DNA of 64,000 bases. Source: Patescibacteria group bacterium. Lineage in GTDB: Bacteria > Patescibacteriota > Patescibacteriia > Patescibacteriales > WJLG01. The stretch is from positions 70,513 through 134,512 of the forward strand of contig JAQTUZ010000002.1 of NCBI GenBank assembly GCA_028707065.1, given 5' to 3'. The notes beneath the pieces are model-generated. The model was not told where the DNA came from, did not search any database, and saw only the letters and a program-made list of their open reading frames with translations. Positions 1-64,000 of this stretch are shown piece after piece (the first letter of the stretch is position 1; the number at the start of each line of letters is the position of its first letter). The position numbers and the translations under genes are program-made.

Positions 1-670
1 CTAATAGACATTTTCTTTTAGTTTGTTCGCACCCGATTAAAAGCGATCCGCTGCCGGCAAACCCATCAAAGACAAAATCGTTTATTTTGGTGCTGTTGAG
101 GATTAAGCGCCTTAATAATCCGACCGGTTTCATGGTACTGTGCAATTTGCTTTTATTTGGTTTAGGATAGAACAAGACGCTCTTATCCTGGGAGTGGCGG
201 AAGTCATGGGCGCCATACCAGCCATAGGCGATTAATTCATGCTGGGGCAGATAATCCAAGCGGCCAATTACCGCTTGTGATTTAACCCAAATGAGCAACT
301 GGGTGAATTTGTATTTGGCCTGAAGCATTGCCTCTCGCAAGGCGAAAATCATCTTGTCGCTGTTAAAAATATAGACGGCATTTTTTCTGGCCAGATACGG
401 TTTTATGTTTTCCAGCCACTGAATCGTGAAGTCGCGATATTCTTCGTCGCTTTGCGCCTGGTCGTTGGCAATGATTTTTTCACAGCCCAATTTTTGCTTG
501 AACCCTGATTTGCTCTCGACGTAGCCAACTCCATAGGGAACATCGGAAATAATCGCGGTAATTTTATCCTCGCCGATAAGGCGTTTTAATAATTCCTTAT
601 CATTAACATCGCCGCAGGCCAATCGATTATTGCCCAAGCGGAAAATTTCTCCCGTTTTAACTTTTTTCAT
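1..670 (-). CDS. DNA methyltransferase (N6-adenine/N4-cytosine type), 3' end cut by window edge
   Basis: Not in the ORF track because no stop lies in the window. Manual minus-strand translation from ATG at 670 stays open to position 2: MKKVKTGEIFRLGNNRLACGD...ISDVPYGVGY (motif IV, DPPY-like)...FDGFAGSGSLLIGCEQ (motif I FxGxG). It overlaps the upstream gene by 14 nt. Confidence 0.8.
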   Translation of the reverse strand, partial: MKKVKTGEIFRLGNNRLACGDVNDKELLKRLIGEDKITAIISDVPYGVGYVESKSGFKQKLGCEKIIANDQAQSDEEYRDFTIQWLENIKPYLARKNAVYIFNSDKMIFALREAMLQAKYKFTQLLIWVKSQAVIGRLDYLPQHELIAYGWYGAHDFRHSQDKSVLFYPKPNKSKLHSTMKPVGLLRRLILNSTKINDFVFDGFAGSGSLLIGCEQTKRKCLL

Positions 671-1952
671 GGTTGTATTTTGCCTTGTTGAGCTTCTTGG
701 CCCTCAGGCCACTAAGCTTTTCAAAGCGATTAATTATTAATTGGCAAAAAATTTGATCCTTTTCGATTAGGTATGCCCGCCGTTTTAATTGCTCGCAAGC
801 GATCAGCGTCGATCCTGATCCGCCGAACAGATCAAGCACGATGTCATTGATCTTGGTGCATCGTCTGAGGGCTTTTTCATGTAGAGTCGGCGGCTTTGAT
901 GTTGGGTGCTCATAATCCTGCCCGGGCAGACGTTTAACCAGCCAGATATCAAGAAGATCGAGAATATCTTCGATTGTTCGGTTGCCGGTGCCGATTTCTT
1001 TGTTTAGGATTTCATTAAGGTTGTTGATCGGCGCTACGTAGGGCTTGTTTTTAATGCCGTAAACTACTGGCTCATAGCATTTGTTGAAAGCGACTTGCGG
1101 GGTTACATTAAATCCATTTTTCATCCAGAGGCAGGTTCGCTGGTATTTTATGCCGAGTTCGGCATACAGCGCTTGGATCATGCCCACATACTTCTGATCG
1201 CAATACCAGAAAAAATGCAGATCCGGCTTGCTGACCGACAAGGCGGTTTGCATTGCCTGTTTGGTAAACTCTCTGAATTCTGCGTCGGTTTTGTTGTCAT
1301 TGACTTGTCCGCCGTAGTTTTGTTTTCCGCCCAAGCCTTTAGCGTAGTCGAGGGAAATATTATAGGGGCTATCGCAGTAGACCATGCTGGCTCGCTCTCC
1401 GGCCAACAGAATTTTTCCGTTATTCTGATCGGTCGAATCGGCGCAGAGGAGGCGATGGCTGCCTAACTGGAAAAGGTCGCCTGTTTTAATGCTGGTCTCC
1501 TTTATTTTTTCTAATTCCTTTTCTTCTTGAAAATCGTCGTCCTCGATTTCTAAAACGTCATTCCAGATTGCGCCGATTTCTTCGGAATCAAAACCCACGT
1601 CCAGCAAGGTTTCGATTTCAAAGTTTTTCAATAGCTCAAGATCCCATTCTCCTTGCGCCTTGTTCATTAATAAATTCAAATCTTTTTCCTTTTTGGGATT
1701 TAAATTTACGAAAATGACCGGCACTTCTTTGTAATTTAATTTTTGGGCGATTTTCCATCTTTGGTGGCCAGAAATTATCACGTTCTCGCGCCCTTTGAAT
1801 CGGTTGGCGACGATTGGATCCAGAAGCTGGTAAGTTTCAATGCTTCTGGTTAATACTTTTTCCTGGCTGGCCGTAAGGCGTCGAGGATTATATTCGGCCG
1901 CCTTGAGCTGTGCCGGAGGCACCATTATGATCTTAGGATTGATTTTCTTCAT
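657..1952 (-). CDS. ParB-like N-terminal domain fused to DNA methyltransferase
   Basis: 431-aa ORF. The N-terminus has ParB/Srx-type ISGHQRW. CDSPYNI is motif IV and LDLFGGSGSTLIACEQ is motif I (beta-class order). This architecture is common in phages and prophages. Confidence 0.85.
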   Translation of the reverse strand: MKKINPKIIMVPPAQLKAAEYNPRRLTASQEKVLTRSIETYQLLDPIVANRFKGRENVIISGHQRWKIAQKLNYKEVPVIFVNLNPKKEKDLNLLMNKAQGEWDLELLKNFEIETLLDVGFDSEEIGAIWNDVLEIEDDDFQEEKELEKIKETSIKTGDLFQLGSHRLLCADSTDQNNGKILLAGERASMVYCDSPYNISLDYAKGLGGKQNYGGQVNDNKTDAEFREFTKQAMQTALSVSKPDLHFFWYCDQKYVGMIQALYAELGIKYQRTCLWMKNGFNVTPQVAFNKCYEPVVYGIKNKPYVAPINNLNEILNKEIGTGNRTIEDILDLLDIWLVKRLPGQDYEHPTSKPPTLHEKALRRCTKINDIVLDLFGGSGSTLIACEQLKRRAYLIEKDQIFCQLIINRFEKLSGLRAKKLNKAKYNHEKS

Positions 1953-2116
1953 ACGGATTTAGTTTTTAGTTTATTAATAAATCGCGCGGAAATAAAAAAA
2001 CCTACTCCGCACGCGAAATAAAAGAAGTCGACGCTTCGCTTATTTCTTGCGCGGAATAGGCATGGCTCTTTGAGCGCTACACTACTCGCTTTTTACTACG
2101 CAGTATTATTTAATTT

Positions 2117-2530
2117 TTAACTTTCATTTTTTGCCAATCTTCTTAAAATCCTTTTTCCTTTGACGCTATTTTTAAATTCAACAGCATCCTTTCCAAGAAG
2201 GATCGGCACATTATTCGGCACGCTTATTAAAACGCGCCTTCCTTGCTTTCGGCATTCGTTTATCGTCTCTTGCAGAACCGGATCATTCAGGCCCATGTCA
2301 ATATTAAAATTAATTATACCTTCTTTATTTTTTTCTTGCGGCGGAAGAGGGGAGTAGAGTCTTGCTGGTTTTTTCCAAAAAATCAACCTTTTAAAAAATT
2401 TGCCAATCTCATTTGTAGTTCGGGTATTTGTGTGAAGCTGAATATCGGTCATTTGTAAAACAATATCCTCTGGTCCGGGAGCAGACTGAGCTGGCTTAAG
2501 TTCTAATTTTTGGATTATTTTTTCTTCCAT
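2117..2530 (-). CDS. hypothetical protein
   Basis: 137-aa ORF upstream of and co-oriented with the methyltransferases. No motif recognised. Confidence 0.45.
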   Translation of the reverse strand: MEEKIIQKLELKPAQSAPGPEDIVLQMTDIQLHTNTRTTNEIGKFFKRLIFWKKPARLYSPLPPQEKNKEGIINFNIDMGLNDPVLQETINECRKQGRRVLISVPNNVPILLGKDAVEFKNSVKGKRILRRLAKNES

Positions 2531-2646
2531 GTCTTAAGTATAGCACGCCGTACAAATTACGCAAGAGGTACAACAAATATTTGACTTGTTTCGAGCTCTA
2601 TGCTAAGCTTGTGATAGCTAATATAAAAGCACGTAAAATTCAACTT

Positions 2647-3288
2647 ATGAAAAAAATGAACGAAAATCAGCAAAAAATTCTCAAACTTGCTTTAAAAGAG
2701 GATATAAGCAAGTTGACCCCAATGGAAATAGCTAGAAAAACGGGCATTGATCACGTCTTCAAAGTTCAATACCATATGGATCAACTTAGAAAAAAGGGCT
2801 TGCTTTATTTCAATAAAAAAGACAAAAAAAGCGAAGTTGCCAAGAGTGGATCGTTTGTTATTGATAAACTTTTACGCATTCCGATTGTTGGCGCGGCTAA
2901 TTGTGGTCCGGCTACCGAACTGGCTCATGAAAACATAGAAGGATATTTGAGTGTATCCAAAGAATTTTTGCCTAAGGCAGACCAGAATAGCTTGATGGCG
3001 GTCCGAGCAGTTGGCGAATCGTTAAATAAAGCCAAAATTGATGGCGAGAGCGTCGAGAGCGGCGATTATGTTATTGTCGACTGCAATAGAACCCCAGAGC
3101 CCGGTGATTACGTCTTGTCGGTTATTGATGATGCCGCCAATTTTAAAAAGTTCTATAAGACCGGAGACGAGGTTAGGCTTGTATCGGAATCGACCCTAGA
3201 CATTCCGCCCATCGTTTTACACAAAAAAGATTTAGACTCTATCGGCTACGCCGTTAACGGCGTAGCGATAAAGGTATTTAAAAAATAA
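2647..3288 (+). CDS. LexA/CI-like repressor (winged-helix N-terminus plus S24 self-cleaving peptidase domain)
   Basis: ATG at 2647 lies in frame within ORF 2581..3288. Ala-Gly-type cleavage region IVGAANCG, Ser motif VGESL (GDSM-like), Lys region ANFKKF. The N-terminus is HTH-like. Confidence 0.75.
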   Translation: MKKMNENQQKILKLALKEDISKLTPMEIARKTGIDHVFKVQYHMDQLRKKGLLYFNKKDKKSEVAKSGSFVIDKLLRIPIVGAANCGPATELAHENIEGYLSVSKEFLPKADQNSLMAVRAVGESLNKAKIDGESVESGDYVIVDCNRTPEPGDYVLSVIDDAANFKKFYKTGDEVRLVSESTLDIPPIVLHKKDLDSIGYAVNGVAIKVFKK

Positions 3289-3300
3289 TATTTTAAATGT

Positions 3301-3510
3301 ATGCCTCCAAAATACATTCGCAATGCCGGCAAGCAATGGACTCCGACAGAAGTGAAACAATTAAAAGTCCTTGCTAAACAGGACACCCCAACTCGTGTAA
3401 TCGGTTTAAAATTAGGCCGTCCGGTTGCCGGTGTTCAGAGTAAAGCCTCGGCTCTTGGCGTGAGCTTGAAACCGACAAATCAAGCGCCGTATAACCGCAG
3501 AGGAAAATAA
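3301..3510 (+). CDS. small Myb/SANT-like HTH protein (hypothetical)
   Basis: 69-aa ORF with WTPTEVKQLKVL, a Myb-like pattern. Its stop lies 1 nt before the next start, so it is probably translationally coupled to the nucleotidyltransferase gene. Confidence 0.5.
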   Translation: MPPKYIRNAGKQWTPTEVKQLKVLAKQDTPTRVIGLKLGRPVAGVQSKASALGVSLKPTNQAPYNRRGK

Positions 3511-3511
3511 T

Positions 3512-4501
3512 ATGATAAACACTTTATTAGAGAATTTTCTTATTAAGAAAATTAATCCGGATCCGGAAATCATTAATCAAGCCTCTGAAAGCCAGGAAAG
3601 ACTTAGAGAAATTTTGGCAAATAAGTTGGAAGAAGACAATAGCTTGCCTTCCGTTCTTGAGGGCGAGGATTTTCTCTACGGATCTGCCATCAGGGGAACA
3701 AAGCCAGCACCGTTTGATGATGTTGATTTAATGCTTGTTTTAGATGGATCAACCTTGGTTGCCAAAGAAGGTGGTCAGGAAATGGGTCCAGCATATGGAA
3801 GCGGGAAAACATTTAATCCGCTGACTTTGCCGCAATATAAAGATGAGTTCGGAAATATATCTTCTCAAAAAATTCTAAACCGCATCCGCGAAGTTTTAAG
3901 TGAAACTTATTCTCGTTCCGAAATCAGAAAAGATGGGCAAGCAATTAATGTTTGGTTGGATGCATATGGTTTTGGAATTGATGTTGTCCCTGCTTTTAAA
4001 ATCGCACATACTAGAGCCGGTACCCATTATTTTATTCCCGAAGGAACAAATTCGAATATGTGGCAATCTACGAATCCGCTTTCTGATATTGAAGCATTTA
4101 AAAAAGAAGATGCAAGATTGGGCGGTGTTTTATCTTCAAGTTGTCGACTTATGAGAAAATGGAATGAGTTGAGTAACGCTGACAGGCTTTCAGGATTCCA
4201 TGTGGATGCGCTTGTTTATCGTTCGCTCTTTGGGAAAAATATTACGACACTTGAAAATGCCTTGCGAGAGTGTTTTAATTTGTTTGATCAGCATCTTGTC
4301 TTAACTTGTCCGCAATTTTCTGGGTTTGCCCCACATATTGATTACAAACTTTCGGCTGAGAATCGAGCACAAAGCATCAAGATGGCACAGGAAGCAAAGA
4401 ATTGTTTTTCGGCGCCTGGGTCTGGTCTACTCTTTTCCCTGCCAGCAAGCACTAATATGCGACTTTGGAATAAAATATTCAACGGGGAATTACTTAAGTA
4501 A
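3512..4501 (+). CDS. SMODS / CD-NTase-like nucleotidyltransferase (CBASS-like cyclase candidate)
   Basis: Pol-beta NTase motifs: YGSAIRGT (GS), DDVDLMLVLD (DxD) and a third acidic residue in GIDVVPAF. The downstream IPEG...W..TNP pattern is typical of SMODS. Confidence 0.7.
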   Translation: MINTLLENFLIKKINPDPEIINQASESQERLREILANKLEEDNSLPSVLEGEDFLYGSAIRGTKPAPFDDVDLMLVLDGSTLVAKEGGQEMGPAYGSGKTFNPLTLPQYKDEFGNISSQKILNRIREVLSETYSRSEIRKDGQAINVWLDAYGFGIDVVPAFKIAHTRAGTHYFIPEGTNSNMWQSTNPLSDIEAFKKEDARLGGVLSSSCRLMRKWNELSNADRLSGFHVDALVYRSLFGKNITTLENALRECFNLFDQHLVLTCPQFSGFAPHIDYKLSAENRAQSIKMAQEAKNCFSAPGSGLLFSLPASTNMRLWNKIFNGELLK

Positions 4502-4505
4502 AAGT

Positions 4506-5390
4506 ATGAATAATATTATTGCCAGACAAAATCAACCCGATCAGATTAATAGATTGGCCGCCCAAAGGTATCTATATTCTAAAGCGAAAAATTTTTTTCT
4601 TGCTCGGCTGTTTTTATCCCTCGTGTTTGCAATCATCGCTCCAATTTTAATGTTAGAATTTAAAAATACCCAATATTATATCGCCATATCCGCAGTTTTT
4701 TATTTGTTTGTTGACTTTTTCTTTTTAAGAAGAGTTGAGAATTCTGATAGAAAAAATGCGGCAAAAATTCAAGAAAGTTTTGATTTGGAATTATTTGAAC
4801 TGCCGTGGAACGATATAGTTGCTGGGAATAAAATTGAAGAAGAGAAAGTACTTTCGTCCTCGAAAAAGTATAAGAAAAAAGTGAAAAATAATTTGGCAAA
4901 TTTGTATGATTGGTATTCTAAAGAAATAGGAGATATTGATCTTCTGCCCGCGGTTGCCATTTGCCAGCGGACAAACGTGTATTGGGACGTGTCTTTGCGA
5001 GAGAAGCTTTTTTGGTCAATTATGGCCATAATTTTATTGTTAAGCTTCGTATTATTTTTTTGGGGCAAAAATTCAATAGTGTTTTTATTTTCAGTTCTTC
5101 CTTTTTACGAAGTTATCATTGATTATGCGGCATCGCAGTATTCTTCGGTAGGCAGAATTAAGGAACTTAAAAATAAAATTGAAGAATTACTGGAAAAGCT
5201 ACCTGAATTTAAAAATATCAACAGTGGCATAAAAGGCAGTCTAAGAGCAATTCAGGATCAGCTTTTTAGACACAGGGAGTCGTGTTCGTTTGTTCCAGAT
5301 TGGTTTTATAAAATTTTTAGAGACAGACAGGAGGAGGAGATGAATTATTGTGCGAAACATTATGTTGATAAATTCCTAAGTAAAGTGTAG
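4506..5390 (+). CDS. four-TM effector, SMODS-associated S-4TM/SLATT-like
   Basis: ATG at 4506 is in frame within ORF 4326..5390, 4 nt after the NTase stop. Two pairs of hydrophobic helices (LFLSLVFAIIAPILML, YYIAISAVFYLFVDFFFL, LFWSIMAIILLLSFVLFFW, IVFLFSVLPFYEVII) precede a charged C-terminal tail. Confidence 0.6.
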   Translation: MNNIIARQNQPDQINRLAAQRYLYSKAKNFFLARLFLSLVFAIIAPILMLEFKNTQYYIAISAVFYLFVDFFFLRRVENSDRKNAAKIQESFDLELFELPWNDIVAGNKIEEEKVLSSSKKYKKKVKNNLANLYDWYSKEIGDIDLLPAVAICQRTNVYWDVSLREKLFWSIMAIILLLSFVLFFWGKNSIVFLFSVLPFYEVIIDYAASQYSSVGRIKELKNKIEELLEKLPEFKNINSGIKGSLRAIQDQLFRHRESCSFVPDWFYKIFRDRQEEEMNYCAKHYVDKFLSKV

Positions 5391-5583
5391 CAGGTAATGA
5401 GTTGTGCTATGTTTTGATATTTTTGTCAAATGGTGCATAAAAGCAATCCCTTTTTATAGTGTCCCATTTGTCCCATTTTGTTTTTAGACCCTTGACCCAA
5501 GTGCCTCATTTTTGCCCCTGGACGATGTCGCATAAAACCCTTATGATGATTGTATAACTGGGGTACTTAACCCAAGTGTCCCG

Positions 5584-5625
5584 CTAACTAAAATAACCTG
5601 ACCTGCGTCAGGTTATTTTAGTTAG
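5584..5625 (+). terminator. perfect 19-bp AT-rich hairpin after the CBASS-like operon
   Basis: ctaactaaaataacctgac / ctgc / gtcaggttattttagttag. Confidence 0.6.
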
Positions 5626-5762
5626 AATGGAAAAGGATAGGATTCGAAAGGCGGAGCGATGTTGGCCGAGCTTTTTGGCGAGGCCAACCGCGAGCCGGGG
5701 TCGCGACCGAACGAGCGGAAGCGAGTGAGAGTTGTGACCGAATCCCATCCTCTCCGCTCAAA
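5598..5762. repeat. 165-nt direct repeat, copy 1 (hairpin half plus GC-rich element with tRNA-3'-like ends)
   Basis: Identical to 5966-6130 except for one mismatch (offset 368 nt). The GC-rich core is bounded by GGATAGGATTCG ... CGAATCCCATCC. Confidence 0.9.
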
Positions 5763-5799
5763 TATAAAATCACGGCTCGTCGCCGTGATTTTATATTTG
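5759..5799. terminator. perfect 17-bp hairpin between GC-rich elements
   Basis: caaatataaaatcacgg / ctcgtcg / ccgtgattttatatttg. Confidence 0.45.
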
Positions 5800-5965
5800 A
5801 GAAGAAAGGGAAGGGGATTCGAACTGGTTGCGAGCGAGCTATGAGTCGCGAGGGAACGAGCGACGAATAAGCGAGCGACGCCAGACGCGACCCGCGGGAG
5901 CGTTTGGCGGCAACCCTGGACAAGAGAGCGAGCCGCTTTCCGGCGGCGAGCGAACGCGTTTCTTT

Positions 5966-6130
5966 CTGACCTGCGTCAGGTTATTTTAGTTAGAATGGAA
6001 AAGGATAGGATTCGAAAGGCGGAGCGATGTTGGCCGAGCTTTTTGGCGAGGCCAACCGCGAGCCGGGGTCGCGACCGAACGAGCGGAAGCGAGTGAGAGT
6101 TGTGACCGAATCCCATCCTCTCCGTTCAAA
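5966..6130. repeat. 165-nt direct repeat, copy 2
   Basis: See copy 1. Only the last 5 bp of the left hairpin arm are kept. Confidence 0.9.
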
Positions 6131-6248
6131 ATATTCAGATTTCCAAAAGTTATTTTTGGTATTTGACGCTTACCGATATTCATGCTATATTTCGGATAAG
6201 AAAATTACATCGTTATTTATCAATAAATCTTTACCAAAGGAGGAAGTT

Positions 6249-6557
6249 GTGAACAGAATCGTGAGAAGCGCGGCCGGAAGCGTTTTTTTGGCGCCGAGGG
6301 GCCTTGTCGCGCCCGTGAAGTCCAAGATGATTTCGAAGAGAAGGATTCGGAAAGATTGGCGGCTGGATTTGAAAACTCTGGTGTGGATGCTGGCGATTAC
6401 CATTTCTGGCGGATACGTGATTGCCAATTGGGATGAGCTCGCGGCAAAATTCAGCTCACCAATTTCGTATCAGTATGACAAATTCACGTCGCTTATCGAG
6501 CGCGGAGTTGTCGCGCTGGAGCGTGATGCCAACAACGGTACGCCCCGGCGTCCGTAA
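6249..6557 (+). CDS. hypothetical small membrane protein
   Basis: GTG at 6249 is preceded by AAGGAGG (6237-6243) and is in frame within ORF 6027..6557. The upstream part of that ORF is just the repeated GC-rich element. Confidence 0.35.
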   Translation: MNRIVRSAAGSVFLAPRGLVAPVKSKMISKRRIRKDWRLDLKTLVWMLAITISGGYVIANWDELAAKFSSPISYQYDKFTSLIERGVVALERDANNGTPRRP

Positions 6558-6697
6558 AGATCAATCAAGCCGAAAAGAAAAAGGCGGTGGGAGTCAGAAC
6601 TCGACCGCTTTTATTTTATCTAAAAATTTTTTTGATTGAAATAAAATAGCCAGGAAAACTGATTCCTGGCTATGCGCTATTTTTTTTGAGATCCTTT

Positions 6698-7999
6698 TTA
6701 TGCCCGTCCGATGGCTTTGAAGCCGATGTCAGTGCGGTAACGCGCATTTTCCCACCTGATCAGCTTTACTGCCTGGTAGGCCCGAGTTTGAGCGTCGAAT
6801 AACTTGTCTCCCTTTGCCGATACATCGATAACTCGCCCTCCTGCCGTCAAATACACGCCGGATCGGGGGTCGAGTCCGGTGGCCGCGTGTAATATTTGCA
6901 CATCGGCCAGGCAGGCGGCTTCTTCCAGTCCGGAAATCGGAAGTCCGGTTTTGGGTTTTTCCGGATATTCGCCCGACACCATTACCACGCAAAGAGCCGG
7001 CCGCGGATCCCACTGAATCGTCATGCCGGCTAAACTTCCTTTGGCCGTTGCCAAAAGGAAGGGCAGGATATCAGACTTCATCCGCAGGAGGATCGGCTGG
7101 ATTTCCGGGTCGCCGAAACGGATGTTGAATTCCAGCACCCGCACGTCTTCGCCGTCGATCATCAGTCCGGCGTAAAGGAGGCCGCGGAAAGGCATGCCTT
7201 CGTTCTTCATCGCTTCAACCGTCGGCTTCATGATCGTCTCCATGATTTTTTCACTTAAAGCGGGGGTAACGACTGGCGCCGGAGAATAGGCTCCCATGCC
7301 GCCGGTATTGGGGCCTTGGTCGTTGTCGCGGGCTCGCTTATGGTCTTGGGCGGTGGCTAAAGGTAAAACGCGCTTGCCGTCCACGAAGGCCATAAAGGAG
7401 GCTTCTTCGCCCGAAAGGAAATCTTCGATGACGATCTGATTGCCGGCATCGCCGAATTTCTTGTCCACCATCATGGCGCGGATCGTATTTTCAGCCTCGG
7501 CAAGCGTTGGGCAATCAATCGCCCCTTTGCCTGAAGCCAGGCCCGAGGTTTTGATGAACACGTGCGGGTCTGTTTTGCGACGCATATATTCCAGCGCGGA
7601 ATCGGGATTGGAAAAGGTATCGAAGGCCGCCGTAGGAATTTCGTATCTTCTCAGCAGCTGCTTCATGGCCGCCTTGGAGCCTTCCAAAATCGATGCTTTT
7701 TTGGACGGACCGAAAACCGGGATGCCCGCTCTCCGCAAACGGTCAGACAAACCGGCCACCAGGGGCGCTTCCGGCCCGATCACCGCCAAGCCGATCTTCT
7801 TGACTTTGGCAAATGACACTATGGATGACGGATACTTAGCATCAATAGGTACGCACTGGGCTGTCCGGCTGATTCCGCCGTTGCCCGGCAGGCAGTAAAT
7901 TTTTCCTGCCAGCGGGGATTGGCTGATTTTTTCCACGAGCGCGGCTTCACGGCCGCCGCTGCCGATCACCATGACATTGAGTTTAGCTTTTTTGGCCAT
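6698..7999 (-). CDS. purD: phosphoribosylamine--glycine ligase
   Basis: 433 aa. The N-terminus VMVIGSGGREAALV and the ATP-grasp body are typical of PurD. Confidence 0.95.
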   Translation of the reverse strand: MAKKAKLNVMVIGSGGREAALVEKISQSPLAGKIYCLPGNGGISRTAQCVPIDAKYPSSIVSFAKVKKIGLAVIGPEAPLVAGLSDRLRRAGIPVFGPSKKASILEGSKAAMKQLLRRYEIPTAAFDTFSNPDSALEYMRRKTDPHVFIKTSGLASGKGAIDCPTLAEAENTIRAMMVDKKFGDAGNQIVIEDFLSGEEASFMAFVDGKRVLPLATAQDHKRARDNDQGPNTGGMGAYSPAPVVTPALSEKIMETIMKPTVEAMKNEGMPFRGLLYAGLMIDGEDVRVLEFNIRFGDPEIQPILLRMKSDILPFLLATAKGSLAGMTIQWDPRPALCVVMVSGEYPEKPKTGLPISGLEEAACLADVQILHAATGLDPRSGVYLTAGGRVIDVSAKGDKLFDAQTRAYQAVKLIRWENARYRTDIGFKAIGRA

Positions 8000-8280
8000 C
8001 GACTCCTCCTTGATTGTTGAGTGATTGGGGATTAGAAAATATCGACTTATTATGTGGAATAATTCAAAGGGCTATCAAAAAGATTTGTCGGAACGCTTTT
8101 TGTTTTTTTTTCAGAAACAAATCATCCAGAATCAATAAATTTTATTCCTATATTTTTTATCTGTCAATGTCAATGCCGATCAAGACAGGAGACTTTTTTA
8201 TAAAACTTTGCCGACTGCAGAAAATAAGATATAATATATTCGGTGATTATAAATCAAATCGTTAATTTAAAAATGAGAAC

Positions 8281-9009
8281 ATGAATATTTTATTTTCTAT
8301 CATCTTGGCTTGTTTCGCGATCAGCTTATGCGTCTGGGTGGCGGTTTTGTTTTTATTTTTCAAGAGAGAAACGCTGAGCAAGATAACGATATTCTTGGTG
8401 TCGCTTTCCGCCGGAGCTTTGATCGGCGGCGCTTTTTTGCATCTTTTGCCCGAGGCGGCGGAGAAAATGGATTCGACCATGCTTTATTTCATAGTTTTGT
8501 CCGCTTTCATTTTTTTCTTTTTCATGGAAAAATTATTATTTTGGCGCCACTGCCACGAGGAGAATTGTTCGGTCCACTCTTTCGGTTATATGAATTTGGT
8601 CGGGGATTCGGTGCATAATTTTATCGACGGGTTGGTGATCGCCAGCACATTTTTAATCGATATCAAATTGGGAATAATCACGACGCTGGTTATCGCCTTG
8701 CACGAAATCCCGCAAGAGATCGGCGATTTCGGCGTGCTGATCCATGCCGGATTTGAAAAAAAGAAAGCCCTGATAGTGAACTATATCGTTGCCTTAACCG
8801 TTGTTTTGGGCGGAGTCGTCGGATATTTTATCTCCTTCGCCCTTAATAATATTATTCCCTTTCTTTTGCCTTTCGCGGCGGGCGGATTTATTTATATCGC
8901 CGCTTCCGATCTGATGCCGGAAATAAGAAAAGAAACCAATTTAAAGAAAGCCGTCAGCTCTTTTGTGATTTTTATCCTGGGCATTGTTTTGATGTTCGTG
9001 CTAAAATAA
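8281..9009 (+). CDS. ZIP family metal (zinc) transporter
   Basis: Multi-TM protein with HNFIDGLVIAS and ALHEIPQEIGDFGVLI, the ZupT/ZIP signatures. Confidence 0.8.
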   Translation: MNILFSIILACFAISLCVWVAVLFLFFKRETLSKITIFLVSLSAGALIGGAFLHLLPEAAEKMDSTMLYFIVLSAFIFFFFMEKLLFWRHCHEENCSVHSFGYMNLVGDSVHNFIDGLVIASTFLIDIKLGIITTLVIALHEIPQEIGDFGVLIHAGFEKKKALIVNYIVALTVVLGGVVGYFISFALNNIIPFLLPFAAGGFIYIAASDLMPEIRKETNLKKAVSSFVIFILGIVLMFVLK

Positions 9010-9074
9010 ATCGGTGGTTAAGAAAAAATTACGGCCCACTTGTTTTTTTATTAATTTTTTGATAAATTTAAAAT

Positions 9075-9908
9075 ATGATGAAGAAAATCAGTTATTGCGC
9101 ATTGGGCGCTTTTGTTTTTTTGGTGATCGTTATATCGCCTTGTTTGGCGCTGACTGCGAGTTCGGCTAATTTGACAGTGCCCTATATCAGGGAAGTTCCG
9201 GCCGGCACCTCGGGCGGCCCATGGAAAAATGCCTGCGAAGAGGCATGTTTTGCGATGCTGGAAAAATATTATACTGGCAAAAAAGTGATGAATCTGGCCG
9301 AAGGCAAAGCATTCATGATTATGCTTTTTAACAAGCAGAATGTCCTTTATGGTTCAAATGTCAATTCTGATATGGCGCAAAGCAAATATCTGATCAATAC
9401 TTATACGGTTTATAATGCCAAGATCGTGGAAAATCCCACCATTGCTCAAATTAAAAGCGAGATCGACGCCGGCCGCCCGGTAATTACGCCGCATTACGGT
9501 TTTGCTTTGCATAACCCGAACATTCCTTTTTTGCGCACCGGCACTTCTTATCATATGACGGTCATTACCGGTTATGACGATGCCAAACAGCAATTCATCA
9601 CTAATGATCCGGGAGATACGGTCGACGGCCAGAGCTATCGTTACGGTTACGATCTGTTTATGGGGACGATCCACGATTACAGCTATAAGACAAAAAAGGC
9701 CAACGGTCCGGCGCGGGCGATCTTCACTTATCCGAAATTGGTTAAAGTCGCGGGCAGTTCGAGGATTTATTATCTCCATGATAATATCTGGCAATACGTG
9801 ACCGATCCGGCGGCTTTTAAAAACCATGGTTGGAAATGGGAAGCGGTAAATGTCGTGGACAGAAAATGGCTGGCCACTTTCAAAATGGGCGAGAATATTA
9901 ATAAATGA
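9075..9908 (+). CDS. secreted peptidase C39-like domain protein
   Basis: Signal peptide. Candidate catalytic Cys in NACEEACFAM and His in SYHMTVITGYDD. Confidence 0.6.
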   Translation: MMKKISYCALGAFVFLVIVISPCLALTASSANLTVPYIREVPAGTSGGPWKNACEEACFAMLEKYYTGKKVMNLAEGKAFMIMLFNKQNVLYGSNVNSDMAQSKYLINTYTVYNAKIVENPTIAQIKSEIDAGRPVITPHYGFALHNPNIPFLRTGTSYHMTVITGYDDAKQQFITNDPGDTVDGQSYRYGYDLFMGTIHDYSYKTKKANGPARAIFTYPKLVKVAGSSRIYYLHDNIWQYVTDPAAFKNHGWKWEAVNVVDRKWLATFKMGENINK

Positions 9909-9986
9909 TGGTTGACAAGTCTTTTGTGTTATTATCGAACAATTGCTCATTGATTATAATCATTTAACGATAGCAAGAAGGGAATA

Positions 9987-10388
9987 ATGCCTATGCCTCA
10001 TGTTTCTCAGGGAAAATTCGGCACTGTCATCAATTGCATGGACGGCCGCACCCAGCAAGTTGCGGCTGATTTTTTGCGATCGCGCTACGGTTTGGATTGG
10101 GTTGATACGATCACCGAACCCGGACCGGACAAAATTTTAGCCGATGGCTTGGAATTTAGCATCATCGAGAATATCAAGCATCGCTTGGGAATTTCCATCA
10201 ACAAACATGAATCAAGCCTGATCGCTGTCGTGGCGCATGAAGAATGCGCGGGCAATCCGGTGGAAAAGGAGGAGCATTTTAAGCATCTGCGCCAGGCGCG
10301 GACCAAAATTGAACAATTCGGTTTTGCCGCCGAAATAATTCTGCTTTGGGTGCCGGCCGGCTGGGATAAAGTTGAAGTTATTGAATAA
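9987..10388 (+). CDS. hypothetical protein (weak beta-carbonic-anhydrase-like metal-site pattern)
   Basis: 133 aa. NCMDGR and HEECAG resemble the CxDxR / HxxC zinc ligands. The resemblance is weak. Confidence 0.45.
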   Translation: MPMPHVSQGKFGTVINCMDGRTQQVAADFLRSRYGLDWVDTITEPGPDKILADGLEFSIIENIKHRLGISINKHESSLIAVVAHEECAGNPVEKEEHFKHLRQARTKIEQFGFAAEIILLWVPAGWDKVEVIE

Positions 10389-10489
10389 TAATTTAACCGG
10401 AAAGATAAATTGCGGTAGCCAAAAGCTGCCGTGTTTTTTATTTGACGATTAGCACTAAAATAAGGTATTTTACCAAGTAGAGTAATACT

Positions 10490-10556
10490 GGAGGTGTGCT
10501 AGAGTGGTCGAATAGGACAGTCTTGTCAGCCAGAGGCTGATCCGCCTTTGGCGGAA
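10490..10556 (+). pseudogene. tRNA-Ser 5'-half pseudo-copy with an insertion in the anticodon loop
   Basis: The first 36 nt are identical to the tRNA-Ser at 10609 (ggaggtgtgctagagtggtcgaataggacagtcttg). About 29 nt of two mini-hairpins follow, then aaaactgt. There is no variable arm, T arm or acceptor 3' strand. Confidence 0.6.
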
Positions 10557-10608
10557 AAACTGTTTGCCTGTTAGGGTAAAGATGATATTTTTAAAAAAGA
10601 ATAAATTC

Positions 10609-10695
10609 GGAGGTGTGCTAGAGTGGTCGAATAGGACAGTCTTGAAAACTGTTAGGCCAGCAATGGCCTCAGAGGTTCGAATCCTCTCGCCTCCG
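10609..10695 (+). tRNA. tRNA-Ser (anticodon UGA), type II
   Basis: Hand-folded cloverleaf: acceptor GGAGGTG/CGCCTCC, anticodon arm ACAGT-CTTGAAA-ACTGT, long variable arm, T arm AGAGG-TTCGAAT-CCTCT, discriminator G73. Confidence 0.9.
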
Positions 10696-10743
10696 CATAA
10701 AATTCAAAATGACCTTTTGTCTTTTAAATTTTATATGAAACAA

Positions 10744-10956
10744 GAGAGATTCGAGCGGGGAAGGTTTGGAAACCGGGAGGTTTCCACTGTTTCCGGGGGA
10801 TGGTATTGGAAGGGGTGGAAACCCCTTCCAAAAGCGAGTCGCCCCGGGCGGCGAGCGCGTTCGAATAGCGAAGCGCCTCTCGCCTCCGCATCAGTTCGCC
10901 CGGGTATTTACCCGGGCGCCCCGTCGGATGACGGGGCGAATCTCGCCCTCTCCGCA
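10744..10956. other. GC-rich multi-hairpin element with two tRNA-3'-end-like motifs
   Basis: Perfect hairpins GGAAACC/GGTTTCC, GGAAGGGG/CCCCTTCC, CGCCCGGG/CCCGGGCG and GCCCCGTC/GACGGGGC. The ends GAGATTCG...CGAATCTC can pair. It contains cctctcgcctccgca and ctcgccctctccgca. Confidence 0.6.
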
Positions 10957-10980
10957 TTAAATAAATAACAAATAACAATT

Positions 10981-12099
10981 ATGAAAAAGAAATTTTTCAT
11001 CGCGGTAATTCTGTTTCTGGTGGTGATTATTATCGTGGGAGTGGTAAGTTATTTTGTTTACCTCAAACGTCAGACGCAGCCGCCAAATCCGCCCAACGTC
11101 ATTACTTCGATCGTGATTGACTGCGGCGATAGTTATGATTGCCTGGGCCAGCAAGTTTCTCAAGGCAAGGCTGCCAAAGTCGTGATCGATGAAAAAATTA
11201 CTTCTTTAAATTTGGAAGAAAAAAGCGAGGTGAAGATTGAGCCGGCGAACGGTCAATTCCGGGTGACGATGACCGAATTGGAATTGAAAAAAATTGTCAG
11301 TCCGCCGCAGCCGACCAAGTCGATCGTCGGTTCGATTGTTTCAGGTGGAACGGGTGGAGCTGCTTGCCCAAAAATACTTGATAATCTTTTATCCCTTGAA
11401 TCAACTACTGCCACGTGTTTGACTGATACGGCCGATGAAGCGTGGACTCTGGCTAAAGATGGATTGTCAGATTCGGCGATCAAGAAGTATTCCTGCCAGG
11501 GCAGCTTGATCGATGAAATAAAAAGAATTTGCACCAGCCCGGATTATCCCAATTTTCCTCCCTATGTTAAAAAACCCGCTGTTTATCTTTATCCCGAGCA
11601 GCCGACCAAAGTTAGCGTGGCGGTTGATTTGAAGGGAATCATCACCAAGAGCGACCCGGAGTATTATCAGGGTTGGGAAGTAACTGCCGAACCCGGCGGG
11701 CTGATCAACGGCCAATATGATTATTTATTTTACGAGGCGCAATTGGACCAGCTCCAGCTGCCCCGCGAAGGCTGGGTTGTTGCCGGTGAAAAATTAGAAA
11801 ATTGGTTTGATTCGAATTTGCCAAAACTCGGTTTGAATGGCCATGAAAAATCGCAATTCAAGGAATATTGGTTAGCCGAGCTGCCGCCGGCGGAATATTA
11901 TGAGATCAAACTTTTGTCCGATTCTTTTCTCGCGCAAAATATGAATTTAAAGATAAGTCCGCAACCGACCACGTTGATCCGACGCGATTTTTATTTCCAG
12001 CCACTGGAAAAAAAGATTATTCTGGCCGAACCGCGAATCATTACTCCGGAGCGGAAAGGTTTTACCGTCGTTGAATGGGGCGGAATGTTAAATGAATAA
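10981..12099 (+). CDS. hypothetical membrane-anchored protein
   Basis: 372-aa ORF with an N-terminal TM helix. No motif recognised. Confidence 0.6.
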   Translation: MKKKFFIAVILFLVVIIIVGVVSYFVYLKRQTQPPNPPNVITSIVIDCGDSYDCLGQQVSQGKAAKVVIDEKITSLNLEEKSEVKIEPANGQFRVTMTELELKKIVSPPQPTKSIVGSIVSGGTGGAACPKILDNLLSLESTTATCLTDTADEAWTLAKDGLSDSAIKKYSCQGSLIDEIKRICTSPDYPNFPPYVKKPAVYLYPEQPTKVSVAVDLKGIITKSDPEYYQGWEVTAEPGGLINGQYDYLFYEAQLDQLQLPREGWVVAGEKLENWFDSNLPKLGLNGHEKSQFKEYWLAELPPAEYYEIKLLSDSFLAQNMNLKISPQPTTLIRRDFYFQPLEKKIILAEPRIITPERKGFTVVEWGGMLNE

Positions 12100-12135
12100 A
12101 AGTTTCGCGATGATTTATTTATAAATATTATTTTT

Positions 12136-12840
12136 ATGGATCAAAAAATTTCGCAATCTGGCAAACGGCCATTTTTTCGCTTGCCTTCTTTAACGGTTAT
12201 TTTGGTCGGTGTCGTTGTTGTTGCTGTTCTTGCGAACCTCGGTTTTTATTGGTATCAACGGACTAAATATAAAAAAGAGATTATCCCCTTGAATTTTATC
12301 GGTGAAAAGGTCGCCGGCGATTACCAATGGACTGATACAACCCTGGAGGCGAAATACGCCAAAGTGCCTTGGGATAAAATTATCGCCACTAAACTGGTCG
12401 GACTTTCCTACGGCGGACCTTTGGTGGAAAAAAAGACGGACGGCTGCGGGGCCAGCGATGGCGGGGATTATCTGCGCATTGAAGGCGGTTTATGCGCTAC
12501 CGGTTATTGGTTGGAAGATTCCAATGGAACAAAAATTGATTCAAAAGAAAAATTGGCTGCCCGTTTCGCGCCAATCAAAAGCGAGACCGTTGCCGCGTCT
12601 TATGTTGCCGTGACGCAAAGCAGCCTGGTGCTCGACGAGGACGGAATTCCGGCCGGCAATACTTTGACAATCACCGATGGATTCTTGGTTCAATTATTTT
12701 ATGGCAATGCCTATGGTTGCGGCACTCATCAGCTAACCGGCGTGATTTATAAAGTTTCGTCCAGCGGGGAGATCAAACAAATAGCCGCGGAAAAAGAAAA
12801 ACCGCCTCAGCCGGGTGAGCCCATCATCTGCGTTGATTAA
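12136..12840 (+). CDS. hypothetical membrane-anchored protein
   Basis: 234-aa ORF with an N-terminal TM helix. Confidence 0.6.
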   Translation: MDQKISQSGKRPFFRLPSLTVILVGVVVVAVLANLGFYWYQRTKYKKEIIPLNFIGEKVAGDYQWTDTTLEAKYAKVPWDKIIATKLVGLSYGGPLVEKKTDGCGASDGGDYLRIEGGLCATGYWLEDSNGTKIDSKEKLAARFAPIKSETVAASYVAVTQSSLVLDEDGIPAGNTLTITDGFLVQLFYGNAYGCGTHQLTGVIYKVSSSGEIKQIAAEKEKPPQPGEPIICVD

Positions 12841-12903
12841 CAAAGTCCTTTCTCCCGCCTACGCACAGCTTCGGCGGGCAAGGCAAGAGAGGGTCTAAAT
12901 CTT

Positions 12904-13668
12904 ATGACCAAGAAAACTATAAAAATTGTGCTTTGGTGGGCGCTGTTAGTAATTATTCTAATAGCCATCGGTTGGGTGGTTTGGGAATTTACGCTTGATG
13001 ATACCAAGGGAGAAGAAAACCCGGTGAAGATCGCGGTCAGAACGGCTTATTATAAGGTCGCGCTGGTTATCCCGACCAAGTCAAAACCAGCGGTTAAATT
13101 GGCTGTGCCTTATCATCGCCAGCAACATAATCTTTCCTGTGAAGTCGCTTCGCTCGTTATGGCGCTGCAATATCAGGGAGTTAAGGTGACCGAGAATGAA
13201 TTAATCGCGCAATTGCCAAGCTCTGATCCGGGACCGCGCAATCCGGGAAATATCTGGGGCGATCCGAATTTAGGCTTTGTCGGCAACATCAACGGCTCAA
13301 TGCCTAACACCGGCTATGGCGTTTACGAGCAGCCGATTTTTGACTTGGCAAACAAATACCGCGCGGCCAAAGTTATCGCGAGCGGCACACTCACTGATTT
13401 GATCACCGCGTTGACCGATAATAATCCCGTGGTTGTTTGGGGCGTGATCGGAAAGGGGAGAGATATTTCCTGGCAAACTTCCGCCGGTTTGATAATTAAA
13501 GCGAAGATGGATGAACACGCGCGAACTTTGATCGGTTACACCGGCACCTCGGATAATCCGCAATTGATGATATTGCTTGATCCGATCTTCGGCGAAATCA
13601 GAATGAAAGTCGCGGATTTTTTAACCAACTGGGGAAAGCTTGATAATAAAGCCGTGGTTGTATATTAA
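12904..13668 (+). CDS. secreted peptidase C39-like domain protein
   Basis: N-terminal TM helix. HNLSCEVASLVMAL (Cys) and HARTLIGYTG (His) match the C39_2-type pattern. Confidence 0.65.
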   Translation: MTKKTIKIVLWWALLVIILIAIGWVVWEFTLDDTKGEENPVKIAVRTAYYKVALVIPTKSKPAVKLAVPYHRQQHNLSCEVASLVMALQYQGVKVTENELIAQLPSSDPGPRNPGNIWGDPNLGFVGNINGSMPNTGYGVYEQPIFDLANKYRAAKVIASGTLTDLITALTDNNPVVVWGVIGKGRDISWQTSAGLIIKAKMDEHARTLIGYTGTSDNPQLMILLDPIFGEIRMKVADFLTNWGKLDNKAVVVY

Positions 13669-13692
13669 TTTTTAAAAATTAACTAAATTTTT

Positions 13693-14016
13693 ATGGACAA
13701 ATCCAACATCACGACAGCTTTTGAGTTGCATGGTAAAAAGATCGTCAAGAATTTCGGGCTGGTCAGAGGCATCACCGTCCGCTCGCGCTCGATCGTCGGG
13801 TCGATCGGCGGCGCGCTGCAAACTTTATTAGGCGGCAACATCTCGCTTTTCACCTCGCTCTGCGAAAAGTCTAGAGAAGAAGCTTTCGAGCTGATGATCA
13901 AGCACGCCGAAGAGCTGGGCGCCAACGCCATCATCAGCGTGCGCTACGACGCCAATGAAGTCATGAGCGGAGTCACTGAAGTGCTCTGTTACGGCACGGC
14001 GGTGAAAGTCGAATAA
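13693..14016 (+). CDS. YbjQ/UPF0145 family protein
   Basis: 107 aa with family-typical [15 protein letters not shown]...[11 protein letters not shown]. Confidence 0.8.
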
Positions 14017-14031
14017 ATTAAATTTAAAAAT

Positions 14032-14175
14032 ATGAGGAAAAATTGGTCATTGGGATTTTTGGGGTTAATGGGGATCAGAGGTATAATAGGGATGATCAAT
14101 GGCGATTGGCTGGAAGCGATCTGGGTCGCCTGGTTTGCCTGGTTTACCTATTTTATTCCCGAGAAAAATGAATAA
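14032..14175 (+). CDS. small hydrophobic protein (47 aa), hypothetical
   Basis: Manual ORF MRKNWSLGFLGLMGIRGIIGMINGDWLEAIWVAWFAWFTYFIPEKNE, below the ORF-track size cutoff. Confidence 0.3.
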   Translation: MRKNWSLGFLGLMGIRGIIGMINGDWLEAIWVAWFAWFTYFIPEKNE

Positions 14176-14304
14176 CCACGCCTTGTTTTAATAAACTGGC
14201 TTGGAATAAAATTCGGCGAAGTGAACAGCAATTAATATTGTCGGGAATATACCCACCCCGGCAGCTTAGGCGTGGCCACCCCTCCCAAGAGGGGAATAAA
14301 ATTT

Positions 14305-14652
14305 ATGTCTAATCTCATCAAGTCATTTTTGTCGGTCAATTATTTCCATTGGCTGCTCATTTCGATGGTTTTTTACGCGGGCGGAGAATTTTTTTCCAAG
14401 AAATTCGCCATGGGCCCGAAGGTAAGCATCTTAATCGTGGTTTTAGTTTTTTATTCCTTGAATGTCTTGGCTTGGCTGGCAGCGCTTTGGAATAAAGAGG
14501 AACTGGCGATCGTCGGAACGACTTGGGCGGTGCTTAGCGTGATGGTAACGATTTCCATCGGGATTTTTATTTTTGGCGAAAGATTGAATGGGTACGGGAT
14601 CGCCGGAATAATTTTTGGTGTTGTCGCCATCGCCTTATTATCAATGGCTTAA
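14305..14652 (+). CDS. SMR/DMT-type small 4-TM transporter
   Basis: ATG at 14305 is in frame within ORF 14272..14652. Four TM helices with a membrane Glu in GGEFFSK. Confidence 0.6.
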   Translation: MSNLIKSFLSVNYFHWLLISMVFYAGGEFFSKKFAMGPKVSILIVVLVFYSLNVLAWLAALWNKEELAIVGTTWAVLSVMVTISIGIFIFGERLNGYGIAGIIFGVVAIALLSMA

Positions 14653-14658
14653 TAATTA

Positions 14659-15240
14659 ATGATGAATTTTATGAACCAATTTTTTAAAAAAATAATTTTT
14701 ATCGCGGTTATCTTGGCTTTGGTTTTTGGCTTTGCTTATTCGATCTGTCAGCAAGTTTTGCGCCAGGGCGCCAATGATCCGCAGATCCAGATTGCCCGCG
14801 ACGCTGCCGTCAAGCTGGCTTTGGGCGAAGGGCCGGATTATTATCGCAGCGATGTTTACGGCCAAGTTGACATTGCCAAGAGTTTATCGCCGTTTTTGAT
14901 GACTTTTGATGGCTCAAGAAATGTTTTATCCACCAATGCCACCTTGAACGGCAAAGCGGCCGTTCCGCCGGCCGGAGTTTTCGCTTATGCCAAAAAGCAT
15001 GGCGAGAATCGGGTGACTTGGCAACCGGCCAAGGGAGTCAGAATTGCGGCAGTAATGGTCCATTATAGCGGCGTGGGGGAAGGTTATGCCTTGTCCGGCA
15101 GATCATTAGCCGAAGTGGAAAAGCGATCTGGGTCGCTCGAATTTTTAACTTTTTGGGTATGGTTATTCTCGGTAATAGTTTCAGCAGTATTAATTTTTGT
15201 CGGTGAAAAAAATGTCGTACCAGCTCGAAGATTCAATTAG
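14659..15240 (+). CDS. hypothetical membrane protein
   Basis: 193-aa ORF with TM helices at both ends. Confidence 0.55.
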   Translation: MMNFMNQFFKKIIFIAVILALVFGFAYSICQQVLRQGANDPQIQIARDAAVKLALGEGPDYYRSDVYGQVDIAKSLSPFLMTFDGSRNVLSTNATLNGKAAVPPAGVFAYAKKHGENRVTWQPAKGVRIAAVMVHYSGVGEGYALSGRSLAEVEKRSGSLEFLTFWVWLFSVIVSAVLIFVGEKNVVPARRFN

Positions 15241-15259
15241 TTTTAACTTATTTATCAAT

Positions 15260-15568
15260 ATGAAAAATTCAAAATTAGCCGTTTTAGCTCTTCTACATTC
15301 CTTGGGGATCGCGGTTTATATCGCCATTGTCGCCCTGATCATGCAAAACGCCGAAAAAATGTTCGGCAAAATGAATGATATTTTTGGGCCGATCGCTTTC
15401 TTGCTCTTGTTCGTTTTGTCGGCGGCGATCACTGGCTCGTTAGCGCTTGGCCGCCCAGTCATACTTTTTCTGGATAACCGCAAAGCCGAGGCGATAAAAA
15501 TGTTTCTCTATACCATCGGCTGGCTTTTGGTGATTACCGTTATTGTCTTTTTGATTAAGATTCTTTAA
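15260..15568 (+). CDS. hypothetical small membrane protein
   Basis: ATG at 15260 (MKNSKLAV...) is in frame within ORF 15197..15568. Three hydrophobic helices. Confidence 0.5.
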   Translation: MKNSKLAVLALLHSLGIAVYIAIVALIMQNAEKMFGKMNDIFGPIAFLLLFVLSAAITGSLALGRPVILFLDNRKAEAIKMFLYTIGWLLVITVIVFLIKIL

Positions 15569-15584
15569 TGATATTGTCTGGCTA

Positions 15585-15613
15585 GTTGACAGAATTTTTT
15601 ATCTATGCTACAA
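15585..15613 (+). promoter_or_regulatory. sigma70-type promoter
   Basis: TTGACA-N17-TACAAT, about 350 nt upstream of the DEAD-box helicase start. Confidence 0.55.
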
Positions 15614-15787
15614 TGATATTACTAATAAATTAGGCTATTCTATTAATAGATAGCCTTGATTCGATCTCATTGCGTTTGCAACTCTCTTCTATATAAGATT
15701 GGCGACCATTGTTGAACTCGGGTCGCATTTATTTTATATTGTCATTACGCTTCATTTGTTGTGGCGGATAATGATTTAACTTTTTTT

Positions 15788-15930
15788 GTCATCCTGATCC
15801 CGCCTCAGCGGGAGAAGGATCTATTTGCGCGAAGCGTGAGTACTATCGACAAAAATTTTTATCGTCTTTATTCGAGCTACCTCATCATAGATCCTTCGTC
15901 GCCCCGCAGGGCGGAACTCCTCAGGATGAC
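15788..15930 (+). promoter_or_regulatory. nested-stem structured element in the helicase 5' leader
   Basis: Outer stem GTCATCCTGA/TCAGGATGAC, inner stem GAAGGATCTAT/ATAGATCCTTC, side hairpins TCCCGC-ctca-GCGGGA and CGCCC-cgca-GGGCG. Confidence 0.4.
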
Positions 15931-15960
15931 AAAGAAAACGGAACGACAATCAAATCAATT

Positions 15961-17664
15961 ATGTCAGAAGAAAAAAACGAGACCTTGAGTTTCAATGGCC
16001 TTGGCATTGCCGAGAAGCTTTTGGAAACTATCAACAAGCTGGGTTTGTCGGAACCGACGCCCATCCAATTTAAGTCTATTCCTGTCGCTGTCGAAGGAAA
16101 GGATATTATCGGTGTGGCTCAGACCGGAACTGGCAAAACTTTAGCTTTCGCTATCCCCATGATTCAGCGTTTGGCTTTGTATAAAGGTAAGGGATTAGTG
16201 CTTTTGCCGACCCGCGAGCTCGCTTTGCAGGTGGATGAAAGTATGCGCGCTTTTGGCGCTTCGATCGGATTGCGTACCGCAGTTATAATTGGCGGCGAAT
16301 CGATTAATCGACAGCGCGAAATGGTGCGCCGCAATCCTCATGTCTTGATTGCGACTCCGGGCCGGATGAATGATTTTATCCAGCGCGGTTGGATTAATTT
16401 AAGCGATGTCAAAGTATTAGTCTTGGATGAAGCTGATATGATGTTGGATATGGGATTTGCTCCCCAGATCGAAACCATCATCAAGAAAATCCCCAAGGCA
16501 AGGCAGACCATGCTTTTTTCCGCGACCATGCCTAAGGAGATCATCAAATTAGCTGCCAACCACATGGCCGAACCGATTAGCGTGGAGGTGGCGCCGTCCG
16601 GACAAACCGCCGCCGGCATCAATCAGGAGATTTATATCATCCATAAAGACGCCCGCTTGAGTCAATTGGAAAAACTTCTGCAAGAATCGGCCGGTTCGGT
16701 TTTGATTTTCTGCCGCACCAAGCGGGGAGTGAAAAAATTGACCGAGCAAGTGGAAATGATGGGCCATCGCGCCGCGGAAATCCATTCGAATCGTTCGCTG
16801 GAACAGCGCCGCAAGGCCTTAGCCGGCTTCAAGTCCCGCAAATACCGGGTATTAGTTGCAACTGACATTGCCGCACGCGGCATTGATGTGAAAGACATCG
16901 AGTTGGTTGTCAATTTCGATCTGCCGGAAGATCCGGGCGATTATGTGCACCGCATCGGCCGCACCGGACGCGCCGGCAAAACCGGCAAAGCGATTTCTTT
17001 CGCCATGCCGGATCAGATCCGCGACGTGCGCGCGATCGAACGCCTGATCAAAAAAACCATCCCCTTAACCAAATTAGCTGAGTATAACGAATCAAGTTCG
17101 TATGCTTCGGCTCCGGCTCGCCATTTTGGCAGAAAATTTTCCCGGCCATTCAATCGAGTCCAGGCTGGATTTGCCAAAAGGGGCCAGGAAAGATTCGGTT
17201 ATAAAAAATTTAATCACACTGATCAACCTAGCGAACGCGGCTTTAGTAAATACAAGTCTAAACCGGCTGATAACCGCTCTGATTTCGGTAATGATAAATT
17301 CAAACCCAAACGGGAAGGCTTCCGCTCTGATTTCGGCCATGATAAATTCAAGGCTAAAAAAGAGGGATACCGTTCTGATTTTGGTCGCGACAAATTCAAA
17401 CATAATAAACCAGGTCTCCATTCTGATTCCGGCTACAATAAATTTGCGCCGCATTTGCGTCGCAGTCCCGCGGCGGAGACTGCGGCGGGGCAGAAACGCG
17501 GTTTTGATCCGTTAGAATATTTTTCCAATCGTCCGGAAACCCGAGTTATGACTGATAAAGAAAGATTCCGCGCCAGCTTAAGAGAAGGCGATGATCGCCC
17601 CTCGTTCGGCCGCAAGAAGAATTTTTCCGGCAAAGGCCGCCGCGATAATCGATTTCATCGATAA
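15961..17664 (+). CDS. DEAD-box ATP-dependent RNA helicase with repetitive basic C-terminal tail
   Basis: AQTGTGKT, VLDEADMMLD, SAT and HRIGRTGRAG motifs. The C-terminus carries RSDFGxDKFK repeats. Confidence 0.9.
   Translation: MSEEKNETLSFNGLGIAEKLLETINKLGLSEPTPIQFKSIPVAVEGKDIIGVAQTGTGKTLAFAIPMIQRLALYKGKGLVLLPTRELALQVDESMRAFGASIGLRTAVIIGGESINRQREMVRRNPHVLIATPGRMNDFIQRGWINLSDVKVLVLDEADMMLDMGFAPQIETIIKKIPKARQTMLFSATMPKEIIKLAANHMAEPISVEVAPSGQTAAGINQEIYIIHKDARLSQLEKLLQESAGSVLIFCRTKRGVKKLTEQVEMMGHRAAEIHSNRSLEQRRKALAGFKSRKYRVLVATDIAARGIDVKDIELVVNFDLPEDPGDYVHRIGRTGRAGKTGKAISFAMPDQIRDVRAIERLIKKTIPLTKLAEYNESSSYASAPARHFGRKFSRPFNRVQAGFAKRGQERFGYKKFNHTDQPSERGFSKYKSKPADNRSDFGNDKFKPKREGFRSDFGHDKFKAKKEGYRSDFGRDKFKHNKPGLHSDSGYNKFAPHLRRSPAAETAAGQKRGFDPLEYFSNRPETRVMTDKERFRASLREGDDRPSFGRKKNFSGKGRRDNRFHR
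17275..17448 (+). repeat. about 48-nt in-frame tandem repeat (about 3.5 copies) inside the helicase gene
   Basis: cgctctgatttcggtaatgataaattcaaa..., cgctctgatttcggccatgataaattcaag..., cgttctgattttggtcgcgacaaattcaaa..., cattctgattccggctacaataaattt. Confidence 0.7.
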
Positions 17665-17675
17665 AAGATTATAAT

Positions 17676-17713
17676 AAAACAGCGCTGCAAAAAAATGTCA
17701 GCGCTGTTTTTTA
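17676..17713 (+). terminator. rho-independent terminator of the helicase gene
   Basis: aaaacagcgctg / loop / cagcgctgtttttt. Confidence 0.75.
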
Positions 17714-17909
17714 TTGGCCATGCAGCAGTCTCGCGTTTAGCGGACTGCTGCCAACGGCAAAAAAGTCCCCTCTCGAGAGGGGTGGACCGCCGCCTCGGCG
17801 GGACGGGGTGTGTTACAACTTTTTTATGGTAAAAAATTTTCGCCACTTTTTTTAAAAAAAGTGGCACATCCCGCAAAAATGACGGGACAAGAAAAACTGC
17901 GCGCTGGAC

Positions 17910-18025
17910 AAATTTTGGGACGCTCCGCCATGAAACCTAGTAAAATTTCGAACTCGCTTGCGCGGCGCAAGCTCAAACAACGAAATTTTGCACGGTTTCC
18001 ACGCTGTGCGTCTTATCCAAAATTT
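17910..18025. ncRNA. candidate structured RNA: about 116-nt fully nested long hairpin
   Basis: Five nested helices: AAATTTTGG/CCAAAATTT, GACGC/GCGTC, GAAACC/GGTTTC, AAAATTTCG/CGAAATTTT and GCTTGCG/CGCAAGC. Strand and class are unknown. Confidence 0.35.
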
Positions 18026-18114
18026 TCCAATGCGCGCTACAAGGAAGTTTATTTATTGATTAATGAATAAAAAATAAAAAAGGCGAGTAGCTGATGCTAA
18101 ACGCCTTTTGTGTG

Positions 18115-18672
18115 TTACTTACGAACGGCCAGGACGCGAATATCTCGGCTTAGATATCCGTTGGCTGTATCAAGCCAACTTAATGTTATGGTTACCTTGG
18201 AAAATTGCTCGTTCCAGTAAGTATACGGTATTCGGGGACAACCTTCGTCATTCCAGATTGACCCTATTTCAAGGATCACGTGCGTTTTTGATTCATCGGG
18301 GTAATACTGACCGAATATTAGAAGCTCCGGCAATGTCCCTGGACGAAATCCCGCGTTGTCCAAATCATTTAGAAGATTTTTGTCTGGGGTGTGATCTTTA
18401 AACTGTACAAACTGAAGATCAACTTGAACCTTCCCATGACCGGTAACGGGAAAGTTTTCGGTGGTATAGTCTGGCCGGTAACAACCATAATTGCTCAAGG
18501 ATATCATTGAATCCAGGGAGAGAGAATAATCAATCGATACTGGAAAAATATTTGACACTGAAAGAATGTCTGGATTGCCAGATGGTCCCGTGGGGGAATT
18601 TTTTGCGCAATTTGTAATCATGGTTAAACCGATAATAGTGGCAAGGGCAAGACAAATGGTTTTGTGAAACAT
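18115..18672 (-). CDS. hypothetical lipoprotein
   Basis: Signal peptide with lipobox-like MITNC. Confidence 0.6.
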   Translation of the reverse strand: MFHKTICLALATIIGLTMITNCAKNSPTGPSGNPDILSVSNIFPVSIDYSLSLDSMISLSNYGCYRPDYTTENFPVTGHGKVQVDLQFVQFKDHTPDKNLLNDLDNAGFRPGTLPELLIFGQYYPDESKTHVILEIGSIWNDEGCPRIPYTYWNEQFSKVTITLSWLDTANGYLSRDIRVLAVRK

Positions 18673-18854
18673 GGTGGAATACCTCCATTTAAAGATTTAA
18701 AGAACAAGTTTGTTATTCTATATACTGTATGCATATCATATTTTAGCAAAAAAGTCAATGGTGACGTAATGGAATTGAATAGACAGATTAATTTGGATAA
18801 TTTATAATATTGACACGGCCTAGATGCCGTATTTATATTAATTTTTAGGCTGTT

Positions 18855-19913
18855 ATGAAACAAAAGATAATCGCTACAATCGGCAAGAAGACTGAAAGTT
18901 ATGAGATGTTGAAGGCTTTAACTTTGGCCGGGATGGATATTGCCCGGATAAATTTTTCCCACGCCACTTACGAGCAATGGAATGATATCCGGGAAAAATT
19001 GAAAAAAATTAAGGAAGAGACCGGCAAGGATGTGAAGATGATGATGGACTTGCAAGGCCCGCGCATCCGCGTCGGCGTACTGCCTCACGAATTGCATTTG
19101 AATGAAAATGAAGTATATTGTTTTTCTTCCCGGGACGCCGATATTGAAAAAAAAGAAATTCCGATCGATCATGAAGAATTGGTCGATGATGTGAAATTGG
19201 GTGATCCATTTTATTTGTCCAACGGCTCGATCGAAATGAACGTCACGGAAATTAAGGATAAGAAAATTTGCGCCCGGGTCGAACGTGGCGGATTTTTGGC
19301 CTCGCGCAAAGGGATTAATGTGCCAAAAACTCATTTGTCCGGCGGCGGTTTTACTCCAAAAGACGCTGAAGACGCCAAATTCGGCGCGGAAAATGGAGCT
19401 GATTTTATATGTTTATCGTTCGTGCAAACTCCCGATGATGTTAGAAATTTGAAAAATCTTTTAGGCGATAAAAAAATTCCCGTGATCGCCAAGATCGAGC
19501 GGGCCAACGCCTTAGACGTGATTGATGACATTATCAAAAATTCCGACGGCATCATGGTTGCTCGCGGCGATTTGGGGATCGAAGTTCCTTATGAGGATCT
19601 GCCGATCATCCAAAAAGACCTGATCCGCCATGCTCATTGGCATGAAAAACCGGCGATCGTGGCCACGGAAATGCTCGCTTCGATGAGCGAAAAGCCCAAA
19701 CCGACCCGCGCCGAAGTCGCTGACGTGGCCAACGCCATCTTTGACGGCGCCGACGCCGTGATGCTTTCTGATGAAACCGCCGTGGGTAATTATCCGATCG
19801 AAGCGGTGACGGTGATGCATAAAGTCGTTGATCGGACTGACAACTTTTTCAACACCACGAATTATTTTGACCAATGCAAGGTTGGCGAACAATCAATAAA
19901 AAATAAGCTGTAA
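18855..19913 (+). CDS. pyk: pyruvate kinase (short form, no C-terminal regulatory domain)
   Basis: KIIATIG...DIARINFSH...MMDLQGPRIRVG...MVARGDLGIEVP. It is only 352 aa. Confidence 0.85.
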   Translation: MKQKIIATIGKKTESYEMLKALTLAGMDIARINFSHATYEQWNDIREKLKKIKEETGKDVKMMMDLQGPRIRVGVLPHELHLNENEVYCFSSRDADIEKKEIPIDHEELVDDVKLGDPFYLSNGSIEMNVTEIKDKKICARVERGGFLASRKGINVPKTHLSGGGFTPKDAEDAKFGAENGADFICLSFVQTPDDVRNLKNLLGDKKIPVIAKIERANALDVIDDIIKNSDGIMVARGDLGIEVPYEDLPIIQKDLIRHAHWHEKPAIVATEMLASMSEKPKPTRAEVADVANAIFDGADAVMLSDETAVGNYPIEAVTVMHKVVDRTDNFFNTTNYFDQCKVGEQSIKNKL

Positions 19914-19936
19914 TTTATTTATAATTTATTAATATT

Positions 19937-21763
19937 ATGGACAATTTTGAACAATTGCCGCCTCCGGCCGAGGAAAAAAAATTGCCGGGTCCGGCTCTGC
20001 CCCAGGCGTCTTTGGCGGATATTTCGCCCGCCTCGTCTCTGCCTACAAACAGTCAGCCGCAGCCAAAAGCACGGCGGCCGAAATTTTTGTTAATTTTTTT
20101 GATAATTCTCGTTGTGATTTTATTGTCGGCGGGTGGCGCTTTCGCTTATGTTTATAACTATAAGCCGGAACTGATGCCGAGTTTTCTTTCTTCTCTGCTT
20201 AAACCGCAAGATGTGCTGAAAAGAATGTATTTGGCGGTTACCGAGCTTAAATCATTTGAATTTGACGGCAGCGATGTTTCCGCTATCAGCTATGAACCGA
20301 CAACTCCCGCGGCTAATGCCGCGGCCACCGGAACAGAGGATATGTTTGCCACCGAGGTCAATCCTTTCGCGCCGACAACGCCGGGTAATTTTAACTTGAA
20401 CGTTACTTATCAAGGCGCGCTTGATTGGCATGATAAACATGATTTCAAAGTTCATGCTACCACGGGTTTGGAATTAGGCGGCGATGGCTTGGATCTTGGT
20501 TTCTTTAAAATTCCTCCCTTCAAGCTTCAGATTGATTTGAAGAAATTCGCCCAGAGTATTTATGCCAAAGCTAACCTTGCCCTGAAAGGCGATGATGGGA
20601 TTTTGTCTGCTTTGCCGGTAGATTCTGCGCAATTTTTCGACAAATGGGTAAGGTTCGATCTGGCTGCGGCAACTTCAACCGATCAGGAATTGAGCGTTAA
20701 AGAAGCTTTTGATAAATATAAAGCCAAGTTCGAGTTGACGGACGAGCAGATCGCGGCGATCAAAAAACTTTTGTATAATTCCAATATTGTTAAAGTAACC
20801 GCCAAATTGCCCGACGAAAAGATCAATGGCGTTGATACGTTTCATTATCGCTATTCTTATGATAAAGAGGCGTTAATAAAATTCGTCGAAGCGGCTGACG
20901 ATGTAAGCAAGGGCAAACTTTTGGCGGACGTGAATAAAGCTGATTGGATTAAACAAGTCAGTGAAGCGAAATTTCCGGAAAGCGAGATTTGGATCGGTAA
21001 GAAAGATTTTCTGCCTTATCAAAGTTATTTTTCCTCAACGACGGTCTCCGAATTTGCCGGGCTTAAAGTTACGGTTAAATCGGATTCGACCCTGAAGCTG
21101 AAAAATTTCAACCAGCCGGTAACGGTGGAAAAGCCGGCCGCCTCGGTAACTTTGGCTGAACTACTGGAAAATACTTTGGGAGTCGCGCGCGCCAAAGCGC
21201 GGGACGCGAAACGGGTGGCGGACATCAAGCAAATCCAAACCGCTTTGGAACTTTATTATGATGATAATGGCCGTTATCCCGCCTCGTTTGATCTTAGCGG
21301 TTCCGGCAGCCTTAAGTCAGACACTGCCACTTATATGTATATTCTTCCGGCCAATCCTGAGCCCAGAACCGACGGCGGCTGTCCAGATGAAAATTATTCT
21401 TACTCGACCGATTCCGCCGGCACAAGTTATCAGTTGAATTATTGTTTAGGTGGGGAAGCGGCGGGAATTCCGGCCGGACCGAATATTGCGACGCCTTCCG
21501 GTATCAGCGATCGGACCACTAACGGCAGCGCCCATCCGTTGAATTCCGGCGACACGGTAAGTTCTTCCGCGCCGGGGAATGCGCAGAGTGATGTCGACAA
21601 TGGCCAAGATTCCGATCAAGACGGATTAACCGATTGGCAGGAAACAAATATTTATCATACCGATCCAAACATTGCCGACACCGACGGCGATGGCTATCAA
21701 GACGGTGCCGAGGTGGAAAGCGGTTATAACCCGAACGGCCCGGGAAAATTGTCGCCCTGGTAA
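19937..21763 (+). CDS. large membrane-anchored protein with internal pilin-like segment and C-terminal Asp-rich calcium-binding (TSP3-like) repeats
   Basis: N-terminal TM helix. ARAKARDAKRVADIKQIQTALELYYDDNGRYP resembles the pilin at 45646. The C-terminus has DSDQDGLTDW...DTDGDGYQDG. Confidence 0.65.
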   Translation: MDNFEQLPPPAEEKKLPGPALPQASLADISPASSLPTNSQPQPKARRPKFLLIFLIILVVILLSAGGAFAYVYNYKPELMPSFLSSLLKPQDVLKRMYLAVTELKSFEFDGSDVSAISYEPTTPAANAAATGTEDMFATEVNPFAPTTPGNFNLNVTYQGALDWHDKHDFKVHATTGLELGGDGLDLGFFKIPPFKLQIDLKKFAQSIYAKANLALKGDDGILSALPVDSAQFFDKWVRFDLAAATSTDQELSVKEAFDKYKAKFELTDEQIAAIKKLLYNSNIVKVTAKLPDEKINGVDTFHYRYSYDKEALIKFVEAADDVSKGKLLADVNKADWIKQVSEAKFPESEIWIGKKDFLPYQSYFSSTTVSEFAGLKVTVKSDSTLKLKNFNQPVTVEKPAASVTLAELLENTLGVARAKARDAKRVADIKQIQTALELYYDDNGRYPASFDLSGSGSLKSDTATYMYILPANPEPRTDGGCPDENYSYSTDSAGTSYQLNYCLGGEAAGIPAGPNIATPSGISDRTTNGSAHPLNSGDTVSSSAPGNAQSDVDNGQDSDQDGLTDWQETNIYHTDPNIADTDGDGYQDGAEVESGYNPNGPGKLSPW

Positions 21764-21788
21764 AATTAAATTAATAACAATATTTTTT

Positions 21789-22094
21789 ATGGGCTCAAAT
21801 TGGTCGCAACAGGCATGCTTGAAATTAAGCCCGGCGCAGGGTTTGATCAGGCCGCCAAAGCTAAAGGTGGGGGGAATTTATAATTTTAAAAAAGAGAAAC
21901 AGCGGCTGTATATGATCGATACGCCGATGAATCTTTTGAGCGACAAATGGGAAGCGATCGGCATGGTTTTGATCACGGAAATAACTGTTAAACAAACATA
22001 TACCAAGGGTAAGTATAAAGTGCTGAAGATCTTCAATCCGAAGGACGCGGCAGCGATTTCTAGGAATTTGATACCGTACTATAAATTTAGATAA
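21789..22094 (+). CDS. hypothetical protein
   Basis: ATG at 21789 is in frame within ORF 21672..22094, whose upstream part overlaps the preceding gene. Confidence 0.45.
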   Translation: MGSNWSQQACLKLSPAQGLIRPPKLKVGGIYNFKKEKQRLYMIDTPMNLLSDKWEAIGMVLITEITVKQTYTKGKYKVLKIFNPKDAAAISRNLIPYYKFR

Positions 22095-22131
22095 TTTGTA
22101 ATTCATAATTTGTAATTTGTAATTGAAGTCC

Positions 22132-23001
22132 ATGCCCGAACTGCCGGAAGTTGAGACGATTAGACACGACCTTGCCCGGAAAATAGTTGGCGCGAAAATC
22201 AGCGCGGTTGAGGTCAGAGATAAAAAATTAGGCGAAGCTAAAAACTTCGCCCGTGTTTTAGTCGGCAATAAGATCATCGCCGCCGAGCGGATCGGCAAGC
22301 TTTTGATAATGAGATTGAATGATAAAAATTTTTTGCTGATTCATTTGAAGATGACCGGCCAGCTGGTTTACGAAGATCAGGAAGAATTGCTGGCAGGAGG
22401 CCATGCGTTTAAGGAAGGGGATCTATTAGAGGAAATCGGGGGAAAGTTGCCCAATAAATACACCCGCTTCATTTTGAATTTTGCCGGCGGCAAAAAATTA
22501 TTTTTTAATGATACGCGCCGTTTTGGTTATGTTAAGATCGTTGACAAAAAAGAATTGGCTGAAATTAAAACCAGATTCGGCATCGAGCCGTTGCAAGCTA
22601 ATTTTACTTTGGCGAATTTAAAGAAAATTTTGGCGGACAAGAAGATCAATATCAAAGCCGCGCTGATGGACCAAAAAAATATCGCCGGGATCGGCAATAT
22701 TTACGCCTCGGAAATTTTATATGTCGCCCGCGTCAAGCCGACTCGTCCGGCCGGAAGTCTGAAAGCGGATGAGATCGGAAAAATTTTTCAAGCTTCAAAA
22801 GCGGTTTTAAAGAACGCTATCAAACATCGCGGCACGACTTTCAGCGATTATGTCGATACCGGCGGCAAAAAAGGAAATTTTTCCAAACTTTTAAAAGTTT
22901 ATGAGCGGGCAGGGGAGAAATGCCAGGTTTGCGGCGGAACGATTAAAAATACTAAAATAGCCGGTCGGAGCACTTATTTTTGCCCGAAATGCCAACATTA
23001 G
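22132..23001 (+). CDS. mutM: formamidopyrimidine-DNA glycosylase
   Basis: Starts MPELPEVE (catalytic Pro2). C-terminal zinc finger CQVCG...CPKCQ. Confidence 0.9.
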   Translation: MPELPEVETIRHDLARKIVGAKISAVEVRDKKLGEAKNFARVLVGNKIIAAERIGKLLIMRLNDKNFLLIHLKMTGQLVYEDQEELLAGGHAFKEGDLLEEIGGKLPNKYTRFILNFAGGKKLFFNDTRRFGYVKIVDKKELAEIKTRFGIEPLQANFTLANLKKILADKKINIKAALMDQKNIAGIGNIYASEILYVARVKPTRPAGSLKADEIGKIFQASKAVLKNAIKHRGTTFSDYVDTGGKKGNFSKLLKVYERAGEKCQVCGGTIKNTKIAGRSTYFCPKCQH

Positions 23002-23120
23002 TTAATTAGTTGATTGGTTAATTAGTTTCGGCTGAACCAAGTTCGCCTCTAAAGAATACGCAGTCTAGAATGATGAACTTTGTTTTACTAAAACTAATTA
23101 ACTAATCAACCAATCAACTG
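22999..23120. repeat. word-repeat inverted repeat (AATTAGTT word family)
   Basis: Left arm tagttaattagttgattggttaattagttt, right arm aaaactaattaactaatcaaccaatcaactg, about 60-nt spacer. Confidence 0.7.
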
Positions 23121-23192
23121 CCTTGACTTTTCCTTTAAAATTCAATAAGATACTAACATATCTAATTATTTAAACAGCATAATACTAACGAT

Positions 23193-23348
23193 ATGTCTCA
23201 AGACAATTTGATCAAGTTCGAATGCACGGAATGCAAAAAAATCACTCATTTTTCCCACAAAAATAAGAAAATTTTGAAGGAAAGGCTGGAATTGAATAAA
23301 TATTGCCAGAATTGCAAAAAGCATACTCTTCACAAGGAAACAAAATAG
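23193..23348 (+). CDS. rpmG: 50S ribosomal protein L33
   Basis: Manual 51-aa ORF, below the track cutoff: [51 protein letters not shown]. It has the CxxC...CxxC L33 pattern. A TTGACT-N17-TAAGAT promoter lies upstream. Confidence 0.85.
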
Positions 23349-23427
23349 TTAATTAGTTGATTGGTTAATTAGTTTTTTAGATACGACGTTTCGTCTGTTT
23401 TTTGTATTTGGTTAATTACCGTTCGTT

Positions 23428-23841
23428 ATGCTTATAAATAAAAAAATCAAATTTGCTATATTATTTTTTTTGGTTTTTGTTTTGTCCGGTTGCCAGACTT
23501 TTGGCGTGAGCGATGGCTTGAAGATTTTAAACGATAATCTGGGCAAGGCCTTGAACAGTTTGGGAGAAAATCAAGCCAGTTCGACTTTTAACTTCTTTGG
23601 CAAAAGCAATTCGACTAAGGATAAGGCGCTAACCTCGGCCGATCTGTCCGCGGCCGACAAACAAGCGATCGACGATTGGCTCGTTAAAAAAAGTTTGAAC
23701 CGCTACGGCGACGCCAAAAACGCGCTTTATACCGGCGGCACGCCGCTTTTTGATGAAGCGACCGGCAAAGCGATTGAACGCTATGATTATATCCTAAATA
23801 AATTCCCCGGTATTTTGGAACAAATTAAAAAAGGGGATTGA
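23428..23841 (+). CDS. hypothetical lipoprotein
   Basis: Signal peptide with lipobox LSGC. Confidence 0.55.
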   Translation: MLINKKIKFAILFFLVFVLSGCQTFGVSDGLKILNDNLGKALNSLGENQASSTFNFFGKSNSTKDKALTSADLSAADKQAIDDWLVKKSLNRYGDAKNALYTGGTPLFDEATGKAIERYDYILNKFPGILEQIKKGD

Positions 23842-23869
23842 TCCGGGGCCGCAAGGCTAACCTAAAAAT

Positions 23870-24928
23870 ATGGATAGAATTTTAATGACAAGAGTTTTTT
23901 TATTAGTGCTTCTTTTCGCGGTTTTGGGAGCGTGTTTTTTGGTTTTTAAGCCGTTCTTGATTGTTATTTTAGTGGCTGCCGTTTTAGCTTCTATTTTTTA
24001 TCGGCCCTATGAATGGCTGGCGAAAAAGCTCGGCGGGCGGAAAAAGATCGCCGCTTTAATTATGTGCGTCTTGATCATTCTGGTTATCATTATTCCGTTG
24101 ACAAATTTGATCGTTTTCGGGGCGCAAAAGTCGGTGGCCGCTTATTCAGACATGATGAATTTTTTAAATACCGGCGGTCTTGAAAATACGATTGAGAAAA
24201 GCGCTCTGAAAAATTTTCAGGAATTGTTCAATGTCGGCGGCGAAGGATTAAAAGCGCTTATCTTGGATGTCGCCCAGAAATCCAGTAACTTTTTAATGAG
24301 CGGCGCGGCCGGGTTTCTGAAAGGGACGACGACTTTCCTTATTTCTTTGATCCTGATCATTTTCACTCTGTTCTTTTTCTTTATCGATGGCCAAAAAATG
24401 CTGGAGCGGCTGATGTATTGGACGCCGCTGCCGGATAAATACGATCATCTGATAATCAAAAAGTTCCGCGATGTAAGCTATAGCGTTTTCCTTTCGACTT
24501 TTTTGGTCGCGCTGGTGCAAGCATCTTTAATAGCCGCGGTTTTTTTTATCGTTGGTCTGCCGGCGTTTTTTCCGGCGATCGCCACCGCGCTTTTGTCGAT
24601 GATCCCGTTTTTCGGCGCCTGGCTGGTCTGGCTGCCGGCCGGCATTTATCTTCTGGCAATCGGCCATATTTGGCAGGGAATTTTCATGATTCTTTTCGGC
24701 GCGGCGATAATCAGCACGGTTGACAATGTGATCCGGATGTTTGTGATCAAGGGCAAGGCCGAAGTGCACCCGATATTTATTTTGTTCTCGGTTTTGGGAG
24801 GCATTGCTTTGTTCGGCTTCTGGGGCATCGTTATCGGGCCGCTGCTGATCTCTTTGGCCGTGACCATTTTAAATATTTACGACGAATTGGAATACAGCAA
24901 GATTCTTCATAAAAAAGCGGATTTTTAA
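23870..24928 (+). CDS. AI-2E family transporter (PerM/UPF0118)
   Basis: Polytopic membrane protein, paralogous to the next gene (shared ...FFFFIDGQKMLERLMY..PLP.KYD...). Confidence 0.8.
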   Translation: MDRILMTRVFLLVLLFAVLGACFLVFKPFLIVILVAAVLASIFYRPYEWLAKKLGGRKKIAALIMCVLIILVIIIPLTNLIVFGAQKSVAAYSDMMNFLNTGGLENTIEKSALKNFQELFNVGGEGLKALILDVAQKSSNFLMSGAAGFLKGTTTFLISLILIIFTLFFFFIDGQKMLERLMYWTPLPDKYDHLIIKKFRDVSYSVFLSTFLVALVQASLIAAVFFIVGLPAFFPAIATALLSMIPFFGAWLVWLPAGIYLLAIGHIWQGIFMILFGAAIISTVDNVIRMFVIKGKAEVHPIFILFSVLGGIALFGFWGIVIGPLLISLAVTILNIYDELEYSKILHKKADF

Positions 24929-24946
24929 AATAACCGGAAATAAATT

Positions 24947-26011
24947 ATGAACAAGAATTTATTAAGCAAAGGGTTTTTGATCACCTTGGTTGTCGCTTCT
25001 TTGGTTGCTTGTTATTTCGTCTTTCGCCCGTTTTTAGCGGAAATTTTAGTGGCCGCCATTTTAGCGACGATCTTTTACCGGCCGTTCGAATGGCTGGCTA
25101 AAAAAATTGGCGGGAGAAGAAAAATCGCCGCGCTGATCATGTGTATTTTGATCGTAGTGGTGATCATTGTCCCCTTGATCAACGTGATAATTTTGGCTGC
25201 CAAGGAATCCGTGGTCGCTTATGGGCAAACCGCTGATTTTTTCAATAAGACTGATTGGAATGCCATGATCCAATCCGGCCCCTTGTCCAAAATAAAGGGC
25301 TTGAATCTGAGCGATGGCAACATCCAAAATTTTGTAATGGATTTCATCCAGAAATCCAGCAATTGGCTGGTGAGCGGCGCCGCTGGCCTTATCAAAGGAA
25401 CGACCAATTTTGTGATTTCCGTAATATTTATTATTCTTACGATGTTTTTCTTTTTTATCGACGGTCAGAAAATGTTGGAACGATTGATGTATCTTACCCC
25501 GCTGCCCAATAAATACGATCGTTCTATTTTCAAGAAATTTCAGGATGTCAGCTTGTCTTTCATTGTTTCTACTTTTGTCGCGGCTATTCTCCAGGGATTC
25601 GCCTGCTGGCTGGGTTTTTTTATCATCACCCTGCCGATCTTTTTCAATATTCCTTTTCCGGCCTTTTTTGCCGGCATTGCCGCGGCCTTCCTTTCTTTGA
25701 TTCCGCTGTTAGGGGCTTGGTTTATTTGGCTGCCCAGCGCGATTTTTCTGGCGCTTACGGGCAATATCTGGGCGGCGTTATTCATTACCCTGTGGGGCAT
25801 TTTGATCATTCATCCCATTGATAATATTGTTAAGCCGCTGATCATCCATAAAAAGGCCGAAGTTCATCCGATATTTTTGTTATTCTCTATCCTGGGCGGC
25901 ATCGTCTTATTCGGTTTCTGGGGCTTGGTCATCGGCCCGCTGATCGTCGCGGTTACGGTCACGATTTTCCATATTTACGAATTGGAATATAAAAACGTCT
26001 TGGAAAAATAA
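24947..26011 (+). CDS. AI-2E family transporter (PerM/UPF0118), tandem paralog
   Basis: Collinear similarity to 23870..24928 along the full length. Confidence 0.8.
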   Translation: MNKNLLSKGFLITLVVASLVACYFVFRPFLAEILVAAILATIFYRPFEWLAKKIGGRRKIAALIMCILIVVVIIVPLINVIILAAKESVVAYGQTADFFNKTDWNAMIQSGPLSKIKGLNLSDGNIQNFVMDFIQKSSNWLVSGAAGLIKGTTNFVISVIFIILTMFFFFIDGQKMLERLMYLTPLPNKYDRSIFKKFQDVSLSFIVSTFVAAILQGFACWLGFFIITLPIFFNIPFPAFFAGIAAAFLSLIPLLGAWFIWLPSAIFLALTGNIWAALFITLWGILIIHPIDNIVKPLIIHKKAEVHPIFLLFSILGGIVLFGFWGLVIGPLIVAVTVTIFHIYELEYKNVLEK

Positions 26012-26012
26012 T

Positions 26013-26357
26013 ATGATTAATGAAAAAAGTTTTGAACCAAGTTTTAATGCGGCAGAAAATACCGAGCAGCAAAAATTTGATTGGCGGAAATTTCTTGATA
26101 AACCAGAAATGATTCCAGCAAGATTAGCCGAACAACTTGATACGATTACACAGTTTGTCAATGATGATACTGAAGGAGCCGGAGAAATTTGGGAAACAAT
26201 CAAAGCTGGGCAAACCCATGGCCATGTTCTGCAATATTTGACCGGTTGTTTCCGTGATGTGATAAATCAAGAAGATCGGGAAGAATTGAGCAAGCTTTTC
26301 AAAGAGGCCGGCGAAAAAAGAATGCCAATGGGAGATATGAGATTGAAGCTCGATTGA
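26013..26357 (+). CDS. hypothetical protein
   Basis: 114-aa acidic ORF starting 1 nt after the previous stop. Confidence 0.5.
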   Translation: MINEKSFEPSFNAAENTEQQKFDWRKFLDKPEMIPARLAEQLDTITQFVNDDTEGAGEIWETIKAGQTHGHVLQYLTGCFRDVINQEDREELSKLFKEAGEKRMPMGDMRLKLD

Positions 26358-26393
26358 TTTATAATTTTTAATCCATAATTTGTAATTGATTTT

Positions 26394-26464
26394 GCGGGGT
26401 TCGTATAGTGGTAGTACAGGGGTCTCCAAAACCTCTAGCGTGGGTCCGATTCCTACACCCCGTG
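26394..26464 (+). tRNA. tRNA-Trp (anticodon CCA), canonical type I
   Basis: Hand fold: acceptor GCGGGGT/ACCCCGT (G1-U72 wobble), anticodon arm GGGGT-CTCCAAA-ACCTC, short variable loop, T arm GTGGG-TCCGATT-CCTAC, discriminator G73. Confidence 0.85.
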
Positions 26465-26578
26465 CGTATATAAAATCATGTAAAGCGACCCGAAGGCCGA
26501 TTATTTTCGGGTTCCAGACCCAGACAGGTAAAAGTTTTTTGGATAGAAAATTTTAATTTTAAGATTAGATTTTTTTAT

Positions 26579-27808
26579 ATGGCCTATAAGGACGTGTCTG
26601 ACGACGCAATAAATTCAATAGCAAAATTTATTAATCAAAAGAGTAACAAGAATTACTCTATTCCTGTCGTTGGAGACGAGAACAATCCAGAGGTTCCACA
26701 TATTTTTGAAATAATTCCGTTTAATGAAATCGATAAAACTTCAAGTAAATTTTATGCAATAGACGGAAGTTATAATTCTCAAGAATTCTATAACGGTATG
26801 TGTATTGCGGTGTACGCCGCTGGGTATGTTTGCTATAAAGATGGAAAGCAGGTTTGTTTGAATGGGTTAGACGATCCAGTGATATTGGGAAAATCCTACT
26901 TTCCTGAAAGAGTTTTGGTTATAAATGATGAGGATAAGGAACTGATATATGATGAGTTGTTTTCTCTGGATCCGGTCAAGAAGTTAATTGCTTTTTTTGG
27001 GGATCCTGTTAGGGATATTTTTGCGTATGACAAAAAGGCTGTTTGTACCACAACATCAGCATTACTATCTTTTTGCCAGAGCGTTCTTGAATTGGCACTC
27101 ATATATGAAATTGCAAATCTTAAAACCACAGAAGTTGGCGACTTTATTTTACGAGATGGCACTTTAAGACCGATAGATGTTAAGCAAAAGTATTCTGTCA
27201 TGTTGGGAGAATATTTAAAGAAAAAAGGAATTATTATTGTTGCCATAACAAAAAATTCTGGAATTAAGATGGAGCTCTCATATACTTTCAAACAAATTGA
27301 TACATATCTTCAAGATAAATTAAAGCCGACATACTCATTTAAAAACCAAGATTCTAAATGTCAAAAACTTTGTTGTTGGTTTGAAGTTCCCACGACAGTT
27401 CTTTCCAGCGCATATGGTCAAATGTATATAAAAAAGGAGCTTACGGGCGGAAGAGGTTTTGGTTTGTTTTTTGTAGCTAGACTGGATTACGTTGAAAAAT
27501 TACAGAATTACGATTGGCTCGTTGTCGACGTTAATATCTTTGATGCAATTCCTGGAATCAAAACATTTGATATTAAACGAGACATTTTATTTTTAGAGAG
27601 TCTTTTTAAAGAGCTTACTCGTCTTACCCAAGAACATTATATTCTTGGGTATCCTTATCCTTTAGTAGAGGTGCACAATTTTATCACTCTTAAAAAGACA
27701 TTTAAAGATGAAATAATAAAGAGGGTAAAGTTTGCGTTATACGGCAATCAGCAAATGGATAATGTTGATATTGAAAATATATTTTTAGATATACACGATC
27801 GTTTTTAA
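26579..27808 (+). CDS. NurA-like nuclease
   Basis: FYAIDGSYN, ILRDGTLRP and VAITKNSGIK match the conserved DGS / DG(T/S)L / K.S strands of NurA. It sits immediately upstream of a HerA-like ATPase. Confidence 0.65.
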   Translation: MAYKDVSDDAINSIAKFINQKSNKNYSIPVVGDENNPEVPHIFEIIPFNEIDKTSSKFYAIDGSYNSQEFYNGMCIAVYAAGYVCYKDGKQVCLNGLDDPVILGKSYFPERVLVINDEDKELIYDELFSLDPVKKLIAFFGDPVRDIFAYDKKAVCTTTSALLSFCQSVLELALIYEIANLKTTEVGDFILRDGTLRPIDVKQKYSVMLGEYLKKKGIIIVAITKNSGIKMELSYTFKQIDTYLQDKLKPTYSFKNQDSKCQKLCCWFEVPTTVLSSAYGQMYIKKELTGGRGFGLFFVARLDYVEKLQNYDWLVVDVNIFDAIPGIKTFDIKRDILFLESLFKELTRLTQEHYILGYPYPLVEVHNFITLKKTFKDEIIKRVKFALYGNQQMDNVDIENIFLDIHDRF

Positions 27809-27825
27809 TAATTTAATATAAAAAT

Positions 27826-29487
27826 ATGATAAGTAAGGAAAATTTCGGAGTTTTGTATGGGCAAAAAACCACAGAAGATGCTCTGCTTATTTACTCATCT
27901 TATGCTGATTCTAAAGCAAGTCCTCAAACTGGTGATTTTATTGTTTTGGCGCCGAAGGATGAGAGCGGGATAAAGTTTCTCTCAAGAGTTGATGCAGAAA
28001 TTTACGACGAGGATCCGATTTTTAAATCTCAGGATAAGACGCTTATCGCGGTTCACTATGCCCGAATTGCAGAGCGTGAGCTTTCCGAAAGAGATAAGCA
28101 AAAAATTTTTAGCTATACGTATAAAGTTAAAATTTTGGGTACGTTCACTAACAATGGAGGCGGTATAGATTTTACAACCGCCGTAAGAAAGCTCCCCACG
28201 GTTTCGTATCATGCCCGACATCTTTTACCGGAAGAAATTAAATATATTTTAAATAAGGATAATCAACAGGAAGGTAGCCAACCATCAGCTTTAGGATATC
28301 TTTGTATCGGTGATTCCGAACAAAAGGAAAAGGGTGAAATATTTTTCGATATCAATAAACTTTGTAAAAAAAGAACAATGGTCTTTGCTCAATCTGGTTT
28401 CGGTAAGACAAACTTGGTTAAAACCTTGATTTATCATGCTATAGGTGATACTGGCTACGGGAAGCTTGTCTTCGATTTAAACGGAGAATATGCTTTAAAA
28501 AGTCAAAAGACAAATGGTCTCGGCGATATTAATGAGCAGAAAATAAAAGACAATCTAGTTGTGTATACTGATAAGTCAATTCCAGTAGAGTACAATGGTC
28601 GTTTTATTGCTGGTGGAAAAGTCGCCTTAAACATGTATAAGAATTTATCCGTAGGTGATGTGCTAAATTTTACTACTGGTTTTTCTGATGTAATGAAATC
28701 TTTTCTTATTTATTTGAACGATGGTGCTGGAAATTTTATGGAAAAGATTGAAGATTATGCCAGTACTCCACAAAATTTATATAAAGATTTCCCTGATTTT
28801 TGGGGTCAAGAGAAGTCGGATAAAAAAACAGGAGAATTTAAAGATGATGCTAAAGCACGTCCTACAATAATGGGCATTAGAAAAAGAATTGGTTTTCTTT
28901 TGGATGAGAAGGGTGGCTTGCATTCTAATTCGTCAACTTTAGTGGAGGATGTTTGTAAATATTTACGAGAAGGAAAAACTGTTGTATTGGATCTTTCAAT
29001 GAAAGATGACACCGAATCAAGTATTATTTCTACAATTATTGTGCGTAAAATATTCGAGATTAATAAAGCTAGTTTTACAACGGAAGAGGATATCGGCGAG
29101 CCAATTCCTTGCGTTATATTTGTTGAAGAGGCGCAAAATGTTTTATCGGAAGAATTCGTGAAATCAAATGCTAATCCTTTTGTGCGTATTGCAAAAGAAG
29201 GAAGAAAATTTGGAATCGGATTAGTCGGCATTACTCAGAGGCCATCGGCAATTTCTGAAGAAATAAGAACTCAGGCTGATAATTTTTTTGCATTTCACAT
29301 GGGGAATAGTGATGATATACGTGCGCTAGTCAAATCTAATTCTAATTATGATGGTGTCATTGCTAAATTTATTCAAAGCGAAACAATCCCCGGTAATTTG
29401 TACATGGTTTCTTCTACACAGGCGTTTGTTCTGCCCATCCGAGTATATGAATTTGAGAAAATGATAAAAACAAAACTATACAAATAG
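27826..29487 (+). CDS. HerA/DUF87-type (FtsK-HerA superfamily) ATPase
   Basis: Walker A AQSGFGKTN, Walker B CVIFVEEAQN, EGRKFGIGLVGITQRPSAIS. Confidence 0.8.
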   Translation: MISKENFGVLYGQKTTEDALLIYSSYADSKASPQTGDFIVLAPKDESGIKFLSRVDAEIYDEDPIFKSQDKTLIAVHYARIAERELSERDKQKIFSYTYKVKILGTFTNNGGGIDFTTAVRKLPTVSYHARHLLPEEIKYILNKDNQQEGSQPSALGYLCIGDSEQKEKGEIFFDINKLCKKRTMVFAQSGFGKTNLVKTLIYHAIGDTGYGKLVFDLNGEYALKSQKTNGLGDINEQKIKDNLVVYTDKSIPVEYNGRFIAGGKVALNMYKNLSVGDVLNFTTGFSDVMKSFLIYLNDGAGNFMEKIEDYASTPQNLYKDFPDFWGQEKSDKKTGEFKDDAKARPTIMGIRKRIGFLLDEKGGLHSNSSTLVEDVCKYLREGKTVVLDLSMKDDTESSIISTIIVRKIFEINKASFTTEEDIGEPIPCVIFVEEAQNVLSEEFVKSNANPFVRIAKEGRKFGIGLVGITQRPSAISEEIRTQADNFFAFHMGNSDDIRALVKSNSNYDGVIAKFIQSETIPGNLYMVSSTQAFVLPIRVYEFEKMIKTKLYK

Positions 29488-29492
29488 ATAAA

Positions 29493-30704
29493 ATGTTACA
29501 ACTTGATGTAAAAAAGAAAATAAATTTAGATACTCTTTTTGAAGACTTAGCCCAAAAAGACAATCTTGTTCTTGAGGAAAAAGTTAAACTCTTGATTTTG
29601 AGGGATCTTTTACGTTTAAATTGGAAAATAGATTTTGATAAAAACAAGATTGTTATTGCCCCTCCTGAGAATTATGATAAGGAGACTGTTCGTCTTGCCA
29701 TGTCTCACAAACGTAAAGAGTCAATTGGTGATAATGCCGAATGGATAAGAAACAATATTGAATTTGCTAGAAATAATCTTGCGGATGGGAAAGATGTTTT
29801 AAGGTCAAAGATAAAACCAATAATTGAGGTATGTGAATCTCCTAGACAACACGATTTATTTAGACTGTATCGGTATTATTGGTCATCTGCTCATAGTGAA
29901 TATGTTGGCAGAAGGATAAAATTAATTATAAGAGACGGTGGTTTGCCCAATAAGCCAGTTATAGGAATAGCTGCTTTAGGTAGTCCAATTATTCATATTC
30001 CTGATCGTGATAATTGGATAGGTTGGGATAAAAATTTAAGAACAAAAAATCTTATTTATGCAATGGATGCATATGTTATAGGTGCGCTGCCTCCTTATAA
30101 TTATTTATTAGGCGGCAAACTCGTTTCTTATGTTTTAGCGTCCAACGAGGTTAGAAAGATATATAAAGATAAGTATAAAAATAAAATTACTTTAATTGAC
30201 AAAAAGAAAGCGAGTGATTTGGTATGTATTTTTACTACCAGCTTGTATGGTAAGAGTGCTCAGTATAATCGGGTAAAATATAAAAGTAAATTACTCTATA
30301 TGCCGATAGGGGAGACGAGGGGTTTTGGAACTCTACATTTATCTAGCGAAACTTTAGATGCAATGTTGGAATTATTGTTTTCAAAAGGAATTTTTGTAAC
30401 AAATAAATTTGGTGATGGTCCAAGTTGGAGCATGAGAGTTATTAGGACGGTGGGGGACATGCTTAATTTCGATTCTGATTTTCTTCTTAGGCATTCTTTT
30501 AAGAGAGGAATTTATGTTGTTCGGCTCGCGAGTAATTTTCGTAATTTTTTAAATGGTAAAGACAAAAAACCAAAATATTATAACTATTCGCTTAAAAATT
30601 TAGTTTCTTTTTGGAAAAAACGTTGGTTTAAAAATAGAAAGCAGAATATTGATGTTATTCAAAAGGTTGAAGCTTTTAATAAATCCGATTTTAATATTCT
30701 TTAA
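29493..30704 (+). CDS. DUF4338 (Druantia DruA)-like protein
   Basis: LYRYYWSSAHSEYVGRRIKLIIR...IGIAALGSPIIHIPDRDNWIGW...NLIYAMDAYVIGALPPYN..LGGKLVSYVLA matches, from memory, the YHYLG...RD.WIGW...N..R.L.LP core. It needs HMM confirmation. Confidence 0.55.
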   Translation: MLQLDVKKKINLDTLFEDLAQKDNLVLEEKVKLLILRDLLRLNWKIDFDKNKIVIAPPENYDKETVRLAMSHKRKESIGDNAEWIRNNIEFARNNLADGKDVLRSKIKPIIEVCESPRQHDLFRLYRYYWSSAHSEYVGRRIKLIIRDGGLPNKPVIGIAALGSPIIHIPDRDNWIGWDKNLRTKNLIYAMDAYVIGALPPYNYLLGGKLVSYVLASNEVRKIYKDKYKNKITLIDKKKASDLVCIFTTSLYGKSAQYNRVKYKSKLLYMPIGETRGFGTLHLSSETLDAMLELLFSKGIFVTNKFGDGPSWSMRVIRTVGDMLNFDSDFLLRHSFKRGIYVVRLASNFRNFLNGKDKKPKYYNYSLKNLVSFWKKRWFKNRKQNIDVIQKVEAFNKSDFNIL

Positions 30705-30748
30705 AACTGTAGGTTAAATGACAAGATAATCAAGGACAAGCTAAATAT

Positions 30749-31657
30749 ATGGATATATCACAGGCAAAGGGTTATCTCTTTGAGTATGTAGTCCAAAATT
30801 TATTAAAAAAATCTGGTTACGTGAAAGTGAGGATGGCAAATATAAGAGGCAGGGGTGGCGATCATCAAATAGACGCCTATGGCTTATTATCAATTCCAAC
30901 GCCTTTTATTTATCCAATAAGATTGATATGTGAAGCTAAAAATTACGGAGATAAAATTGGATTAGGAAAAATCAGGGATTTTGTTGGAGTAATGAAGGAT
31001 ATTTCGGAAAAATATACTACTCGAAAAAATGGCAAATATGAAAGATTTTCTGACTCCGGTTGCTATTTTTCAACAAAGGGTTTCACGATGGACGCTCAAA
31101 AATATGCATGGGCTCAAAATATTTTTTTGGTCTCTCATAATGGTATTGATAGATCTAATGAGATAGTAAAAGTTATTGATGAATTTTTATCTAGCAATCA
31201 GTTTGATGGTTTGAACAAGGGAGGGTTGATAGAAAGGTTTAAAGTATTTTTTGAAAGAAGATTTGACGATTTAGCAATTTCTTTCACGGTCGGTATTGTA
31301 AATGGTAAATATCCAACAGTAATTGTTGGCAATAAGGGGTTGGTCGATAAAATAAAGCAATTTTTGCCGTCTGATTCCGATTCTTTTGGGGCGACAAAAA
31401 CATCGCGAGAGTGGAATGAAACTGATACATATTTTAATGTTTTTATAAATGAATTAGGGGAGGAAATAAAGGTTTCAGTCCCTAATTTCATAGCTAAACA
31501 TATTGTAAATAAGATAGATAGGTCAAGGCCTGGTAATAAGATATTTTATATAGACGTGCCAGTGCTATCTAAAATAAGGCGTTTTGTTACTATTGATGTT
31601 TCATTGGGTGAATTTGAAACTGCGGATTATTTGGATAAATTGAGAAGGGATTCATAG
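30749..31657 (+). CDS. Mrr-like PD-(D/E)xK restriction endonuclease domain protein with unknown C-terminal half
   Basis: GYLFEYVVQNLLKKSGY, GGDHQIDAYG, LICEAKNYGDKIGLGKIRDFVG, GCYFSTKGFTMDAQKYA. Confidence 0.7.
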   Translation: MDISQAKGYLFEYVVQNLLKKSGYVKVRMANIRGRGGDHQIDAYGLLSIPTPFIYPIRLICEAKNYGDKIGLGKIRDFVGVMKDISEKYTTRKNGKYERFSDSGCYFSTKGFTMDAQKYAWAQNIFLVSHNGIDRSNEIVKVIDEFLSSNQFDGLNKGGLIERFKVFFERRFDDLAISFTVGIVNGKYPTVIVGNKGLVDKIKQFLPSDSDSFGATKTSREWNETDTYFNVFINELGEEIKVSVPNFIAKHIVNKIDRSRPGNKIFYIDVPVLSKIRRFVTIDVSLGEFETADYLDKLRRDS

Positions 31658-31776
31658 TGGCCCAGGGCCATATAGTGTCCCATTTGTCCCATTTAGTCTG
31701 CCCCATATGCCGTATAAAATATCATTGAATAATGCCGAAACTACTTGTATAATGTAATATAGACCCGTACGTGGTG

Positions 31777-31820
31777 CTGAAAATAAAAATGCTGGCTTGC
31801 GCCAGTATTTTTATTTTCAG
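31777..31820 (+). terminator. 20-bp AT-rich hairpin after the four-gene cassette
   Basis: ctgaaaataaaaatgctggc / ttgc / gccagtatttttattttcag (one mismatch). Confidence 0.65.
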
Positions 31821-31887
31821 TATCGAGGAGAATGGAATCGGACTGGCCGTGAGCGAACGCGGAATTCCCTCTATCCCCGTGAATTAG
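31821..31887. other. short GC-rich element with a tRNA-Trp-3'-end-like terminus
   Basis: gaggagaatggaatcgg...cggaattccctctatccccgtg. The end resembles tRNA-Trp ccgattcctacaccccgtg. Confidence 0.4.
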
Positions 31888-31890
31888 ATA

Positions 31891-31916
31891 ATATCGCCTC
31901 ATTAGCGATATTTTTT
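31891..31916 (+). terminator. hairpin plus T-run
   Basis: atatcgc / ctcatta / gcgatat followed by tttttt. Confidence 0.5.
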
Positions 31917-31958
31917 GATAGAAAAATTAAGCCTTTGTTATCAATAGCCGGCTTTATA

Positions 31959-31995
31959 TAAAAAAACCGCCCGAATGGTTTTGGCCATTGGGCGG
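31959..31995 (-). terminator. rho-independent terminator of the RT gene
   Basis: The minus strand reads ccgcccaatggcc aaaa ccattcgggcgg ttttttt. Confidence 0.65.
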
Positions 31996-32035
31996 AGTAA
32001 AATTGCGTTTACTTTCGATTTGTACATTCCAAATT

Positions 32036-33085
32036 TCAAGTTCCGATCATTGCCAGAAGTTTTTCATAAGGCCGTCGAATTTGCTGCGGTAGGCCCATTT
32101 TTTTGTAAACCGGTTTCATTGAAGCCACCAGACCTAAAGCCCGGGGCCTTAACTCCGGTTTGGATATTGCCAAATGCAATAAGGCTCTGGCCAGTCTCCG
32201 CTTTTTCTTCGGACAGGTAATGCCGCCCTGGGTAATGAAACTGGTCAATCTCAGGCCGGTAAGCATAACTTGGCCGTGCTTCTTGTGCTGATAGGAAGTT
32301 TTTTGGGGATTGACCCGAAAACCCGATTGCTCCACGACCGTCACCAATTCCTTCCTTATTCCTTCAGGGATCGGCAGGGCCGAAGAAACCGCGATATTGT
32401 CGACATAGCAGGAAATCTTAAAATCTTCAGATTTGCCGAGTCGCGAAAGAAAAGTGGTCAGCCAGCTTCCATAAAGGGCGAGGGCGAAAAGCAGCGGAGC
32501 GGTTGGAGTCCCTTGAGGAACGATTCCGTCAGTCGTGGTCAGCTGTAAAATTAACTTGACCAAGCCGCGAAAGTCAGCCTCAAATTCAGACCAGTCGCTC
32601 CCCGCCAAAATCATTTTTCCCACCGAAGTGTTGTTCAAAAAGATATCTGACGTGTCCATCGCGTACGATGTAAATGCCGTCTCCAGCCAAAACGCCCGGT
32701 CGATAATCCGGCGCAGGAGATGTTCCCGCAAAGCCTTTAGATCTACGGACGGAAAAGCATTCTGCAGATCAAGCTGGTAAAACCAATAAGATGCGCTATG
32801 CTTTCGGGCGTGATCAATGTAGGAGCCGCTTCCTTTTCTTAAGCCGAAAATAAAATTATTATAATGCCGCGCCAGAGGGAAACAAAGACGGCTTAAGCAC
32901 CGCTGTCTCAATATTCTTTGCAAGAGATGAAGCGGCGAGGCGGGAAGATAAACTTTTCTCGGAGTATTGTTTTTTCTCGGCAGCTCTTTGATCGTGTAAT
33001 TTCCCACGCAAGCCAGAGCCTCTTCGATTAACGATCGGTCGGTTTGAATGATTTCGGATAAAAAAACGATCGGATCAATATTCAT
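32036..33085 (-). CDS. retron-type reverse transcriptase
   Basis: RT motifs PRKVYLPASPLHLLQRIL, FGLRKGSGSYIDHARKH (NAxxH-like), YQLDLQNAFPSV, VPQGTPTAPLLF, YVDNIAVSS (YxDD variant), GFRVNPQKT, VMLTGLRLT (VTG-like). AGGAGG RBS. Confidence 0.8.
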   Translation of the reverse strand: MNIDPIVFLSEIIQTDRSLIEEALACVGNYTIKELPRKNNTPRKVYLPASPLHLLQRILRQRCLSRLCFPLARHYNNFIFGLRKGSGSYIDHARKHSASYWFYQLDLQNAFPSVDLKALREHLLRRIIDRAFWLETAFTSYAMDTSDIFLNNTSVGKMILAGSDWSEFEADFRGLVKLILQLTTTDGIVPQGTPTAPLLFALALYGSWLTTFLSRLGKSEDFKISCYVDNIAVSSALPIPEGIRKELVTVVEQSGFRVNPQKTSYQHKKHGQVMLTGLRLTSFITQGGITCPKKKRRLARALLHLAISKPELRPRALGLVASMKPVYKKMGLPQQIRRPYEKLLAMIGT

Positions 33086-33120
33086 GTTGTCCTCCTCTAT
33101 ATTATTTTATTGTAAAGATC

Positions 33121-33310
33121 AAAAAAAGGGGGCAGCAGAAGGAGTTTTCCCCTTCTGCCGCAGCTTCCATGCTGAAGAAGTTGTCCTTGAAACTACCAGC
33201 TGCCAGATACTGACAGCCGCCGCCAGGTATGCCAGCAGAGAGGTCCGCCAGCTGCATATACTATGAATAGTACATGATACCTATTCGCAGTATTCAAGCT
33301 ACGTGCCCCA
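33121..33310 (-). ncRNA. candidate retron msr-msd-like non-coding RNA
   Basis: It lies between a strong minus-strand promoter and the RT start. It is GC-rich and holds several 6-10-bp stems. The boundaries are approximate. Confidence 0.3.
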
Positions 33311-33314
33311 CTCG

Positions 33315-33343
33315 ATATTATGGCAAAAAAATCTTTTTGTAAA
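33315..33343 (-). promoter_or_regulatory. sigma70-type promoter upstream of the RT leader
   Basis: The minus strand reads TTTACA-N17-TAATAT. Confidence 0.5.
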
Positions 33344-33447
33344 GAGTCGCTTCTCTTTGGTCTTGCCGCAGTTTTGCCTTGGATTGCGGCAAAATGCGAT
33401 TGTCGGCCGTCGCAGTCCGCGCTGATCCTGCGACGGAACCAAGCCAA

Positions 33448-33480
33448 CAAAAAAACATCCGCCCGAGCGGATGTTTTTTT
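33448..33480. terminator. bidirectional terminator
   Basis: aaaaaaa catccgc ccga gcggatg ttttttt. Confidence 0.7.
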
Positions 33481-33490
33481 GAATGGATAT

Positions 33491-33970
33491 TTAATCGGCG
33501 GAAATTTTGGAAGCGATGAGGAGCGCCAGTTTTTCCGTTTTCTGTTTATCCGGCGCGATGATGACGACGTAACTCTTTCCTTTATCGAAATAAATTACGG
33601 TTCGGCCGTCCGGCATCGTGCCTTCCTTGCCCACGCCGTTGGTAATGGGAAAAACTTTATCAGTGGCGGTATAAGAAAAAGATAATGAGGTACGGATATA
33701 ATTGACCCGTTCATCGCTCACTAAAATCAAATTGGGCGCTTCCGAATCTGTCGCTTCGGCTTTTTCGGCCACGCTAAAGTAATAGGCTCCGGAATAGCGG
33801 CCGTTGGCGGCAGGCACTGCCTTGGCATCGGTAAAGCCGGCAATGGTTAGATCGGCGGCGTTGACCAAGGCGTTTTGGTCGGCGGCGGTTTGTGCTTTTG
33901 AATTGGCGATCCCGATGGAGGCGATGAGCAATAGCGCGAAAACGGCGCAAATAAATAATTTTTTGTTCAT
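33491..33970 (-). CDS. hypothetical secreted protein
   Basis: 159 aa with a signal peptide, MNKKLFICAVFALLLIASIGIANS. Confidence 0.55.
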   Translation of the reverse strand: MNKKLFICAVFALLLIASIGIANSKAQTAADQNALVNAADLTIAGFTDAKAVPAANGRYSGAYYFSVAEKAEATDSEAPNLILVSDERVNYIRTSLSFSYTATDKVFPITNGVGKEGTMPDGRTVIYFDKGKSYVVIIAPDKQKTEKLALLIASKISAD

Positions 33971-34167
33971 ATTTTTCTTATCTTATTAGTTCCTTGTTTT
34001 GATTATAGCATAAATAATTTTTTATTCCACCTCAAATTAATTTAGTTACTTTTTATCCGCAGAGAATATGAATATCGTAGCTATTTACAAAATTATATTT
34101 TTATGTTATGGTACTTGGTTCTTTTGTCCTTTACAGCAACATAAAAATTCAACCAAGAGGTGAAAAG

Positions 34168-35007
34168 ATGAAAATATTCACGATTATCGCATTATCATTG
34201 CTTTTTAGCTGTTCGACTTATCTGGTTCCGGATCGTAAGATCAAATTAAGTTCCGGGCTGGAATTTAGCGAGAGTTTTATCTACGAGGGCACGACGTATT
34301 CTCTCGATAAACGATACCAAAAAGCATTGAAACCGATCGCTTTATTTCCCGAGGCGAATATTCTTCTCTCGGGAGTTGACAGGCTGGTGGATGACCTTGA
34401 CCATCATCAGAGCGAGGAGATGACCAAAAACTTTTATCTGAAAGTCAGAAATAGAGAAAAGTATGAGCAGGCAATATTCGAGTTGGCGGACAAATACGGC
34501 AAGGGCCGAAAATTGAACGAATTGAATGCCCGCGAAGCTCTGGTTTTGATTGCTCAAATCGTCAGGGGCCAGCTTGCGGATACCGGCGCGGTCGACAGTC
34601 TGATCGGAAAAGAAATCAATGAGCTGTTCCGGGTGCTGGAAACTAGGAAGAATTTTCACGTGAGCATTTTTGAGGTGATGAGTTTTGATGAGTATTTTTT
34701 GGCGGGATATAAAAATGCGGGCTATCGCTGCGGGATGGTTTCATGGAATGCGATTTACATTTTTGATCTATTGCAGGCTTATATTCCCGCGCTGGCCGAT
34801 GTCCGCATTTACGAATGCGGCACTCGCGGACCAGCCCATAGCTTCAATCTTCTTCTTAGCCGCCAGGGCGATCGCGTCGGCGTTTATTTGATCGATTTTC
34901 AGAAAGAAAAATTCTGGGAATCTAAACTCGAGATGATGCCATTACCCTGGGAAATGGTAAATCAGCTTGATATGTCGGATATCGGCATATCTCGCCTGGG
35001 CAGATAG
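34168..35007 (+). CDS. hypothetical lipoprotein
   Basis: ATG at 34168 follows GAGGTG. Lipobox LLFSC. Confidence 0.55.
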   Translation: MKIFTIIALSLLFSCSTYLVPDRKIKLSSGLEFSESFIYEGTTYSLDKRYQKALKPIALFPEANILLSGVDRLVDDLDHHQSEEMTKNFYLKVRNREKYEQAIFELADKYGKGRKLNELNAREALVLIAQIVRGQLADTGAVDSLIGKEINELFRVLETRKNFHVSIFEVMSFDEYFLAGYKNAGYRCGMVSWNAIYIFDLLQAYIPALADVRIYECGTRGPAHSFNLLLSRQGDRVGVYLIDFQKEKFWESKLEMMPLPWEMVNQLDMSDIGISRLGR

Positions 35008-35053
35008 GGGTTCTTCGGAACCTCTTTTTTTTGTACGAATTGCTAAGCGAAGT

Positions 35054-35767
35054 TTATCCTTTGGCGATGACCAGTCCCCAAACTTTGCCGGCGCCGGCGG
35101 ATTTTAAGATCCCGGCGGCTTCATTGAGAGTCGAGCCGGTAGTGGCCACATCGTCAACTAAAAGAATTTTTTTTCCGGATAGATTTTCGCCGCTCGGCGC
35201 AAAACAGCCCGTGATATTTTGTCTTCTGGCCGCCCCGTCCAATTTGGCTTGGGGCATTTTATGTTTGACGCGGATCAGAGTGTCTTGACAGGCAAGACTG
35301 GCGCGTTTGGCAAAATGGTTAGCGATTATTTCCGCCTGGTTGAAGCCGCGCCAATTGTATCTTTTCCGATGCAAGGGGATCGGGGTGACGATAAATTTCC
35401 GCAAATTGATATTTTTTAATTTTTCTTCGGCCGCCAATTTTTCCAGATAGCGGCCGGCGATCGCGGCCAGCACCTCGCCCAATTCGCGGGCAAAAGAATA
35501 TTTTAATTTTTTTATCAGTTCGTTGACGACGCGGTCGGAGTAATCGGCGCAAACAAAAACGCCGTCCAAATTATAATTGGCGGCGCAAGCCGGACAAGTC
35601 GATCCGAAGGAATTATCTTTACCGCAGAAAAAGCAAGCGGTATTTCTTCCCAACGGCAGTTTTAGCAAGCAATCCGGGCAAAGCCAGACGTCCTCCTTGC
35701 CGCAGCCGGCGCATTCGACAGGAAAAAGTAAATTTAACAATTTTGATTTTATTGTTTTGTCATCCAT
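35054..35767 (-). CDS. comFC: ComF family protein (phosphoribosyltransferase-type)
   Basis: N-terminal CxxC...CxxC zinc motifs and the PRTase loop ILLVDDVATTGSTL. Confidence 0.8.
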   Translation of the reverse strand: MDDKTIKSKLLNLLFPVECAGCGKEDVWLCPDCLLKLPLGRNTACFFCGKDNSFGSTCPACAANYNLDGVFVCADYSDRVVNELIKKLKYSFARELGEVLAAIAGRYLEKLAAEEKLKNINLRKFIVTPIPLHRKRYNWRGFNQAEIIANHFAKRASLACQDTLIRVKHKMPQAKLDGAARRQNITGCFAPSGENLSGKKILLVDDVATTGSTLNEAAGILKSAGAGKVWGLVIAKG

Positions 35768-35795
35768 GGCGGGCTGATCGCGAAAGAGACTTGAT

Positions 35796-35869
35796 ATTTG
35801 AAATTAGAAATTGGAAATTAGGCGTAAAAAATATATATTCCAAATTTCAAATTTCAAATTTCTAATTTC
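35796..35869. repeat. word-repeat inverted repeat (GAAATT word family)
   Basis: atttgaaattagaaattggaaattagg ... ccaaatttcaaatttcaaatttctaatttc. Confidence 0.7.
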
Positions 35870-35874
35870 TCTAT

Positions 35875-37113
35875 CTACTTCAATAAAATTTTATGCACCA
35901 ATTTCGTGTTGCTGTCCTGGAAAAACAAGCTGCTGCCGTCATTGGTGACCACGAGATTGGACATATTATAATTGCCGTCCGGGACAGCGACCAATTTTTT
36001 TTCTCCGGTGGCAATATTGATCTGATAAAGATTGTCGCTGGTATTTTGCGCCAATTCCGGAAAAAGGCCGGCGCCCGTATCCAGGCTTTGCGGTACGCCG
36101 CAATACATCGTCGTGTTATTGGCAAAAGTGCATTTGCTTGCCCAGGTAGCAACGCCCAGATTCCGCCGATTGGCGCCGATCGAATCGCCCTGCGCGTCAA
36201 CCGCCCACAATTCCGGCTTTAAATTATTGGCCGAGGAATAAACGCTATAGGCCAGCTGATCGCCTTGCGTTGACCATTTCGGCTGGAAACCGCGGCCCTC
36301 GATCACCGTTGATTTGAAATTTTCGCCGTTTTGTCCGAGAAAAAATACTTCCTGGCGGTCCAGATCGATCCCCTGGGTGTACATGGCGATGGTTTGATTG
36401 TTGGGCGACCAGGAATCATAAACCGTATCGGCGTTGGCTCCGATCTGCTCGATCGGCCGCCTGCCCGTGCCGTCATCATTGGCCACGGCCAAATAATTAT
36501 TTTCCGTGTCGATGTTCGAGCTCTTCAAGACGATCTGGGAACCGTTGGCGGAAAAATCAAATTCATTCCAAGTGCTGGGCAAAGTAACTTGTTTTTTAGT
36601 GTCGAAATTATAAAGAATTTTGGAATTATCCGGATATTCGATGATCGCTTTGTTTTTTTGCGGCGCCCAGACGACATTACTGACATTATAAAATATCTGA
36701 TCGGAAAGCAGCGTCACTTTGCCGTTATTGTCAACGCGATAAAATTTTCCATCATTTTGATTATAATATTGAACGCCCGAACCGTTTCCGGAAAGCGTCG
36801 GGTTGATCGTTGCGGCGGTATTGATCGCCGGAGCCGAGGTAAGGCCGCCGGCAGCTTTAGCCGTCGCGACCGGTTTGGCCGGGGCGATAGGAATGCCGCC
36901 CGGGCCGGTAGTCGCGGTCGGCGTGACCGGGCCGCCAGCGCCGGAGATGGGGAGTTTTCCGGTGGAAGTAGCGGTAACCGGCGGTTGGGGCGCGGGGGAG
37001 GGCAGGGAAGGCTTGATAAAAATAAAATAAAGCAAATACCCCAAAGCCGCCACCAGGACCAGAAAGCCGATGATGATGAAAACTCGTTGATATTTGGTGA
37101 AAAAATTCATCAT
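35875..37113 (-). CDS. membrane-anchored TolB-like beta-propeller protein
   Basis: N-terminal TM helix and a Pro/Ala/Thr-rich linker. PD40-like WSPNNQTIAMYT and PKWSTQGDQLAYS. Confidence 0.55.
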   Translation of the reverse strand: MMNFFTKYQRVFIIIGFLVLVAALGYLLYFIFIKPSLPSPAPQPPVTATSTGKLPISGAGGPVTPTATTGPGGIPIAPAKPVATAKAAGGLTSAPAINTAATINPTLSGNGSGVQYYNQNDGKFYRVDNNGKVTLLSDQIFYNVSNVVWAPQKNKAIIEYPDNSKILYNFDTKKQVTLPSTWNEFDFSANGSQIVLKSSNIDTENNYLAVANDDGTGRRPIEQIGANADTVYDSWSPNNQTIAMYTQGIDLDRQEVFFLGQNGENFKSTVIEGRGFQPKWSTQGDQLAYSVYSSANNLKPELWAVDAQGDSIGANRRNLGVATWASKCTFANNTTMYCGVPQSLDTGAGLFPELAQNTSDNLYQINIATGEKKLVAVPDGNYNMSNLVVTNDGSSLFFQDSNTKLVHKILLK

Positions 37114-37363
37114 AGATATTAAGCGTTAGAACATTGGAACGTCGGGGCATCGGAGCCTGTTTCAGTTATGGCGTTTTCCCCAAGCCCGGATTACCAAGAT
37201 TCTTTTTTTGTGTTATAATTTTAAGAGGACTATGCTATAATATATTATAAGGCAAATCAGCGGTTAAATCAATTGCCGGTTGTTTCAAGGTGTGTGTAAA
37301 AAATTGCCAGGGTCGGCTGGTTTCGCAGGAACGCGATATTTCGCGTTCTGACAAAATTAATTT

Positions 37364-38407
37364 ATGGCTTTATTTTCATCAAACAGCGCTTACATCGGAG
37401 TAGATATCGGGGCTTCGGCCATCAAAATGGTGGAGTTGGAAAAAAAACAAGGCCGAATCGAATTGGTTTCTTACGGTTATAGCGAAAATATCAAGGAGAT
37501 CGCCGGCGACGGCTGGACGAAGAACACCGAGTACGTCGTGAAAGTTATCGATAAAGTTTATAAAAAAATGGAAGCTACCACCAATCTGGCGGTGGCGACT
37601 TTGCCGGCTTTTTCAGTTTTTTCTTCGATCATCACTTTGCGCAATGTGGACAAGAAGGGGCTGGCCGCGGCCGTGGAATGGGAGGCGAAAAAATTCATTC
37701 CTTTGCCGCTTGAGGAAATGATTTTGGATTGGAAGGTGATCAGCAGCGCCAAGGACAAAGAAAAAAACAATACCATGGTCCTTTTGACCGGTTCGCCGAA
37801 AAATTTGGTTAAACGGTACGTGAATATTTTCCGCAAGACTCTGGTCAATCTGACCAATTTGGAGCCGGAAACTTTCGCTTTGATCAGGGCGCTGGTCGGC
37901 TCGGATAAATCAACCCTGATGCTGGCCGAGATCGGCGCCGCCAACACTGACATTTTTATCGTTAAAGAAGGGATCCCCGTTTTATCGCGCAGTTTGGACA
38001 TCGGAGGGAAAACGATCAGCAAGGCGATCGCTTCTTCGCTCTCCATCAGTTTGGAAAGAGCGGAACAATTCAAACGCGATCTGGGAATCGCCGGCAATCA
38101 AGCCGGCGGCGACGTGATCCCGAAAACGATCGGCAATGCTATCGTGCCGATGATCGAGGAAATCAAATATTTATTGAATTTGTACCAGAATAAAAACGCC
38201 GATAAAGTGGAAAAAATCATTTTAGCCGGCGGTTCGGCATTACTGCCCAATTTCTCCTCTTATTTGTCGGAGAAACTTAACATCAATGTTTTTGCCGGCG
38301 ATCCCTGGGCGAGAATTTCCTATCAGCCGGAATTAAAACCGATTTTGGCCGAGATCGGACCTTCTTTCGCGGTGGCCATCGGAGCGGCGCTGAGAGAACT
38401 GTCGTAA
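37364..38407 (+). CDS. pilM: type IV pilus assembly protein PilM
   Basis: Actin-like ATPase, IGVDIGASAIKMVEL...ILAGGSALLP. Confidence 0.85.
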   Translation: MALFSSNSAYIGVDIGASAIKMVELEKKQGRIELVSYGYSENIKEIAGDGWTKNTEYVVKVIDKVYKKMEATTNLAVATLPAFSVFSSIITLRNVDKKGLAAAVEWEAKKFIPLPLEEMILDWKVISSAKDKEKNNTMVLLTGSPKNLVKRYVNIFRKTLVNLTNLEPETFALIRALVGSDKSTLMLAEIGAANTDIFIVKEGIPVLSRSLDIGGKTISKAIASSLSISLERAEQFKRDLGIAGNQAGGDVIPKTIGNAIVPMIEEIKYLLNLYQNKNADKVEKIILAGGSALLPNFSSYLSEKLNINVFAGDPWARISYQPELKPILAEIGPSFAVAIGAALRELS

Positions 38408-38410
38408 AAC

Positions 38411-38527
38411 ATGATGCGAATACTACGAATTATTCGCGAATACCGCAAATTATTTATCGAATTATTTAATAATAATTCGATAGACCTGTTCGTAGTATTC
38501 GCGTAAAATTTGTTGTATTCGCATCAT
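38411..38527. repeat. word-repeat inverted repeat (CGAATA word family)
   Basis: atgatgcgaatactacgaattattcgcgaataccgcaaatt ... ctgttcgtagtattcgcgtaaaatttgttgtattcgcatcat. Confidence 0.7.
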
Positions 38528-38549
38528 AAAATGAAGTATTTATAGATCT

Positions 38550-39458
38550 ATGACCCTATTCTCTTTTTTACAAAAACCAAAAAAAGTTGAAGAGACCGGC
38601 GATGATTCGGGCAAGAAGATCGAGTTCGCGCAAAAGTTGCCCGCGGGTGAAGTCGAAGGCAAGGAAGCCTCAAAAGGCGGCAGTTTTAATTTTCTTAAAG
38701 GTTTGGATGAAAGGGAAGCGGGCGAGAAAGCCCCGGTAACGATCGCGCGCGAGCCAGAGGCGCCGTCTCCGGAAAATTCGGAGGAAGAAGAATCGGCCCC
38801 GGAAAAAAAGCCAAAGCAAGCCGGCCGGCTGGCTAAGTTTTTAAAATTCGATTTCGGCTCCCGAGGCGATAAAAATCCTTCTCGAATATTGGAAGTTAAT
38901 TTGGTCAAAGGCGAGATTGTCAAATTTTTTGATTGGCAGAGAGGGATTTTGGTGCTCTTAGTCGCCATTTTTATCGCCATGGCGGTTTTGAGCGGCATCT
39001 ATTGGGGGATTTCTTGGTGGGGAGCAAGCAATCAAAATGGCGTAAATAGCGATTATTTAGAGCAATATTATAAAGTCAGCAAGCAAATAAACGAGCTTAA
39101 TCCGCAAGTTGATCAAGTCCTCGCTTTCAAAGCCAAGCTTGATCAAGTTAATTTCTTGCTGGAGCGGCATATTTATTGGACTAATTTTTTCACTTTTCTG
39201 GAAGACAATACTTTATCCAATGTTTATTTTTCCGGATTCGAAGGCACGGTCAACGGCAGTTATTCTTTGGCGGCGGCAACCGACAATCTTGACGCGATTG
39301 ACGCGCAGATAAAAAAGCTGCTGGTTAATCCCGATATCGTGAAAGCCCAAGTCGATTCCGGAACAGTTTCCGGAGAAAAGGGCAAACCGGCCGTTTTCTT
39401 TTCTTTGTCGTTCGTCCTTGATCCAAAAATATTTTTATATTCAGAAAAAAATAAATAA
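38550..39458 (+). CDS. PilN-like pilus assembly protein with disordered N-terminus
   Basis: Single TM helix (ILVLLVAIFIAMAVLSGIYW), in the position after pilM. Confidence 0.5.
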   Translation: MTLFSFLQKPKKVEETGDDSGKKIEFAQKLPAGEVEGKEASKGGSFNFLKGLDEREAGEKAPVTIAREPEAPSPENSEEEESAPEKKPKQAGRLAKFLKFDFGSRGDKNPSRILEVNLVKGEIVKFFDWQRGILVLLVAIFIAMAVLSGIYWGISWWGASNQNGVNSDYLEQYYKVSKQINELNPQVDQVLAFKAKLDQVNFLLERHIYWTNFFTFLEDNTLSNVYFSGFEGTVNGSYSLAAATDNLDAIDAQIKKLLVNPDIVKAQVDSGTVSGEKGKPAVFFSLSFVLDPKIFLYSEKNK

Positions 39459-39536
39459 CCTTAACACCTTGAAAAGGGGAGTCTTGATCCCGCCGCGGCG
39501 GGACTAGCAGGGGTTTCCCCTTTAATCTGAATTTTT

Positions 39537-40184
39537 ATGGCGCAAAAGAGTCCCGAAGAGATTGAAGGCAATATTGAAGAAAAAAAAATCCGCACCAAGC
39601 AATTCAATAAATTTTTCAGTGATTATTTCAATTGGATTGTCGGCGGCGTGGTGGTGGCGATTTTTATTATTGGTTTTTTTGTCTTATTGCTTCCTAAATA
39701 CGGACAAACTGTCGATTATCTAAATATCTCCAATCAGCAGGAGATCTTGGATGCTTCGGCCAAGCGGGACGAGTTGAGCAAGATCCAGCAATTGCTGACC
39801 GCCTACAATAAAATCGATAAACAATATATCGATAAAGTCAACGCCATCGCTCCGGTAATCAAAAACAAGGAAGAGCTGTTTTCGGAATTGAATTATTTGG
39901 TTTCGGTGAATCAGCTTTTTTTGCAATCGATCAGTTTGAGCTCGACTGCCACTTACCAGGATCAAAACATCGTGCCGATCGCTCCGCAGGAGAAAGCGAT
40001 CAGCGGCAGCCTGGAAACGGTGAACATTGTTTTAAGCGTCAAAGGAACGACTTATGAATCGTTCAAAAATCTTCTGTCCGATCTGGAGAATAATTTGCGG
40101 CTGATGGATGTTTTGAGCATTAAATTCAGCCCCAGCGGCCAGACGACCAGTTTGATCATCAATGCTTACTATTCGAAAAATTAA
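39537..40184 (+). CDS. PilO-like pilus assembly protein
   Basis: Single N-terminal TM helix plus a coiled-coil segment. Called from gene order. Confidence 0.45.
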   Translation: MAQKSPEEIEGNIEEKKIRTKQFNKFFSDYFNWIVGGVVVAIFIIGFFVLLLPKYGQTVDYLNISNQQEILDASAKRDELSKIQQLLTAYNKIDKQYIDKVNAIAPVIKNKEELFSELNYLVSVNQLFLQSISLSSTATYQDQNIVPIAPQEKAISGSLETVNIVLSVKGTTYESFKNLLSDLENNLRLMDVLSIKFSPSGQTTSLIINAYYSKN

Positions 40185-40259
40185 TCATTTCGGCCGGGGA
40201 GCCTTGATCCCGCTCGGGCGGGACGAGCAAGAGTTTTCTCCTTAATTTGAACCTATCTT

Positions 40260-40547
40260 ATGGCTTTGGCAAAAATTTCTCGCAACAATCAAATCATCAT
40301 TTATCTGGCCATCCTTATCTTGGTGGTAATTTTCTTTTTTTATTTTTTTCGGCAGGCGTTGATAATGCCTAGCGGTTTAAGCGAATTGCAGGTTACGACC
40401 AAGCAAACCGGCGCGGTTATCAATCGGGCCGCGATAAACATCAATCTTGATCTGTTCGGGACGCCAAAATTCATGAAACTAAGATCGGAAGTGGCGCCAA
40501 CGACCAGTTTTCAAAGCGGAAAAAGAAATCCTTTCGAACCGCAATAA
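40260..40547 (+). CDS. small membrane protein, possibly PilP-like
   Basis: TM helix and C-terminal GKRNPFEP, an RDPF-like motif. Confidence 0.4.
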   Translation: MALAKISRNNQIIIYLAILILVVIFFFYFFRQALIMPSGLSELQVTTKQTGAVINRAAININLDLFGTPKFMKLRSEVAPTTSFQSGKRNPFEPQ

Positions 40548-40665
40548 TGTCTGTCTAATAAAAAGTTGTCATCAAGGTAGTGCTAACCACCCAATTTTTT
40601 TAGTTTAACGAGACAGGGTGAATTTCTTTCGCGGCAATCGGGAGGTTTATTCCTTAATTTGAACT

Positions 40666-42429
40666 ATGTTAAATGATAAGGAAAAAGAATTTTTGGATTT
40701 GCTGACCGCTAAAAATATCATTACGGGAGTTAAGCAAGCCGAGTTGGAAAAATTTTTGGCGGGAACGGAAAAGACCTTGGAAGACGTTTTGCTTGAGGAA
40801 AAAATTCTCAGCGCGGAGGAAATCGTCGCTCTCAAAGCCGAAGCGGCCGGCGTTGTTTACCGCGATATCAGCGATATTTCGGTTACCGAGGAAGCTTTGG
40901 GCGTCATCCCTTTCGAAGTAGCGCAGAATTATAAAATCGCTTGTTTTGAAAAAACCGGCAACAAGATCAAGGTCGGCCTGATCGATCCGTATAATTCTCG
41001 CGCGTTCGAAGCGGTAAATTTTTTGGTTAAAGAGCAGAATCTGAAAGTCGAGTTTTATCTCATCTCTGAAGAAAATTTAGACAATATTTTTAATAAATAC
41101 CGGACGCTCTCCAAGGAAATTTCGACGGCCCTGGAAACCAAGGCCAGGGAAGCCGGGGAAGTGGAGACGATCGAGGAGGGCCGGGCCGAAGAATTGGCGG
41201 AAGAAAATGTTATCAGTGCGCCGGTGGCCAGGATCGTTTCCGTGATCATCAGGCACGCGGTTGAAGAAAAAGCCAGCGATATTCATATTGAGCCGATGCC
41301 CAAGGAAACCAGAGTGCGGTATCGGGTTGACGGCTTATTGCGGACTTCCTTGATTTTGCCCAAAAGCATCCACAGCGCCATCGTCGGCCGCATCAAAGTT
41401 CTGGCTAAATTGAAATTGGACGAAACCAGAATTCCCCAAGACGGCCGCATCCGCCTGCTGATCAATAAAAAGGAGATCGATTTCAGAATTTCCATCATGC
41501 CGCTCTTGGGCGAAGAAAAAGTAGTGATGAGAATCTTGGATTTGGGCCGGGGAATACCTTCGCTGGAAGAACTGGGCTATGATGAGCACGCCTTGAAAAT
41601 CATCCGCAAAACCATCAAGAAAACTTTCGGACTTTTTTTGATCACCGGTCCGACCGGTTCGGGAAAATCCACGACCTTGGCCGCGGTGCTGAATATCCTT
41701 AATCGCGAAGAGATCAATATCGTGACTCTTGAAGATCCGATCGAATATTTCGTCAAAGGCACGAATCAATCGCAGATCCGGCCGAATATCGGTTATACTT
41801 TCGCTAACGGCCTGCGTTCGATTTTGCGCCAGGATCCGGACGTGGTGATGGTCGGCGAGATCAGAGACAACGAATCGGCCGAACTTTGCGTTAATGCCGG
41901 TTTGACCGGCCATTTTGTCTTATCCACCTTGCATACCAACAGCGCGATGGACGTGGTGCCCCGCTTGGTCGATATGAAAGTCGAGCCGTTTCTTCTGGCT
42001 TCGACGCTCAAATCGATGGTGGCGCAAAGATTGGCCAGAAGGATCTGTCTGAACTGCAAAAAGAATCTTAAAGTCGAACCGGGAGTGATCGAGCAGGTCC
42101 GGAGAGAATTGGCGCAAGTTCCTTCCTATATGCTGCAAGCAAGGTTGCCGGGCGTCAAAACCGTAAAAGACATCGACGAATCTTTTTTTTATTACGGTCC
42201 GGGCTGCATCCATTGCAAGAATACCGGTTATCAGGGGCGCATCGCCATTTTGGAAATTATCGACGTCAATGAAAAAATCCAGGAAATGGTCTTGAATCCC
42301 AAGAAAATCATCCGCGAAGATGATGTCCGCTCCAGCCAGGAATTCATTACGATCAAGGAAGACGGCATTATCAAATCCCTTCAGGGTTTAACCACCTTGC
42401 AGGAAGTGTACAGAGTCATTCAGGAGTAA
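40666..42429 (+). CDS. pilB: type IV pilus assembly ATPase PilB (GspE family)
   Basis: Walker A GPTGSGKST, Asp/His boxes and the tetracysteine CLNC...CIHC. Confidence 0.9.
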   Translation: MLNDKEKEFLDLLTAKNIITGVKQAELEKFLAGTEKTLEDVLLEEKILSAEEIVALKAEAAGVVYRDISDISVTEEALGVIPFEVAQNYKIACFEKTGNKIKVGLIDPYNSRAFEAVNFLVKEQNLKVEFYLISEENLDNIFNKYRTLSKEISTALETKAREAGEVETIEEGRAEELAEENVISAPVARIVSVIIRHAVEEKASDIHIEPMPKETRVRYRVDGLLRTSLILPKSIHSAIVGRIKVLAKLKLDETRIPQDGRIRLLINKKEIDFRISIMPLLGEEKVVMRILDLGRGIPSLEELGYDEHALKIIRKTIKKTFGLFLITGPTGSGKSTTLAAVLNILNREEINIVTLEDPIEYFVKGTNQSQIRPNIGYTFANGLRSILRQDPDVVMVGEIRDNESAELCVNAGLTGHFVLSTLHTNSAMDVVPRLVDMKVEPFLLASTLKSMVAQRLARRICLNCKKNLKVEPGVIEQVRRELAQVPSYMLQARLPGVKTVKDIDESFFYYGPGCIHCKNTGYQGRIAILEIIDVNEKIQEMVLNPKKIIREDDVRSSQEFITIKEDGIIKSLQGLTTLQEVYRVIQE

Positions 42430-42435
42430 AAGAAT

Positions 42436-42564
42436 AAATCCGAAACTCAAAATCCTAAATCCGAAACAAATTTAAAGCACAAAATCCAAAATCCAAAACG
42501 TTTCGAATTTTTGTTATTTGGATTTCGGATTTGTCTCGGATTTTGTGCTTAGGATTTCGGATTT
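42436..42564. repeat. word-repeat inverted repeat (GGATTT/AAATCC word family)
   Basis: aaatccgaaactcaaaatcctaaatccgaaac...gcacaaaatccaaaatccaaaacg / ...atttggatttcggatttgtctcggattttgtgcttaggatttcggattt. Confidence 0.7.
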
Positions 42565-42597
42565 CAACGTTTGTTATGCTATAGGGATTAATATATT

Positions 42598-43011
42598 ATG
42601 ATTAAAGAAATAGTTGACAATAAAGACAAACCAAGGATTTTACTCTTGGAGGATTATCCCGATTTGATCGAGTATTACTTTGCCAAATTGACCGAGGCGG
42701 GATTTGCGGTGGATGTGGAAAGCGATGAAGACCATGGCCTCTCGCAAGTCTTAAAAGATAAGCCGGATCTGGTTATTTTAGATATCAGTTTGCCCAAAGC
42801 CGATGATTTCGGTTTTATCAGGGAAATGAAAAAGCATCCGGAAATAGCGGGTGTACCGGTTTTGATCTTAACCGATCTGGCGGACGAGAAAGACGTTGAG
42901 GCGGGTTTGAAAGCGGGAGCCAGCGTTTATCTGGTCCGGGATGATTTCGCTTTTGCCCAAGTTATTGATAAGATAAAGGAAGTGATCGAAAAAGTAAGAA
43001 GTAAGAAGTGA
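42598..43011 (+). CDS. single-domain response regulator (CheY-like receiver)
   Basis: ILLLEDYPDL, phospho-acceptor region DLVILDISLP, and PVLILTD. Confidence 0.85.
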   Translation: MIKEIVDNKDKPRILLLEDYPDLIEYYFAKLTEAGFAVDVESDEDHGLSQVLKDKPDLVILDISLPKADDFGFIREMKKHPEIAGVPVLILTDLADEKDVEAGLKAGASVYLVRDDFAFAQVIDKIKEVIEKVRSKK

Positions 43012-43057
43012 GAAGTAAGAAATCATTTTTAGTTCTGACTTCTTACTTCTAATTTCT
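42993..43057. repeat. word-repeat inverted repeat (GTAAGAA word family)
   Basis: agtaagaagtaagaagtgagaagtaagaaatc ... ctgacttcttacttctaatttct. The left arm overlaps the CDS 3' end. Confidence 0.65.
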
Positions 43058-43072
43058 AACTCCCTGTTTTAT

Positions 43073-44119
43073 ATGGATTCTCCCGTAGAATTTTTTAAAC
43101 GCATGTTGCTCGATTTGGCCAAGAAAAACGCTTCGGGGTTGCATTTGTCCGTGGGTTCGGTTCCCATGTTGCGCAATTACGGCCGGTTGAACGAGCAAGA
43201 AGGCGAGGAGGTGCTTGTAAAAGAGGATTTGGAAAAAATCATCCGCTCTTTTCTTTCCGAAGAAGAGTTGAGTATTTTGGCGGAAAAAAAAGAGCTGCTT
43301 TTCGTCAAAGATTTCGGAGAAAATTTTCGTTTTCGCGTCAATGTTTTTTATCAAAAAGACAGCCCTTCCATTTCCCTGTCCTATATTTCCGAATCAATCG
43401 CCGATTTGGACAATCTGGGCTTTCCCAATACTTTCAAGAAAAATTTGTTAAACGCCACCGGGCTTTTGATCGTGGCCGGGCCGCCGGCTTCGGGAAAGAC
43501 TTCGACGATCGCCGCCATCATTGAGCGGATCAATAAAGAAAAAAGAAAATATATCATCACTCTCGAAGATCCGATCGAGAAAATTTTCGTCAACAAAAAA
43601 AGTTTGATTGATCAGCGCCAAGTCGGCCGCGACGTCAATAATTTTTTTGACGGCTTGCGGCATTGTTTGGAAGAAGATATTGATGTTGTTTATATCGACG
43701 AGATCAGGGTGGATTTCGAGTTAGCTTTGCCTTATATTTTAGAATTGGCTTCGGGAAATACTTTGGTTATTCTGGAGATCAACGCGGAAAATTCCATCCG
43801 GGCGCTGGAAAAAATTCTTAACACGGCGAGCAAGAATTTAACCAAGGAATCCGTCCATTTTATGCTGGCCGACGTTCTTTTCGGAGTGGTCGCGCAAAGG
43901 TTGATCCCCAATCGGGAAAGCGGCCTTTCGCTGGCGCTGGAGGTGTTATTGTCCAATTTCGCCGTTAAATCATTGATCAGGGAAGGGAATATTTACCAAT
44001 TGGAAGGGATTATCCAGAATTCGGCCGAAGAAGGAATGATCAGCATGGAAAAATCGATCAAAGATCTGGTTCTTTCCGGGGAAGTGGACCGCACGGAAGC
44101 GGGGGACATTGAAATTTGA
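43073..44119 (+). CDS. pilT: twitching motility ATPase PilT
   Basis: Walker A GPPASGKTST and the body typical of PilT. Confidence 0.9.
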   Translation: MDSPVEFFKRMLLDLAKKNASGLHLSVGSVPMLRNYGRLNEQEGEEVLVKEDLEKIIRSFLSEEELSILAEKKELLFVKDFGENFRFRVNVFYQKDSPSISLSYISESIADLDNLGFPNTFKKNLLNATGLLIVAGPPASGKTSTIAAIIERINKEKRKYIITLEDPIEKIFVNKKSLIDQRQVGRDVNNFFDGLRHCLEEDIDVVYIDEIRVDFELALPYILELASGNTLVILEINAENSIRALEKILNTASKNLTKESVHFMLADVLFGVVAQRLIPNRESGLSLALEVLLSNFAVKSLIREGNIYQLEGIIQNSAEEGMISMEKSIKDLVLSGEVDRTEAGDIEI

Positions 44120-44269
44120 AATTAGTTGATTAGTCAATTAGTTAATTAGTTTACGTTATCAAAGATTGGTTATTTTAAAGTCATAAAATAGAAAATTTTT
44201 CCATAGCCGATCAAATTTAACGAATCTGTTAACACCAAAACTAATTAACCAATTAACTAATCGACTAAT
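44120..44269. repeat. word-repeat inverted repeat (AATTAGTT word family)
   Basis: aattagttgattagtcaattagttaattagttta ... aaactaattaaccaattaactaatcgactaat. About 85-nt spacer. The right arm ends 3 nt before the pilC start. Confidence 0.7.
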
Positions 44270-44272
44270 ATT

Positions 44273-45478
44273 ATGCCAATATATAGATATGACGCCATCA
44301 ATGGCCAGGGCAAAAAAACCAACGGTTTGTTGAATGCCTATAACCGCCGCGCCGCCACGGAAAGGCTGGAAGAGCTGGCTTTGACCAATATCGTTCTTAA
44401 GGACAAGACCGACAGTTTGGAATTGAAACTGACGACTTTTTTTTCGCCGGTCAAAGCCAAAGATCTGGTGATTTTTTCGCGGCAATTTTCCGTGATGATC
44501 TCCGCCAATTTGGCGCTGGTGCAATCGCTGCGGATCGCGGCCGAACAGACGGATAATGTTTCTTTGAAAATGAATATCTTTGAAATCGCCTATGAAGTGG
44601 ATGGCGGATCGACTTTGTCGGCGGCCATGGCCAAGCGGCCGAAAATTTTTTCGCCTTTCTATACCAACGTGGTCAAATCAGGCGAGACTTCCGGCCGTCT
44701 TGACGAGGTATTGAATTATTTGGCCGACGAAATTGAAAATGATTATGACATGACTTCGAAGATCAAGGGAGCGATGATCTATCCGGCTTTTGTTTTGATC
44801 GGATTGTTCGCGGTGGGGGTTTTAATGATGGTCGTGGTTGTGCCGCAATTGACCAATATTTTTAAAGAAACCGGCGCTGCTTTGCCTTTTGCCACCAGGA
44901 TCTTAATAAACATTTCCGATTTCATGATCAATTATTGGTGGGTGCTGATCATTTTGGCCATCGCCGCCATTATCGCCATTCGTGTTTTTCTTAATACCGA
45001 GTTGGGAAAAAAAACTGTTGATCTGATCAAATTGCGGTTGCCGGTTTTTGGCAATCTTTTCCAGCTGATCTATATCGTGCGCTTCACCAGATCGATGAAT
45101 ACTTTGATTATCGGCGGCGTCACAATTTCCAAAAGTTTGGAAGTCGTGGCCAACGTCGTGGGCAATACCGTTTACAAAGATCTGATCCTCCAAAGCCACA
45201 AGAGCGTGGAAGAGGGCGGCTCATTAGCCAGGGTCTTCTTATCCAGCGATGTCGTGCCGAAAATGGTGCCGCAAATGATCGTGGTCGGCGAAAAAACCGG
45301 CAAGCTGGATCTGGTTTTTCGGAAAATCACCGATTTTTATACGCGGGAAATCAAGAACATTTTAGCCAATCTGGTCGCCTTGCTTGAGCCGTCGATCATG
45401 GTGGTGATGGGCGTGGCCGTCGGCGTCATGGTGGCCGCGGTAATTATGCCGATGTACAATCTGGCCGGCCAATTTTAG
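44273..45478 (+). CDS. pilC: type IV pilus platform protein PilC (GspF family)
   Basis: Two GspF-type repeats and three TM segments. Confidence 0.9.
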   Translation: MPIYRYDAINGQGKKTNGLLNAYNRRAATERLEELALTNIVLKDKTDSLELKLTTFFSPVKAKDLVIFSRQFSVMISANLALVQSLRIAAEQTDNVSLKMNIFEIAYEVDGGSTLSAAMAKRPKIFSPFYTNVVKSGETSGRLDEVLNYLADEIENDYDMTSKIKGAMIYPAFVLIGLFAVGVLMMVVVVPQLTNIFKETGAALPFATRILINISDFMINYWWVLIILAIAAIIAIRVFLNTELGKKTVDLIKLRLPVFGNLFQLIYIVRFTRSMNTLIIGGVTISKSLEVVANVVGNTVYKDLILQSHKSVEEGGSLARVFLSSDVVPKMVPQMIVVGEKTGKLDLVFRKITDFYTREIKNILANLVALLEPSIMVVMGVAVGVMVAAVIMPMYNLAGQF

Positions 45479-45645
45479 GTTAAATCGCGGGTTGACTTCC
45501 CGTTAGCCGCGAAATAGTGTATAATAATAGCAGGGTGTTGATAATTATGTTGCGCGCCTTTTTCAAAGATGATATAATAATAATAGATTATAAATAAGCT
45601 GACTTTTAATGCGCGTTTTTAAGCCCTTAAAAGCAGAAAATATCT

Positions 45646-46149
45646 ATGGATAAAAAAAACACAAAGCAAAAAGGCTTTACCCTGGTTGAATTGCTGGTGG
45701 TAATCGCCATCATCGGCCTGCTCTCCACCTTATCGATCGTGGCTTTAAACAGCGCCAGGACCAAGGCCAGAGACGCGGCGCGCACGGCCTCGATAAAGCA
45801 ATGGCAAACCGCGCTGGAACTTTATTATTCGGACCGGGGCGGTTATCCTAACGGTGTCGAAGGCTCTCCCGCCAACATTTACCAAACTGGTACTGTCGGG
45901 AGCTCCACTCCGGGCTGGCCGCTTACCAAACAGGATGTCACTTATTTGGGAAAGGTTCCGAATAATACTGTTCCTTGGACAGGAGGCCCTTGCACTACCG
46001 GCGCTGATTTTGATTACGTACCAGATCCAACCTGGACGGGCGATAAGGCTGACACAGGAACCACTTACGCGATCACTTATTGTCTGGAAGGCGGTGCGGG
46101 AGGCATTGCTGCCGGGTGGCATACGGCGACGCCGGCTGGAATTCAGTAA
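45646..46149 (+). CDS. type IV pilin (prepilin with N-methylation motif)
   Basis: KGFTLVELLVVIAIIGLL class III signal. Confidence 0.85.
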   Translation: MDKKNTKQKGFTLVELLVVIAIIGLLSTLSIVALNSARTKARDAARTASIKQWQTALELYYSDRGGYPNGVEGSPANIYQTGTVGSSTPGWPLTKQDVTYLGKVPNNTVPWTGGPCTTGADFDYVPDPTWTGDKADTGTTYAITYCLEGGAGGIAAGWHTATPAGIQ

Positions 46150-46277
46150 TCAAAATTCAGTTATTCTAAACGCAAAATTTACCACTTTAATAAATTCCCT
46201 TCTAACTGGAAGGGAATTTATTTTTTTGCCCGTAAATGTTATAATTAGTTATTATTGTTTCAGTTAAATTTTTGTTT

Positions 46278-48584
46278 ATGTTTTCATTACGCCGGGAAAA
46301 AGCGATCAAATTTTGCCAGACCGCGATCGATTGGCTTAGCTTGAGCCTGATTTTTTTGGTGCCGCTGTATTTTGCTTTTTTTCATGAGCTATTCAGTATT
46401 TTTACGCTGGATAAAGTGGTGATGCTGAGAACGCTGGTGGCCACAGCGGCTTTGATATTTCTGGCAAAGATTTTTTTAGCCGGCAATGTCAGCTTTCGCT
46501 TTGGCAAGCGCTATTTGATCTTTGCCGGCTTGCTGGCTTTATCGTGGTTGCTTTCCGCTTCTTTCTCGGCGATCAGCTCTTATGGTTTTTGGGGGTATTA
46601 TCCTAGATTGCAAGGCTTCCTGACTTTGATTTTTTATTTATTGTTCGTTGTTCTCTTATTGTTCAATCTGAATAATTTTTCCCAAGTCAGGCGTTTTATC
46701 GGGGCAATGCTCCTGTCTTCGCTATTCGCGTGTTGTTACGGGCTGATCCAATATTTCGGCTTTGATCCGATCAGGTGGGCGGAAACCAGCCGGATTTTTT
46801 CCACTTTCGGCCAGCCGAATTTTTTCGGCCATTGGCTCATCTTGGTCATTCCTTTCACGGTTTACGCGCTTGTTTTCTGGGCGCGCCGTTTTTTAACCAG
46901 GTCGCTGCTCGGCATTTTGCTTTTGGGCCAGCTGGCTTGCTTGCTTTTTACTTACAGCCGTTCCGCCTGGCTGGGGCTGGCGGCGGAAATATTCTTGGCC
47001 GTTTTGTTTTTGTTATTTTTGCGGGGAAGAAAAAAAATCGCGCTTAGTTTGATAATATTGTCTCTGGCCGGCCTTATTTTTGCTTCATCTTTTTTCTCTT
47101 TTTCCCCGCGGCCGGCGGTTGCCAATTATTCTTTGCCATCCCGGCTGGCGGCCATTTTCGATTTCAGCCAGGGAACGGTCAGGGTGCGCGTGGAAACTTG
47201 GCAAGCCGCGCTGGCTCTATTCAAAGAGGAAAGCGTTTTCCGCAAGCTCATTGGCTATGGGCCGGATTCTTTGTATGAGCCATTTTTGCGGCATTATCAG
47301 GCCAGCTGGGCGCTTGATGAAAATGTCGATTCTTGGCCGGATCGATCCCATAATTCGTTTTTGGATATTTTGTTGTCTTTCGGGCTGCTTGGCCTGGCGG
47401 TGTATTCGCTTGTTTTTGTCTTTTTAGCCGGGCAGGTTTGGCGTTTCTTTAAAACTGGCAAGCGAGACGAAAATTTTCGGCTGGCCATCGTCTGCGTCAT
47501 TGCCTTAACCGGATATTTCTTTAATAATTTATTCAGTTTCTCGGATACGCCGCAATATTTATATTTTTATCTGATTTTGGGTTTATTGATCTTTTCTTTG
47601 ACTCGGGCCCGGGAGGAAAAAGAGATCAGCATCGGCTTGACTGTTTTTTCGCGCGCGGCTATCTTCGCTTCTTTTTTTATTCTGGCGGCAATTTTTATTT
47701 TTTATTTTAATGCCAGGCTGATTTTGGCGGATTATTATTATATGCAGGCGGCGCTTAATGTTAAAGATAATAATTGTCCGAAAGCGCTCGCCGCTAACAC
47801 CGCGGCGATCGCCTGGGGCGGGGGAAACAGCCTCTATTACCAAAATGGATATATCGCCAACGGCTTGTCTTGTTTTAACGGCTTGCCGGCAGGCGCGCAA
47901 GAAAAATTGAGAGACAATCTGCTTTTTTATCTCAGCCGCCTGCCGGTGGATAAGTTTTTTTACTTTGCCGAGAGCAAGGTTGACGTCAGCGTGTTGCTGG
48001 CCAATTTTGATCAGGCTTATTATCCGCAGGCGGAAAAGGATTTTGCCGCTCTGGCCGAAAAATATCCGCAAGTCAGCACTGTTTACAGCAATTGGGCCAA
48101 TTTTGAGATGATCAAGGGCGATTACGATAAGGCGATCGAAGTCGGTAATCAGGGCCTCGCGACTTTGCCCTTAAAGGAAATGGAACAGCGGGGATATTTC
48201 ACTCACCGGCCGGTAATCGAATCCTGGCAGATCGATTTTTATGACCTTATCGGCGACGCCTATGCCGGCAAAAAGGACTGGAATAATGCTTTGAGTTATT
48301 ATGACCGCGGCGTTAAGCTCAATCCCTATTATCTGCCGGCTTATCAGAAGATCGCGGCCGTTTACGCGGCAAAAAAAGATTGGGATAAGGCGATATGGTA
48401 TAATAATAAAGGTTATCGGCTTAATCCGGCGGATTATTCCTGGCCCTTGGCTATCGGGCATTTGTATCAGGAGAAAGGCGATAAAAGCGCGGCGATTGAA
48501 TATTTCCAGAAAGTTTTGCGGTTGAATCCGGATAATAAGGACGCGCAAAGCTCGATTGACAGCTTGAAAGATCAGCTTGAATAG
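46278..48584 (+). CDS. O-antigen ligase (Wzy_C)-like polytopic membrane protein with C-terminal TPR repeats
   Basis: More than 10 TM helices, an O-antigen-ligase-like loop region, and a C-terminal TPR array (YDKAIEV..., NNALSYYDRGVKLNP, WDKAIWYNNKGYRLNP). Confidence 0.7.
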   Translation: MFSLRREKAIKFCQTAIDWLSLSLIFLVPLYFAFFHELFSIFTLDKVVMLRTLVATAALIFLAKIFLAGNVSFRFGKRYLIFAGLLALSWLLSASFSAISSYGFWGYYPRLQGFLTLIFYLLFVVLLLFNLNNFSQVRRFIGAMLLSSLFACCYGLIQYFGFDPIRWAETSRIFSTFGQPNFFGHWLILVIPFTVYALVFWARRFLTRSLLGILLLGQLACLLFTYSRSAWLGLAAEIFLAVLFLLFLRGRKKIALSLIILSLAGLIFASSFFSFSPRPAVANYSLPSRLAAIFDFSQGTVRVRVETWQAALALFKEESVFRKLIGYGPDSLYEPFLRHYQASWALDENVDSWPDRSHNSFLDILLSFGLLGLAVYSLVFVFLAGQVWRFFKTGKRDENFRLAIVCVIALTGYFFNNLFSFSDTPQYLYFYLILGLLIFSLTRAREEKEISIGLTVFSRAAIFASFFILAAIFIFYFNARLILADYYYMQAALNVKDNNCPKALAANTAAIAWGGGNSLYYQNGYIANGLSCFNGLPAGAQEKLRDNLLFYLSRLPVDKFFYFAESKVDVSVLLANFDQAYYPQAEKDFAALAEKYPQVSTVYSNWANFEMIKGDYDKAIEVGNQGLATLPLKEMEQRGYFTHRPVIESWQIDFYDLIGDAYAGKKDWNNALSYYDRGVKLNPYYLPAYQKIAAVYAAKKDWDKAIWYNNKGYRLNPADYSWPLAIGHLYQEKGDKSAAIEYFQKVLRLNPDNKDAQSSIDSLKDQLE

Positions 48585-48675
48585 TTAGCTTGCCGTAGGA
48601 CCGCAATATTTCGCGTTCTAATCGCGGGAACGCAAGGTATTGTGTTCCCGCCGCCGTCAATTTCTTTAAATTTTT

Positions 48676-49500
48676 ATGATTTATTATTTTATATTCATTT
48701 CATTTTTGTTCGGCGCCGTGATCGGCAGTTTTACCAATTGTTTTGTCTGGCGTCTGCATGAAAATGAGACCTTGTGGGACCGGTCTTATTGCCCCAAATG
48801 CCGGAAAATGATCGCCTGGTTCGATAATATTCCGGTCTTAAGTTTTTTCGTCTTAGGCGGACGCTGCCGGCAGTGCGGGAAGAGAATATCCTGGCAATAT
48901 CCGCTGGTGGAATTTACTACCGCCTGCTTTTTTGCCCTGTCTTTTTATCTCTTGGCTAAAAATATCATTGGCGGAGGAAGTTTATCCGATAATCTTTATC
49001 TTCTTTCCGGCAACGCCTTTATCTTGTCCTTGGTCAAAGATTGGTTGCTAATCTTTACTTTAACGGTGATCTTTATTTATGATTGCCGCTGGTATCTTAT
49101 TCCGGACAAAGTGGTCATTCCCGGGGCTTTGATAATCTTTCTGCTTAATCTTTTTTTAGGCTATAATTGGTTAGTATTGTTGATTTGTGCGCTGGTGGGT
49201 GGCAGTTTTTTCCTCCTGCAATTTTTGGTTTCGCGGGGAAAATGGGTCGGAGGAGGGGATATTCGCCTGGGAATTCTTTTAGGATTTTCCACCGGGCGTT
49301 ACGCGGAATTGGTCCTGGCGATATTACTTACCTATTTTATCGGTTCGGTCATCGGTACATTATTGGTGATTTTTGGCAAGAAACATTGGAGTTCCAAGGT
49401 GCCCCTGGGGGTTTTTATGGCCCCGGCCTTGCTTATTACCTTGTTCTGGGGCCCCGAGATCGTCAATTGGTATCTTAATCTTTTCTGGGCATTTCCTTAA
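48676..49500 (+). CDS. pilD: prepilin peptidase (A24 family)
   Basis: CPKC...CRQCG zinc motif and GGGDIRLG catalytic Asp motif. Confidence 0.85.
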   Translation: MIYYFIFISFLFGAVIGSFTNCFVWRLHENETLWDRSYCPKCRKMIAWFDNIPVLSFFVLGGRCRQCGKRISWQYPLVEFTTACFFALSFYLLAKNIIGGGSLSDNLYLLSGNAFILSLVKDWLLIFTLTVIFIYDCRWYLIPDKVVIPGALIIFLLNLFLGYNWLVLLICALVGGSFFLLQFLVSRGKWVGGGDIRLGILLGFSTGRYAELVLAILLTYFIGSVIGTLLVIFGKKHWSSKVPLGVFMAPALLITLFWGPEIVNWYLNLFWAFP

Positions 49501-49545
49501 AAAGGCTGTTGGCAAGGGAGGGCGGATATAGTATAATAAACACAT

Positions 49546-49649
49546 AATCCGAACCTACGAAATATCCGAATACAACGAACGTTTTTAACTAATATTTGTT
49601 TTGTTCAGAGGGTTCGTAGTATTCGTGTATAATTCGTAGTATTCGTATT
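49546..49649. repeat. word-repeat inverted repeat (CGAATA word family)
   Basis: aatccgaacctacgaaatatccgaatacaacgaacg ... ggttcgtagtattcgtgtataattcgtagtattcgtatt. Confidence 0.7.
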
Positions 49650-49686
49650 ATATACCCAAGTTAATCAAGTTAAGAAAAACGTTAAT

Positions 49687-50949
49687 ATGAAAGAGGATTC
49701 AATTGTCGGTTTAGATATCGGTTCCACTGAAGTCAGGCTGGTGCTGGGACAGAGGAATGAGCAAAATGGCGGCCGCTTGCAGATAATCGGGGCGATTTCC
49801 TCGCCCTCCGAAGGCATTAGCAAAGGAATGGTTAAAAGTATCGATGATACCACTTCTTCGGTTTCTTCGCTTTTGGAAAAAGCCGAGCGTTTGATCGGTT
49901 TGCCGATCGGCGCGGTCTATGTCAGCGTCAATGATCCTTATATCAAGTGTGAGAAAAGCAAAGGCGTGGTGGCAGTCGGCAAAAGCAATGGCGAGATCAG
50001 CCAGGAAGACGTGGAGCGGGCGATCGAAGCGGCGCGCACCTTGAGCATGCCGCCGAATTACGAAATACTTCATGTCATTCCCATAAAATTCACGGTTGAT
50101 AATCAGGAAGACGTTAAAGATCCGATCGGCATGAGCGGCATTCGCCTCGAAGTCGAGGCCTTGATCGTGCAGGGGATGACCAGCCAGATTAAAAATTTGA
50201 CTAAGGCGATCTATCGCACCGGATTAAACATCGATGATCTGGTTTTATCTTCCTTGGCGTTAGGCGAGGCGGTCTTGAGTCCCAAGCAAAAAGATTTGGG
50301 CGTGGCCGTTGCCGGCATCGGCGCTTCCACCACTACCCTGGCTGTTTATGAAGAAGGGAAATTGATCCATGCCGCGGTCATCCCGATCGGGAGCGAACAT
50401 ATCACTTCCGATATTGCCATCGGGTTGCGCTGTCCGATCAATTTGGCCGAACGGGTAAAGATCGAATATGGCAATGCCGTGCCCAAGAATTTTTCCGGCA
50501 AAGAAGAAGTGGATATTTCCGAGCTGGCCAAAGAAGAAGAAGTGGAAGATGATATCAAAGAAATCTCCAAAAAATATGTCGCGGAAATAATTGAAGCCCG
50601 GGCCGAAGAGATTTTCGACCGTCTTGATGAACAATTGAAAAAGATCGACCGTTCGGGACTCTTGCCGGCCGGCATTGTTTTAGCGGGCGGCGGCGCGAAA
50701 TTGGCTGGTTTAGTCGAGGTAGCCAAAGATCGGTTGCGCCTGCCGGCCAGCGTGGGCATTTGCCGCAATGCCGAGATCATCTTCGATAAAGTCAATGATT
50801 CTAAATATTTAACCGCTCTGGGTTTGGTGATCTGGGGAAACTCTTTCATGACTAAAAGAGTCACGCGAGGCGCTTGGGGGGGCTTAAGTAATTTTTGGGA
50901 AGATACTAATAAAAAAATCAAGGATATTTTTTCTCGCTTTGCTCCGTGA
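49687..50949 (+). CDS. ftsA: cell division protein FtsA
   Basis: Actin-like, VGLDIGSTEVRLV...VLAGGGAKLAG. Upstream of ftsZ. Confidence 0.9.
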   Translation: MKEDSIVGLDIGSTEVRLVLGQRNEQNGGRLQIIGAISSPSEGISKGMVKSIDDTTSSVSSLLEKAERLIGLPIGAVYVSVNDPYIKCEKSKGVVAVGKSNGEISQEDVERAIEAARTLSMPPNYEILHVIPIKFTVDNQEDVKDPIGMSGIRLEVEALIVQGMTSQIKNLTKAIYRTGLNIDDLVLSSLALGEAVLSPKQKDLGVAVAGIGASTTTLAVYEEGKLIHAAVIPIGSEHITSDIAIGLRCPINLAERVKIEYGNAVPKNFSGKEEVDISELAKEEEVEDDIKEISKKYVAEIIEARAEEIFDRLDEQLKKIDRSGLLPAGIVLAGGGAKLAGLVEVAKDRLRLPASVGICRNAEIIFDKVNDSKYLTALGLVIWGNSFMTKRVTRGAWGGLSNFWEDTNKKIKDIFSRFAP

Positions 50950-51167
50950 GCATAATCGATTGATTGTATAACATTTTTAGTCAGCTGTTTTTAAGTTGAT
51001 GTTTGATAGTAAAAAATTGGCTAAAATAAGTTAATTAATTCGTAAGTTATTAAGCCGGACAAAGGCTTGATATTTTTTTTACAATAGGATAAACTTATAG
51101 TATAATGTTTCAGGTGTGTAAATAATTTATACTGCTTGATTAGCGTGATAAATCATCTCAAAATTTT

Positions 51168-52355
51168 ATGGCTGAAATAAAACCATTGGCCGAAACATTC
51201 GCCAAGATCAAAGTCGTGGGCGTGGGCGGCGGCGGCGGAGCCGCGATCCAAAGAATGATCGAAAAAGAGATCAGAGGCGTGGATTTTATTGCCATCAATA
51301 CCGATGTGCAGGCTTTGCATTACAATAAAGCCGGCGATAAATTGCATATTGGCAAATCGGTTACCAGAGGTCTGGGAGCGGGAATGAATCCGGAATTGGG
51401 CCGGCAGGCGGCGGAAGAATCGCAGAATGAGGTCAGGGATGTTTTAAAAGGCTCGGATATGGTGTTTATTACCTGCGGTTTGGGCGGCGGAACCGGTACG
51501 GGAGCGGCGCCGGTAGTGGCGGAGATCGCCCGGGATCTGGGCGCGCTGACCGTGGCGGTCGTGACCAGGCCCTTTTCTTTTGAAGGCGGACAGCGCAAGG
51601 CGATCGCCGAGCGCGGCTTTGCCGAACTGGCTGATAAGGTTGATACGATCATCACCATCAACAATGATAAATTATTGCAGATCATCGATAAGAAAACTTC
51701 TTTGATGGAAGCTTTTTCGGTAGCGGACGATGTGTTGCGCCAGGGCGTCCAGGGCATTGCCGAGATCATCACTATTCCCGGCTTGATCAACGTTGACTTT
51801 GCCGATGTCCGGGCGGTGATGCAAAATGCCGGCTCGGCTTTGATGGGCATCGGCCAGGCGTCGGGCGAAAATCGGGCGATTGAGGCGGCCAAGGCGGCGA
51901 TCAATTCCACTTTGCTGGATATGTCGATCGACGGCGCGCGCGGGATCGTTTTTACCATTACCGGCGGAACCAATCTGGGCATGAACGAAGTTTCCGAGGC
52001 CGCGAAGGTGATTACCGCTTCGGCCGATTCTGAAGCCAAGATAATTTTTGGCGCGGTAATTGACGAGCGATTAAAAGATGAAATAAAAGTTACGGTCGTG
52101 GCCACCGGTTTTGACGGCCAGGCGCGGGATATTTCCGGCAAACAAATGCGCACTGCTTATACGCCTAATTCCTTTATCGCGGAGAAGGAAGACAAAAGCC
52201 GCGGCTGGTTCGGCGGCAAGTCTGATAATACGTCCGATACAATGAAGAAAAGCAAGATCTCGCCGGTAAAAATGGCCCAGGAAGAATTGCCGGACGAAGA
52301 ATCGGAAGAAGGCGAACTCGGCATCCCGGCGTTTATTAGGAAGAAAATGAAATAG
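51168..52355 (+). CDS. ftsZ: cell division protein FtsZ
   Basis: [26 protein letters not shown] and NVDFADV. Confidence 0.95.
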
Positions 52356-52467
52356 AAGTAAGAAGGCAGAAGTAAGAAGTAAAAAACCCTTGACTTATTT
52401 TGCCGATTTGATATGCTTAAAATAGATTAGAACTTTGAAAGGCTGGGGCTGGACACCCCTAATAAAA

Positions 52468-52559
52468 GGCATCTGAGACACAAACTTGTGTCGATCCCGG
52501 CGTGGGCACCAAAAAAGTCCAACGCCGAGAGGCGTTTTCTGAGAGAAATCTTAGATGCC
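52468..52559 (+). promoter_or_regulatory. candidate structured leader / attenuator
   Basis: Closing stem GGCATCT...AGATGCC encloses the hairpins GACACAA/TTGTGTC and AACGCC-gaga-GGCGTT(ttct). CGGCGT could pair with ACGCCG as an alternative. TTGACT...TATGCT promoter-like sequence at about 52388-52415. Confidence 0.3.
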
Positions 52560-52644
52560 GCCTACGTCGGGATTGGTACAAGTTTTGTTTTTGTACCAAA
52601 CGCAAAAAGAGAGCCGCTCTGACTAGAAAGGAGAGTGGTGCAGA

Positions 52645-52770
52645 ATGAAATACTTTACGATTAAAGTTGGGCGTGATGCAAGAACCGGAAAGCTTATTAC
52701 TGTTCAAGAAGCCAGAAGAAGAAGTTCTACCGCTGTAGTTGAAACTATAAAAATCCCGCTAAAAAAATAA
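52645..52770 (+). CDS. small basic protein (41 aa), hypothetical
   Basis: Manual ORF MKYFTIKVGRDARTGKLITVQEARRRSSTAVVETIKIPLKK with an AAAGGAGAG RBS. A 12-bp hairpin (52766-52795) overlaps the stop. Confidence 0.35.
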   Translation: MKYFTIKVGRDARTGKLITVQEARRRSSTAVVETIKIPLKK

Positions 52771-52887
52771 TATCGGACTGTAATCCGATATTATTTACGA
52801 AATAGTGTATCTAAGAAAAAAATAGACGCGGCTTTCTTTTTTGTGTAGAAAAATCCGGCTATTAGCTGGGCATAAAATCTTATCGTT

Positions 52888-52972
52888 GGAGGGTTGACTG
52901 AGTGGTCTAAGGTGACCATCTCCAAAATGGTTATGCTGGGAGGCATCGAGGGTTCGAATCCCTCACTCTCCG
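52888..52972 (+). tRNA. type II (serine-like) tRNA with anticodon CCA
   Basis: Hand fold: acceptor GGAGGGT/ACTCTCC (G1-C72, G2-C71, A3-U70), D arm ACT-GAGTGGTCTAA-GGT, anticodon arm ACCAT-CTCCAAA-ATGGT, 16-nt variable arm TATGCTGGGAGGCATC, T arm GAGGG-TTCGAAT-CCCTC, discriminator G73. Confidence 0.75.
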
Positions 52973-53027
52973 CAAGAAAATTTTTATGCCCAACTCATGG
53001 TCGGATTTTTTATTTTGAAATAACTCG

Positions 53028-53057
53028 AATCCGGATTTAAGGCCGGATTATTTTTTT
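53028..53057 (+). terminator. hairpin plus T-run downstream of the tRNA
   Basis: aatccgg / atttaagg / ccggatt followed by attttttt. Confidence 0.55.
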
Positions 53058-53193
53058 GAGTTGTCGCGTTACCTTAGCACTGATATCAAGACATGTCAAT
53101 AGATAGGGGACAAAAAAACCAGCTCGAATAAGTCGAATGGTTTATCGCAAAAAATAACTGGTAATTTTTTGCATATGCAAGGGTTAAATATCA

Positions 53194-53339
53194 GAATTCT
53201 GCTGTTATCCACAGTATACCATTTTTAAGAATTCATGCCAATAGAAAATAGAATTCTAATAATTTCAGTCTAAAATTAGCTAAAAATCGACAAAGAATTC
53301 TTAATTATTCATAAGGAATTCTTATGAATTCACGAATTC
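53194..53339. repeat. cluster of seven GAATTC palindromes
   Basis: GAATTC at 53194, 53229, 53251, 53295, 53316, 53326 and 53334, mostly in the context aRGAATTCtNa. Confidence 0.8.
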
Positions 53340-53353
53340 TGAATTACCATAAA

Positions 53354-53758
53354 CTACCTGTTAATTGAAGCATTATCTTCTTTTGAAATGCATTTTTTAG
53401 AATTGATATCAAATTCATAACTCGGAACACAAACACAGTTGCCATCACGTTCATCTATGTATGAATATTCACCGCAATCTCTAAAAGGTTTTTTTTCGTA
53501 CCAAAATTCTGTTTGGCATTCTCCGTCTTTCATTTTTACTCTTGAGCATTCGCCAAATATTAACTTTCCATTGTCGGTTTTCTTGTAATTACAAATAAAA
53601 TTACCAAAAATCGCATCAAATGAAAATTCTTTTATTTCTACGCTTTCCCTACAATCATCAACTTTAATAGTCCCTTCTTTTTCACAACCCGAAACGAGTA
53701 AACATAATATTAAACTACAGAATAATAACCCCGCCTTTTTATTCATATTTTTTGCCAA
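53354..53758 (-). CDS. hypothetical Cys-rich lipoprotein
   Basis: Signal peptide with lipobox LVSGC. Multiple Cys residues. Confidence 0.55.
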   Translation of the reverse strand: MAKNMNKKAGLLFCSLILCLLVSGCEKEGTIKVDDCRESVEIKEFSFDAIFGNFICNYKKTDNGKLIFGECSRVKMKDGECQTEFWYEKKPFRDCGEYSYIDERDGNCVCVPSYEFDINSKKCISKEDNASINR

Positions 53759-53804
53759 AATTTATAGCCTAGTGTTACGTGTTATGAGTTATGTGTTATG
53801 CGAT

Positions 53805-54785
53805 TTATAGCAATGGCGTATTGAGGATTTCTTTGATTGATGAGAGCGCGGGACGTTTCTTTCCGATCAGCTTGTCTTTGCCCAGAAAAATTTTGTAGGC
53901 TTTTTCCACCGGGTAATCATAAAGCGTGACCGCCGCGATGGCGTCGGCCATGCGGATCGCTTCCTCAAGCGGGCGCTGAAAAATATTGCGGCCGACAGCG
54001 ACGCCGCGGGTGCCGGAGATATTGATTTGATTATGGATTTGCTGCAAGAATTTCTTTTCCGGCATCTTGGAACCGCCGATCGGAATGACCTGGGAACGCC
54101 CGGCCGCCGTCACCACTTCGCGGAATTTTTTGGCGGTTTCGATCGTCGGTTTGTCATAAGGATAGCTGATCTTTACGAAATCGGCGCCCAGACAGACGGC
54201 CACGCCCGCGCCGCCGGCTAAAAGATGAATATCAGTCTCGTCTTTGACGGCTTTGCCGCGGGGATACATCCAAACGATCGCCAGCATGCCTTCCTGGTGC
54301 GCTTTATAAATGATACGCGCCGCCTGGCCGAAAGATTCGGATTCGAATTCGCTGCCGATATAGACGGTGTAGCCGACGCCGACGATGTTCAGGCCGGAAT
54401 CTTTTTTAAAATCAATAATATCTTCCATGGCCAGCCAGCGGTTGGAAAACGGGTCACGCTCGGTTTTTTTGATGATATTTGTTTTGGAATTAGCTTTAAT
54501 GATCAGCGGCACTTTTGGGCAGAGGTCGGCATATTTGGCGATCAAGCCCAGTTGCGAACCCAAGACGCCGATATGCGCTTTTTTGGCGATCTCGAAAAAA
54601 TGCCGGGGATCGGCGACCTCAGGGCTTATTCCCGGACCGACAAAATCGTCATTCAAATGCTCGACCTTTTGGTCGCAGGCGAACATAAATAATTTTCCCG
54701 TGCCCCGGGTGGCAATTTCCCAATTTTTTAAGTATTCAGCTCGTTTAGCCTTAGGCACGGTATAAGGGACATGGATTTTTTGCAT
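53805..54785 (-). CDS. class I fructose-bisphosphate aldolase (DhnA/FbaB, archaeal type)
   Basis: Length and motifs of the DeoC/LacD-type aldolase fold: MFACDQKVEH, Schiff-base Lys region DFVKISYP. Confidence 0.75.
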   Translation of the reverse strand: MQKIHVPYTVPKAKRAEYLKNWEIATRGTGKLFMFACDQKVEHLNDDFVGPGISPEVADPRHFFEIAKKAHIGVLGSQLGLIAKYADLCPKVPLIIKANSKTNIIKKTERDPFSNRWLAMEDIIDFKKDSGLNIVGVGYTVYIGSEFESESFGQAARIIYKAHQEGMLAIVWMYPRGKAVKDETDIHLLAGGAGVAVCLGADFVKISYPYDKPTIETAKKFREVVTAAGRSQVIPIGGSKMPEKKFLQQIHNQINISGTRGVAVGRNIFQRPLEEAIRMADAIAAVTLYDYPVEKAYKIFLGKDKLIGKKRPALSSIKEILNTPLL

Positions 54786-54868
54786 AAGTATGTTTGTATG
54801 ATAAAATAAAGATATAATATAAGCTTTTTATATTATAGCACAAATTGGAAACATGATAAACAAGCCGG

Positions 54869-54964
54869 AATTTTTGCAATTTTTAAATTTTTAAAGAAAT
54901 TTCAATTTTTAATTTTTAAAAATTAGACATTAAAAATTATTTAAAAATTCAAAAATTAAAAATT
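54869..54964. repeat. word-repeat inverted repeat (AAATTTTT word family)
   Basis: aatttttgcaatttttaaatttttaaagaaatttcaatttttaattttt ... ttaaaaattatttaaaaattcaaaaattaaaaatt, in the divergent FBA/gpmI intergenic region. Confidence 0.6.
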
Positions 54965-54970
54965 TTATAT

Positions 54971-56581
54971 ATGGAAGAAAAAAGGAAGAAAAGACCAATA
55001 GTACTAGTCATTTTAGATGGTTGGGGCGAGTGGGATATTGAAAAAGGCAATCCGGTCGTTAAGTCTAAATTGCCTTTGATCGATAAATTGAACGCCCACT
55101 ATCCAAAAACTTATCTGCAAGCGTCAGGCATGGCGGTCGGCTTGCCTTGGGGCGTACGGGGCAATTCCGAAGTCGGGCATCAGACTATCGGCTCGGGCCA
55201 GATCGTCTTTCAATTTTTGCCGACGATCACCACCGCGATCGGCGAGGGATCTTTTTTTAAGAATGAAGCATTGCTCGGCGCTTTTGCCTGGGCGAAAAAA
55301 AATAATTCCAATCTGCACGTCCTGGGCTTATTGAGCGACGGAGCGGTTCATTCCCACATCGAACATCTGTTCGCGCTTTTGGAAATGGCCAAAAAAAACG
55401 AGGTCAAGGAAGTTTATATCCATGCCGTGACTGATGGCCGCGATACTCATCCGCAAAGCGCCAAAAAATATTTGAGCATGCTGGAAAATAAGATCAGCGA
55501 GATCGGCATCGGCAAAATCAGTACTCTAAGCGGCCGCTATTTTACCATGGACCGGAATAATAATTGGGACAGGGTGGAAAAAGCATTTTTAGCGATAACT
55601 GCCGGCATCGGGGTCAAGGAAAAAAATCCGCATGAGGCGGTTGATAATCAGTATGCCCGCGGAATTTTTGACGAATATTTGGAACCGGTAATTTTAACCG
55701 GCGACAATGAGGACCCGGTTTGCTTGGTTAAAGATAACGACGCGCTGATCTGTTTTAATTTCCGCAAAGATCGTTCCCGGCAGATCACCAAGGCGTTTGT
55801 CCTGCCTGGTTTCAAAGAATTCAAACAGGCCAAGCCGCCGGCCAACATTAAATACGTTTGTTTTGCCCAATATGAGGAAAATTTGCCGGCTGAAGTGGCG
55901 TTCGAGGAACAGCAAATAACCGTGCGCTTGGGCGAAATATTGTCAAAAAATTGGAAAAGGCAATTGCGCATTTCCGAAACGGAAAAATACGCCCATGTCA
56001 CTTATTTTTTCAATGGGGGGATGGAAGAGCCGTTTTTTTACGAGGACCGGATACTCGTCCCTTCCAAGCAAGTTAAATCTTATGCCGACGCGCCGGAAAT
56101 GAGCGCCACGGAGATTACGGAAAAATTGGTCGAAGCGATGAATAAAAATAATTATGATTTTATTCTGGTCAATTACGCCAATTCCGATATGGTCGGGCAT
56201 ACGGGAAATTATAACGCGGCCGTCAAGGCGCTCCAGCATGTCGATGGCTGTTTGGAAAAATTAATTGAAGCCGTGTTTGCCAAAGGAGGGGAGTTGATTA
56301 TTACCGCCGATCACGGCAATGTCGAAGAAATGTTGAATATTTATACGGGCGAACCTGATACCCAGCATTCCAAAAATGTCGTGCCTTGCTGGTACGTGGC
56401 TCCTGATAGTTGGATCGAAAGTCAGGAAAAACCCAAAAAGATTGAAGCGGGCGGATTGCTGGTTGATCTGGCGCCGACGATCCTGGATCTCCTGGGTTTT
56501 GAAAAACATTCGGCCATGGTCGGCTCGAGCCTGATCAAGCAATTCAAGAGGCAGCAGCCGGAGGTTGAAGAAGAAATTTGA
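54971..56581 (+). CDS. gpmI: 2,3-bisphosphoglycerate-independent phosphoglycerate mutase
   Basis: VLVILDGWG, SEVGHQTIGSG, ADHGN. Confidence 0.9.
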   Translation: MEEKRKKRPIVLVILDGWGEWDIEKGNPVVKSKLPLIDKLNAHYPKTYLQASGMAVGLPWGVRGNSEVGHQTIGSGQIVFQFLPTITTAIGEGSFFKNEALLGAFAWAKKNNSNLHVLGLLSDGAVHSHIEHLFALLEMAKKNEVKEVYIHAVTDGRDTHPQSAKKYLSMLENKISEIGIGKISTLSGRYFTMDRNNNWDRVEKAFLAITAGIGVKEKNPHEAVDNQYARGIFDEYLEPVILTGDNEDPVCLVKDNDALICFNFRKDRSRQITKAFVLPGFKEFKQAKPPANIKYVCFAQYEENLPAEVAFEEQQITVRLGEILSKNWKRQLRISETEKYAHVTYFFNGGMEEPFFYEDRILVPSKQVKSYADAPEMSATEITEKLVEAMNKNNYDFILVNYANSDMVGHTGNYNAAVKALQHVDGCLEKLIEAVFAKGGELIITADHGNVEEMLNIYTGEPDTQHSKNVVPCWYVAPDSWIESQEKPKKIEAGGLLVDLAPTILDLLGFEKHSAMVGSSLIKQFKRQQPEVEEEI

Positions 56582-56642
56582 AATTGGAAATTAGAAATTA
56601 GATATTAGGATGACAAATTTCTAATATCAAATTTCCAATTTC
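56573..56642. repeat. word-repeat inverted repeat (GAAATT word family)
   Basis: gaaatttgaaattggaaattagaaattagatattagg ... caaatttctaatatcaaatttccaatttc. The left arm overlaps the gpmI stop. Confidence 0.7.
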
Positions 56643-56654
56643 TGACTGTTTAAC

Positions 56655-56688
56655 AAAAAAACGCCTTCTTTTCTGAAGACGTTTTTTT
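56655..56688. terminator. bidirectional terminator between gpmI and ferredoxin
   Basis: aaaaaaacgccttc ttttct gaagacgttttttt. Confidence 0.7.
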
Positions 56689-56700
56689 GAAAGTAAATAC

Positions 56701-56877
56701 CTATTCTTCTACAAAAATTGCTTCTACCGGGCATTGGTCGGCGGCAGACAGGGCGCATTCGTGGTTGGCGCCGATGACGGTGGACTTGCCCGTCTCGTCC
56801 AATTTAAAAGTATCCGGGCAAACTTCGGTGCAGCGGCCGCAGCCGATGCATTTATCTCGGTCGACTTTGATAACCAT
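56701..56877 (-). CDS. 4Fe-4S ferredoxin (58 aa)
   Basis: Manual minus-strand ORF MVIKVDRDKCIGCGRCTEVCPDTFKLDETGKSTVIGANHECALSAADQCPVEAIFVEE. The plus-strand ORF 56687..56887 is its shadow. Confidence 0.8.
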   Translation of the reverse strand: MVIKVDRDKCIGCGRCTEVCPDTFKLDETGKSTVIGANHECALSAADQCPVEAIFVEE

Positions 56878-57055
56878 AATTAGTTGATTAGTTTATTAGT
56901 GAACTAGTTTTTATTATAGCATATTAATTTTATAGAACGTAGTAAGTCAAGTTGATAAAAACGATTGACAAAATTGAAATTATATGATATGTATATTATA
57001 TAAAAATGTTTTTTACAATCTACGGAAACTTTAAACTAAAACAATCGGAGGGTAT

Positions 57056-57940
57056 ATGTCTATCCTTGCTCGTTGTATTTTGGTCTTGTCATTTACAGCA
57101 GCCATCAGTCCTTTGACGGCAGAAAGCGAATCGGCGCCGAGAACAGGGATTTATATTGGCTACAATCGGAACACGCAATCGCCGCCGTCGGCCTTCGCCG
57201 TTTCCTGGACAGGGTCTGAATGGAAGAGTTTTGTGAGTGGAGGTTATATCGGTAACTTCAGTTTTTTACAGTGTGATACCGTGGCTTTTTGTAAAAACGT
57301 CTATTACAACGGCCACATTCCGGCGGAATATCTACAATGGCAGTATATTTGTAGGGCACCTGTGAACATTGACGATTATCCGTATGATTCTTCCGGCCTT
57401 TCAGGATTTTTTATGGCGAGCAGCTGCGGCATAGTCATTAACGGCCAGGGATATTTTTCTTATGGCATCGATAACGGAGAAATTTCGCTAAGCGCTAATT
57501 CTCTTGTCGGGGTTACGAGAGATTCTATCAGAATATGGAATGGAAGCGGTTGGATTCCTTCAAGCGACAGCATCCCGCCAAAGTTTGGCTGGGGTGAGAA
57601 AATTTTTTCCCGCAATTATACGCGCTTAAGTATCTATAACGGGTCAAAATATCGTGCTGACCTGAAGGGAAAGATTCAATTGGTTTACCGTGTTTCCGAT
57701 ACCAGTGATTTCATCTGTGTTCTTGGTACGGTTATGAATTTCAATGGAAGCAGCACCGGTGTTCGGAACTTCAAGCATCAAAGTCAAAGCTTACCCCTGA
57801 TAAATAATAGTCGTTCTTTAGGGCAAGCCTTTGATATCATGGGCAGGCGCCTAAATGTACCCTTTAATGCTAATCATTATTTGGGAATGAGAGTAATAGG
57901 TTATAGAGACGGATTTAAGGCGCAAGTTTCTGTAAAGTAG
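57056..57940 (+). CDS. hypothetical secreted protein
   Basis: 294 aa with a signal peptide. GGAGG RBS. Confidence 0.55.
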   Translation: MSILARCILVLSFTAAISPLTAESESAPRTGIYIGYNRNTQSPPSAFAVSWTGSEWKSFVSGGYIGNFSFLQCDTVAFCKNVYYNGHIPAEYLQWQYICRAPVNIDDYPYDSSGLSGFFMASSCGIVINGQGYFSYGIDNGEISLSANSLVGVTRDSIRIWNGSGWIPSSDSIPPKFGWGEKIFSRNYTRLSIYNGSKYRADLKGKIQLVYRVSDTSDFICVLGTVMNFNGSSTGVRNFKHQSQSLPLINNSRSLGQAFDIMGRRLNVPFNANHYLGMRVIGYRDGFKAQVSVK

Positions 57941-58085
57941 ATTTGAGGGTTATTCGTAATCTGCCCAGCGGCGGACGAATAACCCTTTTTTATTTCCTGA
58001 CTTTTGATTGACAAATTAATTTAATTATGCTAATTTGAAATGCATTATTATTTTAATGTCAATAAAATTTACAAGGAGGAAGGCC

Positions 58086-58325
58086 GTGAAAAATTCTTAT
58101 TGCGCTTTTAATTTGACAGTAGAGGAATTAAAAAGATTCTGTGCCGATTTTTACTCGGTAGAGTCAGCGAAGGTAACAATAGTTAAAATCATTCCGAGCG
58201 TGGGTCATCGCGGGTTTCATGTGTTCCTTAGAACGGATGATACTACTTCTGTTGATTTTTTGGAGGCATCCTTCCGCGATGGCCCCCTGCATGATAGTTG
58301 GGGCCAAAGGTTCAAAAAAGAGTAA
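58086..58325 (+). CDS. hypothetical protein (79 aa)
   Basis: GTG at 58086 lies 6 nt after AAGGAGG (58073-58079), in frame within ORF 58035..58325. Confidence 0.4.
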   Translation: MKNSYCAFNLTVEELKRFCADFYSVESAKVTIVKIIPSVGHRGFHVFLRTDDTTSVDFLEASFRDGPLHDSWGQRFKKE

Positions 58326-58435
58326 ACAAAAGTCAATTTCATTGACGATCCGTGGGGATTTTTTTCTCGCGGATTTTTTATTAACGCAGCCCTTGACGGG
58401 TTTTTTATATGTGTTATTATGAAATCAATCAAATA

Positions 58436-58548
58436 AAGCCATAGACAGCAGGCGGGGGAATCACCCCATTAAGACCTGCCGAGGCGAATTATAGATTCTC
58501 TATTTTTTGTTTTAATGTCTGTGGCTAAAACCACAGTTTTATTTTTTT
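58436..58548 (+). promoter_or_regulatory. candidate ribosomal protein L10 (rplJ) leader with attenuator hairpin
   Basis: Promoter TTGACG...TATTAT at about 58394-58420. Structured segment GCAGG-cGGGGaatcaCCCC-attaaga-CCTGC, then CTGTGG-ctaaaa-CCACAG followed by a T-run (58519-58548). Confidence 0.4.
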
Positions 58549-58553
58549 AAAAA

Positions 58554-58641
58554 TCAACATAACACACAGCACGTAACACATAACAGTAAAATTAATTTAT
58601 TTAACTGTTGCATGTTATGTGTTATGTGATATGTGTTACGT
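58554..58641. repeat. word-repeat inverted repeat (GTTATGTG word family)
   Basis: caacataacacacagcacgtaacacataacag ... ctgttgcatgttatgtgttatgtgatatgtgttacgtg. The right arm ends 6 nt before the rplJ start. Confidence 0.7.
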
Positions 58642-58647
58642 GAAAAT

Positions 58648-59175
58648 ATGCCTAAAACAAGAGCGCAAAAGCAGGTGATTCTGGATGGGTTGACCGAAAA
58701 GGCAAAGAAGGCCAAGTCCGTTGTTTTCGCCAAGTTCAACAAATTGCTGGTCAAGGAAAACGAGGATCTGCGCCATCGCCTCAAGGCCGAAGGCGGCGAA
58801 TATTATGTCGCCAAAAAGACTTTATTCAATCTGGCTTTCAAAAACAATCAGCAAGAGATTGATTTTAAAACCATGGACGGCCAAGTCGCGGCGATCTTCG
58901 GCTATCAAGACGAAGTTGCTCCGGCCAAAGTCGTGGATACTTTCCGCAAGGAAATGGAAGAGCCGAAGATATTTTTCTTGGGCGGAATTTTGGAGAATAA
59001 ATTCATTTCCAAAGAGATGGTGGAAAGCCTGGCCAAGCTTCCTTCCAGGAAGGAATTATACGCCAAGCTGGTCGGCTCGATGAACGCTCCGGTTTCCGGT
59101 TTCGTCAATGTCTTGGCTGGCAATTTACGCGGCTTAGTCACTTGTTTGAAAGCGATTGGCGAGAAGAAAGCTTAA
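58648..59175 (+). CDS. rplJ: 50S ribosomal protein L10
   Basis: ATG at 58648 (MPKTRAQKQ...). L10-typical sequence, followed by rplL. Confidence 0.9.
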   Translation: MPKTRAQKQVILDGLTEKAKKAKSVVFAKFNKLLVKENEDLRHRLKAEGGEYYVAKKTLFNLAFKNNQQEIDFKTMDGQVAAIFGYQDEVAPAKVVDTFRKEMEEPKIFFLGGILENKFISKEMVESLAKLPSRKELYAKLVGSMNAPVSGFVNVLAGNLRGLVTCLKAIGEKKA

Positions 59176-59180
59176 AATCT

Positions 59181-59277
59181 GATGCGAATGCCGCGAATTG
59201 GTCGCGAATGCCGCGAATGAATGCTAATAATATTCGCATTGATTAGCGGCATTAGCATAAATTTGCGGATTAGCATC
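59181..59277. repeat. word-repeat inverted repeat (GCGAATG word family)
   Basis: gatgcgaatgccgcgaattggtcgcgaatgccgcgaatgaatgc ... attcgcattgattagcggcattagcataaatttgcggattagcatc. Confidence 0.7.
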
Positions 59278-59317
59278 AATCTTATAATAATCTATTAATA
59301 AAACTAATATTAAATCT

Positions 59318-59713
59318 ATGGAAGACAAGAAGATCGAAGTTCCGGCCAAGTTTGAAAAATTGGTTGCGGAAATCGAAAAGATGAGCGTTTTGGACTTAGC
59401 CGAATTGGTTAAGATTCTCGAAGAAAAGTTCGGCGTTTCCGCTTCCGCCCCGGTAATGGCGGTAGCTGCCGGCGCGGCCGCGGCTGCCCCGGAGGAAGAG
59501 AAAGATTCTTTTAATGTCGAATTGACAGAAGCCGGCCCTAATAAGATCGCCGTCATCAAGGCGGTCAGAACCGTCACTGTGCTTGGTTTGAAAGAAGCCA
59601 AGGATCTGGTGGACGGAGCTCCGAAGATGGTGAAGGAAGGCGCCAAGAAGGAAGAAGCCGAATCCATCAAGAAGACCCTGGAAGCGGCCGGCGCGAAAGT
59701 GACTCTCAAATAG
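59318..59713 (+). CDS. rplL: 50S ribosomal protein L7/L12
   Basis: Ala-rich hinge, then [28 protein letters not shown]. Confidence 0.95.
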
Positions 59714-59727
59714 TGAATCTCTACAAT

Positions 59728-59762
59728 AAAAAAGATGTTGTCGGAAGGCAGCATCTTTTTTT
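59728..59762 (+). terminator. rho-independent terminator of rplJL
   Basis: aaaaagatgttg tcggaagg cagcatcttttttt. Confidence 0.7.
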
Positions 59763-59776
59763 GTTGAGATATATCT

Positions 59777-59869
59777 CTACGAATTACGAATTATTACGAA
59801 TATACGAATTATCTGATTGGCGGCTGAATTTAAAAATTCGTATATTCGTTTTTTATTCGTAGTTCGTAG
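59777..59869. repeat. word-repeat inverted repeat (ACGAAT word family)
   Basis: ctacgaattacgaattattacgaatatacgaatt ... aattcgtatattcgttttttattcgtagttcgtag. Confidence 0.7.
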
Positions 59870-59896
59870 AAAAAAAACGGATAGCTTTTCTTTTTC

Positions 59897-62191
59897 TTAC
59901 TTGATTATCGGCACCGCCATCTGATATACCGAATGCTCGGCCAAAATGTAGATTTGCTTATCTTTGTCGTTGACCGCGAAATCCTTAACATCGTTTAAAT
60001 CGGTAAAAATATATTGGGCCAGATACGCGCCTTTGTTGCTCCAGAGAACAAGACGCTTGGTGGCCGGTTCGAACACGAAGAAATAATCGGTGGTGACGAT
60101 GAGGCGGCTGGCAGCCGTGATCGGCGGATCGACGGTGTTTAAAGTCAGATCCACTTTTTTGCCCTTGAGATATTCTTCCACTCGTCCGTCGCGATATAAA
60201 ACATAGATATTGCCGTCAATAAAGATGCCCGAGCTGGAAGCGAGAGCGGCGGTCTGATTGAGCCATTTGGTTTTATTGATAAAGGAATCGGCGCTTCGGG
60301 TATAGCGGTAGATCTGGCCGAGATTTTTATCCAAAACATAAAGTTTGTCGCTGTAAGCCTGCAATCCGCTGATGTTATCTGTTGATGAAGGCAGAGTGAT
60401 TTTCAGCAAGCTCGGCTGATCGGTTTCATCGAGTTGAAAGATGTTGTTGCCTGATAAATAAAAAATATTATTCTCCTGGCCGGCCGACGGAAAACCGATC
60501 GGACCGGAGGTGGCGACGCCCAAATTATAAACCGCGGTTACCATGTTTTGTTTGACGTCAATCTTGAAGATCGCGTCATTCTTGGCGTCGCCGGCATAAA
60601 TAATATTGTTGTTCAAAAATAAATTTTGCGGATCGGCGGAGGGATTTAAGTTGGAAAAATCAGCGATCTTGGGCAGGCCGGAAATATTATTGATATTTTG
60701 GATCTTCAGCAATTGCTGTTTTTGCTTGTCGAAAAGAGCCTGAACCGATTGCCTCTTGCTGATTTCGGCCGCGGGTATCTGCGCCAATAAGTCTTTATTC
60801 AAATTAAAAAGCTGGCTGGCTTCGGTTTTATTGCCGTAAATAAAATCGGCATCGATCTTGTCCTGGTTCTTGCTGATCGAAGAAACCAGCGCGTTAAAAT
60901 CCCGGAGTTTAGCTTCATCTTTGTTGCGTTGATTGGTGATCGCCAAATTGGCAAAGAAGATCGCGATGCAGATCAGAGCCACCACCAGGATTATTTTTAT
61001 TTTTTTACCACTGATGACCAGCGGCGGCTTTTTTTCCGCCTTAGCCGAAGGATCGGCCGGGTTATCAAGAGCCTCATCATCATTGCGGCGGCGGAAAATT
61101 TGCGCCAGAGAAGAGAAAAAAGCCATGATTAATTTCCCGAATTTTTTAAAAAAGTCTTTGGTTTTTTCCGGCGAAACCAACCCGCTTCTTCGCTTAAAAA
61201 ATATTTTTTCTTTCAAGAGGAACATCCCGCGCGACGGTTTGGTTTCTCGCGGTGCGGCTGCCGGCTCGCTCGGCTTGATTTTTTGGCTGATCGCTCTGGT
61301 CCATTTTTTAAGGTTGACGATCCCGGCCGGCGTCATGATTTCCTCGGTTTTTTCCTCGGTGCGCACGATTTCCGGCTTATAATCCTCGATGGTTATTTCT
61401 TCTTCCAGGCGGCTTTTCAGCTCTTCTCCGGAAAAAGTCGTGGCCACGGTATTTTTAATAATGATCCCCAAAAAGGAAACGTAGGAATTTATCTGCTCGA
61501 GCAAATTGCGGATCTGTTCGGCCGCGCCGGCGGGGGACAGTTTGGTGATGATCCTGATCAGCTGCTTATTGGACAAATATTCGGATAAAGCTTCGTTGAT
61601 CGCCAAAAAATATCCGCCGATCGGAATTTTTCCGCTGACCACGTTGGAAAAAAGTTTATTGATATTGAGCGCTTCGGTTTCCGGAGCTTCGCCGACGTCG
61701 GAGATCTTGTATTCGATCTTTTCCATTTCCGGCTCCTCGCGGCCTTTCTGCTTGAGCGTGGTTTTTTCTTTGTAGATCAAGAGGGTTTTGTTTTTGCCCG
61801 TGCCGGAAAAATAGATTTCATTTTTATAGAGCACGCAGATGCTGACATTGAAGGCGTAAGGGCTGATTTTGATCTTTTCCTGGGTCAGAAATTCCGCCAA
61901 GTCTTTGTTGGTTTTAGCCAGCGAGCTTTCAAAAATGCTTTCCAAGGAGATCGATTCGATCCTTTCTTTTAAAATTACTTTTTCATTCTGATAATAATTG
62001 AAATTGATATTTTTTATCAAAAATTCCAGAATTTTGGGCGCTTCCGAGCCGGTCGATTGGATTTCGGCCAAAATAAAAAGCTTCCCGACCAAGGCCTCTT
62101 TCTGGTTGTCAGGCTGGGCGATAAAAATATCGCTGGCTGTGCCGGATTTTTGCTCGTTATTCAGTAATATCGAAGCTATTTTGTAATACAT
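59897..62191 (-). CDS. large hypothetical membrane protein (N-terminal cytoplasmic domain, central TM helix, C-terminal beta-propeller-like region)
   Basis: 764-aa ORF with a single central TM helix (IILVVALICIAIFFANLAI). No confident motif. Confidence 0.65.
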   Translation of the reverse strand: MYYKIASILLNNEQKSGTASDIFIAQPDNQKEALVGKLFILAEIQSTGSEAPKILEFLIKNINFNYYQNEKVILKERIESISLESIFESSLAKTNKDLAEFLTQEKIKISPYAFNVSICVLYKNEIYFSGTGKNKTLLIYKEKTTLKQKGREEPEMEKIEYKISDVGEAPETEALNINKLFSNVVSGKIPIGGYFLAINEALSEYLSNKQLIRIITKLSPAGAAEQIRNLLEQINSYVSFLGIIIKNTVATTFSGEELKSRLEEEITIEDYKPEIVRTEEKTEEIMTPAGIVNLKKWTRAISQKIKPSEPAAAPRETKPSRGMFLLKEKIFFKRRSGLVSPEKTKDFFKKFGKLIMAFFSSLAQIFRRRNDDEALDNPADPSAKAEKKPPLVISGKKIKIILVVALICIAIFFANLAITNQRNKDEAKLRDFNALVSSISKNQDKIDADFIYGNKTEASQLFNLNKDLLAQIPAAEISKRQSVQALFDKQKQQLLKIQNINNISGLPKIADFSNLNPSADPQNLFLNNNIIYAGDAKNDAIFKIDVKQNMVTAVYNLGVATSGPIGFPSAGQENNIFYLSGNNIFQLDETDQPSLLKITLPSSTDNISGLQAYSDKLYVLDKNLGQIYRYTRSADSFINKTKWLNQTAALASSSGIFIDGNIYVLYRDGRVEEYLKGKKVDLTLNTVDPPITAASRLIVTTDYFFVFEPATKRLVLWSNKGAYLAQYIFTDLNDVKDFAVNDKDKQIYILAEHSVYQMAVPIIK

Positions 62192-62262
62192 TTTTTAGGG
62201 CATTTTAACTCAAAATAAACCGTTTATCAATTGACGGTTCCTTCATTGGTGTATTATACTAT

Positions 62263-62390
62263 AAATTAGTTAATTAGTTAAGTAGTTAATTGGTTGTATT
62301 TTTTTATAGTTAAAATCGGGTTACGACCGGTAATTACACGAATAACTCCGCAAAATTGTAAACTAATTAACTAATCAACCAATTAACTAA
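62263..62390. repeat. word-repeat inverted repeat (AATTAGTT word family)
   Basis: aaattagttaattagttaagtagttaattggttg ... aaactaattaactaatcaaccaattaactaa. It lies in a divergent promoter region, and the right arm ends 4 nt before the ATG at 62395. Confidence 0.7.
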
Positions 62391-62394
62391 TTTT

Positions 62395-63039
62395 ATGCTT
62401 TCTAAATTATTCGGTTCCAATTCCCGAGTCAAAATATTAAAGGCTTTTTTGTTTCATCCGGATGAAAGATATTATATCCGGCAGCTTAGCCGTGATTTAA
62501 GTTTGCAAGTCAATTCGGTGCGCCGGGAATTGGAAAATTTGGAAGATTTCGGCTTATTGCTTTCGGAATCGAGTAACGGCGCGGAAAACCAAGAGGGGTT
62601 GATCGAGGCGAGAAGTTCTGATCGCTCCACCTACGCTAAGGCTTCGGCGGACAAGCAGGAAAAAAAATATTTCCGCGTCAACAAGGATTTTCATTTGTTC
62701 GAAGATATCAAGGGTTTGATCATCAAGTCGCAGCTTCTGCATAAGGACGATATTTCCAAGGATCTCTTGAAAGCCGGCAGCATAAAATTGCTCGTCTTGA
62801 CCGGAGTTTTCGTTAACGATTTCAAATCGCCGACCGACATGCTGATCGTCGGCAAAATAAATAAAGACCGCCTATTGAAAATTATTCGCGATTTGGAAAG
62901 GGAATTAGGGCGTGAGGTAAACTTCACGCTGTTATCGGCTACGGAATTCAAATATCGCCGCGATATCGCCGATATTTTTCTTTATGATCTTTTGGGAAAG
63001 GAAAAGATCATCGTGATTGATGAAATCGGCATCAGTTGA
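62395..63039 (+). CDS. winged-helix transcriptional regulator-like protein
   Basis: N-terminus RVKILKAFLFHPDERYYIRQLSRDLSLQVNSVRRELENLEDFGLL. Confidence 0.6.
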   Translation: MLSKLFGSNSRVKILKAFLFHPDERYYIRQLSRDLSLQVNSVRRELENLEDFGLLLSESSNGAENQEGLIEARSSDRSTYAKASADKQEKKYFRVNKDFHLFEDIKGLIIKSQLLHKDDISKDLLKAGSIKLLVLTGVFVNDFKSPTDMLIVGKINKDRLLKIIRDLERELGREVNFTLLSATEFKYRRDIADIFLYDLLGKEKIIVIDEIGIS

Positions 63040-63040
63040 G

Positions 63041-63145
63041 TATTGTTAAATTGTTAAATTGCTACATTGTTGCGCGACGAGAAAACATAGTTAAGAGATG
63101 ATTTAAATCGTTGCGTAACAATTTAACAATGCAGCAATGCAACAG
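63041..63145. repeat. word-repeat inverted repeat (ATTGTTA word family)
   Basis: tattgttaaattgttaaattgctacattgttgcgcgacg ... cgttgcgtaacaatttaacaatgcagcaatgcaacag. Confidence 0.7.
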
Positions 63146-63257
63146 TTATAAAATCTAGTTATTGACCAGTTGAAAATTGTTTGATAAAATATATCTCTAA
63201 GAAAACATTCAATCCGGCTCCAGCAGGGCAGAGGATTTTGTTTTTTTAAGCAAAAAC

Positions 63258-63551
63258 ATGGAGCGAGAAAATGACGAAAAATCCGGTGGTGTAAAAAATT
63301 TTGCTCTTGGAATGGCGCTTTATAGCAGCGCTTCAATTCTGGGACCGATAATTTTTTTTGGCGTTATCGGTTATTTTTTGGATAAGGCTTATAACGGCAA
63401 ACATTTGATCCTGTTGGTTTCCGTTTTCATCGCTTTTATTATCAGCAATATCTTAATCTTCCGCAAAACTTTCGCGGTCATGGCTGAACTGAAAAAATTC
63501 CACGGCAACGGCAAGAACGGATATGATGACGATAGTGATGACTGGCGGTGA
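63258..63551 (+). CDS. AtpZ/AtpI-like small membrane protein
   Basis: Two TM helices, directly upstream of ATP synthase subunit a. Confidence 0.6.
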   Translation: MERENDEKSGGVKNFALGMALYSSASILGPIIFFGVIGYFLDKAYNGKHLILLVSVFIAFIISNILIFRKTFAVMAELKKFHGNGKNGYDDDSDDWR

Positions 63552-63569
63552 AAATTATTTAAATATTTA

Positions 63570-63659
63570 ATTGTCGCATTGTTACATTGCTGCATTGTTA
63601 CGCAACGAAATTAATGCGTTAATAATTTAGCACTTTAGCAATGTAACAATGTAACAATG
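63570..63659. repeat. word-repeat inverted repeat (ATTGTTA word family)
   Basis: ttgtcgcattgttacattgctgcattgttacgcaacg ... gcactttagcaatgtaacaatgtaacaatg. The right arm includes the atpB start codon. Confidence 0.7.
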
Positions 63660-64000
63660 AAATTAGAGATTTCCATAGCTCCAGAAGCAGTATTTCACAT
63701 CGGTTCCTTTCCCGTAACCAATTCTTTTTTATTGATGATTGGCGTAACTTTATTTTTGATCGTCTGTGTAATCGTTTTGAATAAAAAGATCAGGATGGTG
63801 CCGAAAGGTTTTCAGAATCTGGTCGAGATGCTTTTTGAAGGCGCGCTGGATTTTGTCGATACGATTATGCTGGATAAGGAGAAGTCGCGCAAGGTTTTTC
63901 CCTTCGTTTTTTCCTTGTTTATCTTCATTTTAGTCGCTAATCTGGTTAATTTTATTCCCGGGCAGTCGGCTTTGACTATTAATGAAGGAGGAAAATTCGT
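63657..64000 (+). CDS. atpB: F0F1 ATP synthase subunit a (partial, runs off window)
   Basis: Manual translation MKLEISIAPEAVFHIGSFPVTNSFLLMIGV...LFIFILVANLVNFIPG. It has no stop in the window, so it is absent from the ORF track. Confidence 0.85.
   Translation, partial: MKLEISIAPEAVFHIGSFPVTNSFLLMIGVTLFLIVCVIVLNKKIRMVPKGFQNLVEMLFEGALDFVDTIMLDKEKSRKVFPFVFSLFIFILVANLVNFIPGQSALTINEGGKF

Follow-up and report, generated by a model that had tools for sequence, protein, structure and literature searches.

The window analyzed here is a stretch of 64,000 nucleotides from the genome of a Patescibacteria group bacterium (assembly GCA_028707065.1, contig JAQTUZ010000002.1, positions 70,513 to 134,512). 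Near its left end, four closely spaced genes on one strand encode an S24 repressor, a small protein (p69), a cyclase and a 4TM effector, and a first-pass annotation had correctly read the gaps between them as 12 nt (S24 to p69), 1 nt (p69 to cyclase) and 4 nt (cyclase to the TM protein). The coordinates of these genes and of the surrounding features are given in Table 1. Profile searches matched all three families that the annotation had named (SMODS, S_4TM and Peptidase_S24), and none of three contrary outcomes (a nucleotidyltransferase of a non-signaling family, a TM protein without S_4TM similarity, an absent Ser-Lys dyad) was obtained.

Table 1. Features at the left end of the window and the evidence used to define them.
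Feature	Coordinates	Strand	Basis
Second N6/N4 DNA methyltransferase, truncated by the window start	2..670	-	tblastn, clustering, PHROG
ParB_N-fused N6/N4 DNA methyltransferase, backbone	657..1952	-	Pfam N6_N4_Mtase 2.1e-31, ParB_N 1.9e-9
p137, first in the leftward arm; divergent from S24	2117..2530	-	homologs, AF2 model
116-bp divergent control region, p137 / repressor	2531-2646	.	sequence; conserved in L092 and L093, from 2552 in L097
Candidate operator, three RYRCAA units, 9-nt spacing	2550-2573	+	motif search, orthologous promoters
Rightward promoter candidate, TTGACT-N17-(TGc)TAAGCT	2581-2609	+	conservation in four orthologous regions
LexA-family wHTH-S24 repressor	2647-3288	+	Peptidase_S24 profile, LexA alignment
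p69, three-helix HTH (Myb/SANT-like)	3301-3510	+	PHROG_323, AF2 model
CD-NTase/SMODS cyclase	3512-4501	+	Pfam, PADLOC, NCBIfam, active-site motif
S_4TM membrane effector	4506-5390	+	Pfam S_4TM, PADLOC
Conserved non-coding right-end unit of the cargo slot	5456..5625	+	motif, nhmmer profile, alignment
Two 165-nt direct repeats around a long inverted repeat	5598..6130	.	repeat and fold analysis
purD, host gene	6698-7999	-	repeat region sits between island edge and purD

The repressor is read from the ATG at 2647 (MKKMNENQ...), and the Met at 2656 is the start in most homologs. It matches the Pfam profile Peptidase_S24 (2.8e-15) and, weakly, LexA_DNA_bind (16.4 bits), which is recorded in many of its homologs. 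A profile of its family is collinear with residues 7-198 of E. coli LexA (E = 1.2e-10). In the alignment Cys86-Gly87 of VGAANC|G corresponds to LexA Ala84-Gly85, Ser125 of GESL to Ser119, and Lys167 of FKKF to Lys156, and all of these are invariant in 30 homologs. The cleavage site of UmuD is likewise Cys-Gly. Both the assignment to the LexA-family S24 repressors and the proposed Ser-Lys dyad with its cleavage-site-like, UmuD-like VGAANCG were thus confirmed. Homologs number 526, nearly all from Patescibacteria, with 279 matches in species-representative CPR genomes.

The second gene product has 69 residues, matches PHROG_323 ('transcriptional regulator', 6.4e-9) and has 3825 homologs across CPR at 70-85% identity. 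The earlier description of p69 as Myb-like agrees with its three-helix AF2 model (pLDDT 80), whose matches to Myb/SANT and HTH structures are all non-significant. It adjoins defense cargo in four other loci (L097, L093, L116 and L119) and is missing from L092; p69 is an optional member of the cassette between repressor and cargo.

The cyclase matches Pfam SMODS (1.8e-15), PADLOC Cyclase (4.5e-39, residues 2-300) and NCBIfam CBASS_cyclase_b (1.7e-29, under the equivalog cut-off), and carries GS-x12-DVD at residues 57-72 and GID near residue 156; the closest solved CD-NTase gives only E = 0.0019. The TM protein has four hydrophobic segments and matches Pfam S_4TM over its full length (4.9e-71, residues 2-284 of 294) and the PADLOC 4TM effector (1.5e-70). 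Its GC content is 33% against 43% for the window, a foreign composition that counts in favor of mobile cargo. Besides the pair, the operon holds only S24 and p69, and no Cap2/Cap3 (E1/E2/JAB) or HORMA/TRIP13 genes were detected between 2117 and 6557 with Pfam, PADLOC and NCBIfam. The pair is thus predicted to be a minimal type I CBASS, as the first-pass annotation had proposed. An association of SMODS with S_4TM, and type I CBASS with a 4TM effector, were reportedly described by Burroughs in 2015 and Millman in 2020. The locus resembles such systems in its intact GS...DxD...D CD-NTase, in the full-length S_4TM protein 4 nt further on and in the lack of ancillary genes, but differs in having no match above NCBIfam equivalog cut-offs and in its CPR host. 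A CapH/CapP regulator pair was also considered and rejected: the Pfam and PADLOC searches found no metallopeptidase gene within the operon or next to it, and a single S24 protein is present instead.

In the divergent control region, the GTACAA repeats reported earlier at 2550-2555 and 2568-2573 are present, and form part of a fuller pattern of three RYRCAA units (GTACAA att ACGCAA gag GTACAA). The chance expectation for GTACAA-N12-GTACAA is 0.09 occurrences per window. The triple pattern occurs once in the window and in 0/100 shuffles; among 121 loci it is found elsewhere only in the orthologous promoters of L097, L092 and L093, where it is maintained through base changes. These are direct repeats, whereas LexA boxes are typically palindromic. 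The TTGACT-N17-TAAGCT promoter had also been correctly placed, and its -35 (TTGAC) and TGn-extended -10 are conserved in the four orthologous regions; a generic promoter scanner did not list it, the -10 being too weak to reach the threshold. The candidate operator lies 5' of the rightward -35 and overlaps the likely leftward promoter region, so it may mainly repress the leftward arm. The CBASS genes may be expressed along with the repressor instead of being silenced by it.

The genes of the leftward arm recur in relatives. In more than 20 loci an ortholog of the ParB-methylase is found at the corresponding place upstream of S24, and ParB-methylase, TerS and TerL adjoin S24 in about 30. One locus, L009, comprises positions 1-3998 of the window plus 1290 nt upstream; it holds the complete second methyltransferase (249 aa; 4.6e-59 to the PHROG DNA methyltransferase) and continues with TerS (phrog_309, 2.5e-7) and TerL (phrog_38, 1.7e-44). 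For p137 there are 63 homologs in the representative library and a confident AF2 model (pLDDT 86), with no match in Pfam, PADLOC, PHROG or NCBIfam and no similar fold among solved structures. The backbone runs serine integrase <- TerL <- TerS <- methylase(s) <- small protein; in the divergent direction S24 comes first, followed by a cargo slot and by a conserved non-coding unit that includes a terminator. The large serine recombinase at the far end of the arm is seen in relatives, L009 and the window reaching leftward as far as TerL.

In relatives, the stretch from serine integrase to right-end unit measures 8.8-12.9 kb and holds only TerL, TerS, methylases, small ORFs, S24, cargo and sometimes an SNase or Zn-ribbon gene; no gene for a capsid, portal or tail protein was recognized in it. 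A complete temperate prophage was rejected, since no structural genes are contiguous with terminase and repressor in the relatives, this copy having been read to TerL. Traits of PICI-like satellites are present, namely small size, an integrase (in relatives only), TerS, a divergent master repressor and the absence of structural genes. The prophage-derived or island context suspected in the first-pass annotation becomes that of a mobile island, on the strength of the arm conserved in about 30 loci and of TerS and TerL in L009. We lean, by a little, towards a compact integrative island, widespread in Patescibacteria, that carries the four genes as its rightward 'immunity plus cargo' arm. Limited searching of the literature found no description of such an island. 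No replication or excision-directionality genes were recognized among the backbone genes. The island could be an immobile remnant, as neither a circular form nor an empty site has been demonstrated. In the stronger form of that idea, the locus would be a decayed prophage in which repressor and CBASS are adjacent but functionally uncoupled. Some relatives do lack TerL or have SNase/Zn-ribbon genes in its place, a replication module is missing from the genes recognized, and TerL shares only about 25% identity with the terminases of Mu-like phages; but the same compact architecture with intact ORFs recurs across several CPR classes, in over 20 species, the catalytic residues of S24 are invariant, the gene spacing is operon-like and the turnover of cargo at fixed borders points to ongoing exchange. 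We consider such decay quite improbable.

That turnover is seen most directly in three relatives whose promoter-S24(-p69) cassette shares 78-82% DNA identity with the window. Positions 2552-3514 match L097 at 82%, where PDC-M50A/B (ThsB-TIR) follows; positions 1972-3298 match L092 at 78%, where a TIR-like gene follows; and positions 2427-3510 match L093 at 78%, where unknown genes follow. The DNA homology stops exactly at the cargo boundary. The slots of other, more distant islands hold Avs4 (1809 bits), a SAVED effector with cyclase and E2, a phospholipase with cyclase, HNH-SAVED with cyclase, Cap2 (E1-E2; 580 bits), a type IIG R-M system with OLD, QatA-like genes, SIR2, PDC-S54, or MBL with E2, and in most loci the cargo genes begin -4 to +15 nt after S24. 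A recognizable defense gene is absent from 9 of roughly 28 distinct island-linked slots. Because the same cassette precedes other genes and defense systems elsewhere, the CBASS pair is best read as swappable cargo.

To the right, the slot is closed by a conserved non-coding unit of about 130 nt. In it, GTCCCATTTGTCCCATTT occupies 5461-5478, conserved blocks follow as far as about 5584, and a hairpin terminator lies at 5584-5625; no convincing terminator was found ahead of the latter. Across 18 island loci GTCCCATTTGTCCCATTT occurs once per locus, on the + strand and directly after the last cargo gene. A nhmmer profile of the unit gave 23 matches in 22 sequences, all downstream of S24, and the unit also stands at the end of a second defense cluster in the same genome (26.5-31.7 kb). 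It marks the right edge of the cargo slot.

The first-pass annotation had called the repressor the CBASS operon's own. This part of its reading finds no support: the roughly 30 loci pair S24 with the methylase-TerS-TerL-serine integrase arm while the downstream genes differ, and the near-identical cassette precedes other cargo in three relatives. From this gene order, S24 is probably the master repressor of the island, a backbone gene rather than a regulator of CBASS. In the opposite reading, which is the annotation's, S24 would be a dedicated damage-sensing regulator that keeps a toxic immune operon near-silent until RecA-stimulated cleavage derepresses CBASS, a one-protein analogue of CapH/CapP, CapW and CapK/CapS. 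S24 homologs do stand directly before CBASS-type genes of several types in at least 12 loci, some without the terminase arm (L061, with a cyclase of 415 bits, L106, L078, L113 and L091); in L061, L106 and the 56-kb viral contig L091 a CD-NTase follows S24 directly without the leftward arm, and a general immune-operon regulator would fit these pairs outside islands equally well. LexA-family proteins, moreover, as a rule repress their own promoter. Set against this, the S24 gene travels with its arm and with no particular defense system, the candidate operator is off the promoter core, and the slot also houses non-abortive systems such as R-M that need no tight shut-off. Since S24 is itself the first gene of the operon to be silenced, complete silencing is impossible. 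We regard a dedicated regulator as rather unlikely.

S24 might instead be the host's housekeeping LexA, with mobile DNA inserted on both sides by coincidence. The family is spread across CPR genomes and is called LexA in source annotations, many members sit in lineage-conserved chromosomal synteny (e.g. S24-MgsA-cation ATPase), and in the tree island-linked copies branch among chromosomal ones. The repressor, however, scores 74.5 bits against TIGR00498 (lexA; NCBIfam), under the equivalog cut-off of 110.95, and the promoter-S24(-p69) cassette moves whole from one set of flanks to another, unrelated one, homology breaking off sharply, with S24 staying between integrase and right-end unit where the outer flanks differ. 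The recognition helix of the window's clade reads DHVFKVQYH against NPQTVIYH in the family majority, and one MAG has both an island-linked copy (L033) and a second in conserved chromosomal synteny (L037). A housekeeping LexA was rejected on the profile score and the mobile cassette, and the coincidence is highly improbable.

With S24 as the island's master repressor, the protein would bind the divergent region and silence the methylases, terminase and integrase of the leftward arm. From the rightward promoter would come a single transcript, S24-p69-cyclase-4TM, ending near 5584-5625, so that a quiescent island would always express CBASS, with autoregulation of the repressor setting the level. 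The CBASS genes most likely share this transcript with the island's putatively SOS-sensitive repressor in the manner of rexAB and lambda cI, and would shield cell and island from phages. Upon infection the 4TM effector would be activated by a cyclic nucleotide from the cyclase, leading to membrane disruption and abortive infection. DNA damage (RecA*) would cause self-cleavage at Cys86-Gly87, derepressing the leftward arm and mobilizing the island; CBASS transcription would then rise under LexA-like negative autoregulation, or fall if the repressor activates itself as lambda CI does at PRM.

The lambda cI-rexA-rexB genes form an immunity operon, and defense genes are also placed beside prophage repressors. 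As in lambda, a S24-domain repressor (RecA-sensitive, here by prediction) is divergent from the induced arm; behind it, co-directional and spaced as in an operon, comes an abortive-infection module of the kind that guards a lysogen. The island differs in its LexA-type winged HTH in place of a CI-type HTH, in lacking recognizable structural genes and in having a high-turnover slot instead of one fixed pair, with co-transcription inferred here. In SetR of SXT-family ICEs, RecA-stimulated cleavage of a S24 repressor couples mobilization to the SOS response. The island repressor shares with SetR and LexA the S24 domain and the predicted RecA-stimulated cleavage tying mobilization to SOS, as well as the LexA fold and dyad, but it is not a housekeeping SOS regulator and has a Cys-Gly site and a candidate operator of three direct repeats.

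BstA is a prophage-encoded abortive-infection system (PMC8585504), defense hotspots exist in P2-like phages and P4-like satellites (PMC9122126), and PICI/SaPI are phage satellites (PMC10085698). With the P2/P4 hotspots and PICI/SaPI the island shares its small integrative form (about 9-13 kb), an integrase, a master repressor divergent from the TerS-containing operon, the absence of capsid, tail and lysis genes, and a bounded hotspot of diverse anti-phage systems. It differs in its large serine integrase, the presence of TerL beside TerS, its ParB-fused methylases, the lack of a recognizable primase/replication module, a LexA-like, predicted SOS-cleavable repressor and CPR hosts.

Immune operons are also regulated by CapH/CapP, CapW (WYL) and CapK/CapS (10.1101/2022.04.27.489752; PMC9122588; PMC11662680; PMC13373217), and in these too a transcription factor predicted to respond to damage stands directly upstream of CBASS and unrelated immune operons. 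Here, in contrast, one wHTH-S24 autoprotease replaces the HTH protein plus metallopeptidase, the WYL sensor, or the kinase plus substrate; it is co-directional, apparently the first gene of the operon, and tied to a mobile-element backbone. Searched for LexA and S24, PMC13373217 gave no mention of either.

Defense hotspots on mobile elements and damage-sensing regulators of immune operons are known already, and the locus is a variant of these. Tentatively, and with somewhat more doubt than belief, we propose a previously undescribed family of satellite-like islands in Patescibacteria (serine integrase, TerL/TerS, ParB-methylase and a LexA-derived, SOS-cleavable master repressor), in which the operon behind the repressor would be a bounded high-turnover defense hotspot closed by the conserved unit; that unit would be the site of cargo exchange, the unannotated cargos of about nine islands new defense systems, and the LexA-type protein a candidate fourth, single-protein class of damage-responsive regulator. 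CPR bacteria account for a large part of bacterial diversity; they have tiny genomes and face heavy phage pressure, and to our knowledge little is known of how they acquire and regulate immunity. The locus offers a concrete vehicle in the form of an island of 9-13 kb, between whose fixed borders CBASS, Avs4, TIR, SIR2, R-M/OLD and unknown systems are swapped, all under a LexA-type, presumably SOS-sensitive repressor. It is also a testable example of a mobile element switched by a LexA homolog. The fixed borders, S24 or p69 to the left and the conserved unit to the right, provide a simple computational handle for finding new defense systems in uncultured bacteria.

Beyond the right-end unit, and overlapping its terminator, lies a GC-rich region (56%) with two direct repeats, 5598-5762 and 5966-6130, that are 99% identical. 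The region has a fold z of -9.4 and matches no convincing Rfam family. In L034, a stretch homologous to it likewise comes after the right-end unit.

The first gene of the operon encodes the LexA-family wHTH-S24 repressor (S24), which matches Peptidase_S24 (2.8e-15), has a weak LexA_DNA_bind match and scores 74.5 bits against TIGR00498 lexA, under the equivalog cut-off of 110.95. A profile of 30 homologs aligns end to end with residues 7-198 of E. coli LexA (E = 1.2e-10), placing Cys86-Gly87 on the scissile bond Ala84-Gly85, Ser125 on Ser119 and Lys167 on Lys156, and all of these residues are invariant across the 30 homologs. A Cys-Gly scissile bond is the UmuD variant. From this alignment S24 is predicted to be a genuine LexA-family autoprotease, and the LexA/CI-type repressor with a cleavage site and Ser-Lys dyad described in the first-pass annotation holds as a predicted function. 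A TTG start at 2581, proposed by the ORF lister, was rejected because the triplet is the proposed -35 box and homologs begin elsewhere, with MKKMNENQ (2647) or MNENQ (2656).

The remaining genes follow in the same direction with gaps of 12, 1 and 4 nt, as had been described. The third gene, the cyclase, is a CD-NTase (Pfam SMODS 1.8e-15; NCBIfam CBASS_cyclase_b 1.7e-29; PADLOC Cyclase 4.5e-39 over residues 2-300) with GS-x12-DVD at residues 57-72 and GID near 156. Its closest solved structure reached only E = 0.0019, and a single-protein query confirmed no relatives in species-representative genomes. The fourth gene, the effector, matches S_4TM over its full length (4.9e-71; PADLOC 4TM 1.5e-70) and its protein has four hydrophobic segments. 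Since neither Cap2/Cap3 nor HORMA/TRIP13 genes were found at the operon, the pair is, by predicted gene content, a minimal type I CBASS. The SMODS-like enzyme and S-4TM effector of the first-pass annotation were thus both recovered; we found no assignment of the enzyme to a non-signalling family, no departure of the membrane protein from S-4TM and no loss of the dyad.

Features of the window
Feature	Position	Strand
p137, first gene of the leftward arm	2117-2530	-
Divergent control region	2531-2646	
RYRCAA triple	2550-2573	
S24	2647-3288	+
p69, 69-aa protein	3301-3510	+
Four-gene operon	2647-5390	+
Right-end unit	~5456-5625	+
165-nt direct repeats	5598-5762; 5966-6130	
Inverted repeat, 28-nt arms	5749-5809	
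Second defence-type cluster	26394-33085	
tRNA-Trp	26394-26465	
NurA	26579-27808	
HerA/DUF87	27826-29487	
DruA	29493-30704	
Mrr_cat restriction endonuclease	30749-31657	
Second right-end unit copy	31672-31860	
RVT_1 reverse transcriptase	32036-33085	-
Second tRNA, anticodon CCA (Trp)	52888-52973	
Ribosomal protein L10 leader (RF00557)	58421-58552	

The context of S24 was obtained from fetched loci. One of these (L009) matches window 1-3998 with 100% identity and extends 1290 nt further upstream; past the two methylases it carries TerS (phrog_309, 2.5e-7) and TerL (phrog_38, 1.7e-44). In about 30 loci S24 is divergent from one common arm, which runs through a small protein, a ParB-methylase, an optional second methylase, TerS and usually TerL, and ends in relatives with a large serine recombinase carrying Resolvase, Recombinase and Zn_ribbon_recom domains. 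The distance from this integrase to a conserved non-coding right-end unit is 8.8-12.9 kb in relatives, and no capsid, portal, tail or lysis genes were recognised between them. TerL is about 25% identical to terminases of Mu-like phages, and neither of the two proteins searched, TerL included, had a close relative among deposited phages. That the element is an inert prophage remnant is improbable in our estimation. The islands also have a second variable position. It is located on the opposite strand, between integrase and TerS/TerL, where some islands have it instead of TerL, and encodes either an SNase-domain protein (secreted or membrane) or a Zn-ribbon protein. In one locus (L119) the SNase gene is separated from the integrase by a group of CD-NTase, a 153-aa gene and p69.

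In the protein database the S24 family counts 526 members, one of them, from a Patescibacteria-group MAG, 100% identical to S24; species-representative genomes gave 279 matches, almost all CPR. Part of the family is found in lineage-conserved chromosomal synteny and is probably the housekeeping LexA; one MAG carries an island-linked copy (L033) together with a chromosomal one (L037). In a neighbour-joining tree the island-linked copies are enriched in one large clade with chromosomal copies interleaved, so that monophyly of the island-linked copies was rejected and there is no clean split. A housekeeping LexA with chance insertions on both sides would fit such interleaving; we regard it as very improbable.

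The DNA homology that the window shares with its closest relatives spans the promoter and S24, with or without p69, and ends exactly at the cargo, which differs from island to island and usually begins -4 to +15 nt after S24. The slot between S24 and the right-end unit is 2.2 kb long in the window, against 1.5-7.2 kb in other islands; about nine slots had no recognisable defence gene.

Contents of the slot in the closest relatives (with window DNA shared) and, as first genes after S24, in more distant islands, and of the other positions
Position	Content	Loci	Window DNA shared
Slot	PDC-M50A + ThsB-like TIR	L097	2552-3514, 82%
Slot	TIR-like gene directly after S24, without p69	L092	1972-3298, 78%
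Slot	p69, then unknown genes	L093	2427-3510, 78%
Slot	Avs4 (1809 bits)	L010, L029, L101; also L020 (upstream too short to type)	
Slot	SAVED effector + cyclase + E2	L011	
Slot	Phospholipase + cyclase	L023	
Slot	HNH-SAVED + cyclase	L026, L032, L042	
Slot	Cyclase	L103	
Slot	Cap2 (E1-E2, 580 bits)	L028	
Slot	Type IIG R-M + OLD/GajA-like	L066	
Slot	QatA/PDC-S20-like	L044	
Slot	SIR2	L019	
Slot	PDC-S54	L031	
Slot	MBL + E2	L003, L099	
Slot	ThsB-TIR genes	L116	
Slot	Proteins without PADLOC match, including 639 and 1261 aa	L033/L108, L034, L013, L069, L030, L067, L090, L094, L016	
Second variable	SNase	L010, L019, L026, L029, L031, L042, L103	
Second variable	Zn-ribbon/DUF4352-like	L003, L016, L023, L028, L030, L069, L101	
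Right end	Right-end unit	L003, L010, L013, L016, L019, L020, L023, L026, L030-L032, L034, L042, L044, L069, L078, L094, L099, L102, L103	

As a control, one large gene downstream of S24 was scanned in each of ten chromosomal-type loci, which gave one cyclase, one R-M methylase and otherwise nothing or generic ATPase-type matches. Judged by this comparative architecture, CBASS is swappable cargo of the island. The first-pass annotation had proposed S24 as a dedicated, damage-induced derepressor of CBASS, and the recurrent adjacency of the two fits that model: a CD-NTase lies directly after an S24 homolog without the arm in L061 (415 bits) and L106, and also in L078 and L113, where the arm was not assessable, and in a 56-kb viral contig (L091). 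The ownership is nevertheless wrong, because the repressor travels with the island and not with CBASS, and we consider the model rather unlikely as it was put forward. The slot proteins unmatched by PADLOC are, because of their position, candidates for undescribed defence systems. In L044 an NTase gene with 25% identity to the window's cyclase lies just past the right-end unit (15984-16625), so that accumulation of defence genes may not be confined to the slot.

At the right-hand border of the slot, 18 island loci and the window have one + strand copy of GTCNCATTTGTCNCATTT directly after the last cargo gene, with conserved blocks and then a hairpin terminator behind it. In the unit, of about 130 nt, a 9-nt direct repeat GTCNCATTT occurs twice and precedes the blocks ACCCCGACC and GGTaCTaGACC. 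An nhmmer profile found 23 copies in 22 sequences, all downstream of S24 and none upstream or inverted. RNAalifold gave no consensus pairs for the unit; in it and in the 165-nt repeats ARAGORN found no tRNA and Rfam only spurious miRNA-type matches below gathering scores. Possible readings are a structured RNA, an att, pac or cargo-exchange site, or a shared 3' UTR. The 165-nt direct repeats are 99% identical, with 56% GC in a 43% GC window, and flank an inverted repeat; the minus strand of this region is predicted to fold much more stably than shuffled sequence (z = -9.4), and similar sequence follows the right-end unit in L034.

The 116-bp control region contains a TTGAC -35 and a TGn-extended -10 (TAAGCT, TAAGAT or GAGAAT) conserved in four orthologs. 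The two GTACAA direct repeats noted at first pass are real and belong to a candidate operator of three RYRCAA units with 9-nt spacing, the only such triple in the window. It arose in 0/100 shuffles, a generous statistic because the pattern was derived from the window itself; the meaningful test is the ortholog comparison, and among 121 loci the triple occurs at orthologous promoters only, kept despite base changes. As for a palindromic LexA-type box, the control region yielded only an imperfect palindrome of 13 nt, weak and overlapping the -10, which was rejected as operator because it is not conserved in orthologs. The triple ends 7 nt before the rightward -35, at a distance of 20-43 nt from the start codon of p137, and would be better sited to block the leftward than the rightward promoter.

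The best supported reading, which we hold to be somewhat more probable than its alternatives taken together, is that S24 is the master repressor of the island. CBASS would be co-transcribed behind S24 as cargo, and RecA-stimulated cleavage of S24 would turn on the leftward arm. We infer all of these regulatory steps; the gene content and comparative architecture are observed. Derepression of CBASS could be true together with the master-repressor role if S24 negatively autoregulates. The proposed logic is that of lambda cI-rexAB, on a satellite-like element.

The second gene, p69, is plausibly a small DNA-binding co-regulator. It matches PHROG_323 'transcriptional regulator' (6.4e-9), has no match in Pfam, PADLOC or NCBIfam, and belongs to a family with 3825 matches across CPR at 70-85% identity. 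Its AF2 model is a three-helix bundle (pLDDT 80). A PDB profile search and Foldseek gave Myb/SANT and HTH neighbours, none significant, so that of the earlier Myb-like label the predicted three-helix HTH-type fold stands and Myb membership was rejected. The two other p69 contexts inspected both belong to such islands and include defence cargo, ordered S24, 92-aa gene, p69 and TIR genes (L116) or CD-NTase, 153-aa gene and p69 (L119).

Defence hotspots are known on P2/P4 prophages and satellites (PMC9122126) and on phage satellites such as PICI/SaPI (PMC10085698), and a catalogue of CPR defensomes exists (PMC12259885). Regulators that respond to DNA damage and lie upstream of varied immune operons include CapH/CapP (10.1101/2022.04.27.489752), CapW (PMC9122588, PMC11662680) and CapK/CapS (PMC13373217). 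Three features are new: as type of regulator, a wHTH-S24 protein of the LexA family that heads an immune operon; as carrier, an island with serine integrase, TerL/TerS and ParB-methylase in which no structural genes were recognised; and the CPR host group. In a limited literature search, in which absence is not proof, neither the island nor a regulator of CBASS of the LexA/S24 type was found described.

The window holds a second defence-type cluster, without S24 or p69, closed by another right-end unit copy that faces the convergent RVT_1 gene. The tRNA-Trp of this cluster is ordinary (72 nt); the second tRNA with anticodon CCA, by ARAGORN, is 86 nt with a long variable arm, an odd type II form for a tRNA that reads UGG. 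The L10 leader (54.4 bits) lies in an ordinary chromosomal part of the window.

Follow-up and report, generated by a model that had tools for sequence, protein, structure and literature searches.

A repeated boundary module behind two defence cassettes of a Patescibacteria genome: the probable end of serine-integrase-linked, tRNA-adjacent islands

Two defence cassettes and the module behind them

The stretch of DNA analyzed here (the window, 64 kb in length) carries two cassettes with unrelated defence operons (Table 1). In cassette 1, a type I CBASS operon composed of a cyclase and an effector gene follows the phage-like backbone of an island, which encodes two methylases, an ORF of no assigned function and a repressor. 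The left part of this element runs off the window; to the left of the window (L263), the same genome encodes a TerS-like HTH protein (142 aa, with weak matches to terminase small subunits) and a terminase large subunit (phrog_38, E 1.5e-44). Cassette 2 has a tRNA-Trp gene at its left edge and carries NurA-like, HerA, DruA/DUF4338 and Mrr_cat genes. The GC content is 30–37% across cassette 2, as in foreign DNA, and 33–37% over the CBASS effector, and it recovers at the modules described below. No integrase, transposase or recombinase was found among the ORFs of the 64-kb window.

The window holds exactly two copies of the 23-mer ATAGTGTCCCATTTGTCCCATTT, both on the + strand and directly 3' of a defence operon: the first copy lies 66 nt past the stop of ORF 4326-5390 and the second 15 nt past the stop of ORF 30749-31657. 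These positions and distances reproduce those of an earlier note on this DNA. Further copies are absent from the window at up to three mismatches (shuffled sequences likewise give an expectation of 0), which refutes a generic repeat within the window. The 9-mer GTCCCATTT is present in four copies, all of them within the two 23-mers, against 0.68 expected.

In loci picked by exact motif match, the 23-mer appears to be the best-conserved part, or head, of a boundary module of ∼140 nt, in which the head is followed by D1 (a GACC-type block), D2 (similar to AAACCCTTATAA) and D3 (a mimic of the T-arm and acceptor 3' end of a tRNA). A direct BLAST comparison of module 1 with module 2 aligns only ∼27 nt around the 23-mer. 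An nhmmer profile built from 51 related modules matches both module 1 (5450-5594, E 3e-24) and module 2 (31671-31781, E 1.6e-10), and the two copies are thus diverged members of one family. Module 1 also contains U1, in which the 9-mer recurs in inverted and degenerate form, so that its head region reads as an inverted 9-mer, then an AT-rich spacer with TATAGT inside it, then the 9-mer twice in direct orientation. U1 is absent to the left of the module 2 head, where the likeness to other modules ends ∼7–8 nt upstream of the first GTCCC. Module 2 belongs to a subfamily shared with loci L052, L198 and L256 and with the tRNA-Trp-linked locus L220. A headless partial body directly after the tRNA-Trp gene matches profile positions 70–131 weakly (nhmmer E 0.0045; pairwise p about 0.03) and is a candidate for the left junction of cassette 2.

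The earlier note had described a right-end module shared by both cassettes that included a hairpin and a GC-rich element. The profile bears out that the same module family closes both cassettes, but the latter two parts are not homologous components of it. Both hairpins do fold, as 19–25-bp stems with the expected CUGC and UUGC loops and with A/T runs on either side, and a terminator scan flags 5599-5615 (+) and 31805-31792 (-); they are ordinary intrinsic terminators, in which a stem with GC pairs leads into a tract of T. A GC-rich element is likewise present after each hairpin. Neither the hairpins nor the GC-rich elements have homologues among the ∼190 loci compared, which places them outside the conserved module, and the GC-rich elements were rejected as a module part on these grounds. 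We read those behind module 1 as scars resembling tRNA 3' fragments. The end of the element behind module 2 resembles the tRNA-Trp 3' end (TTCCTACACCCCGTG), although the match is not significant alone (p about 0.16), and a repeated tRNA-Trp 3' end at this position was therefore rejected.

Table 1. Features of the two cassettes and their modules, in window coordinates
Feature	Position	Strand	Remarks
Phage-like backbone of the island carrying cassette 1	2..3288	mixed	
Methylase	2-670	-	
ParB-methylase	657-1952	-	
ORF of no assigned function	2117-2530	-	cassette 1 backbone
S24/CI-like repressor	2581-3288	+	
Cargo 1, type I CBASS	3512..5390	+	
SMODS cyclase	3512-4501	+	CBASS
4TM effector	4326-5390	+	CBASS
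Module 1 upstream arm	5403..5455	+	blocks conserved in related modules
-10-like TGnTATGTT	5404-5413	+	in module 1 upstream arm
U1 TTGTCAAATGGTGCAT	5423-5438	+	inverted 9-mer, degenerate; co-varies with head variants in other loci
Spacer ccctttttat	within 5403..5455	+	in module 1 upstream arm
Module 1 head (23-mer)	5456..5478	+	ATAGT plus two GTCCCATTT units
Module 1 body	5479..5584	+	nhmmer match 5450-5594; aligns with L036, L038, L221, L238
Module 1 D1 agacccttGACCCAAGTGCCTCA	5486-5508	+	
Module 1 D2 ataaaacccttatgatg	5532-5548	+	
Module 1 D3 ctGGGGTACTTAACCCAAGTGTCCCGC	5558-5584	+	T-arm/acceptor 3' end mimic
AT-rich hairpin 1	5584..5625	+	GC-rich top, CUGC loop; bidirectional intrinsic terminator
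GC-rich elements after module 1	5626..6130	+	368-nt tandem duplication overall
GC-rich element A	5626-5762	+	closes with GGATAGGATTCGAA...CGAATCCCATCCTCTCCGCT
Hairpin between elements A and B	5749-5809	+	
GC-rich element B	5800-5965	+	
Copy of GC-rich element A	5994-6130	+	99% identity
tRNA-Trp(CCA)	26394..26465	+	left edge of cassette 2
Headless partial module body	26467..26528	+	D1-like GACCCGAAGGCCGATTATTT, then D3-like GGGTTCCAGACCCAGACAGG
Cargo 2	26579..31657	+	NurA-like, HerA, DruA/DUF4338, Mrr_cat genes
Module 2 head (23-mer)	31672..31694	+	
Module 2 body	31695..31777	+	nhmmer E 1.6e-10; BLAST to L052, 75% over 110 nt
Module 2 D1	31695-31715	+	
Module 2 D2/promoter-like stretch	31725-31753	+	
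Module 2 D3 atatAGACCCGTACGTGGTGC	31757-31777	+	
AT-rich hairpin 2	31777..31820	+	UUGC loop; bidirectional terminator
Short GC-rich element after module 2	31825..31881	+	ends ...TTCCCTCTATCCCCGTG

The module family, its neighbours and its junctions

Scanning genomes for the exact 18-mer yielded at least 120 loci, against an estimate of roughly 17 for a random 18-mer; the same scan of IMG/VR gave 70 loci, and a 24-mer scan of metagenomes gave 71. About 100 distinct module copies from Patescibacteria-type MAGs, metagenome contigs and two IMG/VR viral contigs have U1, head, D1, D2 and D3 in common. GenBank phages gave no match to the module, and a search for literature on the motif found none. 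Because all loci were chosen by exact motif match, conservation of the motif itself is not measurable from this set. Variants of the head are accompanied by matching changes in U1 (GGGAC/GTCCC, GAGAC/GTCTC and GTGAC/GTCAC). Bodies without heads and heads with differing bodies both occur, and an identical 18-mer stands before bodies with different D1 and D3, so the 18-mer is not specific to one recombinase clade. In 69 of 90 cases the module points the same way as the ORF upstream of it. Most copies have a terminator behind D3, and D3 itself often has an encoded GCCA end. The L221 module has an HU-like gene in its vicinity. Long tandem 9-mer arrays (“class B”) in Acidobacteria, Planctomycetes and Verrucomicrobia, and in a number of phage contigs, were treated as a separate phenomenon, and a conserved minus-strand peptide over the head region was rejected, with no conserved frame among those read by eye.

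The proteins encoded near the modules point to an integrating element. In 18 loci (17 of them independent), a protein that combines Resolvase, Recombinase and Zn_ribbon_recom domains is encoded, in every case on the strand opposite to the module; these proteins share 25–28% identity with temperate-phage serine integrases. All three domains are within the top-25 recurrent Pfam families listed (two lists) for 300 proteins within 3–4.5 kb of modules, and Phage_integrase is not. The association of the motif with integrase or transposase genes that had been anticipated from the sequence is therefore seen in related loci, but not in the window itself. Homologues of the two window methylases (50–64% identity) occur in 11 loci, including viral contig L159, and in all 11 they lie 1.6–8.9 kb upstream of the module on the opposite strand; repressor homologues are found upstream of the module on the same strand, and homologues of the terminase region in L236, L082, L226, L159 and L047. 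The cargo in the slot next to the module differs by copy, comprising CBASS variants, Hachiman, NurA/HerA/DruA/Mrr and OLD-type genes. In L221 the order is S24, SMODS plus AGS_C, SLATT_4, further genes and the module, and in the window it is S24, SMODS, S_4TM and the module. With breakpoints at the module and a conserved backbone holding different cargo in the same slot, the module flanks variable cargo, as the earlier note had proposed.

Comparison of near-identical pairs of loci locates these breakpoints: similarity stops 93–112 nt to the right of the 18-mer and ∼10 nt to its left. Loci L250 and L053 are 100% identical to L257 through D3 (...GGGAGCAAGT) and divergent beyond it, where L257 continues with a serine recombinase gene; this is a presence/absence polymorphism with a sharp junction beside a recombinase gene. 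L244 has a junction of the same type, and a serine recombinase directly abuts the junction in L257, L244, L088, L100 and L159. D3 is also exchanged between otherwise identical flanks (L162 vs L197/L248). The clearest putative crossover falls at the D3 end, ∼105–125 nt from the 9-mers, which the earlier note had suggested as candidate recombinase or transposase binding sites. A second type of junction lies right after the 18-mer, as in L222 and L245, which are identical over 600 nt up to the 18-mer and diverge no more than 3 nt beyond it.

Islands of 1.5–10 kb (L220, L207, L206 and L238) are bounded by direct repeats, either of D3 or of a tRNA trailer. In L220, the tRNA-Trp trailer is repeated after D3 at a distance of 7.9 kb (93% over 60 nt), with HamA and a helicase as cargo; a 97-nt direct repeat spans 9.9 kb in L207; the end and trailer of tRNA-Lys are repeated 1.5 kb away in L206; and a 92-nt repeat of the body with 100% identity brackets a recombinase fragment in L238. 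L260 contains an array of units made up of D3 plus trailer, and in L100 a tRNA-Lys gene abuts the 3' end of the serine recombinase gene. The earlier suggestion of an inverted module copy at the opposite end found no counterpart: that end is a tRNA 3' end, and the combination of a tRNA at one end with the repeat at the other is seen in L220, L206 and L207. tRNAs also lie downstream of some modules (L036, L038 and L221). As many of the loci are short, a recombinase or tRNA is not visible for most modules.

Probable integrative islands and competing readings

We consider it probable that both 23-mers are the head of the end module of phage-like, serine-integrase-linked, tRNA-adjacent integrative islands in Patescibacteria-type genomes. 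Junctions, repeats near tRNAs and recombinase orientation in related loci support the idea that both cassettes are cargo of one kind of integrating element. The module appears to close the right end of these islands and to mark the slot for variable defence genes; such a slot just inside the module would explain why two unrelated operons (CBASS and NurA/HerA/DruA/Mrr) end 15–66 nt before it. Read in module orientation, a full element would consist of a serine recombinase (reverse), a terminase/methylase backbone (reverse), a CI/LexA-like repressor, variable cargo, and U1-head-D1-D2-D3. It would integrate immediately 3' of a tRNA gene or 3' of the D3 of a resident element, with D3 as a putative recombinase half-site, and since each element ends in its own D3, the landing site would be re-created and tandem build-up of islands would be possible. 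Cassette 2 lies between tRNA-Trp and its own module and cassette 1 in a prophage-like element, and both window islands would have lost their recombinase or never have had one within the 64 kb. The head most likely serves to bind a protein of the element; candidates are a TerS-like HTH protein, a repressor, and a factor with an accessory or directionality role. Its use as an operator of the S24 repressor was rejected, as no extra 11-mers lie near the gene and the window holds 17 against 19 expected.

Serine integrases are known to work on att sites of only ∼40–50 bp, which have a 2-bp crossover and lack accessory arms, so the ∼100-nt conserved arm and the 60–97-nt repeats are unexpected here, and the model reconciles the two junction types incompletely. 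Also counting against it are the window's want of a recombinase, the marginal likeness between the tRNA-Trp end or trailer and module 2, the tRNAs downstream of some modules, and the occurrence of one exact 18-mer before differing bodies. A more speculative proposal, which we hold only tentatively, is that the module acts as a portable landing pad, D3 re-creating the target and thereby allowing integron-like arrays without an integron; the variable head (GTCCC, GTCTC, GTCAC or GTCGC) together with U1 would serve as a specificity tag for a protein that the element encodes, and this protein would determine which elements are excised, packaged or silenced jointly.

Several other readings were weighed. 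The module might be a small-RNA or cis-regulatory unit, with a promoter (TATAGT or D2), a tRNA-like 3' end and a hairpin stop, that affects the adjacent operon or works as a decoy for tRNA. The -10-like boxes, the conservation of TATAGT/TATACT before the head and promoter-like pairs at 31725-31753 (TTGAAT-17-TATAAT) and 5519-5547 (TGGACG-17-TATGAT) would fit such a unit, as would the downstream terminators, the co-directional upstream ORFs, the encoded GCCA ends and a single compensatory pair in one helix of the WIN1 subfamily. We nonetheless regard it as unlikely. Searches of Rfam are negative at both gathering and permissive thresholds, none of the modules contains a tRNA according to ARAGORN, and MFE folds vary between copies, so that a consensus RNA structure was rejected. 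A tRNA or tRNA-like gene was rejected as well: a cloverleaf between the D1 tail and D3 fails, since D3 varies and its putative D1 partner is constant, leaving no compensatory changes between them. A -35 box at the standard distance is absent, and a sigma-70 promoter formed by TTGTCA and TATAGT was discarded because the spacing of 24–26 nt is too long. An RNA gene would, moreover, leave the recombination junctions and recombinase linkage unexplained, and the shared small-RNA or cis-regulatory unit entertained in the earlier note thus found no support. Quite improbable, too, is a pac/cosB-type packaging site in the head, read by the backbone TerS-like HTH protein, with the proximity to att incidental. 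The head layout recalls that of lambda cosB (R3-I1-R2-R1), head variants with matching U1 would fit terminase specificity groups, the TerS-like HTH protein and terminase large subunit of the cassette 1 backbone have homologues in the five loci named above, and the HU-like gene near the L221 module would also be in keeping with it. Terminase genes, however, occur in a minority of loci only and are missing from cassette 2 and from the L220, L206 and L260 islands; packaging sites usually adjoin or sit within terS, whereas the head is 3–8 kb off and on the other strand; and GenBank phages are without a match.

A dispersed MITE- or REP-type repeat, non-autonomous, self-spreading and mostly intergenic with no role in integration, would account for a discrete unit of ∼130–140 nt with sharp ends, unrelated flanks and 90–97% identity, for several copies per contig or genome (three in L037, two in L260, L194 and L208 on one contig, two in the window) and for contigs that often end at a module (L043, L254, L240 and L241). 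We give this reading little credence, as head and D3 are unrelated in sequence rather than terminal inverted repeats, a non-systematic search saw no target-site duplications, the orientation is fixed relative to recombinases (18/18 loci) and methylases (11/11 loci), D3 together with its trailer duplicates the end of a tRNA close by, and headless bodies and heads with different bodies exist. We place least weight on the module being the P arm of a tyrosine-integrase attP of lambda- or tycheposon-like type, in which the 9-mers would be arm-type sites for integrase or excisionase, D3 the tRNA identity block and the serine recombinases bystanders. At tyrosine-integrase sites, an arm of ∼100 nt that contains direct repeats typically adjoins a tRNA 3' identity block, an arrangement that the module matches, and the 60–97-nt direct repeats flanking islands would agree with it. 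The recurrent domains listed nevertheless include those of serine recombinases and not Phage_integrase, and it is serine recombinase genes that abut the junctions; a tyrosine integrase or an integron was rejected because neither recurs among the top-25 families listed for the neighbouring proteins.

If the preferred reading of integrative islands closed by this module is correct, accessory and defence islands of Patescibacteria-type genomes and their phages, together with the island borders, could be recognized simply by sequence through the 23-mer or, preferably, a module profile; mobile elements are poorly charted in these organisms. Serine integrases tied to tRNA 3' ends and to self-renewing tRNA-mimic sites would be a possible route for streamlined genomes to gain or swap defence systems, and the module yields natural attP/attB candidates for diverse serine integrases. 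Were the 9-mer head to tag excision, packaging or repression, it would represent a new layer of control for islands, and a true landing pad would let tiny-genome bacteria and their phages build tandem arrays of defence or other cassettes without an integron.

Comparison with known systems

Like an integron attC, the module is a recombination-linked element of ∼60–140 nt directly 3' of each cargo gene, and single-gene units separated by repeats in L008 and L260 recall integron arrays. Unlike integrons, these loci show no IntI, attI or Pc and no integrase beside the arrays (L008 and L260), and in contrast to attC the module is not an end-to-end imperfect palindrome with R''/R' core sites, its repeats being mimics of tRNA 3' ends. 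P2-like prophages and P4-like satellites hold differing defence systems in a fixed slot near one end; the islands share such an end slot with variable defence cargo, while backbone, recombinase family, host group and bordering module are all different.

The Resolvase-Recombinase-zinc-ribbon architecture and an integrase gene directly beside the junction are as in the phiC31, Bxb1 and A118 systems. As in phage serine-integrase att pairs, the putative half-site of the element (D3) resembles that of the host (the tRNA 3' end), but ∼100 nt (head, D1 and D2) are conserved before the junction and the flanking repeats reach 60–97 nt. In SCCmec-type arrays, Ccr serine recombinases integrate at the 3' end of rlmH, the target is re-created and cassettes build up in tandem; SCC cassettes lacking a recombinase persist with variable cargo, and an enterococcal analogue exists. 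The islands would share with SCCmec the serine recombinase, a re-created 3'-end target, tandem build-up and recombinase-less cassettes with variable cargo, and would differ in targeting a tRNA 3' end or its D3 mimic and in their longer repeats, 9-mer arm and phage-like backbone.

Tycheposons of Prochlorococcus integrate at tRNA genes, leave partial tRNA copies at their borders, stack in tandem through successive integrations and persist as degenerate remnants without an integrase; their cargo includes defence and adaptive genes, and 27 of 937 carry a large serine recombinase (bioRxiv 10.1101/2020.12.28.424599). The islands would resemble them in tRNA integration, border tRNA copies (as in L220, L206 and L207), tandem stacking, integrase-less remnants and defence cargo. 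They differ from most tycheposons in their linkage to a large serine recombinase, with no recurrent tyrosine integrase among the top-25 families listed, in their Patescibacteria-type hosts and in the terminase and methylase backbone of some elements. Unlike tycheposons as described (10.1101/2020.12.28.424599), their end carries a conserved module of ∼140 nt headed by inverted and direct 9-mer repeats.

Cargo and a shared boundary module

Two defence cassettes in the window, a type I CBASS operon (SMODS cyclase and S_4TM effector; cassette 1) and an operon encoding NurA-like, HerA, DruA/DUF4338 and Mrr proteins (cassette 2), are each followed by the 23-mer ATAGTGTCCCATTTGTCCCATTT, which lies 66 nt past the stop of the 4TM effector and 15 nt past that of the Mrr_cat gene. 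The 9-mer GTCCCATTT has four positions in the window, all inside these two copies; no further 23-mer was found there at up to three mismatches, and shuffles expect none. The positions of the motif, the hairpins and the GC-rich stretches behind them were as the earlier note had described. GC content is 30-37% in cassette 2 vs 42-50% in the flanks, is 33-37% over the CBASS effector, and recovers at each module. The reverse transcriptase and small ORF to the right of cassette 2 have host-like GC content.

Features of the window
Feature	Position	Strand	Remarks
Methylase pair	2-670, 657-1952	-
23-mer	5456-5478	+	cassette 1
Profile match, module 1	5450-5594		E 3e-24
Hairpin	5584-5625		module 1
Tandem duplication, 368 nt	5598-6130		5598-5762 repeated at 5966-6130, 99% identity
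tRNA-Ser(tga)	10609-10696
Two GC-rich elements	10697-10955		follow tRNA-Ser
tRNA-Trp, 72 nt	26394-26465		directly at left edge of cassette 2
Weak profile match	26467-26528		directly 3' of tRNA-Trp, E 0.0045
23-mer	31672-31694	+	cassette 2
Profile match, module 2	31671-31781		E 1.6e-10
Hairpin	31777-31820		module 2
Retron-type reverse transcriptase	within 32036-33970	-	immediately right of cassette 2, opposite strand; best PADLOC models RT_VI, X, III-A
159-aa ORF	within 32036-33970	-	upstream of reverse transcriptase
Additional tRNA, 86 nt	52888-52973		anticodon CCA (Trp)
AT-rich inverted arrays	22994-23383, 35786-35870, 38411-38537, 42983-43070, 44100-44276, 49612-49661, 56573-56657, 56858-56917, 62244-62406

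Because the two copies can be aligned to each other by BLAST over only ~27 nt, relatives were sought in other loci. An exact scan for the 18-mer formed by the two 9-mers, with one genome per species, returned at least 120 loci (~17 estimated for a random 18-mer); IMG/VR contributed 70, and a 24-mer scan of metagenomes 71. The matches fall into two classes. Class B consists of long tandem arrays of the 9-mer GTCCCATNN, sometimes opposed and inverted (GTCCC... then ...GGGAC), in the high-GC phyla Acidobacteria, Planctomycetes, Verrucomicrobia and Chloroflexi and on several phage contigs (among L001-L190, for example L012, L024, L030, L102, L127, L130 and L167), and was kept out of the module analysis. 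Class A is a collinear module found in Saccharibacteria, Komeilibacteria, Moranbacteria, Pacebacteria, Peribacteria, Parcubacteria-type MAGs, some MAGs labelled otherwise, and two viral contigs (L159, L162). It comprises an inverted 9-mer, U1 (AAATGGGACAC); an AT-rich spacer ending in TATAGT or TATACT; the head with its two 9-mers; D1 (CCCGACCGACTCCCGTTATTT or a subfamily variant); D2 (AAACCCTTATAA-like); and D3, which resembles a tRNA T-arm and acceptor 3' strand, often with GCCA. A terminator usually follows. A profile built from 51 class A modules recovers both window modules.

The inclusion of the hairpin and GC-rich element, previously counted as module parts, is not supported: hairpin sequences vary from locus to locus and look like ordinary bidirectional terminators, and the GC-rich elements have no homologues in other loci. 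As far as can be tested, the evidence is also against the module being an RNA gene. No Rfam family matched the modules, even at a permissive threshold, ARAGORN found no tRNA in any module, and predicted folds are inconsistent from copy to copy; moreover, the acceptor-like strand of D3 differs among closely related modules while its sole plausible partner in D1 is constant.

Recombination junctions and linked genes

Pairwise extension outward from the 18-mer in 177 copies identifies the module as a recombination boundary. Near-identical modules in unrelated flanks lose similarity ~10 nt before and 93-112 nt after the 18-mer. Loci L250 and L053 match L257 at 100% identity through the end of D3 (GGGAGCAAGT); past this point the sequences are unrelated, and L257 continues into an opposite-strand gene for a large serine recombinase. 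In L222 and L245 the 600 nt leading to the 18-mer are identical, with divergence setting in within 3 nt of its end, and viral contig L162 has the same flanks as L197 and L248 with different D3 segments.

Direct repeats are found at several loci. At L220, whose module is of the same subfamily as window module 2 (itself also downstream of tRNA-Trp), a stretch of ~60 nt from the tRNA-Trp trailer is found again immediately past D3, 7.9 kb downstream (93% identity); the interval holds HamA with a helicase (Hachiman-like), a fragment of a recombinase, and unknown genes. A 97-nt repeat spans 9.9 kb at L207, and a tRNA-Lys end with its trailer is repeated 1.5 kb away at L206. The two modules of L238 differ in their heads (GTCCC vs GTCTC), have bodies that are 100% identical, and enclose a recombinase fragment; L260 is an array of D3-plus-trailer units spaced 1.2-1.5 kb apart; L008 holds a single GNAT gene between two D3 copies; and at L100 tRNA-Lys abuts a serine recombinase gene at the gene's 3' end. 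A direct repeat around cassette 2 is marginal within the window.

A phmmer search with one recombinase (domains Resolvase, Recombinase and Zn_ribbon_recom) gave 18 matches, 17 of them independent, all on the strand opposite to the module; the closest GenBank phage proteins are annotated serine integrases (25-28% identity). Besides recombinases, the recurrent families among 300 neighbouring proteins are N6_N4 methylases with ParB_N, Bro-N, S24 repressors, OLD-type ATPase-TOPRIM, SMODS/AGS_C and PRiA4_ORF3; no tyrosine integrase is among the recurrent families listed. The window's methylase pair has homologues in 11 loci (50-64% identity), always 1.6-8.9 kb upstream of the module on the opposite strand, and homologues of its S24 repressor lie upstream on the same strand. 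Viral contig L159 has two recombinases, one 8.7 kb upstream of the module, the other directly behind it. In L221 (S24, SMODS+AGS_C, SLATT_4, HU-like, PRiA4_ORF3, module) a different CBASS occupies the slot of the window's CBASS. A contig from the same sample that extends left of window position 1 (L263) encodes a complete methylase along with a TerS-like HTH protein of 142 aa and the large subunit of a terminase (phrog_38, E 1.5e-44), which places cassette 1 in a prophage-like element. This element is prophage- or satellite-like, and its recombinase end, if existing, is off the window.

Other repeats and tRNAs

A D1-like block (GACCGAC..., GACCCnnn...) lies ~15-20 nt past genuine tRNA 3' ends (L037, L192, L229, L206) and past D3 copies (L195, L233, L203, L194, L227, L260, L088), which suggests a second recurrent site adjoining the junction. 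In one recombinase clade (L229, L254, L159, L035, L088) a ~60-nt conserved stretch, TTACCAACAGTTTACCTACTTCAAAGGTCTGGACTACCCTTGTGGGTTGCGTC, precedes the start codon; its reverse complement includes ACCCACAAGGGT, a motif that the tRNA-Trp-linked module subfamily carries in D1 and that also occurs in the tRNA-Trp trailer of L220. L220 further has a tRNA-Trp-like pseudogene (600-650) interrupted by the GC hairpin CCCCGCCTTTCGCGAAAGGCGGGG, just upstream of the intact tRNA-Trp.

In the window, the two elements behind tRNA-Ser each end in a copy of its 3' end, CCTCTCGCCTCCGCA (exact, 15/15) and CTCGCCCTCTCCGCA, and the T-stem/T-loop-like GAGAGATTCGAG stands at the start of the first; both have the appearance of tRNA 3' fragments in which a GC-rich insert splits the T-loop. 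The tandem duplication is built from GC-rich hairpin elements, the closing stems of which look like a T-arm plus acceptor; they match no Rfam family and have no homologues in other loci. Many intergenic regions are occupied by short periodic AT-rich repeats in inverted arrays (units of TAGTTAAT type, GAAATTn, AGAAGTA and GTATTCGC); these would form very long hairpins and may be bidirectional terminators built of 7-8-nt units. The 86-nt tRNA, additional to the ordinary tRNA-Trp, is of class II shape, with a long variable arm, and lies in the usual tuf/secE neighbourhood.

The head and a model for the element

The comparative evidence supports the main point of the earlier note, that both cassettes would be cargo of integrating elements. 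Its proposal that the 9-mers are recombinase binding sites is not supported. One and the same head occurs in front of bodies that differ in D1 and D3 and is thus not tied to a single recombinase clade. U1 co-varies with the head (GGGAC/GTCCC; GAGAC/GTCTC in L238; GTGAC/GTCAC in L118), a pattern that fits a sequence-specific protein or a hairpin. The head might be bound by a directionality or accessory factor, by the TerS-like HTH protein (as a pac/cosB-like site) or by a repressor, or it might serve as a promoter element; no extra head copies occur near the S24 gene. A literature search turned up no account of the motif.

In the orientation of the module, an element would comprise a reverse-strand recombinase, reverse-strand backbone, repressor, cargo and U1-head-D1-D2-D3, inserting right after a tRNA 3' end or an earlier D3. 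The likeness of D3 to a tRNA end would be explained by both partners having to be recognised by the same recombinase. Both window cassettes would be family members without a recombinase. The two junction types, just after the 18-mer and at the D3 end, are not fully accounted for by this model. Serine integrases seldom have long conserved arms. Since every element would end in a D3, islands could stack, as do SCC elements. Stacking of islands has also been described for tycheposons (bioRxiv 10.1101/2020.12.28.424599).

Follow-up and report, generated by a model that had tools for sequence, protein, structure and literature searches.

Intergenic hairpins with tandem-word arms in a Patescibacteria genome, possibly families of dispersed palindromic elements

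Here we describe 15 intergenic spacers of a Patescibacteria group bacterium, all within positions 22,999-63,665 of the 64,000-nt stretch of DNA analysed (the window), that carry a long imperfect inverted repeat; four lone arms accompany them. The arms are tandem arrays of short words, and these word hairpins are real. We give even chances to the reading that they are dispersed palindromic families of the REP/BIME/REPIN or MITE type that have colonised the spacers of this Patescibacteria (CPR) genome, with the tandem-word arm as their unusual trait. It draws support from the arms, which are closer across non-orthologous loci than is the coding DNA of the same genomes. Elements of this kind have apparently not been described before in Patescibacteria/CPR, and they are a variant of the known REP/MITE-like class rather than a wholly new one.

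Anatomy and position of the hairpins

The sites were detected by repeat search, TRF and our own einverted-like scan, to which RNA folding added the hairpin at 63040-63146. Each arm is 25-56 nt long and made of about four degenerate 7-9-nt units, and the spacer enclosed by the arms (0-95 nt) is unrelated between copies (Table 1). An earlier note on this DNA had counted at least 17 hairpins; 15 of them hold and the other two, at 23346 and 56879, are lone arms, whereas the lone arms that it placed at 52356 and 53770 were found as such. It had also placed arms at upstream stop codons and next to the following start codons, and indeed six stop codons are abutted or overlapped by an arm (-15 to +3 nt), five start codons lie 1-6 nt from one, and some stems bridge the entire gap between a stop codon and the start codon after it.

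The real sequence contains 18 inverted repeats scoring at least 34, against none in 20 segment-wise dinucleotide shuffles, and 30 of the 33 tandem arrays of period 6-9 fall in non-coding DNA, which makes up 13.6% of the window. When folded as RNA, the 15 hairpins reach -15.5 to -55 kcal/mol (z -2.2 to -11.0), and for 14 of them no shuffle was as stable. Word hairpins occupy 0 of 18 spacers in the first 22 kb and 15 of 38 after it (Fisher p=0.001). No Rfam family matched any hairpin. A lone TAATTTG array lies just outside the range of the original finding, which starts at 22999.

Table 1. Word hairpins and lone arrays in the window
Feature	Position	Strand	Anatomy and context	Fold
Lone TAATTTG x4.7 array	22092..22124	+	abuts fpg start codon	
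AATTAGTT-family hairpin	23000..23119	.	arms 23000-23044 and 23075-23119, 30-nt spacer; begins 2 nt inside fpg stop codon; rpmG promoter comes after	dG -39.8, z -7.1
Lone AATTAGTT arm	23346..23376	+	overlaps rpmG stop codon; then short stem and T-run	
GAAATTW-family hairpin	35800..35869	.	flanked by two minus-strand genes (comF-like, 412-aa gene)	z -4.1
GCGAAT/TACGAAT-family hairpin	38411..38527	.	56-nt arms; termini ATGATGCGAAT...ATTCGCATCAT; between pilM and next gene	dG -55.1, z -11.0
AAATCCG/CGGATTT hairpin	42436..42566	.	fills pilB/REC spacer (168 nt); inverted repeat scanned at 42450-42564	z -4.4
GTAAGAA hairpin	42990..43062	.	REC/pilT; inverted repeat scanned at 42997-43050; array codes for last 5 codons and stop of REC gene	z -6.0
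AATTAGTT-family hairpin	44121..44269	.	fills pilT/pilC, from 1 nt past stop to 3 nt short of ATG	z -8.5
CGAA/TTCGTAG-family hairpin	49544..49651	.	starts 7 nt after promoter-like TTGGCA-17-TATAAT, therefore in ftsA 5' UTR	z -6.0
Lone AGAAGTA array	52354..52382	+	ftsZ stop codon	
Lone GTGTTAT array	53772..53800	+	flanked by two minus-strand genes	
AAATTTTT/AAAAATT palindrome	54869..54964	.	GC 9%; ends 6 nt upstream of iPGM ATG	z -2.2, weakest of set
GAAATTW-family hairpin	56572..56643	.	overlaps iPGM stop codon	z -4.9
Lone AATTAGTT-type array	56879..56912	+	adjoins start of minus-strand ferredoxin gene	
ACATAAC/GTTATGT hairpin	58557..58641	.	inserted between L10 leader (58421-58552, with own stem and T-run) and rplJ ATG	z -4.8
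GCGAATGCC-family hairpin	59173..59284	.	within rplJ-rplL operon	z -5.1
TACGAAT hairpin	59776..59870	.	after stop of 764-aa minus-strand gene	z -9.2
AATTAGTT-family hairpin	62263..62393	.	whole 5' UTR of 214-aa gene (g214); conserved promoter TTGACG-18-TATACT ends 62260, ATG 62395	z -5.2
ATTGTTA-family hairpin	63040..63146	.	immediately 3' of 214-aa gene stop; inner core GTTGCGCGACGA	z -5.8
ATTGTTAC-family hairpin	63565..63663	.	fills g97/atpB; atpB ATG inside last word	z -5.6

Are these hairpins terminators? By position, the elements lie within transcription units: inside operons (rplJ/rplL, pilB/REC/pilT/pilC, g97/atpB), as whole 5' UTRs directly 3' of promoters (62263, 49544), or in the gap that parts a stop codon from a distinct canonical terminator. 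In the last arrangement, hairpin 56572 is followed by a bidirectional terminator at 56655-56688 and, seen from the stop of the 764-aa gene, hairpin 59870-59776 by another at 59762-59728. Such placement argues that the hairpins are not terminators, as the earlier note had held in calling them not simply terminators; the missing T-run that it reported is equally borne out, since none of the 15 hairpins is followed by one, and their GC content is 9-41%. Certain phyla do terminate with long stems lacking U-tracts (PMC13613805), and many of our hairpins start at or beside stop codons. Nevertheless, that they act as non-canonical intrinsic terminators without a U-tract is highly improbable, given their presence within the rplJL, pilus and atp operons and in promoter-to-start gaps, the canonical stem and T-run terminators that adjoin word hairpins (the two above and one at ~23380-23405), and the relatives that have no hairpin at the same sites.

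Word families across loci and genomes

The words are not locus-specific, as had first been claimed. They form families (AATTAGTT, GAAATTW, GCGAATGCC/TACGAAT, ATTGTTA and GTTATG) that recur at unrelated loci, with a constant polarity inside every family. Within the window, 23346-23375 equals 22999-23028 (100% over 30 nt), 49612-49652, the right arm of the 49544 hairpin, matches 38488-38528 (85% over 41 nt), and 56573-56643 matches 35800-35870 (77% over 75 nt). Where families match at non-orthologous loci in metagenomic genomes of relatives, identity is 90-100% over 24-43 nt, a value partly inflated by the choice of the best register in short low-complexity arms, while these genomes are less similar in their coding DNA (73-76%). 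The left arm of the rplJ/rplL hairpin (59173) thus matches an arm at g97/atpB in L086 (97% over 38 nt), the arm 5' of g214 one at pilT/pilC in L172 (100% over 28 nt), and the arm 3' of fpg one 5' of g214 in L081 (97% over 31 nt). The same architecture, built with other words, was seen in other CPR loci (L005, L007, L009 and L011) and was absent from the non-CPR control loci examined.

Comparison of three orthologous copies gave 86-92% conservation in the arms and 42-56% in the loops, and loops vary within a family. Arm sequence stays near the family consensus, and neither loop nor pairing is kept.

At a given junction the element can be present in relatives, replaced by a hairpin of another family, or absent, with an empty spacer of 5-11 nt. 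The pilB/REC spacer filled in the window measures 5-11 nt in four relatives, and pilT/pilC, 153 nt in the window, 9-33 nt; the empty-site relatives share 86-91% PilT identity. The spacer between pilM and the next gene, which holds the 38411 hairpin, measures 6-54 nt in relatives. At pilT/pilC, L172 has an orthologous copy of the same family, L173 a two-unit remnant and another relative a 9-nt spacer. Four words were found at REC/pilT, where relatives carry GCATAGGA, AAAATTA or AAGTTATA arrays, and four families at g97/atpB, where relatives have GCGAATGCC, AATGCTA or GC-rich hairpins. The g214 5' UTR holds at least four families across genomes, and in all relatives a hairpin reaching the ATG comes right after the conserved promoter. 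The ATTGTTA hairpin at 63040..63146 has a homologous copy at the same site in L086, and in L081 and L085 GC-rich hairpins are nested inside an ATTGT-word hairpin. No consistent target-site duplication distinguishes filled from empty sites.

Origin and possible roles

Among the alternatives of the earlier note, a mobile palindromic unit fits best with near-identical arms at non-orthologous loci, family swaps and empty sites. The elements would have spread by copying, through transposition by some enzyme or through ectopic conversion or template switching, with tandem units probably shaped by slippage, and no single copy would be essential. Slippage may explain why the arms are internally periodic and why lone arrays exist. 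Indeed, some arrays look grown from the local stop-codon context (REC/pilT), which together with the L173 remnant favours the view that some copies, at least, grew in place through slippage. Against mobility stand the lack of a transposase or RAYT gene in the window and in the relatives' gene lists, the lack of a consistent target-site duplication, and loops that, unlike those of typical MITEs and REPINs, are not conserved within a family. Co-transcribed elements would fold in the mRNA into long stems and probably modulate it, by analogy with REP and Correia elements; such stems could shield 3' ends, serve as RNase III sites or impede initiation where a start codon abuts. That the same junctions are occupied repeatedly could stem from selection for a hairpin and not from an insertion preference.

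Could they instead be selected RNA structures generated in place, each junction needing a long stem to be processed by RNase III, protect a 3' end, couple translation or occlude a start codon? If only structure were selected, sequence would turn over, and the same junctions do carry different words in several genomes. The constant promoter-hairpin-ATG order at g214, the stems reaching from stop to start codon and the very stable folds point the same way, and with a Shine-Dalgarno sequence in 7 of 69 genes, structure near start codons could matter. Intercistronic RNase III hairpins, long stems inside one transcript, occur in phage T7 and in E. coli operons, and are a candidate model for what the transcribed elements might do. 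However, each of those is a unique structure, conserved through compensatory evolution, and not a member of a dispersed repeat family. In the hairpins described here compensatory changes are near-absent (1/31, 0/32 and 1/25 pairs in the orthologous copies). An arm is no more complementary to its own partner than to arms from other loci (47.3 against 45.5), and the sense strand shows no excess of G:U over A:C (40 vs 56). Selection to keep pairing, for which the earlier note had proposed arm co-variation as a check, is thus unsupported. Moreover, the corresponding spacers of close relatives measure 5-11 nt, and arm primary sequence is kept across non-orthologous loci, which a constraint on structure alone does not predict. 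We consider selected RNA structure rather unlikely.

A pure mutational by-product, in which replication slippage produces the 7-8-nt arrays of AT-rich spacers and fold-back template switching adds the inverted copy, with neither mobility nor function, would suit the tandem make-up of the arms, the common lone arrays, the two-unit remnant and the arrays that extend gene 3' ends with words holding the local stop codon. Heptamer units are also the commonest among long simple repeats in bacteria (Mrazek et al. 2007, summarised in PMC4679880). This origin is nonetheless distinctly unlikely in view of the 38-43-nt non-periodic matches linking unrelated loci in genomes of ~75% coding identity, the arms conserved where loops diverge and the constant polarity per family. 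Furthermore, none of the AATTAGTT-type arrays of 78 viral contigs comes with an inverted partner, and inversion is therefore not automatic for an array. A constraint on arm primary sequence with no RNA signature could also mean DNA-level arrays that bind a protein (nucleoid, gyrase or IHF-like, as at E. coli BIMEs) or DNA-uptake signals, which are often inverted pairs. About four repeated units per arm resemble multimeric binding sites, and the organism encodes a type IV pilus and competence-related genes. But at least eight unrelated words in one 64-kb window would need many factors or a reader of shape only, uptake sequences are not confined to intergenic DNA as these elements are, and no candidate protein was identified; we judge this very unlikely.

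Relation to known repeats

Read as dispersed palindromic families, the hairpins resemble the REP/BIME/REPIN elements of Proteobacteria in being strictly extragenic, in forming inverted doublets with long hairpins next to singlets, in having several families per genome with arm sequence conserved across related genomes while surroundings diverge, and in operon-internal co-transcription; the inter-unit linkers of BIMEs vary as well (PMC3116915, PMC3337134, PMC3733652). They differ in that their arms are not palindromic but AT-rich arrays of 7-9-nt units, in the lack of a general GTAG/CGTC head and of any RAYT found, in spacers unrelated between copies, and in the host, a CPR bacterium. Correia repeat-enclosed elements and MITEs (ERIC, RUP, BOX) are likewise ~100-150-nt units with terminal inverted repeats in spacers, present or absent between strains and transcribed with neighbour genes, their hairpins being RNase III-cuttable or expression-altering, and BOX too has a tandemly repeated module (PMC2649163, PMC10969869, PMC2229807, PMC3049150). 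MITE copies, however, share a conserved core, a target-site duplication and a parent IS element, whereas the copies here have unrelated cores and no evident duplication, and no IS is known for them.

Cyanobacterial repeats of the STRR type are tandem heptamer repeats in direct arrays. The long simple sequence repeats and the TAACTGA repeats of Beggiatoaceae, Cyanobacteria and Bacteroidetes are, like our arms, intergenic arrays of 7-nt units, often just upstream of start codons, with one word across loci and lineages and slippage as the suspected source; in BOGUAY, 169 direct sets stand against one indirect set (PMC4679880). Here, in contrast, an array as a rule has its reverse complement for a partner, and one genome holds many word families.

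Anatomy and distribution of the word hairpins

A repeat search, TRF and our own einverted-like scan agree on a set of intergenic inverted repeats with arms made of tandem 7-9-nt units, here called word hairpins. An earlier note had counted at least 17 of them; 15 hairpins hold, with four lone arms in the range that it covered (4-5 overall), whereas its entries at 23346 and 56880 are lone arms, that is, word arrays with no inverted partner. Non-coding DNA, which makes up 13.6% of the window, contains 30 of the 33 period-6-9 arrays, and at 15 of about 20 array sites (units of 7, 8 or 9 nt) a reverse-complement partner stands 0-95 nt away. In every family, the tandem-repeat scan gives arms close to four units long (about 30 nt). 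Inverted repeats scoring at least 34 numbered 18, whereas 20 shuffles, done segment by segment (genic or intergenic) with dinucleotides preserved, gave none. The arms are direct tandem arrays, and RNA folding pairs arm with arm and not inside one arm, with energies of -15.5 to -55.1 kcal/mol for the 15 hairpins (z from -2.2 to -11.0); for 14 of them, none of 200 shuffles folds equally well. Their distribution is uneven: they occupy 0 of 18 spacers in the first 22 kb and 15 of 38 beyond it (p=0.001).

The genes around the hairpins are fpg and rpmG, the type IV pilus operon (pilM, pilB, a REC-domain gene, pilT, pilC and the prepilin peptidase gene), ftsA and ftsZ, the genes of a DeoC aldolase, iPGM and a ferredoxin, the L10 leader with rplJ and rplL, the genes of a 764-aa and a 214-aa protein with no assigned function, and the start of the atp operon. 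An exact-protein look-up of the 214-aa product gave no record. The window, which belongs to a Patescibacteria (CPR) genome, has a GC content of about 43%. No FtsZ among 185,579 species representatives is more than 67% identical to its own, the nearest being that of a Candidatus Falkowbacteria MAG.

Related metagenomic contigs were reached through the 764-aa protein (L081-L090, 49-86% amino-acid identity) and through PilT (L171-L173, 88-91%), and synteny is kept between them and the window; the closest long contig (carrying P0006) entered by its gene coordinates only, not as DNA. In all, the analysis covered about 64 kb of the source genome and about 100 kb of related contigs. We report plain inverted-repeat densities because the word-specific detectors were too strict: the one that combined a TRF array with a reverse-complement unit (at most one mismatch) missed clear cases in three other CPR loci (L005, L009 and L011), and a cut-off of 0.8 periodicity in both arms kept only four hairpins in the window. 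At a score of at least 34, the density is 2.8 per 10 kb in the window, 5-10 in L081-L086 and about 0.45 in 80 FtsZ loci of other CPR and non-CPR genomes; L171-L173 give 0.8-1.6 per 10 kb at the laxer score of at least 30. By eye, a like architecture with its own words occurs in other CPR lineages (AGTTATTR in an Uhrbacteria MAG, TACGAAT in L005, ACCATGA and AAAAGTTA in another CPR locus, L007), and it was not seen in Bacillaceae, Collinsella or the other controls. In the 78 viral contigs that hold AATTAGTT-like arrays, none of these arrays had an inverted partner within 300 nt, and two matches to GATGCGAATGCCGCGAAT were dismissed as chance occurrences in GC-rich coding DNA.

Position in the transcripts

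The word hairpins are not terminators. The earlier note had already judged them not simply terminators, and their position in operons and 5' UTRs, the lack of a T-run and the separate canonical terminators alongside bear this out. Indeed, the compact GC-rich stem followed by a U-tract is absent from the hairpins, which have a GC content of 9-41% and no T-run after any of them, and canonical terminators with stem and T-run adjoin word hairpins in the window. The iPGM stop is followed by a hairpin and then by a bidirectional terminator, the stop of the 764-aa gene by a hairpin and then a terminator, and the rpmG stop by a lone arm and then a short stem with a T-run. Other hairpins are operon-internal, in rplJ|rplL (the bar denotes the spacer between two genes), in pilB|REC|pilT|pilC (REC being the REC-domain gene) and in g97|atpB, g97 being the 97-aa gene before atpB. 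Two hairpins start 3-7 nt downstream of promoter-like sites, TTGACG-18-TATACT, kept in all relatives, and TTGGCA-17-TATAAT, and therefore lie in 5' UTRs; the first precedes the gene of the 214-aa protein (g214). The hairpin at 58557 follows the L10 leader and precedes the rplJ ATG. We rejected it as the terminator of this leader, which has its own stem and T-run; the hairpin is a copy of a dispersed family. At gathering score, Rfam 15 matches only three tRNAs and the L10 leader in the window, and at E<=0.05 it offers no family for the hairpins, the sole match being a spurious miRNA precursor at 23000-23119.

Two side observations belong here. An unlisted 51-aa ORF carries a CxxC...CxxC pattern and was taken to encode ribosomal protein L33 (rpmG); a promoter-like TTGACT-17-TAAGAT lies upstream of it, and its stop codon falls inside a lone AATTAGTT arm. 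The leader before g97, the first gene of the atp cluster, is kept in L081, L082, L085 and L086; it consists of a promoter-like TTGACC-17-TAAAAT, then a small hairpin CAATCCGGC...GGATT with a T-run, and could be an attenuator.

Coordinates of features in the window
Feature	Position	Remarks
Lone arms	23346-23376; 52354-52382; 53772-53800; 56879-56912	
rpmG ORF	23193-23348	
Promoter-like TTGGCA-17-TATAAT	ends at 49537	
Hairpin after iPGM stop	56572-56643	
Bidirectional terminator	56655-56688	
Stem and T-run of L10 leader	58519-58546	
Hairpin after 764-aa gene stop	59870-59776	
Terminator after that hairpin	59762-59728	
Promoter-like TTGACG-18-TATACT	ends at 62260	
Hairpin in 5' UTR of g214	62263-62393	
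Leader before g97	63162-63257	
GC-rich palindromic repeat	39476-39531; 40196-40251	80% identity over 56 nt; GATCCCGC...GCGGGAC
Long-armed CCA tRNA	52888-52973	86 nt; loop CTCCAAA
Inverted repeat around it	52849-52877 / 52982-53010	29 nt
tRNA-Trp(CCA)	26394-26465	72 nt, normal
tRNA-Ser(TGA) 36-nt repeat	10490-10525; 10609-10644	exact
165-nt direct repeat	5598-5762; 5966-6130	99.4% identity
ORF with copied 5' end	6027-6557	
Strong non-word hairpins	5584-5625; 5739-5821	near the 165-nt repeat
Defence-type cluster	657-5390	ParB-methylase, S24 peptidase, SMODS and S_4TM effector (CBASS-like)
Defence-type block	26579-33085	low GC (0.34); NurA, HerA, DruA, Mrr-cat
Reverse transcriptase	32036-33085	minus strand
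TGTCCCATT x2.1	5460-5478; 31676-31694	identical
Tandem repeat, period 48 nt	17273-17401	2.7 copies

Families, turnover and constraint

The words had been taken as locus-specific. Instead, the arms form families that recur at unrelated loci: within 64 kb we count eight AATTAGTT arms, two GAAATTW hairpins, which align with each other over 75 nt, four CGAAT-type hairpins and two ATTGTTA hairpins. The stretch 23346-23375 is identical to 22999-23028, and 49612-49652 is 85% identical to 38488-38528 over 41 nt. Moreover, a AATTAGTT arm is no more complementary to its own partner than to arms at other loci (47.3 versus 45.5), and the GCGAATGCC subfamily behaves likewise. The families also extend across genomes. 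Window arms and arms at non-orthologous junctions of the relatives are 90-100% identical over 24-43 nt, values which register choice inflates over such short repetitive arms, while the coding DNA of the same relatives is only 73-76% identical to that of the window. The left arm of rplJ|rplL matches g97|atpB of L086 at 97% over 38 nt of non-periodic sequence, and the right arm upstream of g214 matches pilT|pilC of L172 at 100% over 28 nt.

Orthologous junctions are often occupied in the relatives, but by a different family. Even L081 and L085, at about 90% nucleotide identity, carry different families at two junctions.

Repeat families at orthologous junctions
Junction	Window	Relatives
g97|atpB	ATTGTTAC	GCGAATGCC (L081, L086); AATGCTA (L085); GC-rich element (L082)
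5' UTR of g214	AATTAGTT	AATTAGTT (L081, L085); GAAATTW (L082); GAAAATT (L086); CAAATCA (L090); non-word hairpins (L084, L087)
REC|pilT	GTAAGAA	GCATAGGA; AAAATTA; AAGTTATA
comF|412-aa gene	GAAATTW	GTTATG-type (L172, L173)

Empty sites are found in close relatives as well: pilB|REC measures 168 nt in the window versus 5-11 nt in four relatives, the spacer between pilM and the next gene 142 nt versus 6-54 nt, and pilT|pilC 153 nt versus 9-33 nt in two relatives. Some arrays add five or six codons to the 3' end of the REC gene. Elements can also be nested, as GC-rich hairpins sit in the loop of an ATTGT-word hairpin in the g214|g97 spacer of L081 (2889-3161) and L085 (3008-3272); their sequences are CCCCGTCAGAGTC...GACTCTGACG and CGGCAGAGTC...GACTCTGCCG. 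GC-rich elements of related sequence (CCACCCC/GGAGGGG) stand on both sides of a 1.8-kb insertion in L081, and in L082 they take up the g97|atpB spacer. In the window, a GC-rich palindromic repeat lies in two pilus-operon spacers that measure only 3-31 nt in L171-L173, a second, non-word kind of spacer insertion.

What is constrained in these elements? Three hairpins that are orthologous and of one family show 86-92% identity in the arms and 42-56% in the loops. The earlier note had proposed to ask whether arms co-vary to keep pairing: these three hairpins show hardly any compensatory changes (1 of 31, 0 of 32 and 1 of 25 pairs). Among 38 hairpins there is no sense-strand excess of G:U over A:C mismatches (40 versus 56, p=0.13), and transversion-type mismatches are the commonest (141). 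For pairing as such, there is no sign of selection at the RNA level. Conserved arms, divergent loops and the lack of an RNA-level signature thus indicate that the primary sequence of the arms is held near the family consensus.

Likeness to known repeats, and other features of the window

The word hairpins fit best with dispersed palindromic repeat families acting like REP/BIME/REPIN or MITE-type elements. They share with these an extragenic location, the coexistence of inverted doublets and singlets, several families per genome, an arm consensus kept across genomes, presence/absence and replacement, nesting and co-transcription. They match REP/REPIN in forming multi-copy extragenic families, as seen within these 64 kb, and in the arrangement as doublets (15) with singlet remnants (the lone arms), but their unit is a 20-40-nt imperfect palindrome, whereas the word-hairpin arms are not palindromic. 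The conserved GTAG or CGTC head of REP/REPIN (PMC3733652) is absent from the AATTAGTT, GAAATTW, ATTGTTA and GTAAGAA arms as read, and GTAG is present only in TTCGTAG-type arms, as part of the word. REP/REPIN families also have a cognate single-copy RAYT (Y1 transposase) flanked by repeats; neither a Y1_Tnp/RAYT nor any other transposase domain was found in the ORFs of the window, about 6% of a genome of about 1 Mb, or in the L171-L173 gene lists. As in MITEs, there are terminal inverted repeats with family-specific termini, for instance GATGCGAAT...ATTCGCATC. The conserved internal core of MITEs has no counterpart, the AATTAGTT spacers being unrelated and orthologous loops divergent, and neither the window nor the related contigs yielded a parent IS that shares the terminal repeats. 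When filled and empty sites were compared, AATCT flanked both ends of 59181-59284; the other copies had no consistent target-site duplication. Given this partial fit and the missing hallmarks, we liken the word hairpins to REP and MITE elements and do not count them as members.

Among published descriptions, those of the TAACTGA heptamer direct repeats (PMC4679880) and of the REPINs (PMC3116915) come nearest, and full-text searches yielded no paper linking CPR/Patescibacteria with REP, MITE or tandem-word hairpins. The heptamer repeats (TAACTGA, STRR, LSSR) are intergenic 7-nt arrays in one orientation, whereas the word arrays are mostly paired with a reverse complement. The tandem-word arms and the lone arrays suggest that slippage also contributes. 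DNA-uptake sequences were rejected as the main reading, because the words are many and unrelated and the elements strictly intergenic. Turnover of the repeats outpaces gene divergence, while their arm sequence is more conserved than coding DNA; this pattern implies an active copying or homogenising process.

By analogy with the mRNA roles of REP and Correia elements (PMC2649163, PMC10969869), the transcribed stems might shield 3' ends, serve as RNase III sites or impede initiation where a start codon abuts them. The window genome is Shine-Dalgarno-poor: a GGAG/GAGG/AGGA motif precedes only 7 of 69 genes. CPR/Patescibacteria genomes, at about 1 Mb, are regarded as streamlined. A wider proposal, which we hold to be rather improbable, is that the hairpins are CPR-specific self-propagating palindromic satellites, whose consensus would be kept by a sequence-specific enzyme or by conversion, leaving them more conserved than nearby genes, and which would have been co-opted as 5'-UTR, intercistronic and 3'-UTR stems setting mRNA processing, stability and initiation in streamlined, Shine-Dalgarno-poor genomes. 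Dispersed palindromic repeats account for much of what little non-coding DNA this lineage has (in the window, 15 of 38 spacers after 22,000 carry one) and are a ready supply of RNA stems at gene boundaries, including those of ribosomal, ATP synthase, cell-division and pilus operons. Should a mobilising enzyme or an RNA-level role come to light, the hairpins would amount to a REP/RAYT-like system of an uncultured phylum. The repeats could also serve as strain-typing markers for CPR populations.

Other features of the window deserve mention. One tRNA has the long variable arm of a class-II shape but the anticodon CCA, and a normal tRNA-Trp(CCA) is present elsewhere in the window; the inverted repeat flanking the odd tRNA could form a stem for its processing. 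An exact copy of the first 36 nt of tRNA-Ser(TGA) stands 119 nt upstream and could be an integration (att) scar. The 165-nt direct repeat copies the upstream region and 5' end of an ORF. The reverse transcriptase gene follows the NurA-HerA-DruA-Mrr-cat genes, beside a structured 378-nt spacer, and a TGTCCCATT copy closely follows the final gene of each defence cluster. Finally, the 48-nt-period tandem repeat lies within a DEAD-box helicase gene.
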